Virus record (IMG/VR): IMGVR_UViG_3300042482_000702
Coordinates: 11,355 to 75,354 of that record
DNA from: a virus
Length of the DNA stretch: 64,000 bases
Direction: 5' to 3' (one strand)
The notes below the pieces were generated by a model, which had not been told where the DNA came from, did not search any database, and saw only the letters and a program-made list of their open reading frames with translations. Below are positions 1 to 64,000 of the stretch, piece by piece (positions within the stretch are counted from its first letter, which is position 1; every line of letters begins with the position of its first letter). A program made the translations under genes and the position numbers.

Positions 1-31
1 CTATTAAGTTCATAAAGTTCGTAATTTGTTT

Positions 32-427
32 TCATAATTTTTTAATCCATTTATTATCCGAGTTCAACAAAAATTCCCCAACAAAATCTTTTCCACGATT
101 CCATTCATCTGGACCGATAAGTGATAATGTTAATTCTCCAGCAAAGGTATATAAAAAATATGACTTTCCAACTATCGGCTCAAAAGAAATTTTAGATTCC
201 CAAACCATAATAGATGTATTGTACTCTTCATACATTTTTTCAATCCTTTCTTTTATCTCTTGATGTTCCCTGTTGAAGACATCCATCATCTTTTTTGACG
301 CTTCACTTCTAAACAAGGGAACATTGGGTAAATCAAAACTTTGACTACCAGCACTTGTGGGATATGTCCTTAACTTTGCGTCATACCCATCTTTTTCACT
401 CCAAACTATTAAATCAGGTTTTTTCAA
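32..427 (-). CDS. hypothetical protein (131 aa)
   Basis: Long ORF, AT-rich codon usage typical of window; no recognisable motif. Confidence 0.45.
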   Translation of the reverse strand: MKKPDLIVWSEKDGYDAKLRTYPTSAGSQSFDLPNVPLFRSEASKKMMDVFNREHQEIKERIEKMYEEYNTSIMVWESKISFEPIVGKSYFLYTFAGELTLSLIGPDEWNRGKDFVGEFLLNSDNKWIKKL

Positions 428-684
428 TTTAAATAACTTTGTTTATTTATAACAACATCGTAACCCGTAAAATTACTTAATTGTTCTCCCACATCTCCTT
501 TCATATTATCCTCCCACAATAATTTATTATTTGAAGTACTCGCAATCGTTACAAATAATGCTGGGGTATCTTTAACCCATTCATTGTTTTCGTCTAATTT
601 ATTCCTATCCAATACCGTATACTCCGAGACAATACAACCAGGGTAAAAACATTCAATTAATTTATCAAACATTTTTCTTGTCAT
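424..684 (-). CDS. hypothetical protein (86 aa)
   Basis: ORF abutting downstream gene; N-terminus MTRKMFDKLIE contains L-I-E. Confidence 0.4.
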   Translation of the reverse strand: MTRKMFDKLIECFYPGCIVSEYTVLDRNKLDENNEWVKDTPALFVTIASTSNNKLLWEDNMKGDVGEQLSNFTGYDVVINKQSYLN

Positions 685-895
685 ACCATAATAGAACTAA
701 TTACCCAACAAATTATTAACACCACTACTATATTATAGATGTAGTTCATCATCTCCTCTTTGAAGGTTGGTTTAGGTTTTGAAAACGAGTAAACCACAAA
801 TCTAAAAATGGTTACCCAAAATATTATGTTCATCATACAACCAAGTATAATAAAAATATTTTTAATAAAAAGTTGTTGTGTTAGTTTTTTTTATA

Positions 896-903
896 TATCT
901 TTG
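896..903 (+). promoter_or_regulatory. Bacteroidetes-type -7 promoter element TATCTTTG upstream of gene at 935
   Basis: Exact TAnnTTTG match ~30 nt before ATG; same motif recurs before many genes. Confidence 0.4.
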
Positions 904-934
904 TCCAATATTAATAATCTAAAACATTTAAAAA

Positions 935-1171
935 ATGGGTAAGCCAAGTACAAAAGGGAAATATGTCGTTAAAGCGGGACTTTATGACATTTATGTTAAA
1001 ATTATGTCCAAACCGGATACAACAAAAAAACACGGATATTCTATGTCCTACGAGTTTTGTATCTACAAATACGGAAAACTTATTGAGAAAGGATTAAAAT
1101 CAAGAGATGCTGCCGTGGCGAAAGCATTAACGATTGTTCCATCTAAACCAAAACAAAAACAGAAAGCATAA
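935..1171 (+). CDS. small basic protein (78 aa), Lys-rich C-terminus
   Basis: ORF with promoter motif upstream, stop overlaps start of ClpP gene (ATGA). Confidence 0.5.
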   Translation: MGKPSTKGKYVVKAGLYDIYVKIMSKPDTTKKHGYSMSYEFCIYKYGKLIEKGLKSRDAAVAKALTIVPSKPKQKQKA

Positions 1172-1905
1172 TGAATTACGGAAAAGATTTTCAAAAGTTC
1201 GCAATGAGCGAAAGTAATATCTCGGGACTTGATTTACATAACTACCAACAACATATCGTGGGGATGACCCCGTATATCTTGGAAGAAAGAGAATTGAGAG
1301 CAACCCAAATGGATATTTTCTCTCGACTTATGATGGATAGAATTATATGGGTGTCCGGCCCTGTTGAGAGCAAGATGGCGTCAATCATTCAAGCCCAACT
1401 TATTTACCTTGATACCACGGACAAAAAAGATGTGAATCTTTATCTTGATACTCCGGGCGGAAGTGTATTATCCGGACTTGGAATTAGAGACACAATGAAT
1501 TATATCAAAGCCGATGTTACAACTTTAAATGTTGGGATGTGCGCCTCTATGGGTTCAGTTTTAGTTTCTTCCGGAGCAAAAGGAAAAAGAAGTTCATTAA
1601 TCTTTTCAAAAGTTATGACCCATATGGTATCTCACGGAACATCAGGAAATGTTCAAGATACTCGTATCAATCAATTGGAAGCCGAGAAATATAATTATAT
1701 GTTATTCAAAATCTTGGCTGAGAATTGTGGTAAGTCATTTGATGAGATGTATGAATCCTCAAGACACGACAAATGGTTTAATTCAGATGACGCAAAAGCA
1801 TTCGGATTAATTGATAACATCGTTGGGTTAGAAACAAATAAATCTATGACCGAGATGATGGTGGGATTTGATGAGTTTTATTCTAAAGAAATTTTAAAAC
1901 GATAA
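1171..1905 (+). CDS. clpP: ClpP-family (S14) serine protease, candidate phage prohead/maturation protease
   Basis: TPGGSVLSGLGI and GMCASMGS (active-site Ser) blocks, downstream His (MTHMVSHG) typical of ClpP; translational coupling with flanking genes. Confidence 0.8.
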   Translation: MNYGKDFQKFAMSESNISGLDLHNYQQHIVGMTPYILEERELRATQMDIFSRLMMDRIIWVSGPVESKMASIIQAQLIYLDTTDKKDVNLYLDTPGGSVLSGLGIRDTMNYIKADVTTLNVGMCASMGSVLVSSGAKGKRSSLIFSKVMTHMVSHGTSGNVQDTRINQLEAEKYNYMLFKILAENCGKSFDEMYESSRHDKWFNSDDAKAFGLIDNIVGLETNKSMTEMMVGFDEFYSKEILKR

Positions 1906-1909
1906 TACA

Positions 1910-2428
1910 ATGGCGAACACGATGATGACTTATGTTAAGGTTGGAAACCTCAATGAAGAAACCCACAAGAAGTTTGTGGAGTTATTTGAAGAAATAGATG
2001 ACATACCAAACCACTACAATAAATTATACGAAACCAATTTTAAATGTTTTGAAGATATTGATAGAGAATGGATGTCGGAGAATATTGGAGCGAAATGGAT
2101 GGGAGTTGAGTGTGATGATTTAGAATACCACGACAATATGGATTTGGTCCTTGAATCCTCTTGGGATGTTCCAACTCAATATCTTCAAAAAATTGTTGAG
2201 TTCATCGGTGGTGATGTTGTGGTATATGGGACTTACGAAGATGAATCTTACAACCCAATCGGAGCATTTGTATATGCGGTGGGCTATGATGATATTGAAG
2301 ATTACGATGAGGTTGAAACCGATAAAATGTTTCAGGAAGAAGGTTATATGGAAGAGATTTATGATGGTTTATATGAACTCCGTGATTCTTTATATGAAGG
2401 TTATCTTGAAGTAAAAAACGAAGAATAA
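1910..2428 (+). CDS. very acidic hypothetical protein (172 aa), possible scaffold-like
   Basis: ORF immediately after protease; Asp/Glu/Tyr-rich. Confidence 0.5.
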   Translation: MANTMMTYVKVGNLNEETHKKFVELFEEIDDIPNHYNKLYETNFKCFEDIDREWMSENIGAKWMGVECDDLEYHDNMDLVLESSWDVPTQYLQKIVEFIGGDVVVYGTYEDESYNPIGAFVYAVGYDDIEDYDEVETDKMFQEEGYMEEIYDGLYELRDSLYEGYLEVKNEE

Positions 2429-2431
2429 ATT

Positions 2432-2530
2432 ATGGAACCATTATTTGTGGGAATCGGAATAGGATTTATTTTAGGTGCTATGGTAGTAGGTTTTTTTTGG
2501 AGTGAATATAAAAAATCAGAAAATGAATAA
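2432..2530 (+). CDS. small hydrophobic peptide (32 aa, MEPLFVGIGIGFILGAMVVGFFW...)
   Basis: Short ORF with single predicted TM helix, not in ORF track (<60 aa). Confidence 0.3.
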   Translation: MEPLFVGIGIGFILGAMVVGFFWSEYKKSENE

Positions 2531-2795
2531 ACAAGAAACCCTTGAAGAAACTATTGAAATACTATTTAGATATTACCCTGAAAGTACTGGTTATAGAAAA
2601 GCCGCTATAATTGGTAAAGAATGGCAACAAGAAAGAAGTTATAGCGAGGACGAAGTTAGAGAGTTATTAGAAACACAAAGAGGTAATTGTTATGTTGCAT
2701 TACTATCTCACACAAAGAATGATGATATATCTTCAATAGCATTACAATCACCAGAACCTGGTGGTAAAAACGGAACTTGGGTTAAATCAATTTAA
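2502..2795 (+). CDS. hypothetical protein (97 aa; alternative start at 2523)
   Basis: ORF; two candidate ATGs. Confidence 0.45.
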   Translation: MNIKNQKMNKQETLEETIEILFRYYPESTGYRKAAIIGKEWQQERSYSEDEVRELLETQRGNCYVALLSHTKNDDISSIALQSPEPGGKNGTWVKSI

Positions 2796-2967
2796 AAAGA
2801 AATATGAAAAGAGAAGATGAAATCGGAATAATAATTGAATATTTAAAAAAGGAGGTTATAGAAGTGTCAAATCGTTACAGCTCTTTACTTACTGATACCA
2901 TTATTAAAAATGGTAAACTTATAGAATCTTATAAAAATGAGTTAGAAGAATTAAAAAAAGAATAAAT

Positions 2968-3309
2968 ATGAAATCACATTTTAGAAAAACGGAGTATTAC
3001 ACCTCCCACAACGCAAACGCTCCGGTAGAGTTAGACAGCGAAAAATTCCCCGACTTTAAGGGAGAAACAGAAGAAGAGTTTTTACAATACATCTTTGATA
3101 ATTTAGATGGATGGGTCGATGGAGATGGTGAATCACCATTTGACGAAGAAACTCAAGACGCATTAGCAGAATTACAATACGGCTCAATGACAGAATATTG
3201 GGGTTCTTATCAAAACTATTTTGAAGGGGACATTCAGATAGGTAAACCAACACTGGATGATAATTACAAAAACGGTAATTTTGATATACGTCACTCATTA
3301 TCAATTTAA
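2968..3309 (+). CDS. acidic hypothetical protein (113 aa)
   Basis: ORF followed directly by bidirectional terminator. Confidence 0.5.
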   Translation: MKSHFRKTEYYTSHNANAPVELDSEKFPDFKGETEEEFLQYIFDNLDGWVDGDGESPFDEETQDALAELQYGSMTEYWGSYQNYFEGDIQIGKPTLDDNYKNGNFDIRHSLSI

Positions 3310-3317
3310 CAAAAAAT

Positions 3318-3356
3318 AAAAACCCTCACTTAACGGTGGGGGTTTCTTTTTTAAAA
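3318..3356. terminator. bidirectional rho-independent terminator
   Basis: AAACCCTCAC-ttaacg-GTGGGGGTTT hairpin flanked by A-run and T-run between convergent genes. Confidence 0.55.
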
Positions 3357-3662
3357 TAAGTTGAGGTGTCTTATTTTTTTATTTGTTATTCTTTCAACAA
3401 TTTCAGTTAATAAAGGTTTTAAACTTTTATAATCAAGACCCAACTGAGTTGTGATATCACTAATGGTTTTAATACTAAAAGCGATATCATCACTTATTTC
3501 ATCATAAATAATAACAATATCACCATTTCTTGACGAAATCCATTGTTCTTCTTCACCATAAGTATCGTTTCGTCTCATTTTAGATACTACTTTTTTCTCT
3601 AAAGGCCCGATAAATTTAACAATAACATCCAATAATCTATTTTCAGTAATCAATACTTTCAT
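3351..3662 (-). CDS. MKxxITEN-leader family protein (103 aa)
   Basis: N-terminus MKVLITENRLLDVIVKFI matches shared leader. Confidence 0.55.
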   Translation of the reverse strand: MKVLITENRLLDVIVKFIGPLEKKVVSKMRRNDTYGEEEQWISSRNGDIVIIYDEISDDIAFSIKTISDITTQLGLDYKSLKPLLTEIVERITNKKIRHLNLF

Positions 3663-3758
3663 ACTAATAAATACTATTATTTTCCATTATAATGTAATAT
3701 AACCCAATATTAAGATGTTTTTTTCCACTAAAAGTGGTATTTTGGTAAATATTTTCCA

Positions 3759-4151
3759 CTATTCTATTGTTTTAACCGGAACATTAAAGTTATCCCAAAA
3801 CCAATCAATAAATGGTTGTTTCCATCTATCACCAAAAAGACTATTTAATTGGTCTAATTTATCGGAGTCTTCAAATTCTAATATCGGAGATTTATCAATC
3901 ATTTCTTTTAAAAAAACAGGACTTAAAGTTTCAGATTCTTCACTACGCCAATAATCTTCATCATACCATCTAAATAGAGTGTTATCACCATCATCTTCAT
4001 AATCATCTGTATAAAATTCTGTTGCGTAATCAACTTCATTACCCCAATCATCTATACCTGGTGTCCACCCAATATTATTAACATCAAACATACTATTCAG
4101 ATGTTTGATAATTAGTTCGTTAATCTTATTTTCGGTTATTATAATTTTCAT
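3759..4151 (-). CDS. MKIIITENK-family protein (130 aa), conserved WF..F..PVK C-terminus
   Basis: N-term MKIIITENKINELIIKHL; C-term LNSLFGDRWKQPFIDWFWDNFNVPVKTIE shared with paralogs at 23638, 23267, 25069, 15859. Confidence 0.6.
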   Translation of the reverse strand: MKIIITENKINELIIKHLNSMFDVNNIGWTPGIDDWGNEVDYATEFYTDDYEDDGDNTLFRWYDEDYWRSEESETLSPVFLKEMIDKSPILEFEDSDKLDQLNSLFGDRWKQPFIDWFWDNFNVPVKTIE

Positions 4152-4173
4152 CTTTATAAATATGTGTAAATTA

Positions 4174-4198
4174 AAAACCCCCCGAATCCGAGGGGTTT
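4174..4198. terminator. rho-independent terminator hairpin
   Basis: AAACCCCCCG-aatc-CGAGGGGTTT. Confidence 0.45.
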
Positions 4199-4201
4199 AA
4201 A

Positions 4202-4663
4202 TTATATTTCTTCACCAAATAAGTCATCTATCCATCTTTCGGGAACTAACACCACAATATACCCTTTTACCACATTAACTGCGGATGTTGGTAGTAAGTT
4301 ATTAATTTCCTCTAATAGTTCCTCATTCTCCTTAAAAACGATTCGTAATTTACCATCTTCAGCGGTATCAACAACTTTATGTCTATTATTTTCCATAATG
4401 GACTTAAAATTTTCTATATCTCCAAATTTATCTTCTGTTTCTTCTGGCTCAATATCCAAATCACCACCTAAAAATCTATCAGGAACATTACTTTCACCAC
4501 CACTTTTTAAATACTCAATCTCCTCATCAGTCATACCTTCTAACCCAACCTCGTTGTATAAGTCTAAGATACTATCGTAATAATCGGTATTAAATTGTTC
4601 CATCATAATTAATTTAATGATGTCTTTCAATTCAGATTCTGTTAATTTTATAATTTTTCCCAT
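4202..4663 (-). CDS. acidic protein with N-terminal leader (153 aa)
   Basis: MGKIIKLTESELKDIIKLIMMEQ leader helix; Asp/Glu-rich. Confidence 0.55.
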   Translation of the reverse strand: MGKIIKLTESELKDIIKLIMMEQFNTDYYDSILDLYNEVGLEGMTDEEIEYLKSGGESNVPDRFLGGDLDIEPEETEDKFGDIENFKSIMENNRHKVVDTAEDGKLRIVFKENEELLEEINNLLPTSAVNVVKGYIVVLVPERWIDDLFGEEI

Positions 4664-4705
4664 AATTTATTTTATTAATAAATATCTAACGAAATTAATT
4701 ATACA

Positions 4706-4828
4706 ATTTATCGTATTTTTTTAAAGGTAATATAAATTAGATGTAATAAAAATATTGTCGATATTAATACCATTAACCCCAATAACACAGCACTTCCGGT
4801 TATTATAAATTTAAAAAAAGTTTCCATT
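4706..4828 (-). CDS. small membrane peptide (40 aa, METFFKFIITGSAVLLGLMVLISTIFLL...)
   Basis: Short ORF with TM helix, TATCTTTG promoter element at 4844-4851 just upstream. Confidence 0.3.
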
Positions 4829-4858
4829 TTTATTTATTTTTCACAAAGATAGTAATAA

Positions 4859-5065
4859 TTATTTACTTTGAACTAAAAAATAAACCATCCCCTCTTTTTT
4901 AAAAAACACATTTCTTGGATTATCCACACTTGGTGCTGTACTCCATAATTCCGTTAACCCCTCTTGGTCATCCATTGGTCTCATAATCGCTTTTTTGTCG
5001 GTGAACTTAATTGTTCTTGTAATTTCTTTTTCCATATGTAAAATATAAGGAAATTTAAATAACAA
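4859..5065 (-). CDS. hypothetical protein (68 aa)
   Basis: ORF only. Confidence 0.3.
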   Translation of the reverse strand: MLFKFPYILHMEKEITRTIKFTDKKAIMRPMDDQEGLTELWSTAPSVDNPRNVFFKKEGMVYFLVQSK

Positions 5066-5079
5066 GTAAATTTGATTGG

Positions 5080-5715
5080 TTGGAAATTAATAACTATATT
5101 TGGGTTATGGAAGAAATAATTAACAAATTAATAAATTATCACATAAAGGGTATGGATATATACACCCATGGTGGCTCCGTTTGGTTAATTTTTACCAAAA
5201 CCAAAGAATGGATACTTGAATTGGATAATAATAAAACTTTATGGTATAATTTTCATTATTTTGATGCAATATTTTCTTACGCATCGTTGGGTGTTATCGA
5301 TAACCAACAATATATCACAAAATGGGTAGAAGATAATATTCTAAATGGGGTGGAAGATACTCAGAATAACTCACATTCCAACGAAAGCTGGGTTGAGGGT
5401 GTTATTAAAAAGGGTGTAAAACAAACCTTACCTGAATTGGGAAAATATATTCACGATGTTGAAGAAGTAATTGAACAGGGAATAAATCATATTCAATCTC
5501 ATGTTATAAAAAATAAATATATCGTTGAAGAGGTAATTGAAGATGGAATTCTCAATACATATGAAGACTTATATCACCATAAACATAGAGTGGAGGGTGT
5601 AATTAAGAATGGTATCAAAGATACCGCACCAATGGATAATTGGGTTAATTCAGAACGAATGGTCACCGAGGTTATTAAAACCGGAATTAAAGAAACAAAT
5701 AACCCCACCGATTAA
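5080..5715 (+). CDS. repeat protein (211 aa) with four VEGVIK-G-K-T repeats
   Basis: Internal ~20-aa repeats VEGVIKKGVKQT / VEEVIEQGINH / VEEVIEDGILNT / VEGVIKNGIKDT / VTEVIKTGIKET; terminator follows. Confidence 0.55.
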   Translation: MEINNYIWVMEEIINKLINYHIKGMDIYTHGGSVWLIFTKTKEWILELDNNKTLWYNFHYFDAIFSYASLGVIDNQQYITKWVEDNILNGVEDTQNNSHSNESWVEGVIKKGVKQTLPELGKYIHDVEEVIEQGINHIQSHVIKNKYIVEEVIEDGILNTYEDLYHHKHRVEGVIKNGIKDTAPMDNWVNSERMVTEVIKTGIKETNNPTD

Positions 5716-5732
5716 GGATGGGGTTATTTTTT
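5701..5732 (+). terminator. rho-independent terminator
   Basis: AACCCCA-ccgattaagga-TGGGGTT + T-run. Confidence 0.45.
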
Positions 5733-5877
5733 ACATCTCAGATTTTAATCTTCTGAGAATTTCGTTGTTTTTATTAATTATTTTTAATTTCTTAACAACA
5801 TTTACTCTGTTTTTTTTAGGTTTCCCTGGTTTTCTTGATTTAGACATAATAATAATTTAATAATAAATATATCAAAA

Positions 5878-6126
5878 TCACATAATACCTTCTATAGGTA
5901 AATTATATCTAATTTTAAACCATTCACTAAAAAATTTTTGGAACTCCATTCTATTAATACTAAACATTAATTTACTGTCACGTAAAATACTATCATTATA
6001 AAACACAATTTGTTTTATATCGTGATACCCAAACGAATGACCCTTAAACCAATTAGGTTCATCATTACTTTCAACTAATTCACCTAAGTAATACTTATCA
6101 AAATATGTGAAGATTGATTTTTTCAT
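5878..6126 (-). CDS. hypothetical protein (82 aa)
   Basis: ORF; TATCTTTG element (6131-6138 on minus) 4 nt before ATG, so leaderless. Confidence 0.45.
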   Translation of the reverse strand: MKKSIFTYFDKYYLGELVESNDEPNWFKGHSFGYHDIKQIVFYNDSILRDSKLMFSINRMEFQKFFSEWFKIRYNLPIEGIM

Positions 6127-6180
6127 TTAGCAAAGATAATAAAAAAAACCCAACCTAATTAAAGATTGGGGATTTTTATT

Positions 6181-6522
6181 TTATTCCTCTTCGTCGTCCT
6201 CATCATCATCATCATCATCATCATCATCGTCTTCATCTACCTCAACAAAATATATTTCTTTTTCTTCGTCATAAATTTTGTCTTTGGTTTCGTACATATT
6301 AGTCAAATCATCATACAATGAGTCGCTATACGATTCCTCGTCCTCTTCCTCGATTGGGTTCATATCCCAAAAATTTTCTTCAATATATTTTTTCATTTCG
6401 TTTTCGGTCATACCATCCAATTCTGGATAGTCCGATACGGTAATGGTTACAGGTGCGTGCCAAACGGCAATACAATGGGATTCTAATAATCCGAAACTAA
6501 GTTTTTTTGGTGCTTCTGACAT
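6181..6522 (-). CDS. highly acidic protein with poly-Asp tail (113 aa)
   Basis: C-terminal D10-rich run encoded by (GAT)n trinucleotide repeat at 6205-6232; paralog of next gene (YPELDGMTE.E motif). Confidence 0.55.
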   Translation of the reverse strand: MSEAPKKLSFGLLESHCIAVWHAPVTITVSDYPELDGMTENEMKKYIEENFWDMNPIEEEDEESYSDSLYDDLTNMYETKDKIYDEEKEIYFVEVDEDDDDDDDDDDEDDEEE

Positions 6523-6524
6523 AA

Positions 6525-6812
6525 TTAAAACATTTTCTCAACTGCGTTAATTTCTTGCGACTCATTCGTAATTTTATCTCTACGAATATCCATATCGTTA
6601 AGTTCTTCAGCTAATGAATCATAACCTTCGTCATCGTTGGTTGGTTTCATTTCCCAAGCGTTTGATTCAACATAATCAATAGCTTCTTGTGTGGTCATAC
6701 CTTCCAATTCAGGATAATTTTCAAGGTTTAATTCTACCGGTTCTCTGGTAATTGATGTTTCATAATATTCTCTAGCGAATACTGCAATTGTTTTTGGTGT
6801 TTGTTCTGACAT
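6525..6812 (-). CDS. acidic paralog of 6181..6522 (95 aa)
   Basis: Shared N-terminal region (..YPELEGMTTQEAIDYVESNAWEM..). Confidence 0.55.
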   Translation of the reverse strand: MSEQTPKTIAVFAREYYETSITREPVELNLENYPELEGMTTQEAIDYVESNAWEMKPTNDDEGYDSLAEELNDMDIRRDKITNESQEINAVEKMF

Positions 6813-6847
6813 AGTGTTTAAGTTTTTTTATAAAGATACAAATAAAA

Positions 6848-6869
6848 AATCCCACTATCAAGTGGGATG
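6848..6869 (-). terminator. rho-independent terminator
   Basis: ATCCCACT-atca-AGTGGGAT perfect 8-bp stem preceded by A-run (T-run on minus strand). Confidence 0.5.
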
Positions 6870-6874
6870 TGTAA

Positions 6875-7270
6875 TTATTTACCAAATAATTCAAAAAATT
6901 TATCCTGATTAGTTTTCTCTGGTGGGATAATTAATGATTCAACCTTAAATGTCACAAAATCCATACCAGTATATGTCATCTTGAAATAATCATTTAACAT
7001 TAACTCATAACTCGTCTTATCTCCCAAAACCAAAATATTCTCATGACAAAATATATTAACACCAACAAGAAATTTTTTAATAGGTTCAAAACTTTGGGGG
7101 TCATACATAGATGTTACCTTAAATCCTGCCGACACAATATCTCTAATCTCCGGACGAGTCTTTAAGATAACCGATTTAAAATTATCAGGTAATTCAATTT
7201 CCCTATTTTGTAGAGAGTTCTCGTATAATACCCGAATCTCATCCATACTTAAATTATATTCATTTTCCAT
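6875..7270 (-). CDS. hypothetical protein (~131 aa; start moved to MENEYNLSMDEIRVLYE)
   Basis: Track ORF start at 7300 lies inside the terminator hairpin at 7291-7316; internal ATG at 7270 avoids it. Confidence 0.45.
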   Translation of the reverse strand: MENEYNLSMDEIRVLYENSLQNREIELPDNFKSVILKTRPEIRDIVSAGFKVTSMYDPQSFEPIKKFLVGVNIFCHENILVLGDKTSYELMLNDYFKMTYTGMDFVTFKVESLIIPPEKTNQDKFFELFGK

Positions 7271-7290
7271 AAACAATAATACAAATAAAA

Positions 7291-7316
7291 AACCCCACAA
7301 TCAAGTGGGGGTTAAA
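7291..7316 (-). terminator. rho-independent terminator
   Basis: AACCCCAC-aatcaa-GTGGGGGTT. Confidence 0.5.
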
Positions 7317-7595
7317 TTATTCTGAAATATCCTCAATACCGGCTTCAGGAAAATTATCTTGGAGATACCTCAACATTAAATCATTTGAGTTTCCCCCAAA
7401 GAAATCCTCCAACTCATCTTCCATATCATAACTTGCAAATATAAAACTACTTTTATTTTTCCATCCAAAAACATCCCCATGATTTTTCCAATTTCGAAAC
7501 TCCCTATGCTCGGGGACATAAATTAAATTTGTTCGGTGATTAATATATTTAACGAACGCATCATACATTTTACTTTCGGTGATTATTATTTTCAT
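7317..7595 (-). CDS. MKIIITESK-family protein (~93 aa)
   Basis: Leader MKIIITESKMYDAFVKYI (start at internal ATG of track ORF). Confidence 0.55.
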   Translation of the reverse strand: MKIIITESKMYDAFVKYINHRTNLIYVPEHREFRNWKNHGDVFGWKNKSSFIFASYDMEDELEDFFGGNSNDLMLRYLQDNFPEAGIEDISE

Positions 7596-7596
7596 A

Positions 7597-7956
7597 TTAT
7601 TCATTAACAAAGTTATTTATTATATAATCTAACCCAATACCCAAATGTTTAATACCAAGAATGTTTAAAAAATCAGATTCGTCAATTTTACGATTTTGTT
7701 TTTCACTTAAAACTAATACACCATATTCTTTTTGAGGTTGGGCATAATAATTATTACCATTAATATGAAACAAATACATTGACCCATAATTGTTAAGTAA
7801 CCATCTAAACTCTTCTCTACCATCAGAGAACAAGTATTGACCTTTAGGTCCTAATTCAACCCAATTTGTAATCACCTCAATATGGTCGGATAAATTATAT
7901 CCCACCTCCTTGGTAATTAAATCTTTTATTTTATTTTCCGTGATTATAAATTTCAT
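7597..7956 (-). CDS. MKFIITENK-family protein (~119 aa)
   Basis: Leader MKFIITENKIKDLITKEV (start at internal ATG; track ORF extends over upstream gene). Confidence 0.55.
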   Translation of the reverse strand: MKFIITENKIKDLITKEVGYNLSDHIEVITNWVELGPKGQYLFSDGREEFRWLLNNYGSMYLFHINGNNYYAQPQKEYGVLVLSEKQNRKIDESDFLNILGIKHLGIGLDYIINNFVNE

Positions 7957-7969
7957 ATCAATAAATATA

Positions 7970-8212
7970 CTACGATTTAGTTTCCAAACCATATTTCTCG
8001 CAGAACCATTTGTTGAAAAGATAATTATAACTCCCATCACCAAAAAACATATTTAAGTCCCGAATAACAATAGATAACGCACCTGCCCTTTTCAAATATT
8101 TATAATATACACAAACACCATTGACGCAAATTGTATCATCGGTTTCATATATTTCCCTATCACCATAGGTTGATTCCAAATATTTAATAACACACAACTC
8201 CGTCTTGGTCAT
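7970..8212 (-). CDS. hypothetical Cys-containing protein (80 aa)
   Basis: ORF; promoter element TACCTTTG (8222-8229 minus) upstream. Confidence 0.45.
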   Translation of the reverse strand: MTKTELCVIKYLESTYGDREIYETDDTICVNGVCVYYKYLKRAGALSIVIRDLNMFFGDGSYNYLFNKWFCEKYGLETKS

Positions 8213-8239
8213 ATATTTTTTTTACAAAGGTACAACAAT

Positions 8240-8881
8240 TTATTCAAATAAAAAAGGGGGTGGGGGGATTTGGAACCGACCGGAGGGAGTTCGGGTTATC
8301 AAACTATCATACACATTACAAATGTCTTGCTCATTAAGACCCAAGTATTTTTTTGTAATACACGTACTTAAATGACCAAATAATTCCTTCAATAAAATTA
8401 AACTTTCATTTGAATAATTATTCACTTCTAATACCCTTCTACCAAATGTTTTCCTAAAAGTATGTGTTGAAACATTCCCATCTAATTTTATTCTATACTT
8501 TTTTACCAATTCTTTAAGTTTTACATTCACATAAGATTTATCAATTGATTTAGTTCCGTACTTATTTATGAATATAAGTTGATTTAAATTAGTTATGTTG
8601 GATTTTAAAACAATCCTGTCAACAATCTCTTTTAAATCTTTATTTACTTTAACATTTCTTTGTTTTTTTGATTTTACCTCTCTGAATGTAAAAGTTTCAT
8701 TACTTAATAAATCTGAATAAGTAAGTTTTAATAAATCTGAAATCCTTAAACCTGTAAAAACCCCAATTGAAACTAAAAGACAGAATTTATAATGTTCATC
8801 TTTTTCTAATTTTGTAATTAATGATATAAAATCATTCCACTCAAAATATGCTGTAGTTATATTTTGTCCTCTGTTACTCAT
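8240..8881 (-). CDS. tyrosine recombinase / phage integrase family (213 aa, catalytic domain only)
   Basis: GLRISDLLKL (Arg I), HTFRKTFGRRV (HxxR), LLKELFGHLSTCITKKYLGL (His/Tyr) motif order typical of tyrosine recombinases. Confidence 0.7.
   Translation of the reverse strand: MSNRGQNITTAYFEWNDFISLITKLEKDEHYKFCLLVSIGVFTGLRISDLLKLTYSDLLSNETFTFREVKSKKQRNVKVNKDLKEIVDRIVLKSNITNLNQLIFINKYGTKSIDKSYVNVKLKELVKKYRIKLDGNVSTHTFRKTFGRRVLEVNNYSNESLILLKELFGHLSTCITKKYLGLNEQDICNVYDSLITRTPSGRFQIPPPPFLFE
8255..8296. repeat. att-like direct repeat copy A (part 1)
   Basis: Matches copy B with 2 mismatches; encodes integrase C-terminal PPPPFLFE. Confidence 0.6.
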
Positions 8882-8887
8882 AATATG

Positions 8888-9253
8888 TTATTTACTCATG
8901 TCGTATTTGAACTCTATATTGAATTCACATTGTTGTTCACATATCAAGTATCGTTCCACCATATCAACATAGTTTTTTGGGACATCAACGTATGAAAAGT
9001 ATTTTACCTTACACCTTCTATTAAGAATTATTTCATTATATTCATCATCATACTTACTTGGCATACCAACAAATAAATGGTTCATTAATCTTCCTCGAAT
9101 AGATGATACGGATTTCCCAATATACAATATTTCTTTATCCTCACCATATAGAAAATATACCCCTATTCTTTTATTATTAGGTAAATTATTCATACTCACT
9201 TCTAATATACCTGAAAAATTATCTATTGTATATTTTATTTCTTTACCTATCAT
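8888..9253 (-). CDS. GIY-YIG family endonuclease (121 aa)
   Basis: GVYFLYGEDKEILYIGKSVSSIRGRLMNH = GIY-(10)-YIG-...-R...H module. Confidence 0.6.
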   Translation of the reverse strand: MIGKEIKYTIDNFSGILEVSMNNLPNNKRIGVYFLYGEDKEILYIGKSVSSIRGRLMNHLFVGMPSKYDDEYNEIILNRRCKVKYFSYVDVPKNYVDMVERYLICEQQCEFNIEFKYDMSK

Positions 9254-9987
9254 TATTTTTTAATCTTTTCAAATAATAAAGCTTCCTTAACAATATCTTC
9301 ATTACCGGCAATAATTTTTTTAAGAACATCCCAATTATTGACTTTATTACTTGGTTCAACCCAATCCCCATTTTTAATCAACATCTTCTTAACTTTTAAT
9401 ATTGTATTTGTTGATTTATTAGTCACAACATTAATTAATCTACAGGTATACCCGGAATTAAGAAAATGAATAATATCTTCATGTTTTAATAAAAACATTG
9501 ATTCCAATTCTATTGAACCTTTTTTTCTACCAACAATACCACCATTAAGTAATTTATTTTGATATCCTCTTGCTAATCTTTTTTGAAGTTTACCAAGTTC
9601 TCTATTAGCGTATTCAATCTCAGTCATAAAAACAGGAATTGCATTTACATTTAATTTGTTATTAATTATGGTTTCCATTTCAATATCAACACAATATATT
9701 GAGACACCTAATTCATACAGTTCAGAAATTAATTCTTTACAATTGAAAGTATCTCTACTTAATCTTGATAATTCACTAACTACAATTTTATTAACTTTAT
9801 TTTCCCGAACATATTCTAACATAGAATCAAATCCTAAACGAGATTTTTTTAATCCACTATCAATATCTTCAAAATAAGACACAACAGACCATTTCTTTTT
9901 ATTACAAAAATCTAAAACATTAGACCTTTGAGACTTCATTTTTTGTTTGCTTGTAGAAATCCTACAGTAAATTACGACTTTATCCAT
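9253..9987 (-). CDS. serine recombinase (resolvase/invertase family, 244 aa)
   Basis: N-terminal VVIYCRISTSKQK catalytic-serine motif, resolvase core; start/stop overlap with neighbour. Confidence 0.8.
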   Translation of the reverse strand: MDKVVIYCRISTSKQKMKSQRSNVLDFCNKKKWSVVSYFEDIDSGLKKSRLGFDSMLEYVRENKVNKIVVSELSRLSRDTFNCKELISELYELGVSIYCVDIEMETIINNKLNVNAIPVFMTEIEYANRELGKLQKRLARGYQNKLLNGGIVGRKKGSIELESMFLLKHEDIIHFLNSGYTCRLINVVTNKSTNTILKVKKMLIKNGDWVEPSNKVNNWDVLKKIIAGNEDIVKEALLFEKIKK

Positions 9988-10005
9988 TTTTTATTTATTT
10001 ATTAT

Positions 10006-11712
10006 TTATTTATTTTTTAAATTAACCATATAAGAACATACCTCATCAAACCAACCATTTCTTTTTGCACCTTTGTAAGCACCTGAGTATAATTTTTGAA
10101 ATTCTGTTTTTGACCTACATTTTAAGGCAATCATTTCAACATTTTCTTTAATATCCCAATGCCCTATACTTTGTTTAGTTAATACCATATGCGAACATAC
10201 TTCATCCAACCACCCGTTTTTTAATGCCGAATTGTATGCCCCCCCGCAATGTTTGGAAAACTCAGACCTATTTTTATACTTCAATGATTCCTTTTTAATA
10301 TCCTCAATATTACCCCATTTTGAATTAAACTTTGGATATATGGAAAACACCTCATCCGACCATCCATTACTTCTAACAATCAAATAAGCTCCGGGACAAG
10401 ATTTTTTAAATTCTGTCTTTGACTTATATTTTTTCGCCTCATCTTTAATATCCTCAATGGTTTTCCATTTCCCATATAATATTTCCATATGAGAACATAC
10501 TTCATCTAACCAACCATTTCTTTTTGCGGATTTATACGCTGAAACATATAATTTATTAAATTCTGATTTTGTGTTACATTTTTTTGCAACCGTTTCAACA
10601 TTTGATTTAATATCCCAATATCCCATATCACCTTGTATTAGGTTTTCTTTAGGAAATAGAATATCCAACCAACCATTTCTATAAGCACCTTCGGATGCCG
10701 CTCTACATCCCCTCGCAAATTCTTTTCGGATTCTATATTTCACAGCTTCTTTTTGGACATTTTCAAAAATATCCCACTGACCACTCCTTAACACCATATG
10801 AGAACAAACCTCTTCTAACCAACCATTTTTGCGAGCAATTGATGAAGCCCCACCTGAATATCTATGGAAATCACTCCTATTGTCAAAAGTTAGCGCAATT
10901 TCTTTTATAGATTCTAAATCCCACATTCTTGAATAACTTCCTAAAGAACCGGATTTGGCTATGTTTACGGGATTGTAACCTAATTCAATGTAATTATCAA
11001 CCCATTTTTGTTCATATTCACCAGCAATATTAACATCAACAGGGGTTTCAGTAATTAATCTAAATATTGGAGAACCATATTCTTTTATGGTCTTAAATAC
11101 AATACAACTTTCAGTATTAAGATGTTCATTTTTCCTTCTTTTATAGTTTTCGGTTAAACCCACATAAACAAGTTTTACTTCTTCCCATATGAACGCGTAA
11201 ATATATCTAGGGGAGTCATTTATGTTTGGAGTCATATGTGAACAAACTTCATCATACCAACCTTTTCTACGAGCAATTTCAGCAACATATTTATGTTTAC
11301 CCTGACAAAAATCACTTCTATTATCATACATTAGAGCAATATCTTTAATCGATTCAAAATCCCACTTACTTTCACCTTTTTTAATCCCACATTTAATAAT
11401 CATATGTGAACAGACCTCATCAATCCAACCTTTTCTTACCGCTTGGAGATACGCTCCAGTATTTTGTTCATTAAATTCTGTTCGTGTTTCATATTTTAAC
11501 GCCACCTCCCAAACAGATTCTTTATTCCAAGAATTATTTCTTTTTTTAATAAGAGGTTGAGTTAATTCATCATACCAACCATTTTTTAGTAAAGAGTTAA
11601 GAATAGAAGTGCCTTGTAATTCATTAAGGTATGTCATATTAGATATACCCACCTTACATCTTTCGTATGTCCAATAACCGTAGGGTTTTTTTTCAGGTTT
11701 ATTTTCTATCAT
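10006..11712 (-). CDS. GIY-YIG domain protein flanked by ~11 tandem NGW.DEVCSHM repeats (568 aa)
   Basis: Central YIYAFIWEEVKLVYVGLTENYKRRKNEHL GIY-YIG core; repeated ~45-aa units ending (K/R)(N/K)GW(L/Y/F)DEVCSHM on both sides. Confidence 0.55.
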   Translation of the reverse strand: MIENKPEKKPYGYWTYERCKVGISNMTYLNELQGTSILNSLLKNGWYDELTQPLIKKRNNSWNKESVWEVALKYETRTEFNEQNTGAYLQAVRKGWIDEVCSHMIIKCGIKKGESKWDFESIKDIALMYDNRSDFCQGKHKYVAEIARRKGWYDEVCSHMTPNINDSPRYIYAFIWEEVKLVYVGLTENYKRRKNEHLNTESCIVFKTIKEYGSPIFRLITETPVDVNIAGEYEQKWVDNYIELGYNPVNIAKSGSLGSYSRMWDLESIKEIALTFDNRSDFHRYSGGASSIARKNGWLEEVCSHMVLRSGQWDIFENVQKEAVKYRIRKEFARGCRAASEGAYRNGWLDILFPKENLIQGDMGYWDIKSNVETVAKKCNTKSEFNKLYVSAYKSAKRNGWLDEVCSHMEILYGKWKTIEDIKDEAKKYKSKTEFKKSCPGAYLIVRSNGWSDEVFSIYPKFNSKWGNIEDIKKESLKYKNRSEFSKHCGGAYNSALKNGWLDEVCSHMVLTKQSIGHWDIKENVEMIALKCRSKTEFQKLYSGAYKGAKRNGWFDEVCSYMVNLKNK

Positions 11713-11724
11713 AATAATTTTTTA

Positions 11725-11732
11725 CAAAGATA
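11725..11732 (-). promoter_or_regulatory. TATCTTTG -7 promoter element for gene starting at 11712
   Basis: Exact motif 13 nt upstream of ATG. Confidence 0.4.
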
Positions 11733-11771
11733 TAATAAAGATTCCATACATCCAAATTTATTTTCAAAAAA

Positions 11772-11855
11772 AAGGGGGCGGGGGGATTTGGAACCGACCG
11801 GAGGGAGTCCGGGTGGTATGTCATCCCCCAATCCTATCTAAAGAAAATGGGGTTG
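11772..11855. repeat. att-like repeat copy B (part 1 + part 2)
   Basis: Part 1 matches 8255-8296; part 2 (CCCCAATCCTATCTAAAGAAAATGGGG) matches 12300-12328. Confidence 0.6.
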
Positions 11856-11887
11856 TATAATTAAATTATTATTTATATCTTTGTAAA

Positions 11888-12316
11888 ATGAAAAATAGTA
11901 TTACAATTTTATTAGATAGATGTTTTGAGTGTGGAACAATAGGTGATGTTGACTTACATCATGTTGTTCCCAAAAGTAAAGGGGGGACACAAATGATTCC
12001 ACTATGTTTATCCTGTCATTCAAAAGTTCACGGAGAACATATGTTAGAAATTAGAAAACTTGCGATGGAGGCAAAAAAAATAAAAATGAATGATTATAAA
12101 GAAAATGGAATACCCCATAATTTTGGTAGAAAAGTTGGGTCAAAAGAGAATAGAGAAACCTTTATGAATAAACAAACAACTAAAGACATTATTTATTTAT
12201 TATCATTCGAAGATAACACTATAAGAGAAATCGCCAAAATGGTTAAATGTTCAACAAGAACTGTTCAAAAAGTTAAAAAAATTATTAATGAATTAAATAT
12301 CCCCAATCCTATCTAA
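11888..12316 (+). CDS. HNH endonuclease (142 aa) with C-terminal HTH-like region
   Basis: CFECGTIGDVDLHHVVPKSKGG...CLSCHSKVHG = HNH motif with Zn-binding Cys pairs; TATCTTTG 5 nt before ATG (leaderless). Confidence 0.7.
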   Translation: MKNSITILLDRCFECGTIGDVDLHHVVPKSKGGTQMIPLCLSCHSKVHGEHMLEIRKLAMEAKKIKMNDYKENGIPHNFGRKVGSKENRETFMNKQTTKDIIYLLSFEDNTIREIAKMVKCSTRTVQKVKKIINELNIPNPI

Positions 12317-12328
12317 AGAAAACGGGGG
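12300..12328. repeat. att-like repeat copy C (part 2), at HNH gene 3-prime end
   Basis: CCCCAATCCTATCTAAAGAAAACGGGGG; the two part-2 copies bracket the HNH gene. Confidence 0.55.
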
Positions 12329-12797
12329 TGGAATCAATAATATCCATAAGACCCTCAACCCTTATACCAACCTTATCATAAACCATATAGTTAATCTCAT
12401 CATTATTTCTTGTATATAAAGTAACATCCCTATGTTCCTTCTCCGTTAATAAGATAGTTGAAGAATACTTACGAAGTAATTCAATGAATCCTTCAACACT
12501 CATATCAGGATTCTCACTCAACTTATCAAAGATAATCTCCATACATAATGACCTCTGAATATAATGGTCATCAACTCCCTTACCCCCACTCTGAATCAAA
12601 CCATCCGATTTTAATCCCGTCTTGAAATACTTAATGTTAGTTAAATCCCATATTGGGTTACGGTTCCTTGAACAGAACTCCTTCAATAATACCTTATCGT
12701 TCTTAACCTCGTTGAATCGTACAACCAAACACTTAAAGTCCTTTAAGGTTTCCTCAATCTTCCGCAATTTTAATGATGATATTTTCATAGACCACAA
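12309..12797 (-). CDS. hypothetical protein (162 aa)
   Basis: ORF; palindromic operator-like site upstream. Confidence 0.5.
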   Translation of the reverse strand: MWSMKISSLKLRKIEETLKDFKCLVVRFNEVKNDKVLLKEFCSRNRNPIWDLTNIKYFKTGLKSDGLIQSGGKGVDDHYIQRSLCMEIIFDKLSENPDMSVEGFIELLRKYSSTILLTEKEHRDVTLYTRNNDEINYMVYDKVGIRVEGLMDIIDSTPVFFR

Positions 12798-12834
12798 ATA
12801 TAATACATTCCTCCATTATAACCAAATTTTTTTT

Positions 12835-12853
12835 ATCCGGAAAATTTCCGGAT
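12835..12853. promoter_or_regulatory. perfect 19-bp palindrome ATCCGGAAAATTTCCGGAT plus two extra half-sites (12864-12876, 12896-12908)
   Basis: Palindrome read directly; TTCCGGA half-sites repeated three more times within 70 bp upstream of gene 12309..12797. Confidence 0.45.
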
Positions 12854-12927
12854 TATAAACCATTATTTCCGGATAGACATTTTAACCCCCTCCTTAACCG
12901 GAAAATAACACCACTCCAAAATGGGGG

Positions 12928-13422
12928 TTATTCTTTACTACGAACTTTACGAGGTTTCTTAACACATCCACAACTATATTCTTTACCGTCATATAAGTGT
13001 TTACCCGTTACAACCGTATTTTTACCACATTCACATTCACATAAAAATGTCCTAAAATACCAATTAGCGTTAACATCATCAGCATTAATAGGGTCAATTT
13101 GTTTTTTAATAGTAAATAAACCAAACTTATCCCCCACCTTCATCTTATTAACCTCATTAACCCATAACCTTCTTTCCTTACCATCTACAACCCACATTTG
13201 TTTCATCATTTCAGGAACAATACCTTTACTACCGTTTTGGTCATAAATTACAACTCCCAAATTCTTTATATTATTAGCGTCTATATATTTTTTAGCAAAC
13301 ACCTCATTAATGAAAGTTTTCTCTCTTTTAGACCTTTCACAAATTAAAGGTTCTGAATACCAAGTAATCGAACACTTACCATCCTTTTGTTTTTTAATTT
13401 CAATACCTTTGTATTTTCCCAT
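12928..13422 (-). CDS. hypothetical protein with C-terminal Cys cluster (164 aa)
   Basis: ORF; CECECGKN...YSCGC putative Zn ribbon. Confidence 0.5.
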   Translation of the reverse strand: MGKYKGIEIKKQKDGKCSITWYSEPLICERSKREKTFINEVFAKKYIDANNIKNLGVVIYDQNGSKGIVPEMMKQMWVVDGKERRLWVNEVNKMKVGDKFGLFTIKKQIDPINADDVNANWYFRTFLCECECGKNTVVTGKHLYDGKEYSCGCVKKPRKVRSKE

Positions 13423-13549
13423 ATCTTATATTTTTTAGTAAAATATACTATATCCCAAAATTATTATCAATTTTTCCCCAAAAATTTTTCCAGAATTTTT
13501 TAAACAAATTTTCTATAAAAGTTTTTTTCACCCATACACAATGTAGAGA

Positions 13550-13700
13550 GGATTATCCCCCCTTTTGACACCCAAAATACCCATATGGGGAGGGGGGATA
13601 CCCCCCCGGTAGGGGGTATGGGGGGTATGTAGGGGGGGGGATGGGAGGGTGTATGGACAAAAAACCCCCTGTAAATAGATAAGGGGGGAGGAGGTATATT
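13550..13700. repeat. G-run island (multiple G5-G9 tracts), G-quadruplex-prone, non-coding
   Basis: GGGGAGGGGGGATACCCCCCCGGTAGGGGGTATGGGGGGTATGTAGGGGGGGGGATGGGAGGG in an otherwise AT-rich genome. Confidence 0.5.
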
Positions 13701-13752
13701 TGGTTTATCCTAATAAAGTTATCAACCTGACAGTATGACATTGTTAATAACT

Positions 13753-14280
13753 TTATTCATTATAGACAATAAAGTTATGAACACTTGGTTGAGCGGGGTA
13801 TAGTCTATCGGGATTACCATACTCTGACTCATAGGTATAAAATCTTTTGAGTTCATCGGGGATGTATGAGTAGGCATTCTTGTAGTGGTCGGCTATCTTA
13901 TTCCTAAAGATGTGCATCTCCCTATCTTGGTTTGCGTATAGTTCCTCAAGGAATCCCCCAATTGAGTAAGTGGAGTTGTATTCATTGTTTGGGTCCTTAA
14001 GTCTTATAGCCCAATAGGGTTGTAATGGAATGTTGAGATAATCGGATAACATATAGAAATCAATGTATAGGTCAATGACAGTAATACCACCATACTTCTT
14101 ATAGTCATCCCCATATTTCCATCCTTTAATGAATGGGTATTTCTTTGATACAGCTTTGGTTGTTATATCAAACCCTTTAGTTATTAATTTATTTTCTTCC
14201 ATATGATATAAATATATTGAAATAATGTTTGTGTATGTAATATATTCTTTGTATCTTTGTACCACAGAATCGGTAATCAA
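13753..14280 (-). CDS. hypothetical protein (175 aa)
   Basis: ORF in low-coding region; Tyr-rich. Confidence 0.4.
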   Translation of the reverse strand: MITDSVVQRYKEYITYTNIISIYLYHMEENKLITKGFDITTKAVSKKYPFIKGWKYGDDYKKYGGITVIDLYIDFYMLSDYLNIPLQPYWAIRLKDPNNEYNSTYSIGGFLEELYANQDREMHIFRNKIADHYKNAYSYIPDELKRFYTYESEYGNPDRLYPAQPSVHNFIVYNE

Positions 14281-14728
14281 TCCGGATGGGGGCGCGACGA
14301 TAGGGTTGGAAGAGTAGACTCCACAGCGCTTTATATTTTTTTATATAAATCCCCCATCCTATTTGTTGAAGAATCCTCAATACGCCTACATACTTTATTT
14401 TTATTTACTGAATTATCTTCATTAGAATTGGGGATTAGATGAGAATCATTTAATATCCCCCCATTTTGGGTTTGTTCTACCCTCCGGATTGGTATCATCT
14501 TCAGTGAATTGGGGGTTTTATTGAGAATAATATAATCATCCCCCGTATATATTCTTACCTCATCCACATTATTCTCATAGAATGGGTCAATCCATTAATA
14601 ATTAAGTAATTGTGGGGGATTAATATGATTTTGTCGTACATTTGTCTATACTTATGTATTAAACAGTTATACTATGAAAAGAATTTTACATTGGTTGAAG
14701 TTGTTGTGGGTGTCTATTAAAGAGACAT

Positions 14729-15079
14729 CTAAGAATTGTCCCCTAGAGACAAAGTGGTAATGTATCTCTCCACACATTCTAATGAGTGGTTTCGTATCTC
14801 CATGTTGAGGTTCTTGTAATCCCCCTCGTTTAGTGGTGTCTCCACATTTATACTCTCTATTACCTTCCACATATCACAATTGATAAGTAGGAGTACATCC
14901 TGCTTGATTCGTCTACCCACCTTTCTATAGGAATATATACATTCCCCAATCCCATAATCCACTATATATAAATCATCTGACACACTGACAGTGGGGGTAA
15001 ATCCGGTTAAATAAGTTCTTGGTACCATAATTGTTAATAACTTTTCATAAATATAGTTATCAACAATTGAGTTGTACAT
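14729..15079 (-). CDS. hypothetical protein (116 aa)
   Basis: ORF only, low-coding region. Confidence 0.3.
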   Translation of the reverse strand: MYNSIVDNYIYEKLLTIMVPRTYLTGFTPTVSVSDDLYIVDYGIGECIYSYRKVGRRIKQDVLLLINCDMWKVIESINVETPLNEGDYKNLNMEIRNHSLECVERYITTLSLGDNS

Positions 15080-15858
15080 ACTCTCAGGGGGGATTGTTGA
15101 TAACTTTTTATGTTAAATTTCTTGTTTTTGACAAAATGTCAGTCTCTCTTCACGATGGGGATAATCCTTTTCCCCCATTTTAATGGTACACTCTTACCAT
15201 CTTCTACCACATATTCCCACCGATTATGGTTCTGTGGATAGTGAAACATCACTTTTTCCCCTCTGAGAGTAGTGTGAGGACTAATTAATTCACTATATAC
15301 ATTTCCCAGTGATTTATGTCAGTTATGGTACATAATGCGTGTGAACCGTTAGGTGTTAGGATGATTACTTCAACGACCCGTCAGGGGTATATAATTGACT
15401 ACTAATGGACGAACTTAATGGTTGTGGAATGGGACACTACAGAGACAGATAATACCATTAAAACTTACCTTTCGTATCAGTCCTGTGAGTTTTAAACTGA
15501 CTACAGTGATACAAAACATAAGTTACCTGAACAGTTACCAATCCGGATTATATTCATTTACATATAATTAACCACTTGTGGTTCCCTTTATATGTGTTTG
15601 CGTATAATCCCCTCATTAACTAACTAATCCTGTCCCTCATTTGTCCCCCCTTAAAAGGGGATTAGTTAAATGGGGGGTAAAATGTATATATGATGAGTAA
15701 AACAATTATAGTGTATGATGTATGGGGTAAAATGATTATATGTATAAATTATTGAGTTTTTTATACATATGGAAGTTGATGTGTATAGATAAATGGATTT
15801 CTTTTACATATATCCGTATTGATACGATTAATTATTTGAGAGATATATTTATATATAT

Positions 15859-16212
15859 ATGAAATTTATTATAACAGAGAATAAAAGGAATCAGATTGTC
15901 ACTGATTGGTTGGATAAGAACTATGGTAATTTAAAACCTGAACAACATAAAATTGCTTCAGTTACGTCTTATGTGGATGATAACGGTGATGAGGTATTCT
16001 CATATGATTGGTATGGATTGGTTACCATACATAACTCTGATTTACAAACAATGTTATTTACCGTATTTAATTTGGATAAGGATAGTTTAAATAGTATCTT
16101 TATACCTTGGATGATGGAGAGATATTATATAAAAGTTAATGATGTTCGGTATACCACTTGGCATTGTAATAAGTGTGGTGAATTTCATCCTACTAAATAT
16201 CATATTGATTAA
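15859..16212 (+). CDS. MKFIITENK-family protein (117 aa) with C-terminal CxxC
   Basis: Leader MKFIITENKRNQIVTDWLDK; family C-terminal block LNSIFIPWMMERYYIKV. Confidence 0.55.
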   Translation: MKFIITENKRNQIVTDWLDKNYGNLKPEQHKIASVTSYVDDNGDEVFSYDWYGLVTIHNSDLQTMLFTVFNLDKDSLNSIFIPWMMERYYIKVNDVRYTTWHCNKCGEFHPTKYHID

Positions 16213-16305
16213 TCCCCCTCGTTTAAAATAGTAAAGGATGAAACTATGAGTGAGTTCCGGAACGGAGTGTAGGAATGTTAACGAGTGGTTTTATACTTTA
16301 GTATT

Positions 16306-16662
16306 TTATTCACACTCTTTAATGTATTTTGGGAATATATCCACCCCATGTCCTGTGAAATTATATATGATATCCCACAGCTCATCTATTAAATTATCGT
16401 ATCTAATCTGTACAGCTTGAGTTTGTGGGAAAAACTTTGTCCCATATCCCCCGATAAATGTTATATCCACCCTGTAGTTATTGTAGGGATATTCCTGATG
16501 TTGTAATTTGGTTCTGTTGTCCGGATGTTTAACTCTTACACCACAGATAATGTCTTGGTTATCCTTAACCAACATCGTATTTAATAACTTCTCCATTGTT
16601 GGAGATAAATCCTTATTTGATTCTTCCCTTAATATTCTTCTTATGGTTGTTTGTAAGTTCAT
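16306..16662 (-). CDS. hypothetical protein with MNLQ-leader (118 aa)
   Basis: MNLQTTIRRILREESNKD leader. Confidence 0.5.
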   Translation of the reverse strand: MNLQTTIRRILREESNKDLSPTMEKLLNTMLVKDNQDIICGVRVKHPDNRTKLQHQEYPYNNYRVDITFIGGYGTKFFPQTQAVQIRYDNLIDELWDIIYNFTGHGVDIFPKYIKECE

Positions 16663-16668
16663 AGTATC

Positions 16669-17232
16669 TTAATAGAATGTTTTTAATTTCATATACGGTT
16701 CCAAATTGTATTTGTCTATAATCTGTTTGAAGATTTGTTGTCTGTGTCTTAAACCTAATGTATTTTTTTGAGTGATAAATCCATAACCAAATCCTGAATC
16801 ACCACTTAATCCCACAACTTTATAATATGGTTGGTCATAAAGTTTTATTGGGTATAATCTTGCTGTGAACTTATACATCATATGGTCTTTGGCTCCGAAT
16901 TTAAAATCCCCCAATTCTTTTTCACCACGATGTTGTAATCGTGTATTATCATTTAGTCCAAGTTTTTCAACCAACGCGTCATGTAGATATAATGACTTTT
17001 TATCTACCGACATATAAGCCAATGGAGTATGAGTATCTTCACTGAACTTCATAATATCACCATCATAAAGAACACTTATTAAATAATCAATCCCACCTAT
17101 TAATTTAGATGTTACGTCTATCCCCAATTTTTTTAACATGGATTTCATAGAATCTTTTTTTGATTCAGATTCTTCGGTTATAAGTCCACCCATCATTTGA
17201 TGTATTCTATTTATATTCTCTTGTAAGTTCAT
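16669..17232 (-). CDS. MNLQENI-RI--MMG leader family protein (187 aa)
   Basis: Leader MNLQENINRIHQMMGGLITEE; homolog of 19151..19618. Confidence 0.55.
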   Translation of the reverse strand: MNLQENINRIHQMMGGLITEESESKKDSMKSMLKKLGIDVTSKLIGGIDYLISVLYDGDIMKFSEDTHTPLAYMSVDKKSLYLHDALVEKLGLNDNTRLQHRGEKELGDFKFGAKDHMMYKFTARLYPIKLYDQPYYKVVGLSGDSGFGYGFITQKNTLGLRHRQQIFKQIIDKYNLEPYMKLKTFY

Positions 17233-17280
17233 AACTATAAATATAAAAAAAAGGGAAAATATTACTTTCCCCTCTTTTAA

Positions 17281-17907
17281 TTATCTTCTTATAAAGAAAT
17301 TATCATCGTCTCTCCTTATCTTCTTCATAAAGGAAAGGTAATCACCTGAATCTCTATATCCTAATGGTAATAATAATGTTGACTTTAATCCTAACTCTTT
17401 TAATCCTAATATCTCATCCACTTGTGCTGGTACAAATCCCTCCATTGGTGTTGAATCTATCCCCTCGAGTGCTGACGCAACCAATGAGAACCCTAACCCT
17501 ATATATGTTTGTTTCTGTGCCCATGTTGTTTTTTGTTCCTCTGACATATTATTGATTGTTCCTATCATCATATTTTTAAAATCATCTAACCCCTCTACAG
17601 GGATGTTTCTTTGTGTTGCCGTATCATTAATATACTTATCCACCGATTCCTCATTTATTGTGTCCCATACAGCAAATACCAATACAGCCGATGAATCCTT
17701 TAATTGTGTCTGTCCGTAGCACGCCGGAACCAATCGTTCTTTTAACTCTTGGTCCTCGATGACAATCACCTGATATGGCGTTAGTCCATATGAACTTGGA
17801 GCCAACTTGGTTACCTGTAATATTTTATCTAATTTGTCTTGAGGGATTTTATCCCCATTCATTTTCTTGGTGGCATATCTCCACTCTAACGATTCTAATA
17901 ATTCCAT
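17281..17907 (-). CDS. NAD(P)H nitroreductase family (NfsB-like, 208 aa)
   Basis: RYATKKM...L.KIL.....APSSYGLTPYQVIVIED.ELKERL matches nitroreductase N-terminal signature; correct length. Confidence 0.75.
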   Translation of the reverse strand: MELLESLEWRYATKKMNGDKIPQDKLDKILQVTKLAPSSYGLTPYQVIVIEDQELKERLVPACYGQTQLKDSSAVLVFAVWDTINEESVDKYINDTATQRNIPVEGLDDFKNMMIGTINNMSEEQKTTWAQKQTYIGLGFSLVASALEGIDSTPMEGFVPAQVDEILGLKELGLKSTLLLPLGYRDSGDYLSFMKKIRRDDDNFFIRR

Positions 17908-17965
17908 AATATATCTTTTTGTTATTAAATATATGATATTCCCCCCGATTAATCAATAGTACGAA
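17900..17965. repeat. ~60-bp conserved 5-prime region, copy 1 (upstream of nitroreductase)
   Basis: CCATAATATATCTTTTTGTTRTWAAATATATGWTATTCCCCCCGATTAATCAATAGTA also at 18812-18880. Confidence 0.5.
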
Positions 17966-17969
17966 TCTA

Positions 17970-18251
17970 TTACCTACCTTCGTATTGCCATAATACCGCA
18001 TTACAATAACTATGAACCGCTCCTTCAGTCATATTGGTTTTATGACAATGTTGTAGATGAATTGGATAATTTAAAAACCCCTCCGGAAACAATCGCCAAT
18101 TGATTGGGTTCTTTGTTATTCTTTCAGGGGCAACCTCATCTAATGTCTCCCCACAATACATACATAGATTATCCTGTTCTTTGATATATTGTATTCTAAC
18201 CTCTCTTCGTTGTTGAGGTTTTAATTTTGTATAATCTGTTGGTAATTCCAT
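17970..18251 (-). CDS. Cys/His-rich small protein, possible His-Me finger/HNH-like (93 aa)
   Basis: CMYCGETL ... HLQHCHKT ... HSYCNAV. Confidence 0.4.
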   Translation of the reverse strand: MELPTDYTKLKPQQRREVRIQYIKEQDNLCMYCGETLDEVAPERITKNPINWRLFPEGFLNYPIHLQHCHKTNMTEGAVHSYCNAVLWQYEGR

Positions 18252-18255
18252 ATTA

Positions 18256-18819
18256 TTAAAGTCTCACAGGTATCTTATGTTTGGTACCATCAGTCCTTGA
18301 ATATACTGCGTGTTGTGGCGTCATCATCATTTCATTATGTTCATCACCCAACATATTAATATAATCATTACCTTTACCAGGTTTAAGATATGCAATTGTC
18401 ATATGTGGATGATAGTCCGGATAATCACTTGTGAATGGAAATTGTTTTAAATCCTCGTTTGTTTCATTTAAACTATCCCCCATTATATCATACTTTAATA
18501 CATCATATTTCGGGTTGTTGAAACAAGATAGATTATGAGCTTTACAATTTGTGTATGTATATTTGTTTAACACATTAATTATGTCGTCAATACTCACCTC
18601 GTTATCGTGTAATCCGTATAGTAATGTACAATGTGATTCAGGTTCTAAACCAAACCCCTCTTCTTCGGTGTATAAATCATCAGGGTTTATTTTGTTGTGT
18701 AATTCCGCAATAGAATCAGGGTTAAAGTATAACATCGCACAAGAATAAGGATATGTTTGTTTATTCTCATTTATCCCCATCATTGTTTTGATTTTTGTTA
18801 ACTGTTCGTTTAATTCCAT
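18256..18819 (-). CDS. 2H phosphoesterase (LigT / Acb1-like cyclic-nucleotide phosphodiesterase, 187 aa)
   Basis: Two H-x-T-h motifs (ESHCTLLYG and HPHMTIAYL) at the spacing typical of the 2H superfamily; N-terminal MELNEQLTKIKTMMG leader. Confidence 0.65.
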   Translation of the reverse strand: MELNEQLTKIKTMMGINENKQTYPYSCAMLYFNPDSIAELHNKINPDDLYTEEEGFGLEPESHCTLLYGLHDNEVSIDDIINVLNKYTYTNCKAHNLSCFNNPKYDVLKYDIMGDSLNETNEDLKQFPFTSDYPDYHPHMTIAYLKPGKGNDYINMLGDEHNEMMMTPQHAVYSRTDGTKHKIPVRL

Positions 18820-18880
18820 AATATATCTTTTTGTTGTAAAATATATGTTATTCCCCCCGATTAATCAATAGTAAAAATAT
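18812..18880. repeat. ~60-bp conserved 5-prime region, copy 2 (upstream of 2H phosphoesterase)
   Basis: Near-identical to 17900-17965. Confidence 0.5.
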
Positions 18881-19150
18881 AACCATAATCGGTTATAAAT
18901 GTATTCTATAACTTATTATGGCTATAAGGTTCAGGACTTATTTTGTGGGTTTATAAGGGTTGGGACTTATATGTCTTTTACCATATAATTTGGATTATAT
19001 GGTTTTTATCATATATTTTGATAATATGGTGAAATATGATTATCTTTGGTGAATTGTGGTTATATTAATCCTCCGGTGGTGAAATATACTTATTAAAAAG
19101 TAAATCTTTGCCGTTGGTACCACTTATCGGTACTTTGAGCAATAATTTAC

Positions 19151-19618
19151 TTATTTGTAATAGTTTGATGCATCAACCATAAATAGGAAAACATCGTCTA
19201 ATGATTTATCATCCAAATCTGTATACTTCTTATTGTAGGATAATTTATGATATCCACCTTCATACACATCTATGGAGACAGTGTCCGAATAAAAATACTC
19301 AATTTGTTGTGCGGTATCATCATCAGGTGTACCATATGGAACGGCATTTAAACCTAATGTATATATAGAAACTCCGGTTGAATTATTTTCTTTTGATAAA
19401 TCTTGTACCACATCTTTAATAAAACCAATCTTTTGTTCGTTTGTTAAATTAATACTATCACCATACATATTCATAATAGAATCATAACCACCGAAAAGTT
19501 TAATGGTGTAATATAACCCCATCTTATCAATCATTTTGCTTATCTTTGCGGACTTATCATCCTCATTGATAACCCCCATCATTTGGTGGATTCTATGTAT
19601 GTTTTCGTGTAAGTTCAT
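19151..19618 (-). CDS. MNLHENI-RI--MMG leader family protein (155 aa)
   Basis: Leader plus homology to 16669..17232 (KLGI..T.KL.GG.D). Confidence 0.55.
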   Translation of the reverse strand: MNLHENIHRIHQMMGVINEDDKSAKISKMIDKMGLYYTIKLFGGYDSIMNMYGDSINLTNEQKIGFIKDVVQDLSKENNSTGVSIYTLGLNAVPYGTPDDDTAQQIEYFYSDTVSIDVYEGGYHKLSYNKKYTDLDDKSLDDVFLFMVDASNYYK

Positions 19619-19619
19619 A

Positions 19620-20393
19620 TTATTTTTCTTCAGGCAATTTTGTATCCTTTATAAATTTCTTGTGAGAATCCTTATATGATTTTTGTGTCTCATCATTTAC
19701 ATCTTTGGTGTATTGCCAATTCCAATATAAATCATCGTTTGGTTTGAATCCGTAAAACTCATGAACTTCTTTTTGTGTTTCACTAACTACCTCACCATTC
19801 CAATTCTGACCGACACAGATAAATCCTGTCTCAATATCCTCAACAAGATTTGATTCCCCCAATGTTGCATGTCTATTCTCAATCCAAGTCAATCTCTCTA
19901 TTAGATTCTGATAAAACATATTGGTTTGTCCCCACCTTACCGAACTAAAGAATATAATTGCGTCTGACTCAAATAACTCTTTGGATATCTTCCATAGCTC
20001 ATCCTTTGGATTATTTATATTTGCCCAACATCTATGATTACCTGACGGATTTTTTTTCTTATCTTTGAGCATTGCCTTTAATACCCCACAACTATTTCCG
20101 TCTTTTCTTGAAACATTCCCTTCACAAGGAACTATGTTAAGTTCCGGAACATCAATTAGAACTGACTTGTCACCCAACTCATCGTTGAGGTACATCGCAA
20201 TCATTTTGGATTTTGGTATGTCTTGGTTTTTTTCATCCCAATTATATCTATTGGAACAACTTAGTAGTAATACCTTTTTCTTTTTCTTTAGAATGTCCAA
20301 TGTTTTCTTTACTGATTTCCATGCGTCCGATTGAACCATCTCCTCAGCAATCATCATTTCTCTTATTCTAATTATATTTTCCTGTAAGTTCAT
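19620..20393 (-). CDS. flavodoxin-like fold / NADPH-dependent FMN reductase-like protein with Cys cluster (257 aa)
   Basis: KKVLLLSCSNR (GSxR-like) and SDAIIFFSSVRWGQ blocks; CEG..C..C cluster; MNLQENIIRIREMM leader. Confidence 0.45.
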   Translation of the reverse strand: MNLQENIIRIREMMIAEEMVQSDAWKSVKKTLDILKKKKKVLLLSCSNRYNWDEKNQDIPKSKMIAMYLNDELGDKSVLIDVPELNIVPCEGNVSRKDGNSCGVLKAMLKDKKKNPSGNHRCWANINNPKDELWKISKELFESDAIIFFSSVRWGQTNMFYQNLIERLTWIENRHATLGESNLVEDIETGFICVGQNWNGEVVSETQKEVHEFYGFKPNDDLYWNWQYTKDVNDETQKSYKDSHKKFIKDTKLPEEK

Positions 20394-20433
20394 AATAATA
20401 AATATATTGTTTGGTAGAATAGTTTTTATTTCT

Positions 20434-20441
20434 TATCTTTG
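20434..20441 (+). promoter_or_regulatory. TATCTTTG -7 promoter element for gene at 20463
   Basis: Exact motif 22 nt before ATG. Confidence 0.4.
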
Positions 20442-20462
20442 CGTTCTAAATAAATTATACCT

Positions 20463-21179
20463 ATGAAAAATATACACTTATTATCAACAAAATCAAAAAC
20501 AAGATTGTATCTATCTAACTATGGTAAAGAACTTAATTTAGCTAGTCATCCAACAACATTTTTCACCACAGGTCAACACATCTACATCACTTCTGATGAA
20601 GAAATTAAAGAGGGGGATTGGTGTTTAGATTTAATGAATAATACAATTTATGTAGCTACAAAAGTTGTTGTACATAATCTAAAATCATTAGAGTATGAAG
20701 AATATCTTAAAAAAATCATCCTAACAACAAACCAAGATTTAATTAATGATGGTATACAAGCTATTGATGATGAATTTTTAGAATGGTTTGTTAAGAATCC
20801 AAGTTGTGAGGAGATTAAAGTTGAGGTTGTTGATGATAATATACAATGGTATAAAATAATAATGTCAAATAAAGTCTTTACACCAATTTATAACCATGTT
20901 GAATTTATCAATGATAATATTGATGAGTTTGATGAAAAGATTAAGGAGTTCAAACACGAATTTAAAGTATTAACTACAAAAGAAGTTATGGAAGGACGAA
21001 GTAGTGCATATAACTTTATTGATTTTGGTAAAATAGAAACACTTGAAGATATTAAACTTGAAGAAGTGGTTGGGAGTAAGCATTGTCGATATTCAGTCAT
21101 TGAAAATAAGTTATCAGCACTCTATAGAAATCAAGAACAAATTTTAAAAGCTATTAAAATGTTAAACCATAGAAGATAA
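20463..21179 (+). CDS. hypothetical protein (238 aa)
   Basis: ORF with promoter motif. Confidence 0.5.
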   Translation: MKNIHLLSTKSKTRLYLSNYGKELNLASHPTTFFTTGQHIYITSDEEIKEGDWCLDLMNNTIYVATKVVVHNLKSLEYEEYLKKIILTTNQDLINDGIQAIDDEFLEWFVKNPSCEEIKVEVVDDNIQWYKIIMSNKVFTPIYNHVEFINDNIDEFDEKIKEFKHEFKVLTTKEVMEGRSSAYNFIDFGKIETLEDIKLEEVVGSKHCRYSVIENKLSALYRNQEQILKAIKMLNHRR

Positions 21180-21186
21180 TACTTAA

Positions 21187-21594
21187 ATGAAATATAAATT
21201 CCCTTCGACAAATATAGACGATAATGCTTACTCAACCAAAATAATTCCTTTGATGAAGAAATTCATTAAAAAACATCCGTGGTCCGGAGTAATAGAAGCC
21301 GATAGGTGGTTTAGATATGATTATAAAATTGTTGGTATGACTCTTAATCAAGACTACTTTGAACCAAGATTATTAATCCATATTGAAATTAATAACTTTA
21401 GAACTCATTATCATAATAAATTAGACAACACTCTTGAGTGGAGAAAACATAAATTTCATTTTTGGTCAGCAATAAAAAGAAATGAATATGTTAGAACTTG
21501 GGGTTTGAGGGAAATGTATTTATTCGTTAAATTATTCTCATTCCCTTATCAAATTGGAATTGGAAAAATTAAATTAATAGATGATGAACGATAA
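21187..21594 (+). CDS. hypothetical protein (135 aa)
   Basis: ORF. Confidence 0.45.
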   Translation: MKYKFPSTNIDDNAYSTKIIPLMKKFIKKHPWSGVIEADRWFRYDYKIVGMTLNQDYFEPRLLIHIEINNFRTHYHNKLDNTLEWRKHKFHFWSAIKRNEYVRTWGLREMYLFVKLFSFPYQIGIGKIKLIDDER

Positions 21595-21901
21595 AATGTC
21601 CTCCTTAATCATTAAATACCTAAATCTTACTTATCCTAATAAGCTAACATTTAGTCAATCCAACTATCACAATAAATCAATTGTGTTTAGACACGGTGAT
21701 AATGAAATTGGAATAATGCGGTCGGATATGGATTTTATCAGAATTAATAACCAAACACATAGAGACATATTTATGTGGTTTGGTAATGATTTGGACAGCG
21801 GATTTATTAGTGAATGCGTCATTAAATGGTTATTGATGAAGTACAACTTTAATAATATGAATGAACTACTTATATCGGAATGGTTTGGATTTGACAATTA
21901 A
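21581..21901 (+). CDS. hypothetical protein (106 aa)
   Basis: ORF overlapping previous stop. Confidence 0.4.
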   Translation: MMNDKMSSLIIKYLNLTYPNKLTFSQSNYHNKSIVFRHGDNEIGIMRSDMDFIRINNQTHRDIFMWFGNDLDSGFISECVIKWLLMKYNFNNMNELLISEWFGFDN

Positions 21902-22029
21902 AATTAATTAAATTATCATTTTAAAAAAAAAGAAATTATGAAAAAATGTTTAGTATGTTTATTACTCGTTACTCTATTATTAGAGAGTTGTTCAACCTGT
22001 CACTCAAGACGTAGAGCACAGAATAAAAA

Positions 22030-22935
22030 ATGGTATGTGGAAGTTGGAGCGAAGAAATGTTTCAACAAAAAAGTTCAATCAATTCAAACACAATTAGTAT
22101 GAACTATCATTTAGAGAATGCAAAGAGATACTTAATCTATATGTACCATCTTATCAAAGGAGATTCAATTTCCTCTCGAGTACTTAATCAATGGGATAAA
22201 TTAAATCCAAATGAAAAAAAGTTATTCATGGAAGGAATGGAACACAATTCCCAATTTGATTTTAAATCATTTAAAGTATTAAATAATAAATGGGGTGAAT
22301 GGAAATTAAAAAAGGGTGAAAAATATATCCAATATTTAGTTGAACTCGACAATAAAATAGGTTGGAAATATGTAACACCAAATAAAAACAGAGGTGTAAT
22401 AGGATTCCCAGAGGTATTCATTGGAAAGTCGCCTTTTGGAGGAGAATCAACCAATGAATACTTCCCAAAAAAAATAGATGATATCAAAATCTTAAATGCT
22501 ACTTACGATGTATCAATGTATCTTGAACCTAAAAAGTACAATCTAGCATTTGACTTATGGGTAACCAAAGAAGGTAAGAATGAAACAAAAGATATCTCTC
22601 ATGAAATAATGATATGGGAAGATAGGAATGTGGCAATGCCTGCTGGAAAGTTCATGGGAGAAGTCAATACTACTTCAGGTGTTTACAGAATGTATCACAC
22701 ATATATGGATAGAACATCTGAAAATTTAGGAACACCCGGATGGAACTTTACAGCATTTGTTAAAAAAGATAGAAGAAGAAGTGGTACAGTTAATCTGAAA
22801 GAATTTATCTATATTATGTTAATAGATAATTTATTAAATGAAAACCACTTTGTATCAACAGTAGAGTTTGGAAATGAAATTTATAACTCATGTGGTTATA
22901 CCATTGTGAATGATTATAAGTTAGATATAAAATAA
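22030..22935 (+). CDS. glycoside hydrolase family 12-like protein (301 aa)
   Basis: HEIMIWED block (GH12 nucleophile motif EIMIW) and downstream VEFGNEIY (putative acid/base Glu), beta-jelly-roll-like composition. Confidence 0.45.
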   Translation: MVCGSWSEEMFQQKSSINSNTISMNYHLENAKRYLIYMYHLIKGDSISSRVLNQWDKLNPNEKKLFMEGMEHNSQFDFKSFKVLNNKWGEWKLKKGEKYIQYLVELDNKIGWKYVTPNKNRGVIGFPEVFIGKSPFGGESTNEYFPKKIDDIKILNATYDVSMYLEPKKYNLAFDLWVTKEGKNETKDISHEIMIWEDRNVAMPAGKFMGEVNTTSGVYRMYHTYMDRTSENLGTPGWNFTAFVKKDRRRSGTVNLKEFIYIMLIDNLLNENHFVSTVEFGNEIYNSCGYTIVNDYKLDIK

Positions 22936-22981
22936 GTGATTAATATTTCCATGTGTTGGAATTATGTCGTATCTTTGACAT

Positions 22982-23266
22982 ATGAGACTACTTAAATATT
23001 TGATTATCCGGACAACAACAAAGGGTTCTAATGAGGCAATTAGTGTATATAATACATTATACAACACCAATGTGGTTACGACCCCTATAAAACCCTTACC
23101 CGTTGTTAAACCTACTATTAATGTTCATAATTCACCACTGAAACCTATGGACAAGAAACAAGAGATGATTGATTCTTTGGAATACCTTAAAGGTAAATCT
23201 GTAAAGACAAAAAAAGATAAGGAATCAATCTCTATGTTGGAAGCTATTTTGAAGAATATGACATAA
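22982..23266 (+). CDS. hypothetical protein (94 aa)
   Basis: ORF. Confidence 0.35.
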   Translation: MRLLKYLIIRTTTKGSNEAISVYNTLYNTNVVTTPIKPLPVVKPTINVHNSPLKPMDKKQEMIDSLEYLKGKSVKTKKDKESISMLEAILKNMT

Positions 23267-23638
23267 TTACCAATTATGTATATCCCCAATACCCATATTC
23301 TCCCAATCTAATGAACCCGGATTTGAAAAATATACCTCATCAGGTTCAATATTCACCCGACTTTTAAACCATTGGGAGATTAATTGGGTTTTCTCATTTT
23401 CATCAAATGAGAAGATATCTAAAATATTCTCAAAACTATTTGTAACATATAAATGGTCTCTCTTTTCAGACCATCTCATAATAATATCACCATCATTGTC
23501 TTTGAACACCACTTGTTGATTACTATATACAGAATCTTTATTTGAATCAAAATCTTCCCGACTTAAATCATTAAAGATATCATCTAATAACTTATACGCT
23601 AAATCTTTTCTTTTATTCTCTGTTATTAATATTTTCAT
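23267..23638 (-). CDS. MKILITENK-family protein (123 aa)
   Basis: Leader + family C-terminus QLISQWFKSRVNIEP. Confidence 0.55.
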   Translation of the reverse strand: MKILITENKRKDLAYKLLDDIFNDLSREDFDSNKDSVYSNQQVVFKDNDGDIIMRWSEKRDHLYVTNSFENILDIFSFDENEKTQLISQWFKSRVNIEPDEVYFSNPGSLDWENMGIGDIHNW

Positions 23639-24033
23639 TATATTTTTAAATAATCGTCCGTTATTTGTTTAACCTCTAATCCCGTATTTTCTTCAAACCA
23701 CTGTTTAAATATTGGTTTCCATAAATTTCCAAATAAAGAAGTTAGTTTTCTACCAACTATAGGATATATGTGTAATAAAGGACAGTCATAGTCATGTAAA
23801 GGGCCATAACCCGCAAAATATTCATCTTCCGGGCCAGCATTTGCATTACAACCATAATAAATGTAAGAATCAACATCATTTATAAAAAAAACAAGGTCTC
23901 CCCACTTATCAACATCATCTTGGTAAGTACCTGAGCGGTTATTTTCATGCCACCCATAATCCGGAGTATATTCCCTATCCAAATACTTACGGACAACACC
24001 CTCAATCTTATTTTCCGTTATTACTATTTTCAT
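23638..24033 (-). CDS. MKIVITENK-family protein (131 aa)
   Basis: Leader + C-terminus LTSLFGNLWKPIFKQWFEENTGLEVKQI, clear paralog of 3759..4151. Confidence 0.6.
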   Translation of the reverse strand: MKIVITENKIEGVVRKYLDREYTPDYGWHENNRSGTYQDDVDKWGDLVFFINDVDSYIYYGCNANAGPEDEYFAGYGPLHDYDCPLLHIYPIVGRKLTSLFGNLWKPIFKQWFEENTGLEVKQITDDYLKI

Positions 24034-24055
24034 ATAAATAAATATCCCATAAAAT

Positions 24056-24082
24056 AAAAACCCCCATTAATCTTGGGGGTTA
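24056..24082 (-). terminator. rho-independent terminator
   Basis: AAAACCCCCA-ttaatct-TGGGGGTT. Confidence 0.45.
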
Positions 24083-24280
24083 TCTTTTTCTTTATTACGC
24101 ACTACATAAAAATTATGTCCAAAGTAAGGTAAATCAATATTATCACCAAACCCTAACGACTCAACCATATTTTCAAGGTCTCTATTGGACATCTTATTTA
24201 GGACATCCACCCCAACCTTTAATAGTATCAATTCTATAACCTCATCTCTACTAATTTCTACTGTTGATTTCCATCCCATA

Positions 24281-24481
24281 TTACTTTCTAGCTTTACCAA
24301 CAAATTCTATCAATTCATTCGCCAATCGTATCGCCTCATCATAGGACATATACAATCTTGTATCAATACTCATATCTTGTCTTTCTACCACTCGTAGTAC
24401 AATTGAACTTTGTGTTTCACTTTCTTGGATAACCACTTCTTGATATCCACCATCCATTATTATTTTTGTTTCTACCCACAT
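24281..24481 (-). CDS. hypothetical protein (66 aa)
   Basis: ORF. Confidence 0.3.
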   Translation of the reverse strand: MWVETKIIMDGGYQEVVIQESETQSSIVLRVVERQDMSIDTRLYMSYDEAIRLANELIEFVGKARK

Positions 24482-24507
24482 ATTACTTAATTGAATTAGT
24501 TAATTTT

Positions 24508-25014
24508 TCACTCATAATCATCAAAATATTTATTCATCGGTATTGGTTTTTCATAACCTCCGATTTTTTTTAATCCCTTTTTCATTTCCGATATATCATC
24601 TTTAGTGTAATGTGGTGGAAAAGTTGGTTTCATCCCATATGGCATGTTATGTCTCTCTTCCCAAATTTTCAACCTGTGTTCCGCAGTTGATATTTCGTTA
24701 GCAAATTCCGTCCCTAATAACCATTTATCATACTCATCTTTAGATTTAATAAGCATTATATCACCACCATAATTGGTGATTTTAGCATCCGGATTGGTTG
24801 TATAAACATTTACAATCCCATCTTGACCATTGTATTCCTCACATAAATCATTCACCGCAAGTTCATTGGTTAATGTGTTTTTCCATTTACTACCATATGA
24901 CCTAACCTCACAGATATATATAAACCCATCTTCACGAGTTTGTAAATAATTACCTATCTTGTTTTGAAGCTCTCTTAATTCTTCTACCGAGTATTTAATA
25001 AAATCTATTTCCAT
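24508..25014 (-). CDS. hypothetical protein (168 aa)
   Basis: ORF bounded by terminator at 25036-25062. Confidence 0.5.
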   Translation of the reverse strand: MEIDFIKYSVEELRELQNKIGNYLQTREDGFIYICEVRSYGSKWKNTLTNELAVNDLCEEYNGQDGIVNVYTTNPDAKITNYGGDIMLIKSKDEYDKWLLGTEFANEISTAEHRLKIWEERHNMPYGMKPTFPPHYTKDDISEMKKGLKKIGGYEKPIPMNKYFDDYE

Positions 25015-25035
25015 AAGGCAAATATAGGCATAAAA

Positions 25036-25062
25036 AAAGGAACCACCAAATAGTTCCCTTAT
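25036..25062 (-). terminator. rho-independent terminator
   Basis: AAGGAAC-caccaaata-GTTCCCTT + T9. Confidence 0.5.
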
Positions 25063-25068
25063 TTTTTT

Positions 25069-25404
25069 TTAACTTAAATCTTCTTTATCTTCCATATAAT
25101 GAACAATTTTAACCGGTAATTTAAATTTATCTTCAAACCAATGTTTTACTAACAATTTACTTTCATCCATTGAATAACTGAACCAAACTATAGGTGCGAG
25201 AATATCATCACAAATTGATAAAGTATTTAAATTTGGATTGTACACCATTATAATACCATCACCATTTATATAATTAACCAGAAAAACCTCCTTCCCTTGA
25301 CCATTTCTAATCTGTTTAGTTTTATTATACATTTTAGAAAATGTTTTATTCAAGTTTTTTATAGCTAATTCGTCTCTACGACTTTCCTTTATTAATAATT
25401 TCAT
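25069..25404 (-). CDS. MKLLIKESRRDE-family protein (111 aa)
   Basis: Tandem paralog of next gene (CDDILAPIV.FSY...K.LVK.WFEDKF.LPVKI). Confidence 0.55.
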   Translation of the reverse strand: MKLLIKESRRDELAIKNLNKTFSKMYNKTKQIRNGQGKEVFLVNYINGDGIIMVYNPNLNTLSICDDILAPIVWFSYSMDESKLLVKHWFEDKFKLPVKIVHYMEDKEDLS

Positions 25405-25419
25405 ATGTTATTTTATTTT

Positions 25420-25749
25420 TTAATTTAAAACACCTTTTTGTGTGTGATGAATAATTTTAACAGGTAATTCAAACTTATCTTCAAACCAATTTTTTACTAA
25501 CATTTTACTTTCATGTGGTGTATAACTGAAATAAACTATGGGAGCAAGAATATCATCACAAATGTATAAAGTACTCGCCCTTTCACCATAAATCATTATA
25601 ACACCATCACCATTTCTATAATCAATTCTCCTATGTTCTCCTGTTGAATCTGTAATATAATCAACATCAATATACATATTGGAAAATGCTTTATCCAACT
25701 CTTTTTTTGCCAATTCGTCTCTACGACTTTCTTTTATCACTATTCTCAT
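25420..25749 (-). CDS. MRIVIKESRRDE-family protein (109 aa)
   Basis: Paralog of 25069..25404. Confidence 0.55.
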   Translation of the reverse strand: MRIVIKESRRDELAKKELDKAFSNMYIDVDYITDSTGEHRRIDYRNGDGVIMIYGERASTLYICDDILAPIVYFSYTPHESKMLVKNWFEDKFELPVKIIHHTQKGVLN

Positions 25750-26360
25750 ATGTCATTTGATTTTATGTTATAAACACTTCTGTATCTACTCTTTAAATCA
25801 TAATCACTTAAATCTTCCAATTCACTAACCCTATATAATGAATTTTTATGAAGATAATTAATCATTTCACCCCTACTTAAATTATCAGTATTAACCATCT
25901 GATAACATTTACGCATATTGTCACTTTCATGAGTTTCATCAATCTCTATTTCCGGATGACCAATCTCTTGCCCAAACTTGGTTGTATATTTATCGTCATA
26001 CCATTCGGTAATAACATTTAATATAAAGGTTTTTCTAACTTGTAACATTTTAGATAAATAATCAATCTCTTCTTTATCAATATATAAATCACCAGCAAAA
26101 AACTTATCACCACTTTCAAAATCAGAGTCATCATCTTCATCACTGTTAAAATAATATCTAGCCTCCATAATAATTTTATCCCCTTTACACCATTCCTCAT
26201 TATAGTTTCCATAATTCTCTTCAGTAGGTGGAGTGACTCTTGTTGTATTAGAGATAATTTTCTCCATATGTTTAATGATAATCGATTTAGCGGCGTCTGT
26301 ACCTCTAATAAATCGTTTATTAACCTCTTCTCTTAATATCTTTTTAATTAAATCTCTCAT
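25746..26360 (-). CDS. hypothetical acidic protein with MRDLIKKILREE leader (204 aa)
   Basis: Leader shared with 38978..39916. Confidence 0.5.
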   Translation of the reverse strand: MRDLIKKILREEVNKRFIRGTDAAKSIIIKHMEKIISNTTRVTPPTEENYGNYNEEWCKGDKIIMEARYYFNSDEDDDSDFESGDKFFAGDLYIDKEEIDYLSKMLQVRKTFILNVITEWYDDKYTTKFGQEIGHPEIEIDETHESDNMRKCYQMVNTDNLSRGEMINYLHKNSLYRVSELEDLSDYDLKSRYRSVYNIKSNDI

Positions 26361-26361
26361 A

Positions 26362-26976
26362 TTATTTAATAATTCTGAACCTTAATAATGGTTTACCATT
26401 TATTGTTATATCACCTTTTTCATTCTTATCTATTGTCTTAACAACAACCTTTTTGTTTTTGAATTTTCCACCCATTATGGTATCACCGACTTTAATATCT
26501 AACTTAATCATTTCACTTAATGTTAATTCTCTCTCATCATCTTGAGTGTTCCAAATATCTTGCCCTGTTCCTTTATATATTAATCTGATTGCATCAACCG
26601 GAATGTCTTCAAAGGTAACAATATGATGTTTATAATCACCACCATCAAAATGAGCGTCTTTATACCATTGTACACCGGCTCTTTCTGTATCAATCGCCCA
26701 TATGTCATCATCATAAGTCGAATCGAACATATCTTTTTTCTTTAAACTATCTGTCGCAAATACCGCAGGGACACACTCATCATCTTCATCATAATTACTA
26801 TCAGCATAAATCATATAACATTCCCCCAAGACCGCTCTGATTCCGTATTCAGAAATACTATCTCGATTTTCTCTACTCGAAGCATGAACAACATATTTTC
26901 CGGGAGTAATCTCATCTCCCTTAACCCTTTGTTCTTGCAACAATTTATATTGTAATTCTGTTATAATTATTTTCAT
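26362..26976 (-). CDS. hypothetical protein with MKIIITE leader (204 aa)
   Basis: Leader MKIIITELQYKLL. Confidence 0.5.
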   Translation of the reverse strand: MKIIITELQYKLLQEQRVKGDEITPGKYVVHASSRENRDSISEYGIRAVLGECYMIYADSNYDEDDECVPAVFATDSLKKKDMFDSTYDDDIWAIDTERAGVQWYKDAHFDGGDYKHHIVTFEDIPVDAIRLIYKGTGQDIWNTQDDERELTLSEMIKLDIKVGDTIMGGKFKNKKVVVKTIDKNEKGDITINGKPLLRFRIIK

Positions 26977-26977
26977 A

Positions 26978-27355
26978 TTATTCTAAATTTCTTTCTAAAA
27001 ATATAACATGTTCAGGGTCTTTATCATCATAAATACTTGGGTATCTACTAGTATATATTTTAAAAATTCTTCTAATTAAATCTTCTCTTATTACATTATA
27101 AATGTTACGGGAACCAAAAATTGAACTAACTAAATCATAGAAATAGTCGTCAGACACTCTAATAAAATTTTTATTATCAAATCCGTAATATTCAGCTATT
27201 ACATGTTTTCTTGTTCCCGGAGTTAAAAATTGAACTTTATATCCGTTCATTCTTGATTGAAAGGCTCTTATTAAGTTATCCTTATCAATACCAAGACTAC
27301 TAATAACAATATCTTTTAATTTTTCTATTTTTTCTTCACTAATCTTAATATCCAT
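26978..27355 (-). CDS. hypothetical protein (~125 aa; start chosen at MDIKISEEKIEKL)
   Basis: ORF; leader-like N-terminus at internal ATG. Confidence 0.4.
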   Translation of the reverse strand: MDIKISEEKIEKLKDIVISSLGIDKDNLIRAFQSRMNGYKVQFLTPGTRKHVIAEYYGFDNKNFIRVSDDYFYDLVSSIFGSRNIYNVIREDLIRRIFKIYTSRYPSIYDDKDPEHVIFLERNLE

Positions 27356-27495
27356 ATGTATAAATATGACGATTTTGTCTTTTATTCTATTTGCATAACT
27401 CCACACAATGTGTAGTAAAGGGCAAATGAAATATATTACCAATCACCGCAAGATGAACCCCAATTTTTAGGGTTTATATTACCACCAAAAGTAAT

Positions 27496-27520
27496 AAACC
27501 CCCAACAATGTGAGGGTTTA
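27496..27520. terminator. rho-independent terminator
   Basis: AAACCCCCA-acaatg-TGAGGGTTT + T9. Confidence 0.45.
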
Positions 27521-28285
27521 TTTTTTTTTCATTAGTTCTATAATCTCTTTTCGTAGATGAAATAATTCAGGGTCAGTCATTAAAAGATAACGTGATTTAA
27601 TATCCCGATAATTGTTTGTCATATCCTTAATTGTCCATTTTAAAAATAGAATTGTCAAGTCAATTTTTATTTTCAGGTTTTTCATCTCTTAATATATCGT
27701 GAATCACCAAACAGCAAAAAATAACCAACAATAATATAAAACCGTACAACGGGAATATTGGGTCGGGTATCACAACTTTTATGGTAATAGATTAGGGAAG
27801 ACTAAGATATCTTCGTCTGATAAATACTCATCATCATCGAATTGTTCCATTTTTTTGTGATATTATTTCAATTATTTAAATATATTTGTATTTTTCTGTT
27901 AAATATTCCTTTTTTTCATTAAAATATAACAGAAAAGATACCATAAACTATTGATGATAGAATAAATCCTATTATACACCCTTTTAAAAAACTACAATCC
28001 AAATTTGTTTTTAATGGGATTATCGTTTTACATCTTTGTCTATCACATAAAACATTCCAATAATTTTTAATCATTTCATCAACAACAAAATTATCATTGT
28101 TTTTTACTTTTTCATCCATAACTTTTATTTTTCTGATTCACCAATTATTAAAAAACCTAAAACACCCAATACAAACCATACATTAACAAAATAAGTTAAT
28201 GCACCACATAATAGCATTAAAATGTCGTATTTATTTTTTAACACAAATTGTTTTATTTCATTCATAATTTTTAATTTTAAATAGT

Positions 28286-28471
28286 TTAACAAACGCAGTT
28301 TCCATCACCACCTTTAGCAGGATTACAGACACATTCTTTTTTTTCTTTAACTACTCCGGTAATTAGAGTATATCCCTTGAATATCTCTAATAAAGATTTA
28401 ATTTCATCAACTCTACCTTCACTATTGTGAACGGTAATAGTTTTATCTTCGTGATTTATTATATGTTTCAT
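28286..28471 (-). CDS. small Cys-rich protein (61 aa)
   Basis: C-terminal CVCNPAKGGDGNCVC. Confidence 0.3.
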   Translation of the reverse strand: MKHIINHEDKTITVHNSEGRVDEIKSLLEIFKGYTLITGVVKEKKECVCNPAKGGDGNCVC

Positions 28472-28629
28472 GTTAAAATTATTATATATAGAATAATAAT
28501 AAATATTATTTGAGCAATCAATATTTTAGTACCCAATCTACTTTGTTTCCCAACTCTTAAATATTCTTGTCTTGTCATCTTAAAACATTTTCGATACAAA
28601 GATATTAATCCATTTTATTATAACCAAAT

Positions 28630-30225
28630 TTATATTGAAATATCATCTAATCTGTAATTAACATTTTCATTAACAATATCGTAATCAGGTGATGGGTACC
28701 ATCTATCATCAGGACTATAATCAGGTTTTTCTATATAATCTTCTGAAATTAATGTATCAAGAACACCTTCTAAATTATAACCTCCACCTAGTTTATTTAG
28801 ATTATCTTCAAATATTACATCAATATCTTCATCATCAACATCAACTAAACTACTTAAATCAATTTGGATTTTGGCTCCATCACTATTAAAGAAAGACACA
28901 TTACCATAAAACTCTAACGCCGATTTTATTTCATCCTGTAAATGATTAACATAATCATCAGCATCAGCATCATTTATTGCACTACCGATAGCGTTTTTAA
29001 TTTCATAATCATTATCAACCTCATTTATCGCATCCTCTAAATCTAATTCCTCATCTAATTCTATACCATCTCTTTGAGCCATGTCTCTAACAATCGCCCA
29101 TATCTTTTCTTCGGTTGGTTTATCCATTACATATTGGAAATAAGAACCCAAATCTTCATTATCGTGATGACCCCATAAATTCCAAGCGTCACCTTCCATA
29201 ATCTCTTCAAAAATACTAACCCTTTTTACTACACCTGTTGTTCTATTGGTATAACTATTGTAAGTCCCCCCATCAATATACCTGTAAAAATCATCCGGAG
29301 TAATATCTAATGTAAATGTTGTTGGGAGTGGTTGGGCATCCACAATCCCCATCTTACCTAACAATCGTTGCATGGTTCTTGATGAGAATAACTCCGGTCT
29401 ATTTTGATATAAATCTTTGATTGTTTGTTCAGGTAAATCAGATAGTTTGAAGTCCTGTTCTGATGCGTATTCTGTTCCGAATCCTTGAATCAAGTAATCC
29501 TCTTCTTCACCTGAACCACCTAACACATAGAATAGTGGTAAGATATATTGTTGGTATTTTTCATCCGGCTTAGAGTTCTTAACACCCTTCAACTGATACA
29601 TAATACCGTCCTCACCGATTGCAGCAGTTAAAACCGATTTGTTTAATTTATATTTGTTGTTAATTGGAATCACTTGTCTTAATGAATAAAGATATCCGTA
29701 AGAACTTCTCCCACAGTGACCCATTCTTTCACATTCTGCTTCAGAACTTTTTGTTTCCAAATCAGCCCAATAGAATCCATTACCATCTTCATCTCTAAAA
29801 TCTAATAAAATTGGGTTTGTTTCTCTGTAATTGATATCACCCTGACCAACTTCTAAACTATTGTGCCATTCCTCTGATTTTTGTTGTAATTCTTTAAATG
29901 TTAAATCCTTGTATGGATTCACATTACCATTTAATCCGACTCTAATCCAATCCATAATAGATTGAATCCTACCACGATGTCCGGTAATAAAACGATTACT
30001 GTTCATTTTATCAACCAATACTTGACCCTGACTAGCCGGCTTACCCCAACCTAACTCAACATCTTGTTGAAACCCCATAACTTTTTTAGCCATCCAAACA
30101 GATAACGGACCACAAACAGTATCTAATATATCAGCGTTCTCCTCGTTAAACCCAATCTTATCCATTAAGATTTGTTTCTTGGATGCTTCAGTTATAATTT
30201 GTTTTATACTCTCTATTAATTTCAT
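28630..30225 (-). CDS. large hypothetical protein with MKLIESIKQIITE leader (531 aa)
   Basis: Long ORF, acidic C-terminal half. Confidence 0.55.
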   Translation of the reverse strand: MKLIESIKQIITEASKKQILMDKIGFNEENADILDTVCGPLSVWMAKKVMGFQQDVELGWGKPASQGQVLVDKMNSNRFITGHRGRIQSIMDWIRVGLNGNVNPYKDLTFKELQQKSEEWHNSLEVGQGDINYRETNPILLDFRDEDGNGFYWADLETKSSEAECERMGHCGRSSYGYLYSLRQVIPINNKYKLNKSVLTAAIGEDGIMYQLKGVKNSKPDEKYQQYILPLFYVLGGSGEEEDYLIQGFGTEYASEQDFKLSDLPEQTIKDLYQNRPELFSSRTMQRLLGKMGIVDAQPLPTTFTLDITPDDFYRYIDGGTYNSYTNRTTGVVKRVSIFEEIMEGDAWNLWGHHDNEDLGSYFQYVMDKPTEEKIWAIVRDMAQRDGIELDEELDLEDAINEVDNDYEIKNAIGSAINDADADDYVNHLQDEIKSALEFYGNVSFFNSDGAKIQIDLSSLVDVDDEDIDVIFEDNLNKLGGGYNLEGVLDTLISEDYIEKPDYSPDDRWYPSPDYDIVNENVNYRLDDISI

Positions 30226-30286
30226 ATCACTATAAATATAACAAATTTAATTAATAGGTTAAGATATTTATTATAAAATATAACGA

Positions 30287-30919
30287 ATGAAAAATTTTAT
30301 ACTATACACCCTATTAATATTCTCTCTATCGTCTTACTCACAAGATTTAGTCACCATAAAACACACCAATTACACCACAACATTTAGTAAATCATTAAAG
30401 TATCCAATTGTTGTTGAATGGTGGGAGACAAAATCCAATGTTGCTTGTCCAACCCCATTGAAAAGAAAAGACCAATTCCAATCTGACCCACAATTATTAA
30501 AAGATACCAACCTAATGTCGGATTATGTTCGTTCAGGGTTTGATAGAGGACATATGAGTCCTGCAGCATCCAATCTATGTGGTGGTGATAAAGTTCTAAC
30601 AGAATGTTTTTACTTCTCTAATATGTCTCCCCAGACACATACATTAAACGCTGGTGATTGGAAATCGTTAGAAATGGAGACAAGAAGTATTGCAACCGAA
30701 AAAGATAGTGTACATGTGTGGTGTGGAAACATTGGTGTATTAAAAAAGATTGGTTCTGTTTCTGTCCCAACCAAATGTTGGAAGGTAATCTACATTAAAA
30801 AGACAAAGAAGTTTAAAGCGTATCTTTTCATTAACAATACATCTAAACCGGATGGTATAATAGACAATGAAGTAAGTGTTCTCTTCATCTCAAAACTAAC
30901 CGGATTAACATTTAAATAA
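30287..30919 (+). CDS. secreted DNA/RNA non-specific endonuclease (Serratia nuclease/EndoG family, 210 aa)
   Basis: N-terminal signal peptide MKNFILYTLLIFSLSSYSQ; catalytic SGFDRGHMSPAA (DRGH) and NMSPQ....W..LE blocks. Confidence 0.8.
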   Translation: MKNFILYTLLIFSLSSYSQDLVTIKHTNYTTTFSKSLKYPIVVEWWETKSNVACPTPLKRKDQFQSDPQLLKDTNLMSDYVRSGFDRGHMSPAASNLCGGDKVLTECFYFSNMSPQTHTLNAGDWKSLEMETRSIATEKDSVHVWCGNIGVLKKIGSVSVPTKCWKVIYIKKTKKFKAYLFINNTSKPDGIIDNEVSVLFISKLTGLTFK

Positions 30920-30941
30920 AAAACCCCCTAAAAGGGGGTTT
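30919..30941 (+). terminator. rho-independent terminator
   Basis: AAAACCCCCT-aaa-AGGGGGTTTT. Confidence 0.55.
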
Positions 30942-30945
30942 TGTT

Positions 30946-31191
30946 TTATAAATTAAAGGAGAAATAATTATTCCCATCAAAATCAAAATTCGCAATCACA
31001 TCATCACAACCCCATACAAGTCGGATATATAAACTAATATCGGGATATAAATCACCGGACATTCCTGGAAATTCAATAGTAAGTTTTCTTTCATAATTAT
31101 CAGTTAATGATTCAGAAATAAATACTTTATCCACATACTCCGGATGGTATCGTTTTAATATTCTTATAAAACTTTTGACACCTGATACCAT
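30946..31191 (-). CDS. hypothetical protein (81 aa)
   Basis: ORF. Confidence 0.4.
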   Translation of the reverse strand: MVSGVKSFIRILKRYHPEYVDKVFISESLTDNYERKLTIEFPGMSGDLYPDISLYIRLVWGCDDVIANFDFDGNNYFSFNL

Positions 31192-31195
31192 TATT

Positions 31196-31558
31196 TTATA
31201 ATCCTAATTTTTCTCTTTTTGTTTTTGTATCAACACTTTTAACACTCAACTCACCATATAGTTTTTTAATCTCACCATACGACTTATACCATCTTGGTAT
31301 TGAACCGACATCGTTAATGTAACATCCCATTAAACAACTTGATACACGATTTGATATAAAAGGTAACCCATTACCAAACCGTATTAAAGAATTCTTTTTT
31401 GACCCATCAATTATACTTGGGTTAGAGTTTCTCGCTTTCACAAGGAACTCTAAAACATCCTTATCTTTTGGGGGAAACCCTGTAGAACCTACTTGAGCAA
31501 TTTCATTCGTTAAAAAAATAAAAAAAACCCACACTAATAAAAAAACTAATCCTACCAT
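31196..31558 (-). CDS. membrane-anchored hypothetical protein (120 aa)
   Basis: N-terminal TM helix MVGLVFLLVWVFFIFL. Confidence 0.45.
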   Translation of the reverse strand: MVGLVFLLVWVFFIFLTNEIAQVGSTGFPPKDKDVLEFLVKARNSNPSIIDGSKKNSLIRFGNGLPFISNRVSSCLMGCYINDVGSIPRWYKSYGEIKKLYGELSVKSVDTKTKREKLGL

Positions 31559-31564
31559 AACTTT

Positions 31565-32422
31565 CTATTTTCTATTTAACAATATTCCCTGAACCGAACC
31601 GAAGACATTATTAGAACCATAAGGTGATTTACCTTTCTCCGCCCATACTCTTTCAGTTTCTGCTCTATACAACTCTAACATTTTAGGTTGAGATAGTATC
31701 TCTTTTGTTTTAGCGTCGTAAATAGCCGCCTCATAATTACCTTTAGCCAATGCCACTTTCTTTAGAGCCGTTTGTTCCGCTTGTTTTGTTTGGGAAATAA
31801 TGGTTGCCGTCTCCTGAAGAACCGCAATCTTTCTCTCAATCGCCTTTTTATATGATGCCGGTAATGCCATCTTTAGAATTGCAATATTGTTTAAGGTAAA
31901 TCCTTCCTTATTCAAAGCTACCGTCAATGTTTTAGTGACATCTGACTCATACACATTTCTATGTTGTAATAAACTATCTGATGCGAAATTAACAGCGTTG
32001 TCCAACAATTCTTTTCTAACAATCGTTCTCACTCTCGTTTCTATCAACTCCGTCATATCAACTCTATACTTAACAAACAATTCAGAGGCTCTTGCTCTCT
32101 GTAATTGTAAATTAATAGAAACATCCAACCCAAATGTCGCTCCATCAGCCGATGTTACATCAATATGTTCATCCGTGTCAGAATCTTCATTAATATCTGC
32201 CGTCCATACTTTGTGTTGTACCGATGTTGGATACATATATACATCTTGTGTTGGTGGGAAATAAAAAATAACTCCCGACGCCATTTCAATATTAGGAACC
32301 CCTTTATTAGTTCCAATTTGGTCAACAACCAACGCAACTTCCGCTGAATCAGCAATTTTACAAGAACTAACTCCTAAAATAAACAATAATACTACTCCTA
32401 CAATAATTAAAATTCTTTTCAT
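31565..32422 (-). CDS. SPFH/band-7 (prohibitin/HflK-like) lipoprotein (285 aa)
   Basis: Lipoprotein signal with lipobox VSSC; SPFH core and C-terminal coiled-coil QTKQAEQTALKKVALAKGNYEAAIYDAKTKE. Confidence 0.7.
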   Translation of the reverse strand: MKRILIIVGVVLLFILGVSSCKIADSAEVALVVDQIGTNKGVPNIEMASGVIFYFPPTQDVYMYPTSVQHKVWTADINEDSDTDEHIDVTSADGATFGLDVSINLQLQRARASELFVKYRVDMTELIETRVRTIVRKELLDNAVNFASDSLLQHRNVYESDVTKTLTVALNKEGFTLNNIAILKMALPASYKKAIERKIAVLQETATIISQTKQAEQTALKKVALAKGNYEAAIYDAKTKEILSQPKMLELYRAETERVWAEKGKSPYGSNNVFGSVQGILLNRK

Positions 32423-32459
32423 TTTTCTTTTTTTTTAAATTAATTTTTAAATTGGGTAC

Positions 32460-32467
32460 AAAGATAC
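32460..32467 (-). promoter_or_regulatory. TATCTTTG -7 element for SPFH gene
   Basis: Exact motif ~38 nt upstream of ATG. Confidence 0.35.
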
Positions 32468-32496
32468 CACATTTTTTTTAATACACAACTTTTTTT

Positions 32497-32724
32497 TTAT
32501 TTTTTTTCTTTATCAAAGAAAACACCTTTCATATTCTTCAGGAACATTACAATATTATCTAAATAATAAATTATAGGACCAGCAGTAATTAACGCTAATA
32601 CTAATACTCCCCAAAAAAAGTAAAAGGTACTAGGTTGTGTCATCAGATAAAATGATAGATTAATTAATTCTATCCACAAGAAGATTCCAATTAGAACCCC
32701 CATAAATTTTAATACATTTTTCAT
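32497..32724 (-). CDS. small two-TM membrane protein (75 aa)
   Basis: Paralog of 32750..32998. Confidence 0.45.
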   Translation of the reverse strand: MKNVLKFMGVLIGIFLWIELINLSFYLMTQPSTFYFFWGVLVLALITAGPIIYYLDNIVMFLKNMKGVFFDKEKK

Positions 32725-32749
32725 ATTATTTTTTTTTATTAAAGAAACT

Positions 32750-32998
32750 TTACCTCGTAAGGTTTTTTAAAAGATTTTTCATATTTTTCATAGACATTAC
32801 AATATCGTCCCAAAACACAAATGCCGGCAATACAATTAATGCTATCAACCTTAAAATTCCATAATAAAAGTTAAGAGTGTCAGGTTTTTTCGTAAAATCA
32901 AACGATAATTCAATCGCCTCGAACCACATAAAGATAAGAATTTGATTCCAAAGGAATAATATTATTTTTTTTACATTATTATTCATCTTACTTTTCAA
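32750..32998 (-). CDS. small two-TM membrane protein (82 aa)
   Basis: Paralog of 32497..32724 (E.I.LSF....P.T..F..G.L.L.). Confidence 0.45.
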   Translation of the reverse strand: MKSKMNNNVKKIILFLWNQILIFMWFEAIELSFDFTKKPDTLNFYYGILRLIALIVLPAFVFWDDIVMSMKNMKNLLKNLTR

Positions 32999-33197
32999 TT
33001 AACATATTCGTATTCGCCACCGGAACTCTTAATACCGGAATTACTGAACTTGTTGATTTTTGCATTACTTCATAATACCCACTCTCAATCCTTACCGTTG
33101 GGACATTTTCAAAAGAATATACTTTATATCCATCAAACGCGGATAAAAGGGTTACTGTTTTTTCTGTGCTGTTAAACACCAATACTTGATTTGTCAT
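32988..33197 (-). CDS. hypothetical protein (69 aa)
   Basis: ORF; TATCTTTG at 33213-33220 upstream. Confidence 0.4.
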   Translation of the reverse strand: MTNQVLVFNSTEKTVTLLSAFDGYKVYSFENVPTVRIESGYYEVMQKSTSSVIPVLRVPVANTNMLIEK

Positions 33198-33276
33198 TTT
33201 ATTTTGTTTTTACAAAGATAACATAATTATCCCAATAATAAAACATTTTCACAAAAAAAAAAATAGATTAGAAGAT

Positions 33277-33900
33277 TTACCCAATTTTAGGTGGTAGTGG
33301 CGGGTCTAACAAAAACTTATCATTAACCCAATGTCTTAATTCATTCTCAACAAAATATTCAGGGACTTCTTCGTCTTCTGATTTTTCTGAAGCCAATTCA
33401 CTAATATGTTTAGCAAATTTAATTTTATATTTATCATTTAACATAGTCATTAATCCGTCAGATATGAAAAATATTTTAGAAAATGGGTCGTCTAAATGTA
33501 TTTCACCTTCGGCAACTTGAAAAGCTTTTAATATTAATTTACCCCAAAAAGTTTTATAACTTTCTGTTTCAGTTAAACTTGGTCGTAAAAGTTTATTAAC
33601 CGCTCTCATTGTACTGGCAATAATGCCCGGAATCATAAGTTGGGGTAAGAACCACGGTAATAATCTAATAGTTGTTTTTACACCACCTTCACCAACATGT
33701 CTAAACACTCTTCGTTTGGTTGCACTATCAACAATAGCCTTTAATTGCCCAAAAGTTATCTTACCTTGACTACTACAAAATCTCTCACTATCACAAATAT
33801 TTTTAATAGTTGTTTTTGACGGATGTACCTCTACGTTTTCAAATAATTTAATATATTGGGTTTCATTTACTATAATTCTCATATTTATAAATACATTCAT
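33277..33900 (-). CDS. hypothetical protein (207 aa)
   Basis: ORF. Confidence 0.5.
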   Translation of the reverse strand: MNVFINMRIIVNETQYIKLFENVEVHPSKTTIKNICDSERFCSSQGKITFGQLKAIVDSATKRRVFRHVGEGGVKTTIRLLPWFLPQLMIPGIIASTMRAVNKLLRPSLTETESYKTFWGKLILKAFQVAEGEIHLDDPFSKIFFISDGLMTMLNDKYKIKFAKHISELASEKSEDEEVPEYFVENELRHWVNDKFLLDPPLPPKIG

Positions 33901-33913
33901 ACTTTAAAATAAC

Positions 33914-34741
33914 ATGGAAAAAAATAAATTATTAAAACTTGTTAGTAGAAGCTCTAAATCATTTAAAGAGTTAACTCCAACCCAAATTTATAATAAAATA
34001 CAATCAGACTCAATGTTTGAACCTTTGTTGTCTATATTACAACCTAACGATATTGTATTATATTGTTTTTTAGTTAATCAAAACCAATTAAAAAAAGATA
34101 TTGATGAGATGTATGACCGAATAATTAGTGGTCTATACGCTGTTCAAATTGCTGAAATAGACGAACAAAACCCTGAAGTGGATTGTTCATATTGTGATGC
34201 AGGTCTTACTAATTGTAGTAATTGTGATTCAGCTGGAACTATTTCTTGTGACCAATGCTCTGAAACCGGTGAAGTTGATTGTCATTATTGTGAAGGTAGT
34301 GGTTACGAAGATGATGATACCGAATGTGAATATTGTGATGGTAGTGGCAATGAAACTTGCGATAAGTGTAATGGAGATGGTGAGGTTGATTGTCATTGGT
34401 GTGATGATGGTTATAATCTTTGCGATGAATGTGGTGGAAGTGGAGAAATACCCGATTATGATTTAACATCTGTTGTCTTTTCAGAGTTTGTATCTTGGAG
34501 TGAAGGTTGGAGAAATAATTTTGACACTTATGTTTCAGATGAAATCATTGATGACGATGATTACCACAATTTTATTGAGAATAATCAAACTTTATTACTT
34601 AACTATATCACATTAAAAAGTGAACATTATAAAGATTTTGAAGTTGGTGAATTAGTTTTTGATGGATTAATATTTCAACCGACAATCAGTCGAGCAGGAA
34701 CAATAGGAAATAAATTAGTAGTTAAAAACTTTAGACATTAA
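33914..34741 (+). CDS. Cys-rich protein with 8 DnaJ-type CxxCxGxG zinc-finger repeats (275 aa)
   Basis: CSYCDAG, CSNCDSAG, CDQCSETG, CHYCEGSG, CEYCDGSG, CDKCNGDG, CHWCDDG, CDECGGSG. Confidence 0.55.
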   Translation: MEKNKLLKLVSRSSKSFKELTPTQIYNKIQSDSMFEPLLSILQPNDIVLYCFLVNQNQLKKDIDEMYDRIISGLYAVQIAEIDEQNPEVDCSYCDAGLTNCSNCDSAGTISCDQCSETGEVDCHYCEGSGYEDDDTECEYCDGSGNETCDKCNGDGEVDCHWCDDGYNLCDECGGSGEIPDYDLTSVVFSEFVSWSEGWRNNFDTYVSDEIIDDDDYHNFIENNQTLLLNYITLKSEHYKDFEVGELVFDGLIFQPTISRAGTIGNKLVVKNFRH

Positions 34742-34742
34742 A

Positions 34743-35390
34743 ATGGAAAAACTTATTGGAATGTATTACAAATCCCTTAAAAAGCCAACAAACATAAACG
34801 GTCTTTTACTTTATCCATTTATGGAAGATGGGAATATAAGGTGGGAATATGATAACCAAAATAATGTATCATTTAATATTGATACAATAGAAGGATATTT
34901 AGAACAATTAATTTATGATTTTTTTAAATTAGTGGGTCTTGAACCTGATTTCAGAGAACTAACCCCAAAATATTGTAAAATAGATTCCCCTAAAACTTTA
35001 TATATCACTAACGAATTAAAATCAAAACTTGAAAAGTCATTATCTAAAATAAAGACAATATATCTTTTTGATGGTGAAGAGAATTTTAAATGCGATTCAC
35101 AAATGATTAATTGGGAGTTAAAAAGACAGGACACCGAATCATTATCTCTTTATGTTAGTTTTAAAATTTACAACGCATCTATAGATAAAGAACCGGTTGA
35201 TGATATTAAAGCGAGTATGTGGTTACAAGAATTTACTTATTCTGATGAGGCAATGGAAAGTGAAGAAGATGTGATACACGAAGCGACAAGTATCATATAC
35301 AATGAAAAAAATATATATGATAGTGATTATATGTATGTTAATACGGTACTAGATTATTATGACACCGAAGGTAATCCAATGCTTCGTTAA
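34743..35390 (+). CDS. hypothetical protein (215 aa)
   Basis: ORF immediately following previous stop. Confidence 0.5.
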   Translation: MEKLIGMYYKSLKKPTNINGLLLYPFMEDGNIRWEYDNQNNVSFNIDTIEGYLEQLIYDFFKLVGLEPDFRELTPKYCKIDSPKTLYITNELKSKLEKSLSKIKTIYLFDGEENFKCDSQMINWELKRQDTESLSLYVSFKIYNASIDKEPVDDIKASMWLQEFTYSDEAMESEEDVIHEATSIIYNEKNIYDSDYMYVNTVLDYYDTEGNPMLR

Positions 35391-35399
35391 GTGAATTAT

Positions 35400-36434
35400 C
35401 TATATGTTGTCAGGAAATATTTCATTTATGTCTTTAATAATACGACGATAATCCGCATAATCGGGGATTCTAAAATCAAGACGAGGTTCTTCACCATCAT
35501 CCATTAGTTCATTCATCATAGTTAACCAAGACCCTATATAATCAATATTGTACTGATAACTTCCCCACAAATTTCTATCCCCAACATATTTTTTAATTGA
35601 GTTCTTAACTTCATTGGGATTAAATTTGATATAATAATATTCTATAAGTTGGTCAGGATAATTTCTTTTAGGCTCTGATATCCATTGTGTTGATTTAGTA
35701 TCAAAAAAAGTCTCTAACTCATTCATGACCATATCGTAAATTTCAGATTCTAAAGCGCTATTATAAGCATTGTTATGAATGTTATATAATTCACTTTCTA
35801 AATCTTCTAAATAACCTTCATTCATCAAATAGTTCATTGATTCCTCATCACCTATAACATCACCAACATTATCTGATTCTAAATAAAAAACACCCTCATC
35901 ATCCACATAATTTTGAAATAAATCAGGACTATCATCATCAACCTCAACCTTCCAATTGGTTAATCTATCTAAAATATATGTTTTTAATAAGTTAACATTA
36001 CTAGGGTTTAACTCACTAATAACATCACGATAAACATCATCTGTTGTATTATCATATGGATGCCAACTATCTTCTCCCAATACCGATGTCGCTATCTGAG
36101 ATGCGGTCACATCTCTACCTCTATCATCAAATAAAATTGATAAATCTTCTCGGTCACCCATTTTTAAATAATAACCATCTTCTTTTTGAACAATATTTGA
36201 CAATTGTTTTATACATTTTTGAAGAACCTCTTCACTACCTAATGTGTTAATCATATAGTCAAGTAATTCTAACTGCTCATCCTCTAATTCACCAATAAAT
36301 GGGTCAATTAAATGAATTAAGTTTTTAGTTTTGAAGAATCTTAATACACTATTAATATCACCAAATATATCAACAAGATTATTAATTTCACCTCTATTAA
36401 ATTCCTCAACATATTTTAATAATTTATCTGCCAT
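35400..36434 (-). CDS. acidic hypothetical protein (344 aa)
   Basis: Long ORF. Confidence 0.55.
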   Translation of the reverse strand: MADKLLKYVEEFNRGEINNLVDIFGDINSVLRFFKTKNLIHLIDPFIGELEDEQLELLDYMINTLGSEEVLQKCIKQLSNIVQKEDGYYLKMGDREDLSILFDDRGRDVTASQIATSVLGEDSWHPYDNTTDDVYRDVISELNPSNVNLLKTYILDRLTNWKVEVDDDSPDLFQNYVDDEGVFYLESDNVGDVIGDEESMNYLMNEGYLEDLESELYNIHNNAYNSALESEIYDMVMNELETFFDTKSTQWISEPKRNYPDQLIEYYYIKFNPNEVKNSIKKYVGDRNLWGSYQYNIDYIGSWLTMMNELMDDGEEPRLDFRIPDYADYRRIIKDINEIFPDNI

Positions 36435-36963
36435 AATATCTTTTCCTTTTACTCGTATATTCCGGTGTTCCGTAGATAACTTTTATTCCAGTATTTGTTG
36501 TTATGTTATCTTTAAAATAATCATTTACACCCCAATCTACCTCATCTTTTATTTCCCACCCAAAAATATCATCACTTAATGCGTCTTCTAATGTCCTGTG
36601 TTCATTACCTAAATCAACACTACCCGCCATATCATCTACCTTTATTCTAACAACGACAAATGGTTCATCATCGTCTAAATCCCAATTATCAATATCCACA
36701 ACCTCAAAAAAGAAATCATAATTACCATAATCATCTACATGATGGGGATTTTGAAGTAATAAAGATTTTGCTAACTCTTTTGATTGGTCATTACCTCTAA
36801 ACTCAACTAAATATTTATATGCTTGGTCATAAGTCACCATTGGATTACCACTATCCAACCCGAATAAACTAATAAAAGTTTTATCTACCTTCCATTTTCC
36901 GGTCTTATCCCAATATTTGAAAAAGATGTTCTTTAATTTGGATTCTGTCAGTATAAATTTCAT
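36424..36963 (-). CDS. MKFILTESK-leader protein (179 aa)
   Basis: Leader MKFILTESKLKNIFFKYWDK. Confidence 0.55.
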   Translation of the reverse strand: MKFILTESKLKNIFFKYWDKTGKWKVDKTFISLFGLDSGNPMVTYDQAYKYLVEFRGNDQSKELAKSLLLQNPHHVDDYGNYDFFFEVVDIDNWDLDDDEPFVVVRIKVDDMAGSVDLGNEHRTLEDALSDDIFGWEIKDEVDWGVNDYFKDNITTNTGIKVIYGTPEYTSKRKRYYGR

Positions 36964-37019
36964 TGATTAATTGTCTCGTTAAATTATAATTATAATGATA
37001 AATAGTTAAAACTACAGAA

Positions 37020-37370
37020 ATGGCTCATCCAATATTACATTCTAAATCATCCGCCAAAAAGTTTGGTGGAATATGGGAAGATTATATCCATCTACATAAT
37101 TGGCTAGACGAAACCAAGGCGTGGTATGGACATTCATTACATAGAATTTTCAGACATCACAGTGAGGGCATATTTGAGATGGAACAGAAGTTTGGAGCAT
37201 CCTTTACAAATAGTGATGGGAAAATTGTTTATACCCGATATGTGGGTGAACAGCATGTTAAAGAAGATTGTTATAATTATATTCCCACAGCCCGTGAGTG
37301 GTTACAAGCATTAGAAAATAAAGAAAAACCGATGTGGATGATAAGAACTTTAGATATTAATGTAGATTAA
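37020..37370 (+). CDS. hypothetical protein (116 aa)
   Basis: ORF. Confidence 0.45.
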   Translation: MAHPILHSKSSAKKFGGIWEDYIHLHNWLDETKAWYGHSLHRIFRHHSEGIFEMEQKFGASFTNSDGKIVYTRYVGEQHVKEDCYNYIPTAREWLQALENKEKPMWMIRTLDINVD

Positions 37371-37394
37371 CATATTTATAATAAAAAACAGATT

Positions 37395-38093
37395 ATGCAA
37401 CCAGAAATAACAGAAGACCAATTAAAATCCCTTAAACTATTCGCAATCTATTGTAGAGGTTACGGAGCCGATGAAGTTAATTACACAATATACACAATGA
37501 ATTGTGAGGAAGATTGGAGAGACGATAGATTTTATCCAACTAACGGGGTTAGTGGTATCGAAGGATATGATAGGATTAATGAAGTTCTTGACCAAATTAT
37601 TGACCAAAACGAGTTATTTGAAAATAGTGTCACCGATTGTGAATATAGAGGACAATTAGTATTTAATATTGATTGTAAAGAAAGAACATTAACAGTAAAC
37701 GCTTGGGAATGGCAATACGGAACCAATGAATCTTCAGCATCTTGGACATTAGAAGAGATTAAAAATGATGATGAAGATTATTATAACGAAGTTATTCGGG
37801 TATTTGAAATGTTAGGTGATGGTAGAACAGCAAGTGTTAGTTTTGAAGGAAGTGGTGACTCAGGTTCTCTTAATGATTATATGGATATTGAGGGTCAAAG
37901 TGAAGATATTTCGGCAGGTCTTGAAGATTTATTATATAAATTATTATCTAATCATTATGATGGTTGGGAAAATAACGAAGGTGCTAGTGGAGATTTTATA
38001 TTTAATCCCTCCGATGGTGAGATACAATTAGAATTTCTTGAGAATACCGAAGAAGAAGTTTCAGTCCCACTAAATTTCACAATAAAATTTTAA
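37395..38093 (+). CDS. acidic hypothetical protein (232 aa)
   Basis: ORF followed by terminator 38097-38125. Confidence 0.5.
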   Translation: MQPEITEDQLKSLKLFAIYCRGYGADEVNYTIYTMNCEEDWRDDRFYPTNGVSGIEGYDRINEVLDQIIDQNELFENSVTDCEYRGQLVFNIDCKERTLTVNAWEWQYGTNESSASWTLEEIKNDDEDYYNEVIRVFEMLGDGRTASVSFEGSGDSGSLNDYMDIEGQSEDISAGLEDLLYKLLSNHYDGWENNEGASGDFIFNPSDGEIQLEFLENTEEEVSVPLNFTIKF

Positions 38094-38096
38094 TAA

Positions 38097-38125
38097 AAAA
38101 CCCCACCGAAAGATGGGGTTTTTAT
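38097..38125. terminator. bidirectional rho-independent terminator
   Basis: AAAACCCCACC-gaaaga-TGGGGTTTTT between convergent genes. Confidence 0.5.
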
Positions 38126-38132
38126 TTATGAT

Positions 38133-38879
38133 TTAAATCATTTTAAGGATGATTTCGGTTTTACCTTCCCATTTTATGATTTTAGATTTTGGTATCCAAA
38201 ATTCCATCTCACCAATCTCATCAACCTTTTTTAGATACTCCTCTCTAAATCTTTCAGTCTGACTTCTGTCGGTGATATAAGGGATTCCCATATGTTTAGA
38301 ACATAACTTACCAACTCCGGTTAACATAGAGAACTCATCGGTCAATGTTTTAGCACAACATCTACAAATATCACCTCGTTTAATTGTCATCTTACCCTCA
38401 AATTTAACCGCTTTTGGCGAAACACCCAATACTTTAGTAATATCAATTAAAATTGGGTTAAACTTTAATCCGTATTTTTCTTTCAAATCCTGACCGATTG
38501 TTCTACCAATTTTAAGAGTCTCACCAGGAGTGGGAATTTTTAATTGGAGAGTTTTTTTCTTATCAGACTCTTTTTGAATTTGATTCAGTGCCGCTCTAAC
38601 TTGACTATCGGTTAAAGTCCCGTAGGTTATTAATTTATTTTTAATGTCCACCATAAATACATTAGTACCATCATATTTAGCGATTTTTTGTAAGTCTTCA
38701 GACATTTCCTCAACTTTAACCACCTGAACACTTTTAAGTGCTTTTTCAGCGAATTCAAGTTGTTTTGGAGTTAAATTACCCCATTTTTTTAATGAAGCTT
38801 TAAGATTTAAAAGAAATGGAATAGTACCTTCGTAGTTTCTTACTCTTGAGAAGATAGTCGATGTTGATGTAGTTGTCAT
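38133..38879 (-). CDS. hypothetical protein (248 aa)
   Basis: ORF; TATCTTTG at 38908-38915 upstream. Confidence 0.5.
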   Translation of the reverse strand: MTTTSTSTIFSRVRNYEGTIPFLLNLKASLKKWGNLTPKQLEFAEKALKSVQVVKVEEMSEDLQKIAKYDGTNVFMVDIKNKLITYGTLTDSQVRAALNQIQKESDKKKTLQLKIPTPGETLKIGRTIGQDLKEKYGLKFNPILIDITKVLGVSPKAVKFEGKMTIKRGDICRCCAKTLTDEFSMLTGVGKLCSKHMGIPYITDRSQTERFREEYLKKVDEIGEMEFWIPKSKIIKWEGKTEIILKMI

Positions 38880-38977
38880 AGGATGTTTGTTTTTAGTTTT
38901 GTGAGTACAAAGATAAGCCTTTATTTCATATAACCAAACTTTTTATAAAAAAAAAAGGAACAAAATGTTCCTTTAAT

Positions 38978-39916
38978 TTAATGTATGAATTCAAATGTAG
39001 AATTATCCTCCGATAAATACTTTTCATTACTTGAGATTATTTGTCGTTTTATCCCATTTTCAACCTCTTCAACAAATCCCGGAATATTTTGGTAGTCATT
39101 ATCTACAACCATTTTATTATTAACAACTTTACCGGCTTTAATTATTGTAATAATAATTTTAATTTTCCCATCTTCTTCTTTAATATCTGAAATGGTATAA
39201 CTCACTTTTTTTGCCGTATCACCATAACCCAAAGTCAATAATTTTTTAGAACCAACTAATTCAGATTTAATTTTTGTTGTAAAATTTACCACTTTTGCAT
39301 TATTAATCTCCTCTAAAGTATAAACACCATACATAAGACCTTTAATATCGTCTTGAGTAACTTTTATAACATCACTCTTTAAATCCGAACTATAACTTAT
39401 CGGATTAACTTGGGACATTTGTTTTCTTGTAGAACTTGAATAGGTGTCAGAGGTTTTAAACCATTTATCATTAATAAATAAATAAACAGGATACCATCCA
39501 TATGATGTTATAACATAATACCATTCATTTTTTCTATTAACATCCCACTTACCTTCAATGTTTGAACCCTTAAAAGGAATTTTAGCTGAACTATATTCTG
39601 AAGCTTTATTATTTGGAGTCTTACTTTGTTTAAATAATCTATAATCTTTGAAGTTCTCTTTGGTTAAATTTTCATAGTCCCCGTCTTCCCTAAAATTCGC
39701 AGTATAAACCTCATAGTAGAATAAAGCATCGTTAGATGGTAACCCAAAAACATCCATCATCGATTTAATTAAATCAACTAATACTTTTTTAGTTTTTGTT
39801 TGATGTTTGTGTTTGTTAAGGTATTTGAAAAGTAATATTTCTTTTTTTGATAAAGGATTATCATTCTCACCACCCTCAAGTTGTTCTTTTAATATTTTCT
39901 TAATTAAATCTCTCAT
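38978..39916 (-). CDS. hypothetical protein with MRDLIKKILKEQ leader (~312 aa)
   Basis: Start set at internal ATG giving shared leader and abutting upstream stop codon. Confidence 0.5.
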   Translation of the reverse strand: MRDLIKKILKEQLEGGENDNPLSKKEILLFKYLNKHKHQTKTKKVLVDLIKSMMDVFGLPSNDALFYYEVYTANFREDGDYENLTKENFKDYRLFKQSKTPNNKASEYSSAKIPFKGSNIEGKWDVNRKNEWYYVITSYGWYPVYLFINDKWFKTSDTYSSSTRKQMSQVNPISYSSDLKSDVIKVTQDDIKGLMYGVYTLEEINNAKVVNFTTKIKSELVGSKKLLTLGYGDTAKKVSYTISDIKEEDGKIKIIITIIKAGKVVNNKMVVDNDYQNIPGFVEEVENGIKRQIISSNEKYLSEDNSTFEFIH

Positions 39917-39917
39917 T

Positions 39918-40517
39918 TTAGAAATAAGTTTGCTCAAAATATAATACTTGGAATTTATCGTTTTTATCAATTAAATTACTAGCATTGATTAAATCATTAT
40001 ATTCTACAACAGCATTTTTTTGAAATTTTCTAAATTTAGTTAAAACATCAAAAGTTGTAATATCATCATTAAATAATGATTGTGAGTTTTTATTATATTC
40101 ATTCATTAATCCTAACTCCATTTTATATGCTCCGTGAACAATATCAATTAAATTTGAAAAATTATATTTTGTTGGTGCTTGGGGTATTTCCGGTTGAACA
40201 TTAAAGTCCACCATATATTCTTGTAGAGTCTGAGCATGTGTTAATTCATCTGCCGCCTCATTTGTAAAAAATTCTGCAGCTTTTTTATAATTCATATCCT
40301 GACACCAATTAGATGCCGCTCTATAATAATAATGCGCAGTATATTCATCTTTAATTCTATCAGTAAGAATTTTGATTGTTTTTGTGTCTAACTTATATAA
40401 TGTAACCTTACTAATTTTATTTAAGGTATTATCGCTTTCAACAATAACTTCTTCATTAGATAATTCCATATTTTTAATTTGTTGGAACATTTTGTCTGTT
40501 AATGATTTATTTTCCAT
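39918..40517 (-). CDS. ferritin-like di-iron protein (199 aa)
   Basis: EYTAHYYYRAASNW and NEAADELTHAQTLQEYM blocks resemble ferritin helix A/B (E..Y.Y and E..H ligands). Confidence 0.5.
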   Translation of the reverse strand: MENKSLTDKMFQQIKNMELSNEEVIVESDNTLNKISKVTLYKLDTKTIKILTDRIKDEYTAHYYYRAASNWCQDMNYKKAAEFFTNEAADELTHAQTLQEYMVDFNVQPEIPQAPTKYNFSNLIDIVHGAYKMELGLMNEYNKNSQSLFNDDITTFDVLTKFRKFQKNAVVEYNDLINASNLIDKNDKFQVLYFEQTYF

Positions 40518-40534
40518 TTTTTAATTATTTTAAT

Positions 40535-40882
40535 TTATTTACCAATTATTATATCACTATAATCTAATTTACCCATACCATCAACATCTTTTTCATCAAT
40601 AACTTCATCATACATAAATGCTTTCACGACAGATGTTATACTTTCTTCAGATTGAGCGATTTTACTTTCCATCCAATCATCAAGTTGTTCTCCGTCTTCT
40701 AATTGTTCCCACATTTTATGAGCCAAAGTTGCTATTATAAATAATTGTTGTTTAGCCATATAAGAACCTTTACCATCGTTTTCTTTAATGGTTTTCATTT
40801 TTGTTACCAATTTTTCAAATTGTTTTTCAGTAAGTATAATGTTTTTCATATTCAGTTTATTTATAAATATACCATAAAACAA
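40535..40882 (-). CDS. hypothetical protein (~105 aa from MKNIILTEKQFEKL)
   Basis: ORF with leader at internal ATG. Confidence 0.45.
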   Translation of the reverse strand: MFYGIFINKLNMKNIILTEKQFEKLVTKMKTIKENDGKGSYMAKQQLFIIATLAHKMWEQLEDGEQLDDWMESKIAQSEESITSVVKAFMYDEVIDEKDVDGMGKLDYSDIIIGK

Positions 40883-40883
40883 A

Positions 40884-40908
40884 AAACCCCCACTATTGTG
40901 AGGGTTAA
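40884..40908. terminator. rho-independent terminator
   Basis: AACCCCCAC-tattgt-GAGGGTT. Confidence 0.45.
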
Positions 40909-40958
40909 TTTTGGACCGACAGATGTCGGCGACTCCACCATCCTATTTTTAAAGAGAA

Positions 40959-41462
40959 TCAGGAAAACTCCGCACTTGTTGATACTCTGAGACCATCAAC
41001 ATTTTTATCATAATAACTTGACATATTAAATGAACTAGGTCTGTAATTAGGTTTCTTGCGTTGTTCTTCCATATAATTGTCATCCAACACATAACCATCC
41101 GGTTGACCCCACTCTAACGCCATCTTAATAAACTCTTCAGTGTCTTGTAATTCACCATATTCATCAATAATTCTACCTGACCGGATGAACTTCAAAAGTT
41201 CTTCTTTATTACTATAGAATTTATTGTCTTGAAAATTCCAAAGAAATTTCCAACCTCCACTTCTCTTTCCAATATGGATTCTCATATCGTCCAAGAACAC
41301 ATCCCAAGGAGATAAGTAATCAAACCCTCTCTCAGTAGTTCTAAAGTCGTTTCTAATGTTATCCGGACACCATATATCCAAATTATTTATTTCTTCAACC
41401 AGCTTAAGATATTTCTCTCTAACCTCAGTTGCTTTTGGTATTTTATAGTAATTAGTAGACAT
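40959..41462 (-). CDS. hypothetical protein (167 aa)
   Basis: ORF; HIGKRSGGWKF motif of unknown meaning. Confidence 0.5.
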   Translation of the reverse strand: MSTNYYKIPKATEVREKYLKLVEEINNLDIWCPDNIRNDFRTTERGFDYLSPWDVFLDDMRIHIGKRSGGWKFLWNFQDNKFYSNKEELLKFIRSGRIIDEYGELQDTEEFIKMALEWGQPDGYVLDDNYMEEQRKKPNYRPSSFNMSSYYDKNVDGLRVSTSAEFS

Positions 41463-41464
41463 AG

Positions 41465-41701
41465 TTATCTTTCTTGTTTATAAATGAATAAAGTATCAAT
41501 TGTTTTTCCGTCAGTTGTTAATCTTTTTTCCGGGACGATGATTTTTCTACTTTGGATTGTGGTCTCACCCGACATTCCCCATAATAAAACTATTAAACAA
41601 GTTAACACCCCAATAAACCAACCTACCATAAATACACCGGTTAAACCTCCTGTATGATTTGTACCGTCTTTTGAATCTCTTCCGGTTGTAGTATTTCTCA
41701 T
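41465..41701 (-). CDS. small membrane protein (78 aa)
   Basis: TM helix GWFIGVLTCLIVLLWGM. Confidence 0.35.
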   Translation of the reverse strand: MRNTTTGRDSKDGTNHTGGLTGVFMVGWFIGVLTCLIVLLWGMSGETTIQSRKIIVPEKRLTTDGKTIDTLFIYKQER

Positions 41702-41710
41702 ATTTACACT

Positions 41711-42109
41711 TTAATTAAAATATTCTATGGAATCTTTAAAATTTTCATTGGTAAATATTCGGAGAGCGGTATCAAATAGTTGTAAGTAAAGCACATTCCC
41801 CTTATCTTTATTTATACACTTAACCAATTGATATTTAGTACCATTATTAGTAACACCTGTCTCAACTTTACCGGAACTATATAATAACACTTTATTATTC
41901 CCAAAATACAAACCAATATCTGTACCGTTATTCTCATTATACACAATAGTGGTTAAACTATGTTGAGCCGCTTCAGGGACATCATTCTTTGTGATAATGT
42001 ATTTTGTGTATTTTCTAACGAATGTTCCGTTATTAGCACTTTCTTGACCAAACATTGATAATGACACAACAATCATTAAACCTAACAGTAATTTTTTCAT
42101 AATATTCAT
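41711..42109 (-). CDS. secreted hypothetical protein (132 aa)
   Basis: Signal peptide MNIMKKLLLGLMIVVSLSMFGQ. Confidence 0.45.
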   Translation of the reverse strand: MNIMKKLLLGLMIVVSLSMFGQESANNGTFVRKYTKYIITKNDVPEAAQHSLTTIVYNENNGTDIGLYFGNNKVLLYSSGKVETGVTNNGTKYQLVKCINKDKGNVLYLQLFDTALRIFTNENFKDSIEYFN

Positions 42110-42111
42110 TT

Positions 42112-42294
42112 TTATTTATCTTTAATATCCAAGTAACCCACTATCGCCCCCACACCAGTTAAACTAGCCACCGTATATACAGCCTCAGCCTTACCTATTG
42201 GTTCCCAATTACACTGAAGTGCTTTTATAATACACTTAACCTCTCCCACAATCAAAACTACCACAATCAATATTGCTATGATTCCTGTTTTCAT
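42112..42294 (-). CDS. small membrane protein, holin-like candidate (60 aa)
   Basis: Two hydrophobic segments in 60 aa. Confidence 0.35.
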   Translation of the reverse strand: MKTGIIAILIVVVLIVGEVKCIIKALQCNWEPIGKAEAVYTVASLTGVGAIVGYLDIKDK

Positions 42295-42305
42295 AATATT
42301 TATTT

Positions 42306-42581
42306 TTATTTAGTTACTAACGCCTCTACTTTACTTCTCATATGGTCCGCCAAATCATAATCATTAACTGATGTTACGATGATGGAATCCACCAAATATT
42401 TATAAGGAATGTGGATTAAAAAATCCGTCCCGTTGAAGAACGACAAATCATTCTTTAACTCAATACATCCTTGAACCATCTTCAAAAATAACTTGAATTG
42501 GATTGCATCCACGAATGTTTCGTGTAATAGTTTTCCGAACTTCTCGTTCTCAATTCTAATTGTGTGAGTGTTTGTTGTCAT
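42306..42581 (-). CDS. hypothetical protein (91 aa)
   Basis: ORF with TATCTTTG at 42602-42609. Confidence 0.4.
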   Translation of the reverse strand: MTTNTHTIRIENEKFGKLLHETFVDAIQFKLFLKMVQGCIELKNDLSFFNGTDFLIHIPYKYLVDSIIVTSVNDYDLADHMRSKVEALVTK

Positions 42582-42638
42582 ATGTTTTAGTTTCTATGGT
42601 ACAAAGATAATTCTTTTTTTGATAATACCAAACTTTTT

Positions 42639-42893
42639 TTAATATTTTTCAATATTATATGAACCACAGATTCTGTGCTCTCTATTATACTCATCTTTGA
42701 ATGTAATACATCCGTTTTTCTCCACATATGTATTAGTGAAAAAATTTGTGTTTTGAGTTCTATTACCCGAAATGGTAATTTCATAATAATGTCCATTTAT
42801 TGAGACACGACTTACCATATACATTCTGTGTCCAATAATAACAAAAACAAATAAAAAAATAACACCCACCAAAGTCAATAACTTACTTACCAT
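42639..42893 (-). CDS. membrane-anchored hypothetical protein (84 aa)
   Basis: N-terminal TM; extended promoter ATCAAAAATAGTATTATCTTTG at 42917-42945. Confidence 0.4.
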   Translation of the reverse strand: MVSKLLTLVGVIFLFVFVIIGHRMYMVSRVSINGHYYEITISGNRTQNTNFFTNTYVEKNGCITFKDEYNREHRICGSYNIEKY

Positions 42894-42964
42894 ATTAATT
42901 TAATTTAAATTCCCGACAAAGATAATACTATTTTTGATAATACCAAGCATTTTTTTTAATTATT

Positions 42965-43702
42965 TTATTGTTCCGTTGTTGGTTTCAACCATAACAATTT
43001 GTTTTCAAAAATATAATTCTTTAATGTTGGAAAATAATACAACATCTCCAAAGTTTTTAATGTGTCGTGTTTGAAACATTTTAATAGTTCCTCTCGGATT
43101 CTTTCCGTTGAAACCACCCCCATTTTATTTTCATAGTCATAGTTGTTGATATAGTAATCCAAAAACTTTAAACTAAACCCTTTTGTAATTGAGAATCTGA
43201 TAGCCCTTAAAATACGAAGAGGGTCATCATTAAAAGTTTCTTTACAAGATTTTGGAGTAATTAAAACTTTTCTTTCCAAATCAAGTCGTCCATTAAAATA
43301 ATCAATGATGGTACCATCCTCATCTTTAGCGAGAGCATTTAATGTGAAGTCACGTCTCTCTAAATCATCATATAATGTTCCCGGTTTAACGATTGGTGTT
43401 CTTGTTCCCGGAATGTACCCAACTTCTTTACGAGCCATCACAAAGTCAGCAACACCGCTATACTTGTGGTCTTTTGGGAATTTAGCTCTGATGGTAAAAC
43501 AATCCGCAGTAATTAAGAAGATTTCAAACTTCTCATCTCTCAAATATTGTTCCAACATAGAGAACATAGATTCCGCAGTATCAAAGTCCTGAAGTAATTT
43601 ATCACTTGGAACCGCAACATAATCCACGTCCTTAGATTCAAGACCTAAAATCTCGTCTCTAACTTTTCCCCCGACCTCATAAAACTTAAACATATTTTCC
43701 AT
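42965..43702 (-). CDS. cca: tRNA nucleotidyltransferase (CCA-adding enzyme head/neck, 245 aa)
   Basis: GGKVRDEILG...DVDYV, RRDFTLNA and DDPLRILRAIRF blocks = class II nucleotidyltransferase signature. Confidence 0.85.
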   Translation of the reverse strand: MENMFKFYEVGGKVRDEILGLESKDVDYVAVPSDKLLQDFDTAESMFSMLEQYLRDEKFEIFLITADCFTIRAKFPKDHKYSGVADFVMARKEVGYIPGTRTPIVKPGTLYDDLERRDFTLNALAKDEDGTIIDYFNGRLDLERKVLITPKSCKETFNDDPLRILRAIRFSITKGFSLKFLDYYINNYDYENKMGVVSTERIREELLKCFKHDTLKTLEMLYYFPTLKNYIFENKLLWLKPTTEQ

Positions 43703-43707
43703 TTTTT

Positions 43708-43950
43708 CTATTTATTTTCATTCATTGGATATAAAATTGTTTGTAATGTCGCCTTGTACGCGGAAGATTTGAATGGGTCTTTTTGATGTTGTATCACAGC
43801 ACCCTCAAATAACTCAATCGCCTTATCTAATCCATCATATTGAGCTATCATTCTACCTGCGGCAGGAATCGTAAATGGATTACTCACTTTATGTTTATCA
43901 CATATGTTATCAATCGTCTCTTTAATTCTTTCTTGAAATGTCTTTTCCAT
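43708..43950 (-). CDS. hypothetical protein (80 aa)
   Basis: ORF. Confidence 0.4.
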   Translation of the reverse strand: MEKTFQERIKETIDNICDKHKVSNPFTIPAAGRMIAQYDGLDKAIELFEGAVIQHQKDPFKSSAYKATLQTILYPMNENK

Positions 43951-44294
43951 TATCGTTTAATTACATAATTATTTGACTGATATGTGGTAGTTTTTCTTTC
44001 TTTCTTTTCAATCCAACCATCTCTCAACACTCTTTTAACCGGACCTAATCCAAACCAACTTTTATAATCTTTAAAGGCGCTGTCCGTAAATAATTCTTCC
44101 TTACCCAATTCACTACTAAACATATTACATTCCATAATACATTTTTCACCGGTAATATTAATTACACCAAGTTCATCATCAATCTCAACAACAACATTAT
44201 AATGTTTATCAAAATTATTATAGTCGGAAGTATTGATTGTTACCGAACCATAACGATAAGAAACACCACATTTATCAAAAGTTAATTTTCTCAT
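43950..44294 (-). CDS. hypothetical protein (114 aa)
   Basis: ORF. Confidence 0.45.
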   Translation of the reverse strand: MRKLTFDKCGVSYRYGSVTINTSDYNNFDKHYNVVVEIDDELGVINITGEKCIMECNMFSSELGKEELFTDSAFKDYKSWFGLGPVKRVLRDGWIEKKERKTTTYQSNNYVIKR

Positions 44295-44461
44295 AATTTA
44301 TTTTTAAGTTTCTTAATTTTTAATCTTGACCATCTTACACCTAATTCATTCTCTTTCATTACCATCTCCCTATATACTAAATTCCACCACCAAAGCAATA
44401 TTTTGTTTAACATATTAATTTATTTTAAGCAAAGATAATACTATTTTTGATATAAACAAAA

Positions 44462-44497
44462 AAAACCTCAACAAATTTTACTCTGTTGAGGTTTTTA
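44462..44497. terminator. rho-independent terminator
   Basis: CCTCAACA-aattttactc-TGTTGAGG flanked by A8/T5. Confidence 0.5.
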
Positions 44498-44564
44498 TTA
44501 TACCAACCATAGAAAGGGGTTGTTGGCTGAATGAGTATATAAATATGTTGTAAAATTAGAAAAG

Positions 44565-44990
44565 TTAATCTTTTTTTAACAATCTCATAATTAATTTACA
44601 TAATTGGTCGTTTTTATTATCAAATGGTAGATTTTCAAGGTTAAAATACCCACATTCGGTATGTTCTTCACCATCTTTTGCATTTTCTAAATCCGGATTT
44701 ATTGGTTCGTCTGTTTCCATCATAAAAACATACATCAAACCTTTTATTTCCGAACCTTCACGATTATATCTCTTAACAAACCCAACTAATTTTAAATCAT
44801 TATCTAATGTATAGTTAGTCTCTTCTTTGAATTCGCGTTTTACACCATCCATAGGGTGTTCCCCCTTTTCCAAATGACCACAAGGAATACTCCATTGTCC
44901 TGGTAACTCACCTGTAGCGTTTCTTTTACAAAGCAAAACCTCATCACCACATTTAACTATTACCCCGGAATATCGTTTAACCTCTTTCAT
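44565..44990 (-). CDS. NUDIX hydrolase (141 aa)
   Basis: Nudix box GHLEKGEHPMDGVKREFKEETN (Gx5Ex7REuxEExGu). Confidence 0.75.
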   Translation of the reverse strand: MKEVKRYSGVIVKCGDEVLLCKRNATGELPGQWSIPCGHLEKGEHPMDGVKREFKEETNYTLDNDLKLVGFVKRYNREGSEIKGLMYVFMMETDEPINPDLENAKDGEEHTECGYFNLENLPFDNKNDQLCKLIMRLLKKD

Positions 44991-45002
44991 TTTATTAAAT
45001 TT

Positions 45003-45359
45003 ATGATATTTATCTATATGATTATAAATATAGGTAATTCAGAATTCAATGTCAAAGTAGTTTTTTCAAAAAAAGATACATCAAATGGTATGATGGGTAA
45101 AAGATTTGATAAAACCTTTAATGGTATGTTATTTTTAATGTCCGATGGTCAACACGGATTTTGGATGAAAGATTGTGTTATACCTTTAGATATTATTTTC
45201 ATATCAGATAATGTAATTACAAAAATATACCATAATTGTCCACCTTGTAATACCAACGAATGTAAATCATATATTGGTGAAGGAGATACAATCCTTGAAG
45301 TTCAAGGGAACACCTGTAAAAAATTAGGTATTAAAATTGGTGATAAAGTATCCGCATAA
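45003..45359 (+). CDS. DUF192-like small protein (118 aa)
   Basis: FWMKD..IPLDIIF...PC...C pattern reminiscent of COG1430/DUF192. Confidence 0.35.
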   Translation: MIFIYMIINIGNSEFNVKVVFSKKDTSNGMMGKRFDKTFNGMLFLMSDGQHGFWMKDCVIPLDIIFISDNVITKIYHNCPPCNTNECKSYIGEGDTILEVQGNTCKKLGIKIGDKVSA

Positions 45360-45384
45360 AAAATGACCCATTATAGGTCATCTC

Positions 45385-46794
45385 TTATTTTTTTGTTTCA
45401 ATTTTACTTTGTAATACTTTCACAAACTCATTCTGAATCATTTTAACAAACTTTACATAAGGAGAATCGTCAGAGTCCGGATTGTATTTATAATCACCTT
45501 TTGGTGGACGAGTACTTCTACCCATAAAATTTAATCCCGATATGTTTGTAATACATTTGTGTCCTCCACTATTAGATTGGATGAAGTCCCAAGCATTTAC
45601 TTTAATATCATCCAACATCTTTCTATGTTCTTCAGGTAATTCAGAAAAAGGTTTTTCCATCATCTCACCAATGTGAACTAATTTTCCCTTACCATCTTCC
45701 ATTGTCTTATATTCTTTACCATATAAAGCAACAAAATCTTTAAAAGTAAACCCAACTGATTCCCCACTAAAATCTTTCGACGATTCCGATATCCACTTAA
45801 TTGTTGATAAAGGAATTTCTCTTTGTTTTAATTGGTCTTCCCATTTAGATAAAACTTCTTGAGCTATCTCACCTAAATTAACACCTTTTAATTCTCGTTC
45901 TTTTTTAAATGGATTACAGGACGCTTGAACTAACCCTAATGGCCAAGCAATAACTATAAAGTCAGCTTCAGGGTTATTTTTAAATGGTGTATATCTATCG
46001 TAAGAACCTGGTTTAAACATTGACCCACCACCATACTGAACAATAATATTACCCAATACTTTAACATTGGGATTGGTTTTCATTGACTCAACATAGTCTT
46101 CTTTATTTTTTTCAAGTTGTTCAGGTTTCGCATAACCTTTTTCAACCATTATTCTTTTGATGTTGTGTAATATGTTTAACAATGATGGTGTTGATTTCAT
46201 AACCAACTCATCTAAAAACCCAGGTTTGTTTTTAAAAGCTAACAACAATTTATTAGCAACTAATCCCATCGCAGTTTTATTTTTAGACAAAGATTTTTCT
46301 TTATCTAATCTAAATAAATAAGAAATTACTTGGTCAACACTAATATCATTTATAGCGTAATTAGCTGAATCTACAGTAGAGATAAGTAATATATCTTCAT
46401 TTGGAAATATATCTCGTGGAGAGACTATTTGAGATAATGTCTCAACATTTGACCGAGAAGGTCTAAACGATGTTGATGTAGTTTCTTCCGCACCAGCTTG
46501 TCTATCGTGGTGGTCTGTGTGAATCATAAACATTGGTTTACCGTGAGCAAAATCTACCAACACTGGCATAATATCACCACTAGCATCAGGTTTTTTAACC
46601 GCAAATTCTTTATCACCGTATTGGATAATCTCACAATCAACGACTTGAATACCATTACTCTCGAGATATTGTTTCATAGCAATTGCTGAAACAACACCAT
46701 CAAGGTCCATATGATAATATATCTTAGCCTTCTGATATCTTTTAGCAAGAGATTTTATTTCCCTTATCCCACTCTCAATAATTAATTTTTTCAT
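45385..46794 (-). CDS. DHH-family phosphoesterase (NrnA/RecJ-like, 469 aa)
   Basis: DHH motifs: YYHMDLDGVVSA (DxD), VLVDFAHG, and MIHTDHHD (DHH); long C-terminal DHHA1-like region; leader MKKLIIESGIRE. Confidence 0.6.
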   Translation of the reverse strand: MKKLIIESGIREIKSLAKRYQKAKIYYHMDLDGVVSAIAMKQYLESNGIQVVDCEIIQYGDKEFAVKKPDASGDIMPVLVDFAHGKPMFMIHTDHHDRQAGAEETTSTSFRPSRSNVETLSQIVSPRDIFPNEDILLISTVDSANYAINDISVDQVISYLFRLDKEKSLSKNKTAMGLVANKLLLAFKNKPGFLDELVMKSTPSLLNILHNIKRIMVEKGYAKPEQLEKNKEDYVESMKTNPNVKVLGNIIVQYGGGSMFKPGSYDRYTPFKNNPEADFIVIAWPLGLVQASCNPFKKERELKGVNLGEIAQEVLSKWEDQLKQREIPLSTIKWISESSKDFSGESVGFTFKDFVALYGKEYKTMEDGKGKLVHIGEMMEKPFSELPEEHRKMLDDIKVNAWDFIQSNSGGHKCITNISGLNFMGRSTRPPKGDYKYNPDSDDSPYVKFVKMIQNEFVKVLQSKIETKK

Positions 46795-46795
46795 A

Positions 46796-47743
46796 TTATA
46801 TCAAACCCTTTACAGCATTTCCTAACAATGGTGCTAATAGAGTTGTTATTGGGTCAGACCCTGTTTTAGGTTGTGATGGAGGTGTTGGTTTTATTTCCTG
46901 ACTTTCACCACCAAATTCACTATTAAACAATTCTTTATTTTTTGGGTCACTATTAAATTTCTCAACCTTTTGGTCTATGTCCGTAACCTTTTGTTCCAAC
47001 TCATCCGGACCAACAAAATTATGAATACCTAACATATCTAATAATGCCAAATACCATTTACTCCTTCTCATTAATGACCTTGTCGCCGCATTACCACCAA
47101 TTCTTGGGACACCACCAACAAGTCTATTAAGAAATGATGGTTTTAATGCCTCATAACCTCTGAAAGCCTTAAATTTACCTGTCGCACCCATTTCTTTACT
47201 CGCTTTAGTAAATAATTTTACATATTCTTCCAATAAATTAACGAATCTACTACCTAAATAAGGAACTTTTCCAATGGATGACCTCAATGTTGTTATTAAT
47301 TTTTCACCCCAAGCAGGAGATTTTTCTACCATTTTAGCAATTGGACCACCAACTGATTTGGCTGCACCAGCAACTTTAACAGCATCACCAGTAAGAGTGG
47401 CAGCTTTAAACGCTTTAGCTCCTTCACCACCTAATTTCATAACACCTACAACCGGTTTAGCAATAATATCACCGAAAATAGGTAAAGCCGCAATAAAAGA
47501 TAAAATCGCAAACAATTTATCTCCTTGTCTCCAATAACTAATACCATTAACTAAATCTACAACACCTGTTGGGTCAAATATACCCGCAATATCACCAACG
47601 GTGTTATACCATTTTGATTCTGAAAGTAATTTTGTTTTTTCAGGATAAAGGGTTTTCATCACTTCAACAACAAAAATTTTCTCACCACGAGTTAAACCTT
47701 CCCATTTTTCAGTTAAGTCATTAATTTGATTTAAGTTTTTCAT
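46796..47743 (-). CDS. Gly/Ala/Lys-rich hypothetical protein (315 aa)
   Basis: ORF. Confidence 0.5.
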   Translation of the reverse strand: MKNLNQINDLTEKWEGLTRGEKIFVVEVMKTLYPEKTKLLSESKWYNTVGDIAGIFDPTGVVDLVNGISYWRQGDKLFAILSFIAALPIFGDIIAKPVVGVMKLGGEGAKAFKAATLTGDAVKVAGAAKSVGGPIAKMVEKSPAWGEKLITTLRSSIGKVPYLGSRFVNLLEEYVKLFTKASKEMGATGKFKAFRGYEALKPSFLNRLVGGVPRIGGNAATRSLMRRSKWYLALLDMLGIHNFVGPDELEQKVTDIDQKVEKFNSDPKNKELFNSEFGGESQEIKPTPPSQPKTGSDPITTLLAPLLGNAVKGLI

Positions 47744-47745
47744 AA

Positions 47746-48105
47746 TTAATCTAAACCTAAAAAATGAATACCTTTATCTATAATACTACCTTCTTGAGAT
47801 ACACAATCTTTAAAGATTTGAACATCCGAGTCAGGCATTTTATTTTGTGTTGCAGGACCCCAAACACCATCAACAGGATAAACACCAATTTTTGATTGAT
47901 ATTTACTCAACGCTTGTTTAACACTATCACCCAAAAGTCCATCAACTTTTAATGGTTGGTTTTTATCATCTCTGTGTCCTTTTTTATTTAAAAAACATTG
48001 GATACCCTTTTTTAATTCAGGACTCTCATTTTGTTCAGTAACCAATCCGTATATAGAACGGATGTCACTTCTTTCTTCTTCGGAAATTATAAATCTTTTT
48101 GCCAT
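47746..48105 (-). CDS. peptidoglycan-binding domain protein (119 aa)
   Basis: VDGLLGDSVKQALSKYQ...VDGVWGPAT = PG_binding_1 repeat signature. Confidence 0.5.
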   Translation of the reverse strand: MAKRFIISEEERSDIRSIYGLVTEQNESPELKKGIQCFLNKKGHRDDKNQPLKVDGLLGDSVKQALSKYQSKIGVYPVDGVWGPATQNKMPDSDVQIFKDCVSQEGSIIDKGIHFLGLD

Positions 48106-48148
48106 AATAAATCATTTAGTTATAAATATACAGAAAACAAAAAAGAGG

Positions 48149-49048
48149 TTATAACACCTCTTCTTTTAATTCTAATTTTGTCTGTTTCTTATCATCAATG
48201 AATGCTTGAACTCTTTTCCGAGCAACTTCCGTATAATCCGGAGATAACTCAATCCCCACCCATCGTCTCTCTAAAACTTCTGCCGCTACCGCCGATGTCC
48301 CACTTCCCATAAATGGGTCAAGAACAATATCATCCTTATATGTAAGTATCTTAATCGCCTTTCCCGGTATATCCATACTAAATGTCGCCTTGGTTAAGGA
48401 TTTTGTATCAGCAAAGTATTCCCACCTTCCAAACACCAAGTTCATAAACTCTTTCTTATCTTCATCCTTATAAACCATCTTATTTTTGATAGTTCCATCT
48501 TCCTGAATTACTTTAGTTGGTTCTCCTTCCCATTGTGATTGTCCTTTAAGTAATTTCTTACTTGTTTTCTTATAAGCTAGAATGATACATTCTTTTGGAT
48601 TATAGATGTAAGGACTAGATGCTGACATCCAACTACCCCAAGCTGTTTGTCTCACTCTATGTGGTGAATCTTCGGTAAGGTCAACCATTCCATAAAATTT
48701 AAATCCAACTTCCTTCATCTTCATCCAAAATTCAGCATTGAATAGTATTCTTCCACCTCTTTCCTGAACATTTACTTCTATTGGAACATTGATTGCTATT
48801 CTTCCATCATCCTTTAATACTCTATACGCTTCAGTTAACCATTTTGTTGTAAAATCCCAATACTCGTCCATTGGAATACTATCGTTATAGACATCGTATT
48901 TAATGTTAACCGAATATGGAGGACTAGTCACCACTAAATCAACACAACCTTCAGGAAATGTTCCCATAACCTCAACACACTCACCATTTATAATCTTTCC
49001 TGTCTCTATCATATTACTTTGCGTGGTATTCCCACTCGTTTTCTTCAT
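48149..49048 (-). CDS. DNA methyltransferase, beta class (SPPY motif, likely N4-cytosine or N6-adenine; 299 aa)
   Basis: Motif IV VVTSPPYSV near N-terminus, motif I VLDPFMGSGTSAVAA near C-terminus; no cognate endonuclease nearby. Confidence 0.75.
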   Translation of the reverse strand: MKKTSGNTTQSNMIETGKIINGECVEVMGTFPEGCVDLVVTSPPYSVNIKYDVYNDSIPMDEYWDFTTKWLTEAYRVLKDDGRIAINVPIEVNVQERGGRILFNAEFWMKMKEVGFKFYGMVDLTEDSPHRVRQTAWGSWMSASSPYIYNPKECIILAYKKTSKKLLKGQSQWEGEPTKVIQEDGTIKNKMVYKDEDKKEFMNLVFGRWEYFADTKSLTKATFSMDIPGKAIKILTYKDDIVLDPFMGSGTSAVAAEVLERRWVGIELSPDYTEVARKRVQAFIDDKKQTKLELKEEVL

Positions 49049-49313
49049 TTTTAATTGGTTCTAAACCTTGGTCCAGAAACACAGCATTTTGTTCGCCAGC
49101 ATATAAACCTAATATGTTATAGTCATAGAACTCTTCTGCTTCTCCCATAGTCATTTGGTCTCGTTCTTGCAGAATATCAAGGATTCTCTGTTTTGAGTAT
49201 AGAACTCTATTACCATTCCCAAACTCTTGGACAATTCCAATAATAGCACTTTCTAACCCATTCAATAGAATCGCTCCTTCAGCATATTCGTCAATATCTA
49301 CTAACACTTTCAT
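49014..49313 (-). CDS. hypothetical protein (99 aa)
   Basis: ORF overlapping MTase start. Confidence 0.4.
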   Translation of the reverse strand: MKVLVDIDEYAEGAILLNGLESAIIGIVQEFGNGNRVLYSKQRILDILQERDQMTMGEAEEFYDYNILGLYAGEQNAVFLDQGLEPIKNEENEWEYHAK

Positions 49314-49499
49314 TTACTCTTCTATAAGATTGATATCAGTCGGAATTGAATCCACATCTTCGTAAATACAATCACCCCAATCTTCCTCAAACTCATCCCA
49401 AAATTCATCCGGACTTTCTCTATATTGTTTTAATTCATCATCTGATAGTTCATACTCATAGATGAAATTTGTTGTCTCAATTTTTTGTAATTTTGCCAT
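49314..49499 (-). CDS. very acidic small protein (61 aa)
   Basis: ORF, Asp/Glu/Trp-rich. Confidence 0.35.
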   Translation of the reverse strand: MAKLQKIETTNFIYEYELSDDELKQYRESPDEFWDEFEEDWGDCIYEDVDSIPTDINLIEE

Positions 49500-49526
49500 T
49501 TTTTTATATTTAATTTTGTTTATTTT

Positions 49527-50021
49527 CTAAATTTTCATAAAAATATTAGTGTAATATTTTTTACCATCTAAATTAGGTCTTATTGATATTCCAAAATGAG
49601 TGTAATCCCCAATTACATTTTCTTTATGTGTAGGGCTATTTAACCAACCATTTAAAACTCCTTTAGCTGTGCTATAATTATAAGCCACATTTTCCCCAAC
49701 TCTTTTAGCCCCTAAAGTAGAAACTAAATCTTCTTGTCTACCAACAAAACCATTATGATTAGTAAAATTTCCATTAATCATGTAAGTAGTGTGTTTTTCT
49801 GATATGTAAGAAATATAATTACTTATCTTTAAAGGTATTAATCCTACACTTACTCTATAATCATTAATGATTGACATAGTTTCTAATTCTATAATACTAT
49901 GGTCATATGTTATTTCTTTTTGATTTGAAATTGGTGATGGTTTTTGAGACTTAACACGGGAGTCTATAAAATACTTTCCTACTATAGCAATTATTACGAC
50001 GGCAATTATTACAAATTCCAT
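49527..50021 (-). CDS. membrane-anchored CAP/SCP/PR-1-like domain protein (164 aa)
   Basis: N-terminal TM; GENVAYNYSTAKGVLNGWLNSPTHKENVIGDYTHFG resembles bacterial SCP-like (YkwD) core. Confidence 0.5.
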   Translation of the reverse strand: MEFVIIAVVIIAIVGKYFIDSRVKSQKPSPISNQKEITYDHSIIELETMSIINDYRVSVGLIPLKISNYISYISEKHTTYMINGNFTNHNGFVGRQEDLVSTLGAKRVGENVAYNYSTAKGVLNGWLNSPTHKENVIGDYTHFGISIRPNLDGKKYYTNIFMKI

Positions 50022-50023
50022 AT

Positions 50024-50251
50024 TTAATTTTGTTTATTTTCTAAATTTTCAATTCTACGATTAAGATACCATTGAGCTTTGAGTAAATCCTCCAATTCTT
50101 TCTCCGGATATTTCTTACCCGCCCTTGAGATATATTTCACCGTATTACCCAAATGAAAATCTAAAGACCAATTTTCTATCACCTTAATGGCTTCATATGG
50201 ATTATCTACTCCCCCATAATGCTCGGGGTTTTTTACCATTTCTTTACTCAT
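50024..50251 (-). CDS. DUF3310 family phage protein (75 aa)
   Basis: NPEHYGG...IE......FHLGNTVKYISRAGKK......DLLKAQWYLNRRI pattern of DUF3310. Confidence 0.55.
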   Translation of the reverse strand: MSKEMVKNPEHYGGVDNPYEAIKVIENWSLDFHLGNTVKYISRAGKKYPEKELEDLLKAQWYLNRRIENLENKQN

Positions 50252-50472
50252 AATTTTACTATATAATATTTACCTAATTTTATACTCTTTCTATAACCCT
50301 GTCTAACAGAAAACAATGGTTTTGTTGTTATTTTAAACCCAACCCCACTCTTACCTGAAATAAGATAAAACTGACTTTTAGATTTACCAATTAAGAGGGG
50401 AAAGTTAAATATTTTAATCACTGTTTGACTACAACCACTACCAATATGATATGTTTTTTTAGATAACCACAT
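50248..50472 (-). CDS. hypothetical protein (74 aa)
   Basis: ORF. Confidence 0.3.
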   Translation of the reverse strand: MWLSKKTYHIGSGCSQTVIKIFNFPLLIGKSKSQFYLISGKSGVGFKITTKPLFSVRQGYRKSIKLGKYYIVKL

Positions 50473-50641
50473 AAAACCCTTCTGCTATATTACTTTCTAC
50501 AATAATACCGGATTCTATTAAAAAATCCAGCTCTTTTTTTGTTTCTTCAATATTCTTTTTGAGAATATACTTTGAAATGTAGGTAATGTGGATTGGTTGT
50601 CTTAATTTACCAATCAAATTGTTAATTTGTTTTTCGTCCAT
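50459..50641 (-). CDS. hypothetical protein (60 aa)
   Basis: ORF. Confidence 0.3.
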   Translation of the reverse strand: MDEKQINNLIGKLRQPIHITYISKYILKKNIEETKKELDFLIESGIIVESNIAEGFYVVI

Positions 50642-50822
50642 AATTAAATTTTTCTTTAATTTTATCTTCTGTTAATCCTTTCATATACCATTTATAAACT
50701 TTAGATGATATTTTATCCGACAGAATTAACATATCCGATTTAAACAACAAAGTTAAACCTAAATTATTATTAAAACAATTTTTTACCGATTTTTTATCAA
50801 TTATTTTTTTGTTAAATCCCAT
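50622..50822 (-). CDS. hypothetical protein (66 aa)
   Basis: ORF. Confidence 0.3.
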   Translation of the reverse strand: MGFNKKIIDKKSVKNCFNNNLGLTLLFKSDMLILSDKISSKVYKWYMKGLTEDKIKEKFNYGRKTN

Positions 50823-51592
50823 TAAGACAATAATCTTTTATTTTGTTTTCCACTTTGATTTATATATGCTAATATTTTCCTTTTAAAGATTGGTATTAAT
50901 GTTTCCTCTAATGGAAAAATATCACTACAAAAAACTTCAAATAATGGATGTGATTCTTCATTATTCTTTTCATAAGTTTTAGAAAATTTAGATATAATTT
51001 GGGGAATTGTCAAATCGTCTTGGACTCCTTCATAAACTAATTTTAACGATGTTTTAGTTTGGTTTTTTGTTTTGTAAATTTTTCTTGTAGTATATTGCCA
51101 AATATATAATTTATCCGGTAATTTGTAGTAAAAAAACCCTGACTTGTTTGATAAATTATTTTTGTTTTTTTTCACAACAACATCTATGGAATCATAAACA
51201 ATACTCCAAATAGATTTTGCAAAATTAAAATAGTCGTATAATTGGGGTTGGCTATTTTTTAAAATTTTTCGGTATTCAATTACCTCTTCATCCGCTAGCA
51301 CGGGAATATCTTTAACTTTTAAATCTGAAAAAATTAATTCATCATCTTTTGATGATAATTTTCTATCAATATAAAGTATTTTGTTTTGAGTTAATAAAGT
51401 TTGCATATTACCCAAATGTAATGAAAGCTCAATAAACATTGGGTAAACCTCCATTTTCTCTAGATGTTTATTCATCTTTTGAAAATAGTCTAATAAAACA
51501 TATTGTTTCTGTTCCGCGTCAAGGACACCATCGAATAACCAATCGGTATTCATTATAAATGATGTCTTTTTATTTTTTTGTTTCTTTTCCAT
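50822..51592 (-). CDS. hypothetical protein (256 aa)
   Basis: ORF. Confidence 0.5.
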   Translation of the reverse strand: MEKKQKNKKTSFIMNTDWLFDGVLDAEQKQYVLLDYFQKMNKHLEKMEVYPMFIELSLHLGNMQTLLTQNKILYIDRKLSSKDDELIFSDLKVKDIPVLADEEVIEYRKILKNSQPQLYDYFNFAKSIWSIVYDSIDVVVKKNKNNLSNKSGFFYYKLPDKLYIWQYTTRKIYKTKNQTKTSLKLVYEGVQDDLTIPQIISKFSKTYEKNNEESHPLFEVFCSDIFPLEETLIPIFKRKILAYINQSGKQNKRLLS

Positions 51593-51641
51593 ATATTATT
51601 ATATTAATTATATGAAAATATATTAAAGAAATGAATAGTTT

Positions 51642-53000
51642 TTAATTAACTCTCATAACATAATATCTAGTATTGTTAACAACTACATCATCATATGTAC
51701 CATCGTATCCATTCATCACACCCCAACCATCTTCATCAACTAATCCTTGAGCTAAAGCATCTTTATCAATATAATCCTCAATACTTAATCCAAAATCACT
51801 CATATAAGATGTAATATCATTCTCAACATCTTTTAACATTGAGTCTACCTTATTATCAATCATATCTTGGGATGGTTCCATATCAACCTCAATATTATCT
51901 AATTCTTCTTGAAGATATTCTATGTGGTCTTGTGTTTGTTCATATTCTGTTGAATCCGAATCATCCATAATTATTAATCTTTCTTTATATTCTTCAATTT
52001 CAGATTCAAGTTGTTCTTTCCTTTCTTCTTGTTCTGAGGTTAACTCAAAATCATCATCACTAAAATAGACATCCGGTTCGTTAGCTATATCATTTTCATA
52101 AAAATCTCTAAAATAATCAAGAACCTCATCTTCATTAATATAACCATCAATAAAACCACTTCTAAAACCCTCAACACCCATATCATCAACTAAATTTTTT
52201 GAGTATTCTAATGCCGAAGTTTCCATCTCATCTTCTGTACCAACAGAATATTCTCTACCTTTAAATCCTGGTAGTAAAACCTCAAATTGGGATAAACCAT
52301 AATAACTGTAATTACCAGGGTACATATCATAAACATCCGCAACATCTTCTGTTAACCCATCAATTTCTTCTTGAATTTCCTCAATAGTATTTAATATTTC
52401 AACATTTTCATCGGGGTCACCTTCTCTATCTTTATCTTCATACTGAGCTTCAAGGTCTTCTTTCTTTTTTATTAATACCGATAATTTTTCTTTATCATCC
52501 TCATCTAAAACTTTTACATCACCCTCTTGGTCTAAATATTCTAATAACGCTTGAGCCTTCATACCTAACTCGTCTTCTTTTTCAAGATTCCAATCATCAC
52601 CATTTCTATATTCATTCATGGTTTCTTTCATCTTATTTAACTCCTCCAATTCTCGTCTTTTTTCTCGAGGTGAACCGTAATCACTAATATAACCTTTAAC
52701 TTTCGTATTTGATACATCAGACACACTAGTACGACTAATATCTAAATTTCCGTCAATATATCCAATATTACCCAATGAAGTTGTTGGTGTATTTGCAAGA
52801 TTTAAATCACCGGTTATCCATATTGGTTTTCCACCAAATTTTTTAAGATTCGTGACAGAATTACCGTTGTAACTAGTTAAAACCATTAAGTCCGTATATT
52901 CTTTAGGCGTCATTTTATAATAATCATCCTCAACTTGTTCAACAATTGTTTTAATAAAACGATATAACCCTTCTTCCGTAAGTCTAATTTTTCTACTCAT
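51642..53000 (-). CDS. large acidic hypothetical protein with MSRKIRLTEEGLYRFIK leader (452 aa)
   Basis: Long ORF; Asp/Glu-rich. Confidence 0.55.
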   Translation of the reverse strand: MSRKIRLTEEGLYRFIKTIVEQVEDDYYKMTPKEYTDLMVLTSYNGNSVTNLKKFGGKPIWITGDLNLANTPTTSLGNIGYIDGNLDISRTSVSDVSNTKVKGYISDYGSPREKRRELEELNKMKETMNEYRNGDDWNLEKEDELGMKAQALLEYLDQEGDVKVLDEDDKEKLSVLIKKKEDLEAQYEDKDREGDPDENVEILNTIEEIQEEIDGLTEDVADVYDMYPGNYSYYGLSQFEVLLPGFKGREYSVGTEDEMETSALEYSKNLVDDMGVEGFRSGFIDGYINEDEVLDYFRDFYENDIANEPDVYFSDDDFELTSEQEERKEQLESEIEEYKERLIIMDDSDSTEYEQTQDHIEYLQEELDNIEVDMEPSQDMIDNKVDSMLKDVENDITSYMSDFGLSIEDYIDKDALAQGLVDEDGWGVMNGYDGTYDDVVVNNTRYYVMRVN

Positions 53001-53089
53001 AATAATAAATATGTAAAATTAAAAAAAAATCTTTACATATTACCATTATAACAGATATTTATTGATATAAACATTTAAAAAAATATATC

Positions 53090-53236
53090 ATGGGATGCGG
53101 TTGCAAAGGAAATTCGAATCAAACACAAACAACACAACAAACGAGCCAGTCTCAACCTAAAGCTCCTGAGCCAAAAACTCAGCCTATACAAGAGTCAATT
53201 CGTAAAGTTGTTGAGAAATATTATAATAAAAAATAA
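53090..53236 (+). CDS. small Gln/Thr-rich peptide starting MGCGCKG (48 aa)
   Basis: Short ORF in otherwise empty 340-bp gap. Confidence 0.25.
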   Translation: MGCGCKGNSNQTQTTQQTSQSQPKAPEPKTQPIQESIRKVVEKYYNKK

Positions 53237-53337
53237 TATTTATTGTGTTAAAAATCTGAGGGACTTTATGTCCCTTTTTTTATTTTCTATTTAGAATTAA
53301 TATAATTTTAATTATTAATTGGTATAAGTCTAAAATT

Positions 53338-54162
53338 ATGAAATATATTAACGAAAAATCAAACAGAGGTATTGTGAATTTATTCTCCGATTACCTATTA
53401 AAAGAATTAACTAAAGAAAATAATATTGATGCAGTTATAGAAGTAACCGATTGTGGTAAATTTTTTATTGTTAATGGATTAACTAATTCAAATAAGATAT
53501 TAGATATGACTAAATTAAAATCTTCTTTCTTGGAAGAATATAAAGAACTATTATCTGAATTTGGTTATACACAAATAAATATTATTGATGTAATCACTTA
53601 TGGTCAAGAATTAGTTAAAAAATCTGAATATACTTATAATTTTTATGATTCAGTTAGACCAATATATTCACAATCAATCATTGATTATGTATCGAATGAT
53701 ACTCAAGGATTAAAATACCACTCTATTTCTGATACTAATGGTTTAACCCTTGAATTAGATTATTCTGAAGAGAATACTAAAGATTTAACAACTTTTAATT
53801 ATTCACCTTTAAACATCACATCCGAATTCCCACACGGATATAGTTTAGATATGGGTAGATTAGAATTTTATTATTCAGAATATATTGCCAATCACTTATT
53901 TTGTCATTCAATCACCGATAAAATACAATTCAAATATTCTAACATTAAAAATAATGATGACGATTACATGATTAACATTAATACAACATCTGTCCATAAT
54001 AATGAATCTATCATTTCAATGGTATTAGATGTGTTTGATTTTGATATGTTGAAATTTAAATCTACAATAAAATCATATGATATAATTGGGGACTTAACAA
54101 AACCTTTTGATAAAAAACCTTGGTTAATAAAAGACCGTATAAAAGATTTGGTTATATTTTAA
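53338..54162 (+). CDS. hypothetical protein (274 aa)
   Basis: ORF. Confidence 0.5.
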   Translation: MKYINEKSNRGIVNLFSDYLLKELTKENNIDAVIEVTDCGKFFIVNGLTNSNKILDMTKLKSSFLEEYKELLSEFGYTQINIIDVITYGQELVKKSEYTYNFYDSVRPIYSQSIIDYVSNDTQGLKYHSISDTNGLTLELDYSEENTKDLTTFNYSPLNITSEFPHGYSLDMGRLEFYYSEYIANHLFCHSITDKIQFKYSNIKNNDDDYMININTTSVHNNESIISMVLDVFDFDMLKFKSTIKSYDIIGDLTKPFDKKPWLIKDRIKDLVIF

Positions 54163-54256
54163 CTAATTAGGAAAACAGGTATCTAATTTTACAAAGACAC
54201 CTTTAAGACCAACATCAGTACTGTCAGTATACCCACCATAATTATCCAATATATAA

Positions 54257-55687
54257 TTATTGGATACAAACCACATCTCGATAAGTTGCGATGTCAGCAG
54301 CACCATTAAAAATACCAGCAGCGTTTGCACCAGTTGTTGGTGATAATACAGTAATATTAGTTACAGTATTAACATTATTAACAGATATTATAGGACCCAT
54401 AAATAAAATATTTCCATCAGATAACGCAGAAATTTTATTTGAGGGGAACCATTCATTTGTTGGTTCGTTTCTATATGATGCAAATGTAGTCCAAGTTCCG
54501 TCATTTAAACCAGTAGTTAATACTCTAGCAATACCAGTTTTTGTACCCACCAGAGTTCCCACCTGTGTGAATTTACCCGCAAGAATAACTTTTCCTCCTT
54601 GACCAGGTTGGTCTAACATAGAAGTAATTGGCCCATTGCACTGTGGATACCAACTAGTGTCTAAAACACCAGCAGCACTAAGTCTAACAGGATTTAATCC
54701 TGTAGAATTAAGACTACCTACCCCAGTAAATGAAGTAGTCCCTGTGTAACCAATCATAATTCTATTATTATTGTCTAACTGCATACAGGTTATACTACCT
54801 AAACCATCATTAGTTCTCGGGAAGACTGCGACATTAGAAGATGCAAAACTAGTATCGATTACACCATTTGCAGTAAGCTTTAGGATTCCACCATATGGGT
54901 TAAGAAAATTTCCAGCAACCAATATGCTCTGTTGGTCATTAGGTTGGACTAGAACAATCTTAACTGTCCCATTTACGGAATAAAATCCACTAGAGGCAAA
55001 TGAAGTATCGGTACTTCCATTAACATTTAATCTAGCAACGTATCCAGCACCAGTAGTAGTAGTGGTTGTTACGGTATTGACATACCCACCTAAAATAAGT
55101 TTACCATCTGATTGAGTATCAACTGATAGAATTGTATAAGGGAATGAAGAGGCACCAGAAAAAGTATAATCTTTACTACCATCAGGATTTAACCGAATAA
55201 TTCTCTGTATTGTTACCCCATCGTATGACGTTACAGTACCTACAACAACTATTTTACCATTAGATTGTTTAACAATTGACATTGGACCCGGAACTCCTTC
55301 AGCAGTCGGAAAAACAGACCCAAAATTAAACCCACTCCCAACATTAAAAGTTCTATCAAGACTTAAATTATTCGTTAATTTTACTATACCTACTGAAGAT
55401 GACCCAGAATAATTACTGAAAGTACCAATAATAATAGGACCTTGTGAAAACACTAAACTATAATCTTGGGATGGTGATGTGCTACAAGTACCTAAAGGCA
55501 CCACATACCCTCTAACTATCGAAGATGTAGTAGTATATGTGTATCCTGTCAATAATTGACCTTTAGTTATATTTGATGCTAATAGGATTGGTGTGGTACT
55601 AGTACCAGTATATCCAAATAAGTTAAATGCTGATACGGCGTATGAAGACCCCGAATATTCCGCTTGTAATGTAAATCTAATATCCAT
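54257..55687 (-). CDS. Ser/Thr/Gly/Val-rich beta-rich protein, probable virion fibre/adhesin component (476 aa)
   Basis: Composition and position next to fibre genes. Confidence 0.45.
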   Translation of the reverse strand: MDIRFTLQAEYSGSSYAVSAFNLFGYTGTSTTPILLASNITKGQLLTGYTYTTTSSIVRGYVVPLGTCSTSPSQDYSLVFSQGPIIIGTFSNYSGSSSVGIVKLTNNLSLDRTFNVGSGFNFGSVFPTAEGVPGPMSIVKQSNGKIVVVGTVTSYDGVTIQRIIRLNPDGSKDYTFSGASSFPYTILSVDTQSDGKLILGGYVNTVTTTTTTGAGYVARLNVNGSTDTSFASSGFYSVNGTVKIVLVQPNDQQSILVAGNFLNPYGGILKLTANGVIDTSFASSNVAVFPRTNDGLGSITCMQLDNNNRIMIGYTGTTSFTGVGSLNSTGLNPVRLSAAGVLDTSWYPQCNGPITSMLDQPGQGGKVILAGKFTQVGTLVGTKTGIARVLTTGLNDGTWTTFASYRNEPTNEWFPSNKISALSDGNILFMGPIISVNNVNTVTNITVLSPTTGANAAGIFNGAADIATYRDVVCIQ

Positions 55688-55715
55688 AATTATAAATATT
55701 TGTTATTTGTATAAA

Positions 55716-55757
55716 AGTTTAAGTTTAGTTGTTAATTGTTTAAGTTTAGTTGTTAAT
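55716..55757. repeat. tandem 21-bp repeat GTTTAAGTTTAGTTGTTAATT x2
   Basis: Read directly in intergenic spacer. Confidence 0.5.
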
Positions 55758-55800
55758 TTGAACATCGATTCTATATTCACATGACACCGAACTCATATCC
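55745..55800. repeat. extragenic copy of the 42-bp unit that is tandemly repeated inside gene 55815..58712
   Basis: ACATCGATTCTATATTCACATGACACCGAACTCATATCCTGAA vs intragenic units at 56458-56660. Confidence 0.5.
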
Positions 55801-55814
55801 TGAATATCATATTT

Positions 55815-58712
55815 TTATCTATAATCTTTTATTAATCTTACCGAGTAACCCCATTTCTTATTCTGCCATGACCGATTCAAATCACCACCACCATTAGTAC
55901 TAAGGTTTCGGTAATAGGCTCCATTAGCATCGAACTCGAACTGTGACGAACTCCACCAGTTACCTACTTCTCCCATAGTAGTAAACACCCCAATGTCCAT
56001 TCGCTCCCCTCCTGGAAGACCTGTCCACCCACTTTCGTTAGTAGCATTAGAATTAGGGTATTGCCAAAGTCCAGTGCCGAGTTGTTGTACTGGGTTACCT
56101 GTCGGACCCAATGGGCCCGTTCCTGTTGATTTCATTTTCCCTTTTGGACCATTTAATATAGGTGGTCCACTTAAACAGACTCCAAATGTATCCCATTCGT
56201 CATTTGTAGGAACGTGATAACCTAATGGAGCTAATCCTCTTGAATCATTTACCGCAAACCAGTTGTATAGTTTGCCATAGATAGGTCCGTTAGATGATAA
56301 GTTTAAATAATAAGACCAAGCACCTACCCCACTGTTACCATAATTTATCCATTCTGTATTAGTAGTTGCTTGGAATATAGTATCTCCATTTCTATAAGTA
56401 GTTACTTCGAGGTTTTTGGCTTCCCATATTAAATTGAATGGGGCACAATTGCAACTAACGTCAATTCTATATTCACATGAATAAATAGGTGATGTCTCCT
56501 GAACATCAATTCTATATTCACACGAATAAATAGGTAATATCTCCTGAACATCAATTCTATATTCACATGCCGCCGAACTCATATCCTGAACATCAATTCT
56601 GTATTCACATGCCGCCGAACTCATATCCTGAACATCAATTCTATAGTCACAATAAGAAAAGTTTAGAGAAGCATTTAAACAACTAGGTATTTGAGATGCT
56701 CCTAAAATATTAATATTATTAATATCTCGAACATAAACCACATCATATGGCGGATTTTGATTAATAATATATAATTTATTTGGAGATGTGCTAGATTCAG
56801 TTATGTAAATATTTCCATTGTCTTCAAAAAGACCATAAGTTGCACAACCAATATTTACTAGTTGAACATCAACTTCCGGAATACCACCTGTTAAATAATC
56901 CCATTGAGTTATATAACAATACCTTATAACCTCAAACTCATCCTCCACCTCTACATAATTAAGTGCTATGAATTTATTTGTTGTTGTTTTATAAAAATCT
57001 CCAGTTATTCCAGATTGGGAAATGTTTGATATTGGCCTATTAATGACCATTGGAAATTTAGTTGTCATAACAGGACTTCCACCTGACACATCAATCTCAA
57101 CAACTTCGTCAGGATTAGTAAAAGTATTTACAGCCAAAATCACAGTATTTGAAATTGCCGCCAAACCTGCTGATGAAGTAAAACCAACTGGAAAATCTAT
57201 GAATCTAAAAAATGTTGCCGTAAATGATGGTAAGGTTATATTATACTCAACAAATGATGTTCCGGAAATACCCCAAAGTTTACCCGTTGTTCCATTAAAT
57301 GAATGAGCAATATCAACACTATTATTTGGAAAATTTGGTACTGTTAACAGTGTTAAGGTGTTTACAGAAGCATTATAAGCATAAACATTAGAACCAGCAT
57401 TAAACAATACAGCGCAAGTTGATACAACAGAATTACTAGTTTGTGTTGGTGTTTGTGTTGGGGTTTGTGTTGGTGTTTGGGTTGGTGTTGGTGTTCGAGT
57501 TGGTGTTTTAGTTGGCGATGGTGATGGACAAATCACGTCCACACAGTTATCTTTTTTACTTGAGTCTAAAATCGAAAATGACGCAACATCGTAATATGCC
57601 CCATCAAATGAAGTTATTTGTATAATATAATTGATTCCATTTTGGTTGAAGATATACCATTTTCCAACCGTTAATTCTTCACTATTACTCATATTACCAC
57701 CACCATATGGGAAAGTACAATCTGAACATTGACGTAATGATATACTATATAACCAATATGTATAAGGTTTTGTAGATGTTGGTGTTTGTGTTGGTGTTTT
57801 AGTTGGTGTTTGTGTTGGTGTTTTAGTTGGTGTTTGTGTTTGAGTTTGTGTAGGTGTTGGTGTTTTAGTCGGTGTTTGAGTTGGAGTTTGTGTTGGTGTT
57901 GGAGTTTGTGTTGGTGTTGGAGTTTGTGTTTGTGCTGGTATTCCCGAATTTGAACATATTGACAATAAAGCCCCAGCTAGACCTCCATCCCCCGAAATTG
58001 TTAATGACGTAAAATTAACCGAATTATTAATTAAAAATTTACCCCCTCCACCGGTAGCACCAGCACCTTGTCCAGATAATATTTGGTTACCTATTATTGT
58101 ACTGAAACAACTTTCCGAAGACGAAATTGATGGGATTCCACTTCCCGTATTAGTAGTAAATATAAAATTCTCATTACCCCCTCCTCCTGTTGCCGTTAAG
58201 AAAACTATAATACCGTTAACTGATGCACTAAAATTCATCGTATAAGTAAAAGCTCCACTTGCACCTAAATATATTGAGTTTATAGGTGTGGTTACAGTTC
58301 CACAACTTGTATAAGCAGGTCCGTAATTTGATACACTACCTGTTCGAATATCAGTAATAACAACACCATTTATTGTTGTTGGTGGAACAACGCTGCTCAC
58401 ACAATTTAATATCACACTTGTTGATGTTGGAGTTGGCGTATTTGTTGGTGTTGGTGTTTTAGTTGGAGTTTGTGTTGGGGTTTGGGTAGGTGTTTTAGTT
58501 GGTGTTTGTGTATTTGTTGGTGTTAGTGTTGGTGTTTTAGTTGGTGTTTGAGTTGGTGTTTTAGTCGGTGTTTGTGTTTGAGTTTGTGTAGGTGTTTGCG
58601 TAAATTGTAATAAAACACCATTAATTCTAATGGTGTTTGGTATAGGATTATTGTTGGCTTTTTTCATAGAAGCCAACGATACATCATCAAATTTTTTAAG
58701 TAATTGTGTCAT
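55815..58712 (-). CDS. large secreted/virion protein with (TQTP/TKTP)n linkers and C-terminal Fib_succ_major-type domain (965 aa)
   Basis: Three long PT-rich linkers; C-terminus GKLYNWFAV...GYHVPTNDEW...GYSVRLIKDYR resembles TIGR02145 (Fibrobacter succinogenes major paralogous domain). Confidence 0.6.
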   Translation of the reverse strand: MTQLLKKFDDVSLASMKKANNNPIPNTIRINGVLLQFTQTPTQTQTQTPTKTPTQTPTKTPTLTPTNTQTPTKTPTQTPTQTPTKTPTPTNTPTPTSTSVILNCVSSVVPPTTINGVVITDIRTGSVSNYGPAYTSCGTVTTPINSIYLGASGAFTYTMNFSASVNGIIVFLTATGGGGNENFIFTTNTGSGIPSISSSESCFSTIIGNQILSGQGAGATGGGGKFLINNSVNFTSLTISGDGGLAGALLSICSNSGIPAQTQTPTPTQTPTPTQTPTQTPTKTPTPTQTQTQTPTKTPTQTPTKTPTQTPTSTKPYTYWLYSISLRQCSDCTFPYGGGNMSNSEELTVGKWYIFNQNGINYIIQITSFDGAYYDVASFSILDSSKKDNCVDVICPSPSPTKTPTRTPTPTQTPTQTPTQTPTQTSNSVVSTCAVLFNAGSNVYAYNASVNTLTLLTVPNFPNNSVDIAHSFNGTTGKLWGISGTSFVEYNITLPSFTATFFRFIDFPVGFTSSAGLAAISNTVILAVNTFTNPDEVVEIDVSGGSPVMTTKFPMVINRPISNISQSGITGDFYKTTTNKFIALNYVEVEDEFEVIRYCYITQWDYLTGGIPEVDVQLVNIGCATYGLFEDNGNIYITESSTSPNKLYIINQNPPYDVVYVRDINNINILGASQIPSCLNASLNFSYCDYRIDVQDMSSAACEYRIDVQDMSSAACEYRIDVQEILPIYSCEYRIDVQETSPIYSCEYRIDVSCNCAPFNLIWEAKNLEVTTYRNGDTIFQATTNTEWINYGNSGVGAWSYYLNLSSNGPIYGKLYNWFAVNDSRGLAPLGYHVPTNDEWDTFGVCLSGPPILNGPKGKMKSTGTGPLGPTGNPVQQLGTGLWQYPNSNATNESGWTGLPGGERMDIGVFTTMGEVGNWWSSSQFEFDANGAYYRNLSTNGGGDLNRSWQNKKWGYSVRLIKDYR
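56458..56665. repeat. 5 tandem copies of a 42-bp (14-aa, CEYRIDVQDMSSAA) in-frame repeat
   Basis: ACATCAATTCTATATTCACATGCCGCCGAACTCATATCCTGA repeated head-to-tail. Confidence 0.6.
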
Positions 58713-58722
58713 TTATTTAAAT

Positions 58723-61700
58723 TTACAGTACCTCGACCCAACTATTATCCGGACAGAAATATATTATGTCGTTTGTTGCATCAGTACAATAACCAATGAT
58801 TCGAACATTATTACCCGATACAGGTGGAGATATTGAACTGAACTCTCCAGCAGTTGTTGATACATATAGTATAGAACCTAAAGTCGCTGAGGTAAATGAT
58901 GTTGTACTAAATTTAGCATAACCTCTTAATAACATTCCACCAGCAATTGTTGTCCCTAACGCCATACCTAATAATCCTAATGATGTAACAACTGTTGTTG
59001 CATCTGCCAATGTCCAAGTCCCACCAGTACTATAATAATAAACTGACCCGGCAGTTAATGATGTACCTACACCAAAATAAACAACTTCTCCCGCACCTCC
59101 GTTATTAACAGGTACTGTAAATATTTTATTTTTTTCAATGTTAAGATTATTAACAAATGTTGTGTTACTTCTGTTTGCAGTAATATTACTACCTATAATG
59201 TTAGAATTATTAAAGGAAGATGGAATTCTATTATATGTACCACCAAGGATTGATGATAAAGACGCACAAGCCCAATTTCCATTACCAGCACCAACGAATG
59301 AACAATAACCAACAGCACAGTTTTGGTCACCACCACCAATAAATGAACCTTTTTTACCACAGTTAATTGAACCACCCGCAATTGTTGTACAAGAATCACT
59401 TACACTATTACGAAATCCACCACCAATGAATGACCGTACCCCATAAGCACAATTTGACCAACCACCACCTATTGTTGAATTGACCCCTGACGCTATATTA
59501 TTTATATTAGGATACGTACTAGAGTAATATTCATTATACCCACCTCCAATAAAACTTCCTGCTCCTCTGGCAATATTATGTTGGCCTCCTCCAATTGTTG
59601 AAGAGTATCCGAAAGATTTATTCAAACGTCCACCACTAACTGTTGAGGTAAATCCCGTCGCAATATTACCTACACTTCCCATCATAGGGAAATAACCTGG
59701 GGAACTTGTATTTCCAGTAACTTTAAATCCACCACCACCACCAATTGTAGAATAATTTCCAGAAGCAATATTCCCACTACCCCCACCTATTGTAGAATGA
59801 CAACCACAAGTAACATTACAAATACCACCACCAATAACAGACCCACAGGCGTTAGCTGTGTTCCCAATACCACCACCAATAAATGAAGAATTTCCACCAC
59901 CTAAACTTTTTGTTAAATTCCTAACTAATGGTTCATTTCCAATTCCAAATACTTGAACCGAGCCTGTTGCTCCGGTAACGTTTATATCGGTATATCCAAT
60001 GTAAGACCCAGAGGTATAAGTCGAAGCTGTTACAACAACATTTCTCGAACAAGCGTTATTATCAAAAGTTAATAATAAGTCATTAGTTGTAAAACAACTA
60101 GTTAAATTCCCAATAAACCTTAATGAACAATTTCCAATAACAATAGAAGATTGTATTTTTGGTGAATTACCCACCATATTTAAAACACCTCCAGCAATAC
60201 CACCTTGGTATCCACAAACAACATTCACATGTCCACCACCTACAAAGGTCATATTAGTAGCCGATTTATTATTATTACCTGAAACTATCCCTGAACCATA
60301 ACCACACGCATAATTACCACAACCACCTAAAATAGCCGCTCTAGTACGAAAAGTTTTATTAGAAAGACCACCAGCAATAACCGCATCTTCACCACATTGA
60401 CTAGTCGTTCCTGTTATAATATTACATCTACCACCACCAATAGTTGACATAGTAGTTGAAATAAGATTAACTCTACCCCCAACAATTGATGAGAATGTCC
60501 CCCCACTAAGTACACGGTTATAAAATCCACCACCAATTGTTGAATCTCCTCCAAACGCTCTATTACAACTACCACCACCAATGAATGATAATGTTCCACA
60601 AGTACAATTTAACCAACCACCACCTATGGTTGAGCTATTACCGCAAGCTCTATTTAGACGACCTCCACCAATTGTTGAACAAGTACTAACAATACAGTTT
60701 GAACATCCCCCACCAATAGATGAATAACAGGAAGAAATTTTATTATAACAACCACCACCAATAGATGAATACCTATTACCGACACAGTTAGATTTTCCAC
60801 CACTAATAGTTGAACCAATAACATTCATCACTGTATTACAACAACCACCACCAATAGTCGATGTATCACCAAACGCTTTGTTTAAAACACCACCACCAAC
60901 TGTTGAATTGCTCTGGGTAGTACAATTTGAATTACCACCACCAATAAATGACCCTTCACCATTTGCTTTATTATTATTACCACCACCAATGAATGAACAA
61001 TTTCCCTTTGCATAGTTTTTAAATCCACCCGCAATTGTTATATTCTTACCACCATCAGTAATTGTTGACCTATTTATAAAATATAATTCACCAAATGTTG
61101 TCCCAACATTATTTTGAAGGTTTACCAGAGTAACATCATAATAACTTGGATATCCAGTATTTGATAGAACAATAGAGTCAACATCGGATTGAATCGTTTT
61201 TCCGTAATTTGGGTTATACGATAAAATATTATTTCCAATGGTAAAATATGGTGATACGTCACCATAAAAATATAAAGTAGCATAATTAGTTTTATAAGGA
61301 TTACCTATAAAAATTGTTTGTTGACCCACAACATTTAATACACCACCCCCTATAGTCGATGAACAACCTTGTATTGTATTTCCTTGACCACCTAATATTG
61401 TAGAATTTTTACATTTTATTTGATTAAGATATCCTCCCAAAATATTTGATGTTGTTCCTGAAGCAATATTACCTTGACCACCAACAACAACAGATGCATA
61501 CCCAAATGCTATATTAGTCTTATATCCACTATAGGTACGTCCTCCACCACCAACGAATGATAATGTTCCTGAAGCAATATTACAATTACCACCACCAACT
61601 GTTGATAGAGAACCTGATGCTTGGTTACGATAACCACCACCAATTGTTGACCGATAATTAGAAGCTGTATTACACTGACCACCACCGACTGTTGAATAAC

Positions 61701-64000
61701 GTAGTGTCGCACAGTTTTTATCGCCTCCACCGATTGTTGTATAACTATTAGATGCGATATTACCTCGACCACCACCGATTGTTGCAAAATCTCCAGAAGC
61801 AGTATTACCATAACCATACCACCCTCCATTATTAAAACACTTACCACCACCACCAATTGTTGAACTAACACCGGAAGCTTTGTTATGACCACCACCACCA
61901 ATTGTTGAGGTACTACCGGAAGCAATGTTATAACCACCTCCACCTATTGTTGACCGATAAGTAGAAGCAGTATTATTTTCACCACCACCAATTGTTGTCC
62001 AATAGGCTGAAGCTTTATTACAAACACCCCCACCAACAGTAGAGTTTAAACCTCCGGATTTATTACAAGTTCCACCACCAATTGTTGAACCATAACCATA
62101 ACTATTATTACACTTACCACCACCTATTGTTGCTCGAGGATTTGAAGCTGAATTATTTTCACCACCTCCAATTGTTGTATAGTAACCTGTTGCGCAGTTC
62201 CTAAAACCACCACCAATGGTTGACAATACACCAGAATTAAAACAAATCGTAGTTCCAGTTAATAGACCTGTTGAATAAGTAAATGTTCCTCCGGAAGTAT
62301 TATGCCCAATACCTCCACCAATTGTCACACCTAAAGATTTATTTTCATTAGGTAATGATTGAATTACATTTCTATGTCCTCCACCAATAAATGACATTCT
62401 TGCGTTTGTTGTATTACGATAACCACCAACAACTGTTGAATAAGTCCCACTACTAATATTACATTTCCCTCCTAAAGACGCTGAATAATTCCCTATTGAA
62501 GTATTCAAAACACCACATCTAACAGACGAACAAGTACCACCACCTAATACAATGACTGGAGGTTCAGGACTTGTTCCGCTAGTCCCCGCAGAACCAGTTG
62601 CTCCACTAGTCCCTGACGAACCATTTACTCCACTAGTTCCTGACGAACCATTTACTCCACTAGTTCCTGATGTTCCTCTAGTTCCTGACGAACCTGACGA
62701 ACCTGTCGCTCCACTAGTTCCTGACGAACCTGTCGCTCCACTAGTTCCTGACGAACCATTTACTCCACTAGTTCCTGACGAACCTGTTGCCCCACTAGTT
62801 CCTGACGAACCATTTACTCCACTAGTTCCTGACGAACCATTTACTCCACTAGTTCCTGACGAACCTGTCGCTCCACTAGTTCCTGATGTTCCTGTTGCCC
62901 CACTAGTTCCTGATGTTCCTCTAGTTCCTGACGAACCTGACGAACCATTTGCTCCACTAGTCCCTGACGAACCATTTACTCCACTAGTTCCTGACGAACC
63001 TGTTGCTCCACTAGTTCCTGATGTTCCTCTAGTTCCTGACGAACCTGACGAACCTGTCGCTCCACTAGTTCCTGACGAACCTGTCGCTCCACTAGTTCCT
63101 GACGAACCATTTACTCCACTAGTTCCTGACGAACCTGTTGCCCCACTAGTTCCTGACGAACCTGTTGCCCCACTAGTTCCTGACGAACCATTTACTCCAC
63201 TAGTTCCTGACGAACCTGTCGCTCCACTAGTTCCTGACGAACCATTCGCTCCCGATGTTCCTGATGTTCCTCTATTTCCTGACGAACCTGACGAACCTGT
63301 TGCACCACTAGTTCCTGACGAACCTGTTGCACCACTAGTTCCTGACGAACCATTTGCTCCCGATGTTCCTGACGAACCATTTGCTCCCGATGTTCCTGAC
63401 GCTCCACTAGTTCCCGATGAACCTGTTGCTCCCGATGTTCCTGACGCTCCACTAGTTCCCGATGAACCTGTTGCTCCCGATGTTCCTGACGAACCATTTG
63501 CTCCCGATGTTCCTGACGCTCCACTAGTTCCCGATGAACCTGTTGCTCCCGATGTTCCTGATGAACCTGTTGCTCCCGATGTTCCTGACTCTCCACTAGT
63601 TCCCGATGTTCCTGACTCTCCACTAGTTCCCGATGAACCTGTTGCACCACTAGTTCCTGATGAACCTGTTGTTCCACTAGTTCCTGACGCTCCACTAGTT
63701 CCTGACGAACCTGTTGTTCCACTAGTTCCTGACGCTCCACTAGTTCCTGACGAACCATTTGCTCCCGATGTTCCCGATGAACCTGTTGCTCCCGATGTTC
63801 CTGACGAACCATTTGCTCCCGATGTTCCTGACGCTCCACTAGTTCCCGATGAACCTGTTGCTCCACTAGTTCCTGACGAACCTGTTGCTCCCGATGTTCC
63901 TGACGCTCCACTAGTTCCTGATGAACCTGTTGCACCACTAGTTCCTGATGTTCCGGATGAACCACTAACACCTGAAGTTCCACTAGAACCATTTGCTCCT
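58723..64000 (-). CDS. giant fibre protein: N-terminal collagen-like Gly-X-Y domain fused to a >1200-aa IGGG beta-helix repeat array (partial; N-terminus beyond window)
   Basis: Gly-X-Y collagen-like frame (GTSGVNGSSGTSGAT...) stays open from 64000 down to the annotated start at 62508, which is a TTG (Leu) codon in that same frame; ~40 x S-T-I-G-G-G-x-x-N-x-A repeats in 58723-62508. Confidence 0.7.
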   Translation of the reverse strand, partial: GANGSSGTSGVSGSSGTSGTSGATGSSGTSGASGTSGATGSSGTSGATGSSGTSGASGTSGANGSSGTSGATGSSGTSGANGSSGTSGASGTSGTTGSSGTSGASGTSGTTGSSGTSGATGSSGTSGESGTSGTSGESGTSGATGSSGTSGATGSSGTSGASGTSGANGSSGTSGATGSSGTSGASGTSGATGSSGTSGASGTSGANGSSGTSGANGSSGTSGATGSSGTSGATGSSGSSGNRGTSGTSGANGSSGTSGATGSSGTSGVNGSSGTSGATGSSGTSGATGSSGTSGVNGSSGTSGATGSSGTSGATGSSGSSGTRGTSGTSGATGSSGTSGVNGSSGTSGANGSSGSSGTRGTSGTSGATGTSGTSGATGSSGTSGVNGSSGTSGVNGSSGTSGATGSSGTSGVNGSSGTSGATGSSGTSGATGSSGSSGTRGTSGTSGVNGSSGTSGVNGSSGTSGATGSAGTSGTSPEPPVIVLGGGTCSSVRCGVLNTSIGNYSASLGGKCNISSGTYSTVVGGYRNTTNARMSFIGGGHRNVIQSLPNENKSLGVTIGGGIGHNTSGGTFTYSTGLLTGTTICFNSGVLSTIGGGFRNCATGYYTTIGGGENNSASNPRATIGGGKCNNSYGYGSTIGGGTCNKSGGLNSTVGGGVCNKASAYWTTIGGGENNTASTYRSTIGGGGYNIASGSTSTIGGGGHNKASGVSSTIGGGGKCFNNGGWYGYGNTASGDFATIGGGRGNIASNSYTTIGGGDKNCATLRYSTVGGGQCNTASNYRSTIGGGYRNQASGSLSTVGGGNCNIASGTLSFVGGGGRTYSGYKTNIAFGYASVVVGGQGNIASGTTSNILGGYLNQIKCKNSTILGGQGNTIQGCSSTIGGGVLNVVGQQTIFIGNPYKTNYATLYFYGDVSPYFTIGNNILSYNPNYGKTIQSDVDSIVLSNTGYPSYYDVTLVNLQNNVGTTFGELYFINRSTITDGGKNITIAGGFKNYAKGNCSFIGGGNNNKANGEGSFIGGGNSNCTTQSNSTVGGGVLNKAFGDTSTIGGGCCNTVMNVIGSTISGGKSNCVGNRYSSIGGGCYNKISSCYSSIGGGCSNCIVSTCSTIGGGRLNRACGNSSTIGGGWLNCTCGTLSFIGGGSCNRAFGGDSTIGGGFYNRVLSGGTFSSIVGGRVNLISTTMSTIGGGRCNIITGTTSQCGEDAVIAGGLSNKTFRTRAAILGGCGNYACGYGSGIVSGNNNKSATNMTFVGGGHVNVVCGYQGGIAGGVLNMVGNSPKIQSSIVIGNCSLRFIGNLTSCFTTNDLLLTFDNNACSRNVVVTASTYTSGSYIGYTDINVTGATGSVQVFGIGNEPLVRNLTKSLGGGNSSFIGGGIGNTANACGSVIGGGICNVTCGCHSTIGGGSGNIASGNYSTIGGGGGFKVTGNTSSPGYFPMMGSVGNIATGFTSTVSGGRLNKSFGYSSTIGGGQHNIARGAGSFIGGGYNEYYSSTYPNINNIASGVNSTIGGGWSNCAYGVRSFIGGGFRNSVSDSCTTIAGGSINCGKKGSFIGGGDQNCAVGYCSFVGAGNGNWACASLSSILGGTYNRIPSSFNNSNIIGSNITANRSNTTFVNNLNIEKNKIFTVPVNNGGAGEVVYFGVGTSLTAGSVYYYSTGGTWTLADATTVVTSLGLLGMALGTTIAGGMLLRGYAKFSTTSFTSATLGSILYVSTTAGEFSSISPPVSGNNVRIIGYCTDATNDIIYFCPDNSWVEVL

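Follow-up and report, generated by a model that had tools for sequence, protein, structure and literature searches.

Interchangeable N-terminal leaders on many proteins of a freshwater phage: candidate capsid-targeting propeptides

Short peptides send diverse enzymes into the protein shells of bacterial microcompartments and encapsulins, the latter having the HK97 fold. In phage T4, the capsid-targeting sequences (CTSs) of IPI, IPII, IPIII and Alt, which the gp21 prohead protease processes, are N-terminal propeptides of 10-20 residues, and proteases of the T4 family cleave after Glu (PMC5694885). Residues 8 and 10 of the IPIII CTS determine its processing, and the CTS has been proposed as a general route by which T4-like phages load varied proteins (PMC9026906). 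In the giant phages phiKZ, 201phi2-1 and SPN3US, a protease related to that of T4 cleaves many head proteins after Glu, and paralogues with identical N-termini occur (PMC5694885).

We analyzed a window of 64,000 nt from IMGVR_UViG_3300042482_000702, a freshwater phage genome of ~322 kb (322,477 bp). Three types of N-terminal leader are found in it, MK-I-I-I-T-E (G1), M..KI.LTE.(E/D)L (LTE) and MNLQENI.RI..MMG.I(N/T)E (G2), the last with a variant ..IRRILREE (RILREE). The leaders are 7-22 residues long and every type terminates in [LIV][ILV][NT]E, in agreement with the (I/L)-x-E motif of the original prediction. The tally of 12 MKIIITE-type, 3 LTE-type, 4 MNLQENI-type and 3 RILREE-type ORFs gives 22 clear cases, to which three loose ones can be added (28630-30225, 47746-48105 and 45385-46794). 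These 22-25 ORFs are about a quarter of the ~103 in the window and match the original estimate of some 25-30 proteins. The observation of shared leaders is confirmed and is stronger than it had been stated. The N-terminal helix of the doubtful DHH protein at 45385-46794 may be part of the DHH fold. The flavodoxin-like leader protein named originally is the WrbA-like ORF at 19620-20393. Among GenBank phages there was no match for the window's leader proteins and no cultured close relative. The leader genes and a ClpP-family protease gene are listed here, with slashes at predicted leader ends.

1171..1905, plus strand: ClpP-family protease, in an operon with a host-type promoter, adjoining nucleotide-metabolism genes
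3351..3662, minus strand: G1 leader protein MKVLITE/NR, 103 aa
3759..4151, minus strand: G1 leader protein MKIIITE/NK, 130 aa, acidic (pI 4.1), member of a conserved family
4202..4663, minus strand: LTE-type leader protein MGKIIKLTE/SELKDIIKLIMME, 153 aa, acidic
7317..7595, minus strand: G1 leader protein MKIIITE/SK, 92 aa
7597..7956, minus strand: G1 leader protein MKFIITE/NK, 119 aa
15859..16212, plus strand: G1 leader protein MKFIITE/NK, 117 aa
16306..16662, minus strand: RILREE-type leader protein MNLQTTIRRILRE/ES, 118 aa
16669..17232, minus strand: G2 leader protein MNLQENINRIHQMMGGLITE/ES, 187 aa
18256..18819, minus strand: G2-like leader MELNEQLTKIKTMMGINE/NKQ on an Acb1-like 2H phosphodiesterase, 187 aa
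19151..19618, minus strand: G2 leader protein MNLHENIHRIHQMMGVINE/DD, 155 aa
19620..20393, minus strand: G2 leader MNLQENIIRIREMMIAEE/ on a WrbA/flavodoxin-like protein, 257 aa
23267..23638, minus strand: G1 leader protein MKILITE/NK, 123 aa
23638..24033, minus strand: G1 leader protein MKIVITE/NK, 131 aa
25069..25404, minus strand: G1 leader protein MKLLIKE/SR, 111 aa
25420..25749, minus strand: G1 leader protein MRIVIKE/SR, 109 aa
25746..26360, minus strand: RILREE-type leader protein MRDLIKKILRE/EV, 204 aa
26362..26976, minus strand: G1 leader MKIIITE/LQ on a 204-aa body
28630..30225, minus strand: loose case MKLIE/SIKQIITE/AS, 531 aa, acidic
33277..33882, minus strand: G1 leader protein MRIIVNE/TQ, 201 aa
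36424..36963, minus strand: G1 leader protein MKFILTE/SK, 179 aa
38978..39916, minus strand: RILREE-type leader protein MRDLIKKILKE/QL, 312 aa
40535..40849, minus strand: LTE-type leader protein MKNIILTE/KQFEKL, 104 aa
45385..46794, minus strand: doubtful case, DHH phosphoesterase starting MKKLIIE/SG
47746..48105, minus strand: loose case MAKRFIISE/EE..GLVTE/QN on a PG_binding_1 protein, 119 aa
51642..53000, minus strand: LTE-type leader protein MSRKIRLTE/EGLYRFIKTIVE/Q, 452 aa, very acidic

Leaders occur strictly at the N-terminus, locked to the initiator Met. In a six-frame translation of the window, [IVLF][IVL][IVL][TKN]E[NSLT] matches 13 times; 12 of these matches begin precisely at residue 3, behind M[KR], and each heads an ORF of at least 90 aa. 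The patterns MNLQENI.RI..MM, I[KR][KR]IL[RK]E[EQ] and K/R-x-x-L-T-E occur in the window only 3-6 residues after a Met. In related loci totalling 1.39 Mb, a Met stood within a few residues of 216 of 248, 125 of 145 and 60 of 61 distinct occurrences of the motifs; the third (LTE) count alone is unbiased, because the loci were retrieved with the first two patterns. [LIV]xE was present within residues 2-10 of 26 of the 103 window proteins, versus 11.6% of internal 9-aa windows.

Leaders of these types are found again at over 160 IMG/VR loci, where they are attached to 150 or more body clusters; 379 leader proteins fell into ~154 clusters, 21 of which have more than one leader class. The bodies had been described as unrelated, which holds across the clade; in the window, it does not hold for about nine small (92-131 aa) MKIIITE proteins, which are weak full-length paralogues. 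One small MKIIITE protein has well-conserved orthologues (50-92% identity) and is therefore not hypervariable, as the small proteins had been thought to be. The orthologue of 16669-17232 in loci L030 and L025 (39% identity) has a different leader, starting MRILIKESAGEKL, and so does that of 26362-26976 in L001 and L008 (58% identity), starting MSLQDTIRRILREE. In L030, the C-terminal 58 aa of 26362-26976 are encoded separately, by a gene that has a MKIIITEEQ leader of its own. Two or three leader types are found on each of the PCD-like, ParB-like ‘GLHDTSW’ and ‘DPKTGTGKKP’ bodies, and at least five on Acb1-like orthologues (n = 120), each leader placing its hydrophobic-x-Glu (phi-x-E) end 2-6 residues ahead of the enzyme core, with the Glu at least 90% conserved. 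The different leaders on orthologous bodies show the leaders to be modular and exchangeable. They also lend substantial indirect support to the original idea of a portable leader of the T4 CTS type that is removed by proteolysis, as do the common ending of the leaders, the head proteins of relatives and a shared promoter-like motif (below).

Leader-bearing relatives have a T4-type head module of TerL, portal, Peptidase_S77 (E = 9e-21), acidic scaffold and Gp23 (E = 1e-71), the S77 protease being known from these relatives, not from the window's own genome. Viral contigs with the Peptidase_S77 protease numbered 537, and nine of them gave leader loci as well. In the relatives' capsid protein, an invariant ...ENQASYLINE/AAVADASG stands just upstream of the part that aligns with mature T4 gp23*, and YLINE/A is the predicted maturation site; the cultured Flavobacterium phage immuto has IVSE/A at the equivalent position. 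The hydrophobic-x-Glu end of the leaders is the same motif as this predicted site. In 27 head-module loci, homologues of the WrbA-like protein (19620-20393; 80-82% identity) are encoded at a distance of 4-5 kb from the S77 protease, and in L043 the second gene downstream of a divergent S77 protease encodes a MKIIITENK protein. The TerL, portal, protease and capsid-protein genes are without the leader. Being interchangeable and ending like the predicted capsid-protein maturation site, the leaders are most likely capsid-loading tags for many proteins. We give about an even chance to their being portable N-terminal targeting propeptides of a greatly expanded T4-like capsid-targeting system.

Like the T4 CTSs, the leaders are strictly N-terminal, portable to unrelated cargo and hydrophobic-x-Glu at their end. 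Further likenesses are the variable cargo genes, with counter-defence proteins among their products, and the gp21-family (S77) protease and gp23-type capsid protein of the phage's relatives. Unlike the T4 system, however, the leaders come in at least 3-4 families that occur side by side and are swapped, and they show no sequence similarity to T4 CTSs. Each genome has dozens of genes with leaders, and the clade over 150 body clusters, versus some five T4 proteins; their cargo includes ordinary enzymes, the hosts are Bacteroidota, and cleavage and packaging are predictions here. The head and ejection proteins of phiKZ, 201phi2-1 and SPN3US also have N-terminal propeptides, shared N-termini and Glu-directed processing (predicted here), but their propeptides are mostly longer than 100 residues, have the motif (S/A/G)-x-E and are not a short cassette common to unrelated bodies. 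Microcompartment and encapsulin peptides resemble the leaders in joining a short amphipathic helix to a flexible linker, but are not removed and, in encapsulins, are usually C-terminal. No shell genes of either kind were seen here, the phage capsid being the sole shell in evidence.

The leaders could instead be expression or recombination cassettes, in which horizontally acquired genes have been joined to a promoter, an optimal start region and a set of first codons, and the peptide is a passenger. Such a cassette, which we consider unlikely, would secure translation in a Bacteroidota host lacking Shine-Dalgarno sequences and give homology for cassette exchange, and the swapping of leaders between orthologous bodies fits it. 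TATTTAT lies 11-13 nt before the ATG (fixed 4-6 nt spacer) in 29-65% of leader genes, suggesting near-leaderless mRNAs, and the host-type TAnnTTTG box at 0-5%; in the window, the motif (motif B) precedes 10 of the 25 leader genes and 6 of the 78 remaining genes (p = 4e-4). The clade also encodes its own ribosomal protein bS21 (PMC9723584). TATTTAT also precedes the portal, TerL and S77 genes; leader and head genes are thereby shown to have a promoter-like motif in common, and this shared class, with the near-absence of the host-type box, counts for capsid targeting. Against a cassette, late structural genes with the motif have no leader, and operon-internal genes without the motif do. Codon usage is divided. 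The wobble differences cited originally for selection on the peptide are correct (ATGAAAATTATAATAACCGAA at 4151 versus ATGAAATTTATAATCACGGAA at 7956), and that claim stands for MKIIITE, whose synonymous usage resembles that of the bodies except for some ATA and ATC excess at Ile codons, with all four Thr codons near background frequencies. It also stands for MNLQENI residues 8-19, conserved as amino acids with codons at body usage, but not for the first seven MNLQENI codons (AAC 80% versus 24%, CTA 54% versus 10%, ATA 95% versus 45%). This bias favors a cassette; it may reflect recent spread or a constraint on the RNA or DNA, and counts against capsid targeting. The conserved terminal Glu is left unaccounted for by a cassette.

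Also doubtful is a docking or oligomerisation helix that stays uncleaved and brings many accessory proteins together at one hub of the phage or host (such as a scaffold, condensate, membrane or ribosome), with no capsid loading. In its favor, the long leaders are amphipathic helices with a conserved hydrophobic stripe (L3, I7, I10, M14), and that of MNLQENI has one conserved face, with positions 8, 11 and 12 variable. A flexible linker separates leader from body: in the AF2 model of the Acb1-like enzyme (18256-18819), the body has pLDDT 85-98 and residues 1-20 pLDDT 44-49 (helix 3-13, then coil), the modelled leader being a low-confidence helix detached from the body. The conserved helix face and the detached leader count for capsid targeting as well. 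The metabolic enzymes among the cargo likewise fit the cytoplasm better. Yet the seven-residue MKIIITE is too short for a helix and is coil in the model of 3759-4151 (residues 1-6 coil, helix from E7). Nor does docking explain why dissimilar leaders of 7, 10, 19 and 22 residues all end in [LIV]xE with a nearly invariant Glu, or why this motif equals the predicted capsid-protein maturation site. Very improbable is a degron or recognition tag through which the phage ClpP (1171-1905) and a host unfoldase would degrade proteins on schedule. The window does encode a ClpP homologue, and M-basic-phi-phi-phi resembles a published N-terminal recognition motif of ClpX; however, this motif is not matched by the MNLQENI and LTE leaders, the window showed no ClpX-like gene, and the terminal phi-x-E is unaccounted for. 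The clpP gene has a host-type promoter and nucleotide-metabolism neighbors, namely thymidylate synthase and SHMT genes, and lies outside any head module, which also speaks against the ClpP-family protease as the processing enzyme suggested originally. T4-type L/I-x-E specificity is a trait of the S77 family, which is unrelated to ClpP. ClpP is probably irrelevant to leader processing.

Several observations count against capsid targeting as well. The S77 protease is known from relatives and not from the window's own genome, and contigs with window-like ClpP did not overlap with the 80 listed S77 contigs. The leaders also lack sequence similarity to the T4 CTS. The phi-x-E motif is low in information, ~12% of random 9-aa windows containing one, and the bodies of leader proteins are only weakly depleted in internal [LIVMF][LIV][NTS]E sites (1.03 versus 1.40 per 1000 aa, ~1.7 sd). 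The small MKIIITE family would have a short leader, with only 6-7 residues before a modelled fold-integral helix. Leaders on about one quarter of the genes, metabolic enzymes included, would make a heavy and odd capsid load, which seems implausible.

Were the leaders nevertheless capsid-targeting propeptides, each would attach newly made cargo to the scaffolding core of a T4-type prohead. The predicted cargo includes small acidic proteins encoded in tandem arrays, the Acb1-like cyclic-nucleotide phosphodiesterase, the peptidoglycan-binding protein and the WrbA-like flavoprotein and, in relatives, also kinases, ParB-like proteins and a protein that inspection of its sequence suggests is PCD-like. 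Once the shell had assembled, the gp21-family (Peptidase_S77) prohead protease would cut behind the Glu of the terminal [LIV][ILV][NT]E, as it is predicted to do at the same motif in the major capsid protein (YLINE/A). The mature cargo would be released inside the head, and would then enter the host with the DNA.

Six-frame translation of the window bore out the shared N-terminal peptides (leaders) of the original prediction. The pattern [IVLF][IVL][IVL][TKN]E[NSLT] matched 13 times, with 12 matches at residue 3, after an initiating M[KR], in open reading frames (ORFs) of at least 90 aa, and the patterns MNLQENI.RI..MM, I[KR][KR]IL[RK]E[EQ] and (K/R)..LTE were found exclusively 3-6 residues past a Met. 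This gave 22 clear and 3 loose leader ORFs among the ~103 ORFs of the window; leader peptides include MNLQENIQRIKEMMGLITE, MKKIIRLTESELILLVKRVINE and MKIIITE. Across 1.39 Mb of related loci plus the window, 216 of 248 distinct matches to the MNLQENI core lay exactly two residues past a Met, as did 125 of 145 matches to the MKIIITE core at one residue and 60 of 61 matches to the LTE core at no more than 6 residues, the last set being unbiased in that no locus was fetched by the LTE pattern. Searched as a degenerate DNA pattern, MKIIITENK matched 40 loci in IMG/VR, often as tandem arrays, and only three contigs, all from metagenome-assembled genomes, among 185,579 prokaryote genomes. The MNLQENI.RI pattern gave at least 120 matches, and among those listed are 115 complete, mutually distinct proteins, 51-664 aa in length. 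No Pfam or PHROG family spanned the leaders of 20 leader proteins scanned, and full-text literature searches for the leader peptide strings or for CTS-like systems (CTS, capsid targeting sequence) in huge phages returned no description. Leader proteins had no tblastn match among GenBank phages, so that no cultured close relative was found.

Two ordinary sources of such N-termini were ruled out. The leader is missing from structural and from early genes, so it does not stem from ordinary N-terminal bias in an AT-rich genome. Sec, Tat or lipoprotein signal peptides, defined by an unbroken hydrophobic core of at least 10 residues behind a basic N-region, were rejected as well, the leaders having, by inspection, a Glu, Asn, Arg or Lys every 2-4 residues; true signal peptides of the window, such as that of 30287-30919, which starts MKNFILYTLLIFSLSS, look unlike them.

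We found the leaders to be portable. The 379 leader proteins fell into ~154 body clusters, an approximate count because single-linkage clustering chained 79 proteins together through shared secondary modules, and leaders are swapped on orthologous bodies. Judged from their sequences, the bodies range over P-loop kinases, PCD-like, ParB-like, Zn-ribbon and peptidoglycan-binding proteins, WrbA-like flavoproteins and many unknowns.

Bodies found with more than one leader
Body of window ORF 26362-26976: MKIIITELQ in the window, MSLQDTIRRILREE on the orthologue in related locus L001 (58% identity)
Body of window ORF 16669-17232: MNLQENINRIHQMMG in the window, MRILIKESAGEKL on the orthologue in related locus L030 (39% identity)
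PCD-like, 'GLHDTSW..DGHHR' and 'DPKTGTGKKP' bodies: two or three leader types each
Acb1-like enzyme (120 orthologues): at least five leader types, MKLNEELTKMKSMMGLNE, MENNQFKRMQKLAGIITE, MIKLLDLLKE, MKTIKDFITE and ..KKFMSLLTE

Hybrids such as MNLQENIRRILREE reveal the MMG and RILREE forms as variants of one leader. Not all carriers are unrelated, as had been supposed: the small MKIIITE proteins (92-131 aa) are weak full-length paralogues that also have in common a C-terminal WF..F..PVK motif. Nor are they hypervariable, at least for the one searched, 3759-4151, which has 112 orthologue clusters at 50-92% identity and is thus a conserved folded family. The Acb1-like body at 18256-18819 scores 30.5 bits against PF23474 (gathering cut-off 27), and its Foldseek matches include phage phosphodiesterases and Acb1 (7t26, 7t27); by family and fold it is a predicted enzyme of the Acb1 anti-CBASS 2H phosphodiesterase type. 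A second conserved module, G(L/V/I)x6-7(L/M/F)(G/M)GGxxxh, stands behind the leader in one subfamily, whatever the leader type (16669-17232, 19151-19618 and many loci, e.g. L018, L025, L029 and L001), and linked many proteins into one cluster during clustering. In locus L152 (IMGVR_UViG_3300033995_001164) an MNLQENI-type leader is internal to a 451-aa ORF (..FKFNHLKQPGLQENIHRIQSMMGVINESKL..) that has the appearance of two adjacent genes fused in frame, with window ORF 38978-39916 homologous to its upstream half.

The leaders resemble the T4 CTSs, which are N-terminal propeptides of 10-20 residues (PMC5694885), in placement and in how they end. They occupy the extreme N-terminus over 7-22 aa, and leaders of 7, 10, 19 and 22 residues all terminate in [LIV][ILV][NT]E, or in the looser [LIV]xE, immediately followed by a short polar linker and then the body; this ending would suit a cut after hydrophobic-x-Glu, with Leu or Ile at P3 and Glu at P1. 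The proteases of T4, phiKZ, 201phi2-1 and SPN3US all cleave after Glu (PMC5694885). In the CTS of T4 IPIII, residues 8 and 10 govern processing, which an Asp at position 10 blocks; gp21 has LIE-9, and the CTS has been proposed as a general device among T4-like phages (PMC9026906). In an alignment of 38 diverse Acb1-like sequences the terminal Glu is at least 90% conserved and the remaining leader varies. With one MNLQENI representative taken from each body cluster (78 in all), the first [LIVM]xE from residue 12 on has its Glu at position 18 or 19 in 38 of them, and in RILREE forms the Glu is at position 13. Of leader proteins 61.5%, versus 5.7% of others, have the motif [LIVMF][LIV][NTS]E within their first 25 aa, a partly circular comparison, since the search patterns of the two short leader types contain it. 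Internal cleavage-type motifs are at most weakly depleted from cargo bodies, and the little information carried by the terminal motif is a weakness. With the CTSs of T4 IPII and IPIII the leaders have in common the Met and the terminal hydrophobic-x-Glu and nothing else, so that they may work in a CTS-like manner and are not homologues.

A T4-type head module is present in L143, L142 and L135, which are among the loci fetched via leader patterns.

Head module of L143, L142 and L135
TerL: phrog_2
Portal: phrog_213
Two proteins: 245 aa and 141 aa
Peptidase_S77 (gp21 family) protease: 227 aa, PF03420, E = 9e-21
Scaffold-like protein: 391 aa, very acidic
Gp23-family capsid protein: PF07068, E = 1e-71

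An S77 protease with a T4-type prohead core was seen in these relatives, in L043 and in Flavobacterium phage immuto. Searches for this protease matched 537 viral contigs and 5,586 protein clusters, and from nine contigs a leader locus was recovered as well. The 80 S77 contigs listed do not overlap those with a window-like ClpP gene. In L043 the gene of an MKIIITENK protein is the second one downstream from that of a divergent S77 protease. Of 80 head loci fetched independently of leaders, 27 contain leader ORFs, and their TerL, portal, protease and capsid proteins are themselves leaderless. The S77 protease of the relatives has GILIE at residues 12-16. All 16 capsid-protein variants read ...NIAQLYENQASYLINE|AAVADASG (the bar is the predicted cut), and capsid residues 70-106 align with residues 26-62 of mature T4 gp23*. 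The first 65 residues of T4 gp23 are removed (PMC9958956), which together with this alignment makes LINE|A the last hydrophobic-x-Glu ahead of the mature region. The nearest isolate is immuto, whose capsid protein is 42% identical and has IVSE|A at the aligned position, with the same module order; two of its proteins (25061-25456 and 111675-112139) start MKKQILSEQF.RMQ.LAGIITE. This cultured, T4-like phage (vB_FspM_immuto_2-6A, NC_055915, loci L245/L244), for which a search returned no proteomics, would serve as an experimental model. Three further immuto proteins share the N-terminus M(E/AD)NF(D/N)LKKFLVENKLT (1803, 117631, 118632), two of them just upstream of TerL.

Two promoter-like upstream motifs split the genes of the window into two classes. 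Motif A, TAT[CA]TTTG, which we take to be the Bacteroidota sigma-A -7 box, precedes 13 genes, none with a leader (0/13; Fisher p = 0.035). Motif B, ATATTTAT, is upstream of 10 of 25 leader genes versus 6 of 78 others (Fisher p = 4e-4), and in many cases its first base is exactly 12 nt ahead of the ATG; the resulting 4-nt spacer implies near-leaderless mRNAs.

Examples of promoter-like motifs in the window
Motif A: 896, 6138, 11732, 11876, 20434, 32466, 38915
Motif B: 4163, 7968, 15845, 17244, 20405, 24045, 53012, 55699

Of the leader genes of relatives, 29-65% have TATTTAT 11-13 nt ahead of the start and 0-5% have the host box. The portal, TerL and S77 genes of relatives have motif B or TATTTAT upstream too; these genes are transcribed late (Chen et al., PMC9723584), and the leader genes are for that reason probably late genes.

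On our combined findings the leading explanation, at an even chance, is that the leaders are targeting propeptides like the T4 CTS, in several interchangeable families serving dozens of cargo genes per genome. The parts of the original prediction that stood are the N-terminal placement, the portability and the hydrophobic-x-Glu end; the role given to ClpP did not stand. A broad, even implausible, cargo list speaks against a CTS-like role, as do the low-information motif and a biased usage in the opening codons of one leader. That bias bears on a rival reading, in which the leader is a cassette for expression or recombination. MNLQENI-type genes (loci L045-L163) depart far from neutral usage over their first seven codons (21 nt), where rare synonymous codons are favoured.

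Usage in the first seven codons of MNLQENI-type genes
AAC: leader 80%, bodies 24%
CTA: leader 54%, bodies 10%
ATA: leader 95%, bodies 45%

Possible causes are a constraint at the RNA level and a recent spread through recombination. On the other side, MNLQENI codons 8-19 show body-like usage, and so does the MKIIITE leader, with all four Thr codons near body frequencies, except for some excess of ATA and ATC at Ile codons. Judged by codon usage, selection on the leader appears to act at the peptide level, with the first seven MNLQENI codons as an exception, and we consider a cassette unlikely. We are similarly doubtful of a docking helix that is never cleaved. In the MNLQENI helix L3, I7, I10, M14, R9 and G15 are conserved and form one face, with positions 8, 11 and 12 variable. 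The AlphaFold model of the Acb1-like protein, made from the 38-sequence alignment, has a helix at 3-13 followed by coil until the first strand at residue 26, with pLDDT of 44-49 for residues 1-20 and 85-98 for the body. In the model of the small MKIIITE family, a fold with no relative in the PDB, residues 1-6 are coil and a helix from E7 belongs to the confident fold (pLDDT 89).

A ClpP-family gene at 1171-1905 had been put forward as the source of the processing protease, and this assignment fell. The ORF does encode a true ClpP-family protein, unrelated to S77, the family with L/I-x-E specificity. It is not placed beside portal, scaffold and capsid genes or in a late-expressed class: its operon has motif A, a host-type TATCTTTG box, and its neighbours left of the window are a thymidylate synthase gene with an I-TevI-like interruption, SHMT and FKBP genes and small unknown genes. 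The head module of relatives uses S77. We regard the ClpP gene and the leaders as unconnected, and a function of the leaders as ClpP degrons is very improbable. In L247 and L248, ~4-6 kb left of the ClpP gene, the thymidylate synthase is split by an I-TevI-like homing-endonuclease ORF, reminiscent of the T4 td intron; in L250 it is intact and adjoins the SHMT gene.

The window is AT-rich (GC ~30%), with small, tightly packed genes mostly on the minus strand. It had no nucleotide match among GenBank phages and no match in an Rfam scan.

Other genes of the window
Accessory genes: nitroreductase; NS-type endonuclease with signal peptide; SPFH protein; poly(A)-polymerase-family nucleotidyltransferase; NUDIX protein; N6/N4 DNA methylase; GH12-like protein; recombinases; GIY-YIG-type homing endonuclease; ClpP-family protease
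8240-12316: mobile-element-type gene cluster, comprising the next four genes
8240-8881: tyrosine recombinase
9253-9987: serine recombinase
10006-11712: repeated GIY-YIG-type homing endonuclease, 568 aa, host-type promoter box
11888-12316: HNH-like ORF, host-type promoter box
54644-54732, minus strand: tRNA-Leu(TAA) (ARAGORN), within a 476-aa beta-propeller (DUF5122) ORF at 54257-55687; either a false positive or the ORF is mis-called
Right end: large fibre-like proteins
62800-64000, minus strand: long collagen-like gene of imperfect Gly-X-Y repeat units, continuing past the right end of the window and adjoining fibre-like ORFs of 1261 aa and 965 aa; the ORF calls at 62841-63992 are out of frame

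Three window proteins have exact copies on a 322,477-bp contig, and in IMG/VR the nearest relative, a contig of 208 kb, has proteins 81-98% identical to those of the window. The broader set of relatives, viral contigs of 50-335 kb, fits the 'bS21' huge phages, which are found in freshwater and infect Bacteroidota (Chen et al., PMC9723584). In L041 (LR745206.1, a 634-kb uncultured phage, 55122-95859) the N-terminus MKYLKxFExF recurs on about a dozen ORFs, e.g. MKYLKPYKKFIE, MKNLKTFEAYDY and MKYLKLFEGVD, close to a gene homologous to the ClpP-like one of the window (58% identity); separate leader alphabets may thus exist in other lineages of huge phages.

We tentatively propose, at somewhat less than an even chance, that freshwater huge phages of Bacteroidota (~200-335 kb) use interchangeable 'address labels' to load dozens of proteins per genome into a T4-type capsid, from which they would be injected with the DNA. 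The injected cargo would comprise counter-defence enzymes, cell-wall binders and metabolic enzymes, and leader type might set copy number or position in the prohead core. If this is not true, a new explanation would still be needed for exchangeable N-terminal modules, conserved as peptides, that over 150 protein families carry and of which we found no description in the literature searched. If it is true, the principle of the T4 CTS, known from only a few proteins, would be scaled up to a general modular system, and short tags would be available to package foreign proteins into Bacteroidota phages. Hundreds of unknown proteins would be nominated as first-strike effectors, among them the Acb1-like phosphodiesterase and the families of small acidic proteins in tandem, and the injected cargo of uncultured, globally abundant huge phages would become predictable from sequence alone.

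Follow-up and report, generated by a model that had tools for sequence, protein, structure and literature searches.

The window analysed here is a 64-kb stretch of phage DNA, and the interval described below lies in a hyperplastic accessory region; the longest contig carrying this phage's proteins is 322 kb. Two direct copies of a sequence that we call R1 enclose four genes, all on the minus strand, coding for a 568-aa GIY-YIG protein, a small serine recombinase, a 121-aa GIY-YIG nuclease and a tyrosine recombinase, whereas an HNH endonuclease gene of opposite orientation lies outside the block and is bracketed by two copies of a second repeat, R2 (Table 1). Both pairs of repeats had been noticed in a sequence-only reading of this DNA; they exist, and chance was excluded by shuffles. 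The five gene calls of that reading were also upheld by Pfam, both GIY-YIG proteins scoring just under the cut-off. Its further claim that the second R1 copy continues into R2 was not borne out: an 11-nt spacer lies between the two, and the second copy is therefore not directly continuous with R2. Nine independent assemblies across the cassette, which show majority forms only, are 100% identical bar one SNP. The seemingly N-terminally truncated serine recombinase of some assemblies reflects only a difference in gene calling, the DNA being identical.

Table 1. Features of the accessory interval, in window coordinates.
Feature	Position	Strand	Remarks
Tyrosine recombinase ORF, 213 aa	8240-8881	-	Pfam Phage_integrase (PF00589), E 6e-17
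R1 copy B	8237-8299	-	Upstream of the promoter of the 80-aa gene; read through by the end of the tyrosine recombinase ORF
-7 box TACCTTTG	8225-8232	-	Part of the promoter-like motif for the 80-aa gene (7970-8212)
121-aa GIY-YIG nuclease gene, free-standing	8888-9253	-	Pfam 21.8 bits against a cut-off of 22.6
Serine recombinase, small, resolvase/invertase type	9253-9987	-	Pfam Resolvase, E 2e-24; YCRISTSKQ catalytic motif
568-aa gene, GIY-YIG	10006-11712	-	Pfam 22.1 bits against a cut-off of 22.6; phrog_20046
Promoter-like motif, Bacteroidetes-type, TTTG-N20-TATCTTTG	11725-11756	-	12 nt before the ATG of the 568-aa gene
R1 copy A	11755-11818	-	Ancestral copy, 3' of gene 162 and R2; family-wide intergenic element
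R2 copy a	11826-11855	.	Hairpin-forming end sequence of gene 162; adjoins R1, as in the HNH-free relative
HNH cassette	11856-12300	+	Own promoter-like motif (-7 box 11876-11883); ORF 11888-12316
R2 copy b	12301-12330	.	Gene 162 (12309-12797, -) and the HNH gene both run into it at their 3' ends

A repeat search of the window aligned the two R1 copies over 60 nt (8237-8296 with 11755-11814) at 90% identity, and a 27-nt core, GGGGATTTGGAACCGACCGGAGGGAGT, is identical in both. Even with up to 3 mismatches allowed, the 64 kb contains no third site for this core (0 expected, 100 shuffles), and a profile HMM of 113 R1 copies matched the window at 8247-8300 and 11765-11818 only, with E ~1e-15. Beyond R1, the likeness extends across the downstream promoter and start codon (8209-8238 with 11709-11738, 77%), the two stretches of similarity being separated by an 18-nt indel. 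On the transcribed strand the consensus is ACCCGRACTCCCTYCGGTCG-n6-AATCCCCCCGCCCCC followed by T6-8, that is, two conserved blocks around a variable hexamer; a T-run typical of terminators lies about 20 nt upstream. The blocks are not mutual inverted copies, and R1 has neither dyad symmetry nor a hairpin. A terminator or structured RNA was rejected, since the fold z-scores were near 0 in six of the eight copies, only copies preceded by a G-run folding well, and the candidate stem showed no covariation: its positions R and Y assort independently, A+C being the commonest combination. A known RNA family was also rejected, as Rfam gave no match to R1 at the gathering score and the local E-value matches were all at chance level. 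Nor does R1 appear to derive from a tRNA or from an att site within one; ARAGORN found a single distant tRNA, and R1 is absent from bacterial genomes.

The scan of 185,579 bacterial genomes found no R1, and 50,697 phage records gave no nucleotide match to R1 or to the whole region, so that no isolated phage relative was identified among them. By contrast, contigs of related phages and from lake metagenomes contain R1 in 121 distinct copies (14 R1-bearing stretches from IMG/VR and 68 from metagenomes, mostly of lakes). It sits between co-directional genes, immediately upstream of a promoter-like motif: an ORF on the same strand starts within 150 nt downstream of 101 of the 121 copies, another ends nearby upstream of 96, and TAnnTTTG or ATATTTAT..ATG follows in 88/113. 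The spacing of these motifs varies, and the same motifs also occur without R1. The idea that the TATATTTAT..ATG promoter requires R1 was rejected, as this motif precedes six window genes that have no R1. The element may be repeated within an accessory region, with 2-3 copies per 3-5 kb in L003, L022 and L053. With just two copies in the 64-kb window and only 2-3 per long relative contig when searched with an exact pattern, R1 is no general signal of promoters or terminators. The idea that the repeat is a common regulatory motif, which the sequence-only reading had named as refuting its own proposal, holds at the level of the phage family and fails within the window; we infer that R1 is also regulatory. 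Copies with unrelated flanks are ~84% identical to each other, and R1 is better conserved than the neighbouring genes.

When pairs of R1 copies with a similar 300-nt flank were compared, the similarity was confined to the upstream flank in 110 pairs and to the downstream flank in 73, and covered both in 3. The 88-99% similarity ends at +38 to +40, or begins at -8 to -4, relative to R1 in 6/8 pairs examined. The 5' block is linked to the upstream flank, whereas the 3' block is seen to go with the downstream flank in the closest pairs only. Moreover, where related phages differ by an insertion, deletion or replacement, its ends fall at R1, and gene content between the same anchors differs when the window, L004 and L003 are compared. 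We conclude that R1 is a genuine site where recombination joined unrelated DNA; it constitutes a sequence-defined junction element with more than 100 natural recombinants. A second breakpoint site is a short conserved gene-start module, TATATTTAT..ATG MKFIITE, and breakpoints at this module are what general homologous exchange predicts.

What is known of giant phages of freshwater Bacteroidetes comes largely from metagenomes, and the turnover of their large accessory gene sets is poorly documented. We think it likely that R1 is a ~50-nt intergenic junction element of uncultivated freshwater Flavobacterium giant phages, at which modules are repeatedly swapped. R1 would lie after the end of one gene, often past its terminator, and 15-60 nt before the next promoter-like motif and start codon. 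Recombination inside R1 could then join any upstream module to any downstream module, because R1 is near-identical in otherwise unrelated contexts. Most likely, the exchange would be ordinary homologous recombination in co-infection, homologous and not site-specific. R1 could also serve to mark and delimit hypervariable regions in these phages.

The conservation of R1 exceeds what homologous recombination alone needs. That it is higher than that of the surrounding genes would suit a site of integron-like cassette exchange, at which a phage recombinase (the serine recombinase found here and in L028, or another one encoded in the 200-320-kb genomes) excises and inserts R1-gene units. Breakpoints within a few nt of the R1 edges, two blocks that segregate with opposite flanks around the variable hexamer, and a serine recombinase directly behind R1 in two phage lineages are all consistent with such a mechanism. 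So is the gene order in L028, where the HNH gene comes after the serine recombinase; in the window it comes before R1, a circular permutation that is expected if a circle passed through R1. We nevertheless regard this mechanism as unlikely, given that R1 has no dyad or hairpin and its blocks are not inverted copies, that breakpoints also fall at the MKFIITE module, as fits general homologous exchange, and that the window holds no recombinase beyond the tyrosine and serine enzymes. Also, except for L028-L030, where the serine recombinase stands alone behind R1, homologues of neither recombinase were found at other R1 loci, a weak test with ~1-20 kb inspected per locus. The R1 units do resemble integron cassettes in consisting of one or few genes bounded by a recombination-associated sequence, in one orientation and with highly variable content. 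Unlike attC, however, R1 has no imperfect inverted repeats or fold; unlike integrons, the window has no IntI-like integrase or attI platform, and the R1 units carry their own promoter-like motif.

The HNH gene illustrates a different kind of event. The R2 copies that bracket its ORF are identical at 28 of 30 positions, and just these two are present in the window (0 expected by chance). The protein, HNH142, scores 21.7 bits against the Pfam HNH cut-off of 21.4 and has C-terminal helix-turn-helix matches as well as matches to PHROG HNH families; its cassette, which reads on the opposite strand, is an insertion into the gap from the terminator of gene 162 to R1. An empty site is found in L004, a ~92% identical relative in which R2-R1 is unbroken and contiguous with the end of gene 162; there, the single R1 is followed by different genes and not by the 80-aa gene. 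By this comparison, the R2-R1 arrangement in the middle of the interval is the ancestral one. The suggestion that the middle repeat is a recombination junction was correct in that R1 joins unrelated DNA, with R2-R1 as the ancestral order. An HNH protein of 85.6% aa identity is encoded in L089, between R1 and a gene-162 homologue of only 58% identity, and the same HNH gene lies beside R1 in L100, which has no gene-162 homologue there. The gene is found in the terminator-R1 spacer in three different contexts, and across distant genomes it is better conserved than its neighbours. Together, these comparisons indicate a true free-standing homing insertion, and for the HNH gene the earlier proposal of nested homing holds. 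The insertion into the terminator-R1 spacer would have been a separate one, with the 30-nt terminator sequence R2 duplicated in the window lineage. This duplication is absent from the other HNH sites and is not explained by ordinary homing.

Endonuclease genes are found beside R1 in other cases too. Such genes lie on the opposite strand directly upstream of 13 of the 121 R1 copies (T5orf172-like in 7, HNH142 in 4 and HNH_3-like in 2), and GIY-YIG genes lie directly downstream in the window, L003, L009 and L069. These associations, and the recurrence of the same HNH gene in the spacer in three contexts, would be expected if R1 were chiefly a homing target, recognised by several families of free-standing endonucleases, with double-strand-break repair and co-conversion, and not spontaneous homologous recombination, moving the neighbouring modules. 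At ~100 R1 copies, however, the flanking ORF positions examined contain no nuclease gene. In addition, R1 is intact beside the endonuclease genes, and there is therefore no obvious immunity from insertion. Homing is thus improbable as the chief role of R1; it is compatible with module exchange by homologous recombination, and both may act together. It is similarly doubtful that R1 is a dedicated landing pad for cassette exchange in giant Bacteroidetes phages, be it recombinase-cut in an integron-like manner or targeted by several endonuclease families. R1 could provide a setting in which to ask if module exchange is driven by homing endonucleases.

The seg and mob genes of T4 are free-standing homing endonuclease genes of a large lytic phage. 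Like them, the genes for HNH142, the 121-aa and 568-aa GIY-YIG proteins and the T5orf172-like proteins are small, intergenic, have their own promoter and are variably present among close relatives. In contrast to the seg and mob genes, the insertions described here cluster beside one non-coding element and not in or beside conserved protein genes, and the HNH insertion comes with a 30-nt target duplication.

Among known systems, R1 comes closest to the PeSL (promoter-early stem-loop), the regulatory cassette described in T4-type phages (Arbiol et al. 2010, PMC2839356; Comeau et al. 2014, PMC4122927). PeSL and R1 alike are short, conserved and intergenic, and cluster in hyperplastic regions of small non-essential and endonuclease genes. 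With each of them, insertions, deletions and replacements that distinguish related phages end at the cassette, which adjoins a promoter and comes after a terminator. The two differ in sequence, R1 being C-rich on the transcribed strand, and in their hosts, since R1 belongs to Bacteroidetes giant phages. The PeSL combines a strong early promoter with a terminator stem-loop, whereas the R1 core appears to be neither promoter nor stem-loop; its promoter-like motif follows 15-60 nt downstream with variable spacing, and where there is a terminator hairpin, it belongs to a different sequence upstream. A further trait of the PeSL is the formation of mini-circles by exchange between neighbouring copies. 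With R1, the "linker sequence" and PeSL model of how phages evolve by modules is carried over to a phage group that is unrelated.

The two R1 copies of the window would then be two such junctions, around a four-gene block of parts of mixed origin. The block has a single -33/-7 motif, next to R1 copy A, and modules in L028, L069 and L009 match the R1-plus-promoter stretch there at 80-85% identity. It probably forms one operon read from this promoter, in which the four genes would be co-transcribed. The sequence-only reading had taken the enclosed genes as one element; instead, all four are found separately elsewhere, and comparison of their relatives shows separate histories. The 568-aa protein has a central GIY-YIG domain between tandem modules of ~50 aa, the gene containing 6 to 9 repeat copies with a 150/159-nt period, and its family profile matches the I-TevI catalytic domain (1mk0, E 0.012). 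A role as a free-standing homing endonuclease is probable. In L003, L009/L021/L023 and L069, homologues are enclosed by two copies of R1, and this repeat-rich gene would be a part that stands by itself between R1 copies in other phages. The serine recombinase gene is 91% identical at the nucleotide level in L028-L030, directly behind R1 and a promoter, where it stands alone as an R1-promoter-gene unit. The third part would be a small homing-endonuclease gene: an 80% aa homologue of the 121-aa GIY-YIG protein is encoded directly behind R1 and a promoter in L069, others occur in unrelated phage contexts, and most homologues carry PF01541.

The fourth part, the tyrosine recombinase gene, would come from an integrative island of the host, as a copy that lost its last two codons and was joined to R1. 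Its nucleotide likeness to Flavobacterium chromosomes is confined to 8884-8301, making it an ORF-only copy (88% nt) of an island gene. The chromosomal homologues are 196 aa long, ~85% identical in amino acid sequence, and have no R1 at their loci. The host protein ends in ...DSLTF*, two residues past the R1 junction, whereas the phage ORF is without the last two codons and its last 18 codons (TRTPSGRFQIPPPPFLFE) are R1 sequence. The overlap between integrase 3' end and repeat, although real, is accordingly not the signature of an integrated element, as had been claimed; it arose by fusion of a shortened host gene with an R1 that was already in place. The gene offers a clean case of a phage copying a single host-island gene, ORF only. 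The protein has the catalytic domain of PF00589 together with the residues R, K, H-x-x-R, H/W and Y. The N-terminal core-binding domain is absent from the phage and host proteins alike.

These properties bear on the proposal that the 3.5-kb interval is a self-contained mobile element, integrated in the phage, with R1 copies that serve its tyrosine integrase as attL and attR. In favour of it, direct repeats flank a block with two intact recombinases. The tyrosine recombinase keeps the catalytic R, H-x-x-R, H and Y, with GLRISD, THTFR, FGH and KKYLG aligning with the host proteins, and its dN/dS of ~0.2 against the host gene means that it is still constrained. As in att-bounded elements such as lambda-type prophages and integrative islands, repeats of ~60 nt flank a tyrosine recombinase block and the 3' end of the gene overlaps one of them. 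Unlike in such elements, R1 is not specific to the block, more than 100 R1 junctions having no tyrosine recombinase gene, and the recombinase, which has no N-terminal DNA-binding domain, was copied from a host gene and is cut short at its 3' end. The match to the host gene does not extend beyond the ORF and breaks off at the R1 junction, R1 is absent from the host loci with the gene and from all bacterial genomes scanned, and the other three genes are independent modules elsewhere. A cassette-free site had been proposed as a check; no phage copy without the cassette was found, and among the matches listed, 15-17 contigs with the exact integrase or the exact 80-aa protein, none (0/17) had an empty or excised form, nor was a host att site found for the R1 block. 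The proposal is already contradicted on most points, and we consider it very improbable. More generally, an integrase beside direct repeats in a phage contig need not denote an integrated element.

Invertible segments were rejected as substrates of the recombinases, no convincing inverted repeats being present in the window or around the host gene. A pattern search of IMG/VR found no close relatives of either recombinase. The nearest cellular relatives of both lie in host integrative islands with restriction-modification and other defence genes, and the phage may use the two enzymes to rearrange or excise host defence islands.

Both pairs of direct repeats reported in the sequence-only reading were found. 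R1 is an intergenic repeat of about 50 nt (60 nt and 90% identity over the window pair), and R2 is a 30-nt repeat (identical at 28 of 30 positions) around the HNH gene. With up to three mismatches, each occurs exactly twice in the 64 kb, with none expected in shuffled sequences, and a profile HMM built from 113 R1 copies matched only the same two R1 sites. The tyrosine recombinase, serine recombinase and HNH nuclease assignments were all upheld by Pfam and PHROG; both GIY-YIG genes gave near-threshold matches, backed by family-level evidence. Of the genes in the region, only the HNH gene is on the plus strand. The four genes between the R1 copies (the block) abut or overlap, and a search between the two R1 copies for a second full promoter motif found none, suggesting that they probably form one operon.

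Features of the region, in transcription order along the minus strand
Feature	Position	Strand	Remark
Gene 162	12797 to 12309	-	First in transcription order
R2b	12301-12330		After gene 162
HNH gene		opposite	Between R2b and R2a
R2a	11826-11855
Spacer R2a-R1			11 nt
R1, first copy	11755-11814
Promoter-like motif, TTTG-N20-TATCTTTG	11756-11725	-	Bacteroidetes type; after R1, before the 568-aa gene
568-aa GIY-YIG repeat protein	10006-11712	-	Block
Serine recombinase		-	Block
121-aa GIY-YIG gene		-	Block
Tyrosine recombinase		-	Block; ORF extends into second R1
R1, second copy	8237-8296
-7 box TACCTTTG			After second R1
80-aa gene		-	After the -7 box

R1 is a family-wide element. Relatives, retrieved through the genes flanking the block, carry within a few kb one (L001 and L004; L-numbers are loci from related contigs or host chromosomes), two (L009) or three (L003) copies. 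A pattern scan located R1 in 14 IMG/VR stretches, on contigs of 37-308 kb, and in 68 stretches of metagenome DNA, most of them from lakes; the pattern was found neither among 185,579 bacterial species, one genome each, nor in isolated-phage records. The 121 distinct copies from all loci are nearly always co-oriented with the adjacent genes, the upstream ORF ending at 8-70 nt and the downstream ORF starting at 27-70 nt. In the consensus, a variable hexamer separates ACCCGRACTCCCTYCGGTCG from AATCCCCCCGCCCCC, after which comes a T-run; many copies have a T-run upstream too, marking a separate terminator. The motif ATATTTAT..ATG lies 15-20 nt past R1 in 57 of 113 copies, and TAnnTTTG lies 11-42 nt past it in 31. 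Since ATATTTAT..ATG also precedes six window genes without R1, we ruled out R1 as an obligatory part of this promoter. Nor was a structured RNA supported: the fold energy was no better than that of shuffles in six of eight copies, positions R and Y in the sole candidate stem assort independently, and an Rfam search with R1 returned no match.

The 300-nt flanks of 99 R1 copies were compared. Pairs of copies had only the upstream flank in common in 110 cases, only the downstream flank in 73, and both in 3. In six of eight pairs examined, similarity of 88-99% stopped at +38 to +40 or started at -8 to -4, counted from the R1 core's first base; both positions coincide with the edges of R1. In pairs with a common upstream flank the 5' block differs less than background, the 3' block differs less in the closest pairs with a common downstream flank, and the hexamer tracks neither. 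Crossovers therefore lie within R1, the junction at which gene modules are joined. The window, L004 and L003 have conserved anchors in common but wholly different gene content between them. Against L001 and L003, similarity restarts exactly at the start module of a gene encoding the N-terminus MKFIITE (window 7964/7965), which speaks for general homologous exchange wherever a short sequence is shared, rather than for a dedicated enzyme. From this resumption, the module, TATATTTAT-N(1-8)-ATG, seems to be another hot spot for crossovers. In the window it precedes the ATGs at 7956(-), 14202(-), 15859(+), 17232(-), 20393(-) and 30225(-), and MKFIITE is encoded after it at 7956, 15859 and, via inverted repeat I4, in the gene at 23638. 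Both here and in relatives it stands ahead of numerous unrelated small proteins, and it may serve as a promoter for mRNAs with a short leader or none.

Among known systems, the promoter-early stem-loop (PeSL) cassette found in T4-type phages is the closest to R1 in behaviour. Such cassettes are short motifs of promoter and terminator within hyperplastic regions; at them, related phages differ by insertion, deletion or replacement, and they can form mini-circles (PMC2839356, PMC4122927). R1 resembles them in location and breakpoint behaviour but has an unrelated sequence and a conserved core that is not a promoter or a stem-loop, and it belongs to another group of phages. Two papers on giant phages of freshwater Bacteroidetes and Flavobacterium use neither the word intergenic nor the word homing; promoter is absent from one, and integrase and recombinase from the other.

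Sequence comparison shows separate histories for the block genes. Among 1,795 homologues of the tyrosine recombinase, the best (about 85% identical, 196 aa) are from Flavobacterium chromosomes. The host gene (L024, L025, L113-L117) is always convergent with that of a 450-504-aa integrase, at the edge of an island whose variable cargo includes MmeI-like or Eco47II (plus methylase) restriction-modification genes and others; the 196-aa host protein is without an N-terminal DNA-binding domain. Phage-host nucleotide similarity (88%) is confined to 8884-8301, from 3 nt ahead of the ATG to two codons short of the stop in the host gene. Where the host protein finishes with DSLTF*, the phage ORF reads DSLI and then 18 R1 codons; R1 translations match this tail at other loci, which have no recombinase gene. 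The host gene is almost invariant among hosts (dN/dS 0.00-0.02, dS up to 0.26); phage-host values are 0.14-0.22, and the phage enzyme retains its catalytic residues. The serine recombinase gene has 91% nucleotide identity with the copy in L028-L030, which stands alone directly after R1 and a promoter, with a gene of the same HNH family next on the opposite strand. Its farther homologues (36-39%), the nearest outside phages, lie in Bacteroidetes defence islands (L118-L121), where their neighbours are genes for type I restriction-modification, GmrSD, MmeI-like enzymes and Druantia (DruA). Both phage recombinases thus have relatives in host defence islands.

In L069, R1 and a promoter precede an 80% homologue of the 121-aa GIY-YIG gene, and a 745-aa repeat protein comes after it; other homologues are free-standing in unrelated phage contexts. 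Homologues of the 568-aa protein lie between two R1 copies, alone in L003 and, in L009 and L069, accompanied by a small GIY-YIG gene. This family occurs at 3-7 places per genome in KVP40-like Vibrio phages and in Rhizobium phages, where its annotation is GIY-YIG nuclease. In the window protein, the GIY-YIG core is flanked on both sides by tandem modules, six to nine in all and about 50 aa each (150/159-nt period, motif NGW.DEVCSHM).

The homing insertion proposed for the HNH gene was borne out. The empty site is seen in L004 (flanks about 92% identical), where the end of gene 162, one R2 copy and R1 follow each other without a break. The segment homologous between the window and L028, 12305-11852, is precisely the stretch enclosed by the R2 copies. 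In L089 the same HNH (85.6% aa) has on one side the terminator of a gene 162 homologue that is only 58% identical, and on the other R1. L100 is arranged likewise (terminator hairpin, HNH of 85.6% aa, R1), its upstream gene lost at the contig end. Neither has an R2-type duplication at the HNH site. This distribution is the usual signature of homing. Other opposite-strand endonuclease genes lie just upstream of R1, T5orf172-like at seven copies and HNH_3-like at two. With several nuclease families at the same position, the R1 flank is a favoured landing site for endonuclease genes. Past the HNH promoter in L028 (9190-9260), only an R1-like 3' end is left, CACACCCCC then T10, which may be an R1 eroded by endonuclease insertion.

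The interval had also been read as a self-contained, integrase-driven element. The model of att sites with their integrase fails on the defining features that were tested, and so does the integron attC model. The full block is present in every contig with an exact match to the integrase or to the 80-aa protein, and nine independent assemblies are identical across 8200-12400 bar one SNP; neither set gave a sign of current excision. We conclude that the interval is no self-contained, integrase-driven element but a mosaic part of the phage's hyperplastic region, between two copies of a family-wide junction element, and that the HNH gene is a separate homing-endonuclease insertion. The repeats themselves are meaningful.

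A Flavobacterium phage is indicated by the GC content of about 30%, by the type of promoter and by the match to the host gene. Exact window proteins are present on contigs of up to 322 kb. No recombinase other than the two of the block was found in the window, and PHROG matches are absent for nine of its ten largest proteins. Accessory genes are abundant, among them those for ClpP, an N6/N4 DNA methylase, a non-specific endonuclease, an Acb1-like anti-CBASS protein, a poly(A) polymerase/CCA-adding head domain, NUDIX, ferritin/rubrerythrin and nitroreductase. The GC content climbs to 43-52% at the window end (62000-64000). A second repeated intergenic sequence, AAAAAAYCCCACnATCAAGTGGGG (6836-6871, 7279-7314 and 12903-12930), forms terminator-type hairpins on the minus strand, 3' of small genes. 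Two neighbouring paralogous genes (6181-6812) encode small, very acidic proteins of 113 and 95 aa, one with a long Asp/Glu tail from a GAT/GAA-rich simple repeat. Finally, tRNA-Leu(TAA), at 54644-54732 (-), is nested in a same-strand 476-aa ORF (54257-55687), which either is not a gene or represents an unusual arrangement with the tRNA.

Follow-up and report, generated by a model that had tools for sequence, protein, structure and literature searches.

The window, a 64,000-nucleotide (64-kb) stretch of viral DNA, carries on its minus strand a complete gene that starts with ATG and encodes a protein of 568 amino acids, in which three repeats, a GIY-YIG core and six further repeats follow one another (Table 1). 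The open reading frame, which had been picked out from the sequence alone, is confirmed by the ORF list. The gene encodes a large-phage GIY-YIG nuclease lying between nine copies of an uncharacterised helical module of ~43 residues. At least 11 metagenome contigs, of up to 322 kb, carry the identical protein; a near-identical phage was not found in GenBank, and the window holds no further family copies. A Bacteroidota-type -7 motif precedes the window gene and is also found before an 80-aa gene (TACCTTTG) and an HNH gene; from the known Bacteroidota promoter consensus, we take TAnnTTTG to be a promoter. Upstream lies one copy of a direct repeat that occurs twice in the window, with a 60-nt core that is 90% identical between the copies. 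Together, these copies bracket a 3.5-kb block of exactly four genes: the window gene, a resolvase (serine recombinase), a small GIY-YIG gene and an integrase-like (tyrosine recombinase) gene. Rfam gave no structured RNA match in this GC-rich direct repeat.

Table 1 Features of the window gene and its upstream region (positions in the window; residues of the 568-aa protein in brackets)
Feature	Positions	Strand	Basis
Complete gene, 568-aa protein, r3-GIY-YIG-r6	10006-11712	-	ORF list
Repeat 9	10027-10158 (aa 519-562)	-	Repeat HMM
Repeat 8, also modelled alone	10186-10317 (aa 466-509)	-	Repeat HMM
Repeat 7, variant ending ...GWSDEVFSIY	10336-10467 (aa 416-459)	-	Repeat HMM
Repeat 6	10486-10617 (aa 366-409)	-	Repeat HMM
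Repeat 5, variant ending ...GWLDILFPKE	10645-10776 (aa 313-356)	-	Repeat HMM
Repeat 4	10795-10923 (aa 264-306)	-	Repeat HMM
GIY-YIG core; Y172, Y183, G185, R193, H197, E234, N250	10939-11223 (aa ~164-258)	-	Pfam, conservation, Foldseek, profile
Repeat 3	11233-11364 (aa 117-160)	-	Repeat HMM
Repeat 2	11401-11529 (aa 62-104)	-	Repeat HMM
Repeat 1, degenerate, without CSHM, 20-32% identity to other units	11542-11673 (aa 14-57)	-	Motif reading and repeat HMM
~100-nt direct repeat, upstream copy; partner at 8209-8296	11709-11814		Only two copies in the 64-kb window
Bacteroidota-type -7 motif TAnnTTTG (TATCTTTG), 13 nt before the ATG	11725-11732	-	Sequence reading

The core contains the module YIYAFIW...YVGLTENYKRRKNEH, which the sequence-only reading had described as canonical GIY-YIG; Pfam, residue conservation and an I-TevI-like model bear this out. 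The 'GIY' and 'YIG' motifs are present as YIY (170-172) and YVG (183-185). Pfam PF01541 matches residues 170-241 with 22.1 bits against a gathering cut-off of 22.6, and three homologs (P0003, P0005 and P0012) lie above that cut-off, at 31.6-37.3 bits. Y172, Y183, G185, R193, E234 and N250 are invariant in a 21-sequence core alignment and at least 90% conserved across 62 homologs; the catalytic Arg and Glu, whose absence would have spoken against a nuclease, are thus both there (R193 and E234). When the full-length AF2 model was compared with the PDB by Foldseek, the sole meaningful match was the catalytic domain of I-TevI (1ln0/1mk0; probability 1.0, TM 0.66-0.72, with an r.m.s.d. of 3.0 Å at TM 0.72), with UvrC structures reaching probabilities of 0.6-0.9; the predicted core has the three-stranded sheet with helices of the I-TevI/UvrC type. 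Among PDB sequences, the family profile matched I-TevI, UvrC, EndoII and Slx1. Its alignment to I-TevI (E 5e-4) pairs Tyr, Tyr-x-Gly, Arg, His and Glu; in 1mk0, the last three fall opposite R27, H31 and position 75, and the family Asn (N250) lies no more than three residues from the aligned I-TevI N90. PHROG 5123, 'homing endonuclease with GIY-YIG motif', matched weakly. Judged by its sequence and predicted model, the core is an I-TevI-type GIY-YIG nuclease whose catalytic residues are intact.

The remainder of the protein consists of repeat units, each a core of 43-44 aa plus a linker of 6-12 aa, with the ending ...(K/R)(N/K)GW(L/Y/F/I/S)(D/E)EVCSHM recurring along the chain. An NGW-DEVCSHM-type repeat had been noticed beforehand, and the family repeat HMM and recurrence at the DNA level agree that it is real: the HMM detects nine units, and a 25-nt DNA core is found nine times inside the gene at a spacing of 150-168 nt. 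The count needs revision, with nine repeats in place of ~11, three rather than ~6 upstream of the core and six rather than ~5 downstream. Against Vibrio phage members, the HMM finds single units at E 1e-15 to 1e-21, and the repeats are far above chance level. The CSHM ending is missing from repeats 5 and 7, both of which are variants retained in orthologs (fifth repeat to fifth, 56-80%; seventh to seventh, 55-75%); the degenerate repeat 1 is likewise kept at the same position in close homologs (first to first, 61-76%). Among seven orthologs from the window protein's subfamily, same-index repeats share 61% identity versus 36% for different-index repeats, and positions that are conserved between orthologs yet vary between repeats are concentrated where helix 1 begins, in the turn between helices 2 and 3 and in the first half of helix 3. 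Within this subfamily the repeats thus keep an individual identity and are non-equivalent. Family-wide, the median pI is 9.4, and the repeats carry a mean net charge of +2.1, the linkers one of +1.6; the modal linker length is 9 aa (55% of 685 linkers), with the consensus xxx(K/R)KPxGY.

A whole-protein model of the AlphaFold type, which the sequence-only reading had proposed as a check, reproduces the GIY-YIG fold and leaves the repeats unpacked: the overall pLDDT is 88.9, pTM is 0.38 and confidence dips at every linker. Modelled alone, repeat 8 forms three helices and a short fourth (pLDDT 86). The predicted models therefore depict the repeats as independently folded helical beads on a string with flexible linkers. 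The repeat had been thought possibly to match a well-characterised domain, and no such match emerged: there was none among PDB structures or in the searched Pfam copy, and NCBIfam gave nothing for the window protein. TPR, Sel1, MORN and PPR, as well as NUMOD and helix-turn-helix models, had no Pfam match on the window protein or on 85 single repeats. Nor do the units pack against one another into a superhelix, as membership of a solenoid class (TPR, Sel1, PPR or armadillo) would entail, and no family profile of this kind matched. Homology to Myb/SANT, prompted by 'WTKEE...', a ~52-aa period and regularly spaced aromatics, was rejected at an hhalign probability of 5% against c-Myb R2R3; no profile or structural similarity to helix-turn-helix or Myb/SANT domains was detectable. 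A zinc site was considered as well. C40 and H42 co-occur, and with C6 they are the only three candidate ligands; in 38% of units, V/I/L stands in place of C6 while C40 and H42 are kept, and in the window protein C6 is present in repeat 1 only. With no more than these three candidates, the repeat probably has no canonical zinc site.

The architecture, unfamiliar at first reading, is indeed uncharacterised, but it is not peculiar to the window gene: it typifies a family of thousands, catalogued as being of 'unknown function'. The repeat family comprises 9,799 cluster representatives. It is strongly enriched in viruses, with 293 confirmed matches in IMG/VR versus 64 in 185,579 cellular species, where members are patchily spread over many phyla. 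PHROG 20046 matches the window protein at E 3e-81 over residues 114-410 (repeat, nuclease and repeats), and family members, among them the repeat-only P0062, repeatedly bear a precomputed PF26058 (DUF8019) tag, which is 'faint' on the window protein; both entries are labelled as unknown function. The literature searched held no description of the architecture, of DUF8019 or of the family genes of Vibrio and Rhizobium phages. Among 121 homologs there are 40 architectures, with 1-12 repeats before the nuclease and 2-11 after it, and some proteins consist of repeats only. The repeat is also fused to ResIII+Helicase_C SF2 helicases (48-67 bits, three independent proteins), to T5orf172 (25.8 bits against a cut-off of 20), to MUG113-like domains and to Vsr/DUF559/REase_MTES_1575 PD-(D/E)XK nucleases. 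All the fusion partners seen are enzymes that act on DNA. Whereas the window nuclease is internal, the helicase lies N-terminally, T5orf172 C-terminally and the PD-(D/E)XK domain mid-array; being shared with other enzyme classes in this way, the array is a portable module.

Relatives of the window gene come and go as single genes. At one intergenic site in Schizotequatrovirus, ValKK3 carries no family gene, phi-Grn1 one and Va3 two, with flanks that are 95-98% identical; in ValKK3 the empty site is the ORF84/ORF83 junction (KP671755, about 31.0-31.7 kb). Such single-gene presence/absence polymorphism, a hallmark of homing endonuclease genes, is therefore observed for relatives in Vibrio T4-like phages. 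Family genes occupy up to ten places per phage genome, and in Rhizobium phage they flank the primase gene. Relatives repeatedly occur in tandem and next to HNH genes, and an HNH gene (11888-12316) adjoins the window gene too. The empty ValKK3 site shows no visible periodic DNA motif mirroring the protein repeats. For the window gene itself, look-ups with flanking proteins showed it to be present on all contigs of sufficient length; many related contigs end at the repeat-rich gene, and the search for an empty site rests on those reaching it.

Taken together, we consider it probable (roughly 0.6) that the window gene encodes a free-standing, mobile (homing-type) GIY-YIG endonuclease, whose active site is flanked on both sides by non-equivalent DNA-binding modules that read the target. 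The sequence-only reading had left three options: DNA-targeting repeats on a homing nuclease, DNA-targeting repeats on a defence nuclease, or protein-interaction repeats. The first is favoured, the core being intact. DNA targeting gains support because the fusion partners are all DNA enzymes, the arrays are basic and the linkers regular; mobility does so because of the single-gene indels in phage relatives. In the scheme that we infer, which extends to DNA binding by the repeats, the target, the cleavage mechanism and homing of the window copy, every module, on either side, would make contact with a stretch of double-stranded DNA, so that the array would read a long, asymmetric site. The single active site would be held at the point of cleavage, flanked by the N-side and C-side arrays, and, like that of I-TevI and I-BmoI, might nick the two strands in turn. 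Where a genome without the gene had been cut, a gene-bearing copy would serve as the repair template, and the gene would spread.

Comparison with characterised enzymes brings out both the kinship and the novelty of this arrangement. I-TevI, I-BmoI and T4 SegA-G belong to the same catalytic class and have the conserved Tyr, Tyr-x-Gly, Arg, His, Glu and Asn seen in the window protein. As among these enzymes, the window gene is phage-borne and stands free between genes, and its relatives are presence/absence polymorphic. Of the major homing endonuclease families, the GIY-YIG enzymes are, to our knowledge, the one about which least is understood, and in all studied members that we know of a short DNA-binding tail has the nuclease at one of its ends. 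In I-TevI, a single catalytic domain is attached to several small DNA-binding modules in a row. I-BmoI is likewise built from a catalytic domain and such a row of modules (PMC3664794), and the window protein has this principle in common with both. However, the characterised enzymes place an N-terminal nuclease before a linker and C-terminal zinc-finger, NUMOD, IENR1 or helix-turn-helix elements, whereas the window nuclease sits within the chain, and its lack of NUMOD or helix-turn-helix matches sets it further apart from the classical I-TevI/Seg layout. An internal nuclease in a repeat array is also absent from the architectures listed in a 2006 survey of GIY-YIG proteins (PMC1564403). What is new is thus an I-TevI-type nuclease inside a long, plastic array of a small helical module without a solved structure. 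Zinc-finger arrays with their TGEKP linkers, TALEs and Myb repeats offer an analogy only, as tandem small modules of variable number that are fused to nucleases. The window family has in common with them a conserved fixed-length basic linker and residues on predicted helix surfaces that are specific to each module; the window repeat, for which no per-module base code is derivable, is related to none of them in sequence or structure, and the TALE superhelical solenoid differs from the window array.

A role in conflict, in which the phage enzyme degrades host or competitor DNA and bacterial copies act as stand-alone anti-phage genes whose arrays recognise foreign or modified DNA, strikes us as unlikely. 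It would be served equally by an intact catalytic core; some bacterial copies stand alone as islets in the chromosome, one beside a DUF4062 protein and one among accessory genes, the window gene is clustered with nuclease and recombinase genes, and the ResIII helicase fusions resemble restriction-like enzymes. However, PADLOC-DB returned no credible match for the protein or its neighbours (the sole match was a spurious 21.9-bit Csm2, and the neighbours gave nothing coherent), and the family is far commoner in viral than in cellular sequence. Multi-copy, tandem and fixed-site single-gene indels in phages follow the pattern of a selfish endonuclease, and long arrays of repeat-specific units suggest a rare, long site over broad degradation.

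It is very unlikely, in our view, that the repeats are instead protein-protein or scaffold modules, or RNA-binding modules of the PPR/PUF kind, tethering the nuclease to a replisome, packaging or transcription complex. The absence of solenoid packing (low pTM and low-confidence linkers), the restriction of fusion partners to DNA enzymes, the strongly basic arrays with their fixed-length basic linkers and the lack of Pfam matches to TPR, Sel1, MORN, PPR or other repeat families all argue against this. Highly improbable, finally, is that the window gene is cargo of a 3.5-kb integrative module between the direct repeats, moved with the module and not by its own cleavage: the exact bracketing of four genes, two of them recombinase genes, fits this, but the block is retained by all related contigs long enough to show it, the start-codon-proximal part of the direct repeat is a presumed promoter common to other genes, and the family occurs elsewhere without recombinases. 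As it concerns gene movement and not protein function, this last explanation is compatible with a homing-type endonuclease.

A bolder and quite unlikely reading is that the 43-aa unit is an unrecognised modular reader of double-stranded DNA, each unit covering a fixed number of base pairs via the variable residues where helix 1 begins, in the helix 2-3 turn and in helix 3. By shuffling and duplicating such units and grafting them onto nucleases and helicases, phages would retarget these enzymes, and the cleavage point would be set at the boundary of the two reading arms. If true, zinc fingers, TALEs and PPR/PUF repeats would be joined by a fourth natural 'programmable array' principle. Should the modules read DNA additively, the quick retargeting of selfish phage nucleases by gain, loss or swap of repeats would be explained, and the array would offer a compact scaffold for engineered site-specific nucleases. 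Phi-Grn1 or Va3 compared with ValKK3 provides a natural experimental system. Even otherwise, the analysis supplies a testable function for a large group of phage 'hypothetical proteins', which are often present in multiple copies in jumbo and T4-like phages.

The 568-aa open reading frame (ORF) is real, starts at an ATG and encodes a GIY-YIG core embedded in tandem repeats. Direct inspection and HMM analysis of its product reveal nine repeat units, three before the nuclease and six after it. The sequence-only reading was right about the gene, the repeat motif and the nuclease, but its count of ~11 units, split into ~6 and ~5, does not hold. Each repeat core of 43–44 residues, with the pattern W-x3-(V/I/C)-x3-A-x-K-(Y/C)-x2-(R/K)-x-(E/D)-F-x6-A-Y-x2-A-x-(K/R)-N-G-W-x-D-E-V-C-S-H-M, is followed by a linker of 6–12 residues. 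Unit 1 is degenerate, with 20–32% identity to the other units, whereas these share 30–70% pairwise identity; the CSHM ending is missing from units 5 and 7. At the DNA level, a 25-nt core occurs nine times within the gene, spaced by 150–168 nt. Several assemblies of the same phage (among metagenome contigs, L009, L010, L013 and L014) break within or beside the gene; the likely cause is its internal DNA repeats, which are hard for short-read assemblers to resolve, and the family may thus be under-represented or truncated in metagenomes.

Features of the 568-aa gene, its product (aa) and the surrounding window (nt)
Feature	Position	Strand	Remark
568-aa gene	10006–11712	−	
N-terminal repeats (n = 3)	aa 14–57, 62–104, 117–160		
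GIY-YIG module	aa ~164–258		
C-terminal repeats (n = 6)	aa 264–306, 313–356, 366–409, 416–459, 466–509, 519–562		
Serine recombinase gene, 244 aa	9253–9987	−	Resolvase, 86.6 bits
Small stand-alone GIY-YIG gene, 121 aa	8888–9253	−	Weak PADLOC PDC-S14 similarity
Short tyrosine-recombinase-like (integrase-like) gene, 213 aa	8240–8881	−	Phage_integrase, 62.4 bits
~100-nt direct repeat	8209–8296 and 11709–11814		GC-rich 60-nt core 90% identical; two copies only in 64 kb
HNH endonuclease gene	11888–12316	+	
30-nt direct repeat	11826–11855 and 12301–12330		93% identical; CCCCA...TGGGG hairpin-like
−7 promoter motifs TAnnTTTG, TATCTTTG / TACCTTTG	11725–11732 (−), 8224–8231 (−), ~11877–11884 (+)		Bacteroidota-type
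DUF5122 beta-propeller ORF	54257–55687		112 bits
tRNA-Leu(taa) call	54644–54732	−	ARAGORN
Two very large ORFs, 965 and 1261 aa	55815–62508	−	C-terminal Fib_succ_major domain in the first; no match in the second
GC-rich end of window	62001–64000		GC 0.47, versus ~0.30 elsewhere in the window
ORF within GC-rich end	63192–63992		Pfam, PHROG match not found

The motifs, catalytic residues and fold that define the GIY-YIG superfamily are all present in the protein. The Pfam PF01541 match (residues 170–241) scores 22.1 bits, slightly below the cut-off of 22.6, and Y172, Y183, G185, R193, E234 and N250 are conserved at ≥90% in an alignment of 62 family sequences; in a core alignment of 21 sequences the same six are invariant and H197 nearly so. 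Residues are numbered here as in the true protein; one family alignment and the full-length model omit residue 2 and therefore run one number lower. Compared with the PDB, this AlphaFold2 model (mean pLDDT 88.9) gives a single meaningful class of match, to the catalytic domain of I-TevI (1ln0 and 1mk0; probability 1.0, TM 0.66–0.72, r.m.s.d. 3.0–3.3 Å), followed by the UvrC GIY-YIG domain. The family core profile matches the PDB sequences of I-TevI, a UPF0213 protein, UvrC, T4 EndoII and Slx1, and aligns the family Tyr, Tyr-x-Gly, Arg, His and Glu with I-TevI Y6, Y17/G19, R27, H31 and position 75. Given these conserved catalytic residues and the I-TevI matches, the protein is a bona fide GIY-YIG nuclease; judged from alignment and model, it is very probably catalytically active. 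It is closest to the homing-endonuclease branch. The classical homing-endonuclease architecture is absent. We favor, at a probability of roughly 60%, its being a free-standing, homing-type endonuclease placed on DNA by two arms of DNA-binding modules.

The family to which it belongs is large, uncharacterized and mostly viral. A word-seeded search gave 1,939 matches. When the repeat profile was run exhaustively with HMMER over 1.84 billion cluster representatives, 9,799 proteins scored E ≤ 1e-3, of which 3,918 reached E ≤ 1e-30. The 121 close-to-moderate homologs fall into 40 architectures, with 1–12 repeats before the nuclease, 2–11 after it and 5–16 in total; each has at most one nuclease, and a few consist of repeats only. 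One phage-like contig bears 13 repeats over two adjacent ORFs without a nuclease. In some members internal repeats are 75–91% identical, indicating recent duplication.

IMG/VR holds 293 confirmed stretches, many on contigs of 100–675 kb, and several contigs have two copies. In GenBank, the family is present in, among others, Vibrio Schizotequatrovirus phages, Rhizobium phages, BcepSauron and Lak megaphages. For the Rhizobium phages there are seven family places in 68 kb, and two copies flank the primase gene. A single intergenic site in Schizotequatrovirus, with flanks 95–98% identical, is variably occupied: by no family gene in ValKK3 (six-frame HMM search negative), by one in phi-Grn1 (356 aa, two repeats before and three after the nuclease) and by two in tandem in Va3 (406 aa, three and three; and 356 aa). 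A ~48-nt element, made up of a terminator hairpin and a promoter, is present once at the empty site and in copies on either side of each cassette. This is single-gene mobility and is consistent with homing; recombination between the regulatory elements could also yield the pattern. The ValKK3 allele also contains a 104-bp segment (2764–2867 of the fetched locus), found in neither phi-Grn1 nor Va3; its product would be a CxxC...CxxC peptide, and the segment may have been left behind by another small gene or endonuclease that once occupied the site.

Only 64 cellular occurrences were found across 185,579 species (one genome each), dispersed among many phyla; one Cellvibrionaceae MAG alone has at least five copies. 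A solitary family gene lies on Vibrio scophthalmi chromosome 2, two lie in tandem in a Photobacterium region that resembles a plasmid or prophage, and a phage-like 131-kb contig carries two tandem members with an HNH gene. In Shewanella putrefaciens CP066369 (10189–11355 of the fetched locus), a member and a DUF4062-domain protein form a two-gene chromosomal islet between a class II tRNA-synthetase-like gene (tRNA-synt_2b and HGTP_anticodon domains) and the glycine-cleavage operon. Such a pairing could be of the defense type, and a conflict or defense nuclease is the alternative to which it speaks; PADLOC found no defense system for the 568-aa protein or its neighbors, and we regard that role as unlikely.

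We surveyed repeat-bearing ORFs in 148 fetched loci and in the length outliers of the exhaustive search, and identified with Pfam the segments left unexplained by the two HMMs. SF2 helicases (ResIII and Helicase_C; three independent proteins, 48–67 bits, well over cut-offs) precede 4–11 repeats; a T5orf172 domain (25.8 bits, cut-off 20) was found; MUG113-like GIY-YIG-clan domains follow 3–5 repeats (~18 bits, under cut-off); and Vsr-type PD-(D/E)XK nucleases (REase_MTES_1575, E 6e-7; DUF559, 17.6 bits, motif FDFYLP...VIEYQGRQH) lie mid-array in several proteins, where the GIY-YIG domain otherwise sits. All the partners found act on DNA. Of the evidence available, this association argues most strongly that the array is a module for binding or targeting DNA. 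Family-wide, linkers and repeats carry mean charges of +1.6 and +2.1, the median pI is 9.4, and the linker length is exactly 9 residues in 55% of 685 cases (consensus xxx(K/R)KPxGY). The 568-aa protein departs somewhat from this pattern: its linkers are shorter and non-canonical, its repeats 1–4 acidic and its repeats 5–9 basic. The repeat offers just three candidate metal ligands: C40 and H42, both present in 363 units and both absent in 69, and C6, freely exchanged for V, I or L. Binding of protein or RNA in place of DNA is, with such partners, improbable, and the sequence-only proposal of DNA-binding modules for a homing or defense nuclease, or else protein-interaction repeats, is supported in part only.

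The units are not interchangeable. Across the seven closest orthologs (53–57% overall identity, three repeats before and five or six after the nuclease), same-index repeats share 61% identity, compared with 36% between different indices, and the degenerate units 1, 5 and 7 are kept as such. Positions varying within a protein but kept between orthologous repeats are 2, 3 and 5 (start of helix 1), 15, 23–25 (helix 2–3 turn) and 27–29 (first half of helix 3). Such conservation is what one would predict for units that each read their own stretch of a long, asymmetric ligand, and it argues against a spacer or homotypic oligomerization role.

The window is AT-rich (~30% GC), with short, mostly co-directional ORFs largely lacking PHROG or Pfam matches, and freshwater metagenome contigs of up to 322 kb carry the identical protein; a jumbo phage is the most likely replicon. 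A Bacteroidota host is suggested by the Fib_succ_major and DUF5122 domains and by the TAnnTTTG motifs. These motifs lie ~10–13 nt 5′ of the start codons of the 568-aa, 80-aa and HNH genes, so near that leaders would be very short. The very large ORF products may be host-recognition or structural proteins, and the tRNA-Leu call, which conflicts with the well-supported DUF5122 ORF, is probably a false positive.

The 568-aa gene lies in a cluster of selfish-type genes. It forms, with both recombinase genes and the small GIY-YIG gene, a 3.5-kb block of four minus-strand genes flanked by the ~100-nt repeat; the other three genes follow immediately downstream of it. One repeat copy runs into the integrase-like ORF at its 3′ end, and the other is an isolated fragment of the same coding sequence; the two could mark, in the manner of att sites, the ends of a mini integrative module, or could stem from duplication of a gene junction. 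Serine and tyrosine recombinase types within 1.8 kb are unusual for a phage genome. The HNH gene, around which the 30-nt repeat occurs twice and nowhere else in the window, resembles a separate single-gene cassette. Passive carriage in the recombinase-bearing block, a reading about transport and not protein function, is very improbable; none of the related contigs lacks the gene or the block, mobility being seen in relatives and not in this copy.

As a homing-type endonuclease, the protein would carry a single I-TevI-like active site between two arms whose small, non-equivalent modules bind DNA and position it there. It shares with I-TevI and I-BmoI the ‘string of small modules’ organization (PMC3664794), but differs from them in its new module, its arms on both sides and its extreme copy-number plasticity. 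By analogy with zinc fingers and TALE repeats, the repeat unit might in principle even be a genuinely modular, recombinable DNA-reading element, a prospect that we consider quite unlikely.
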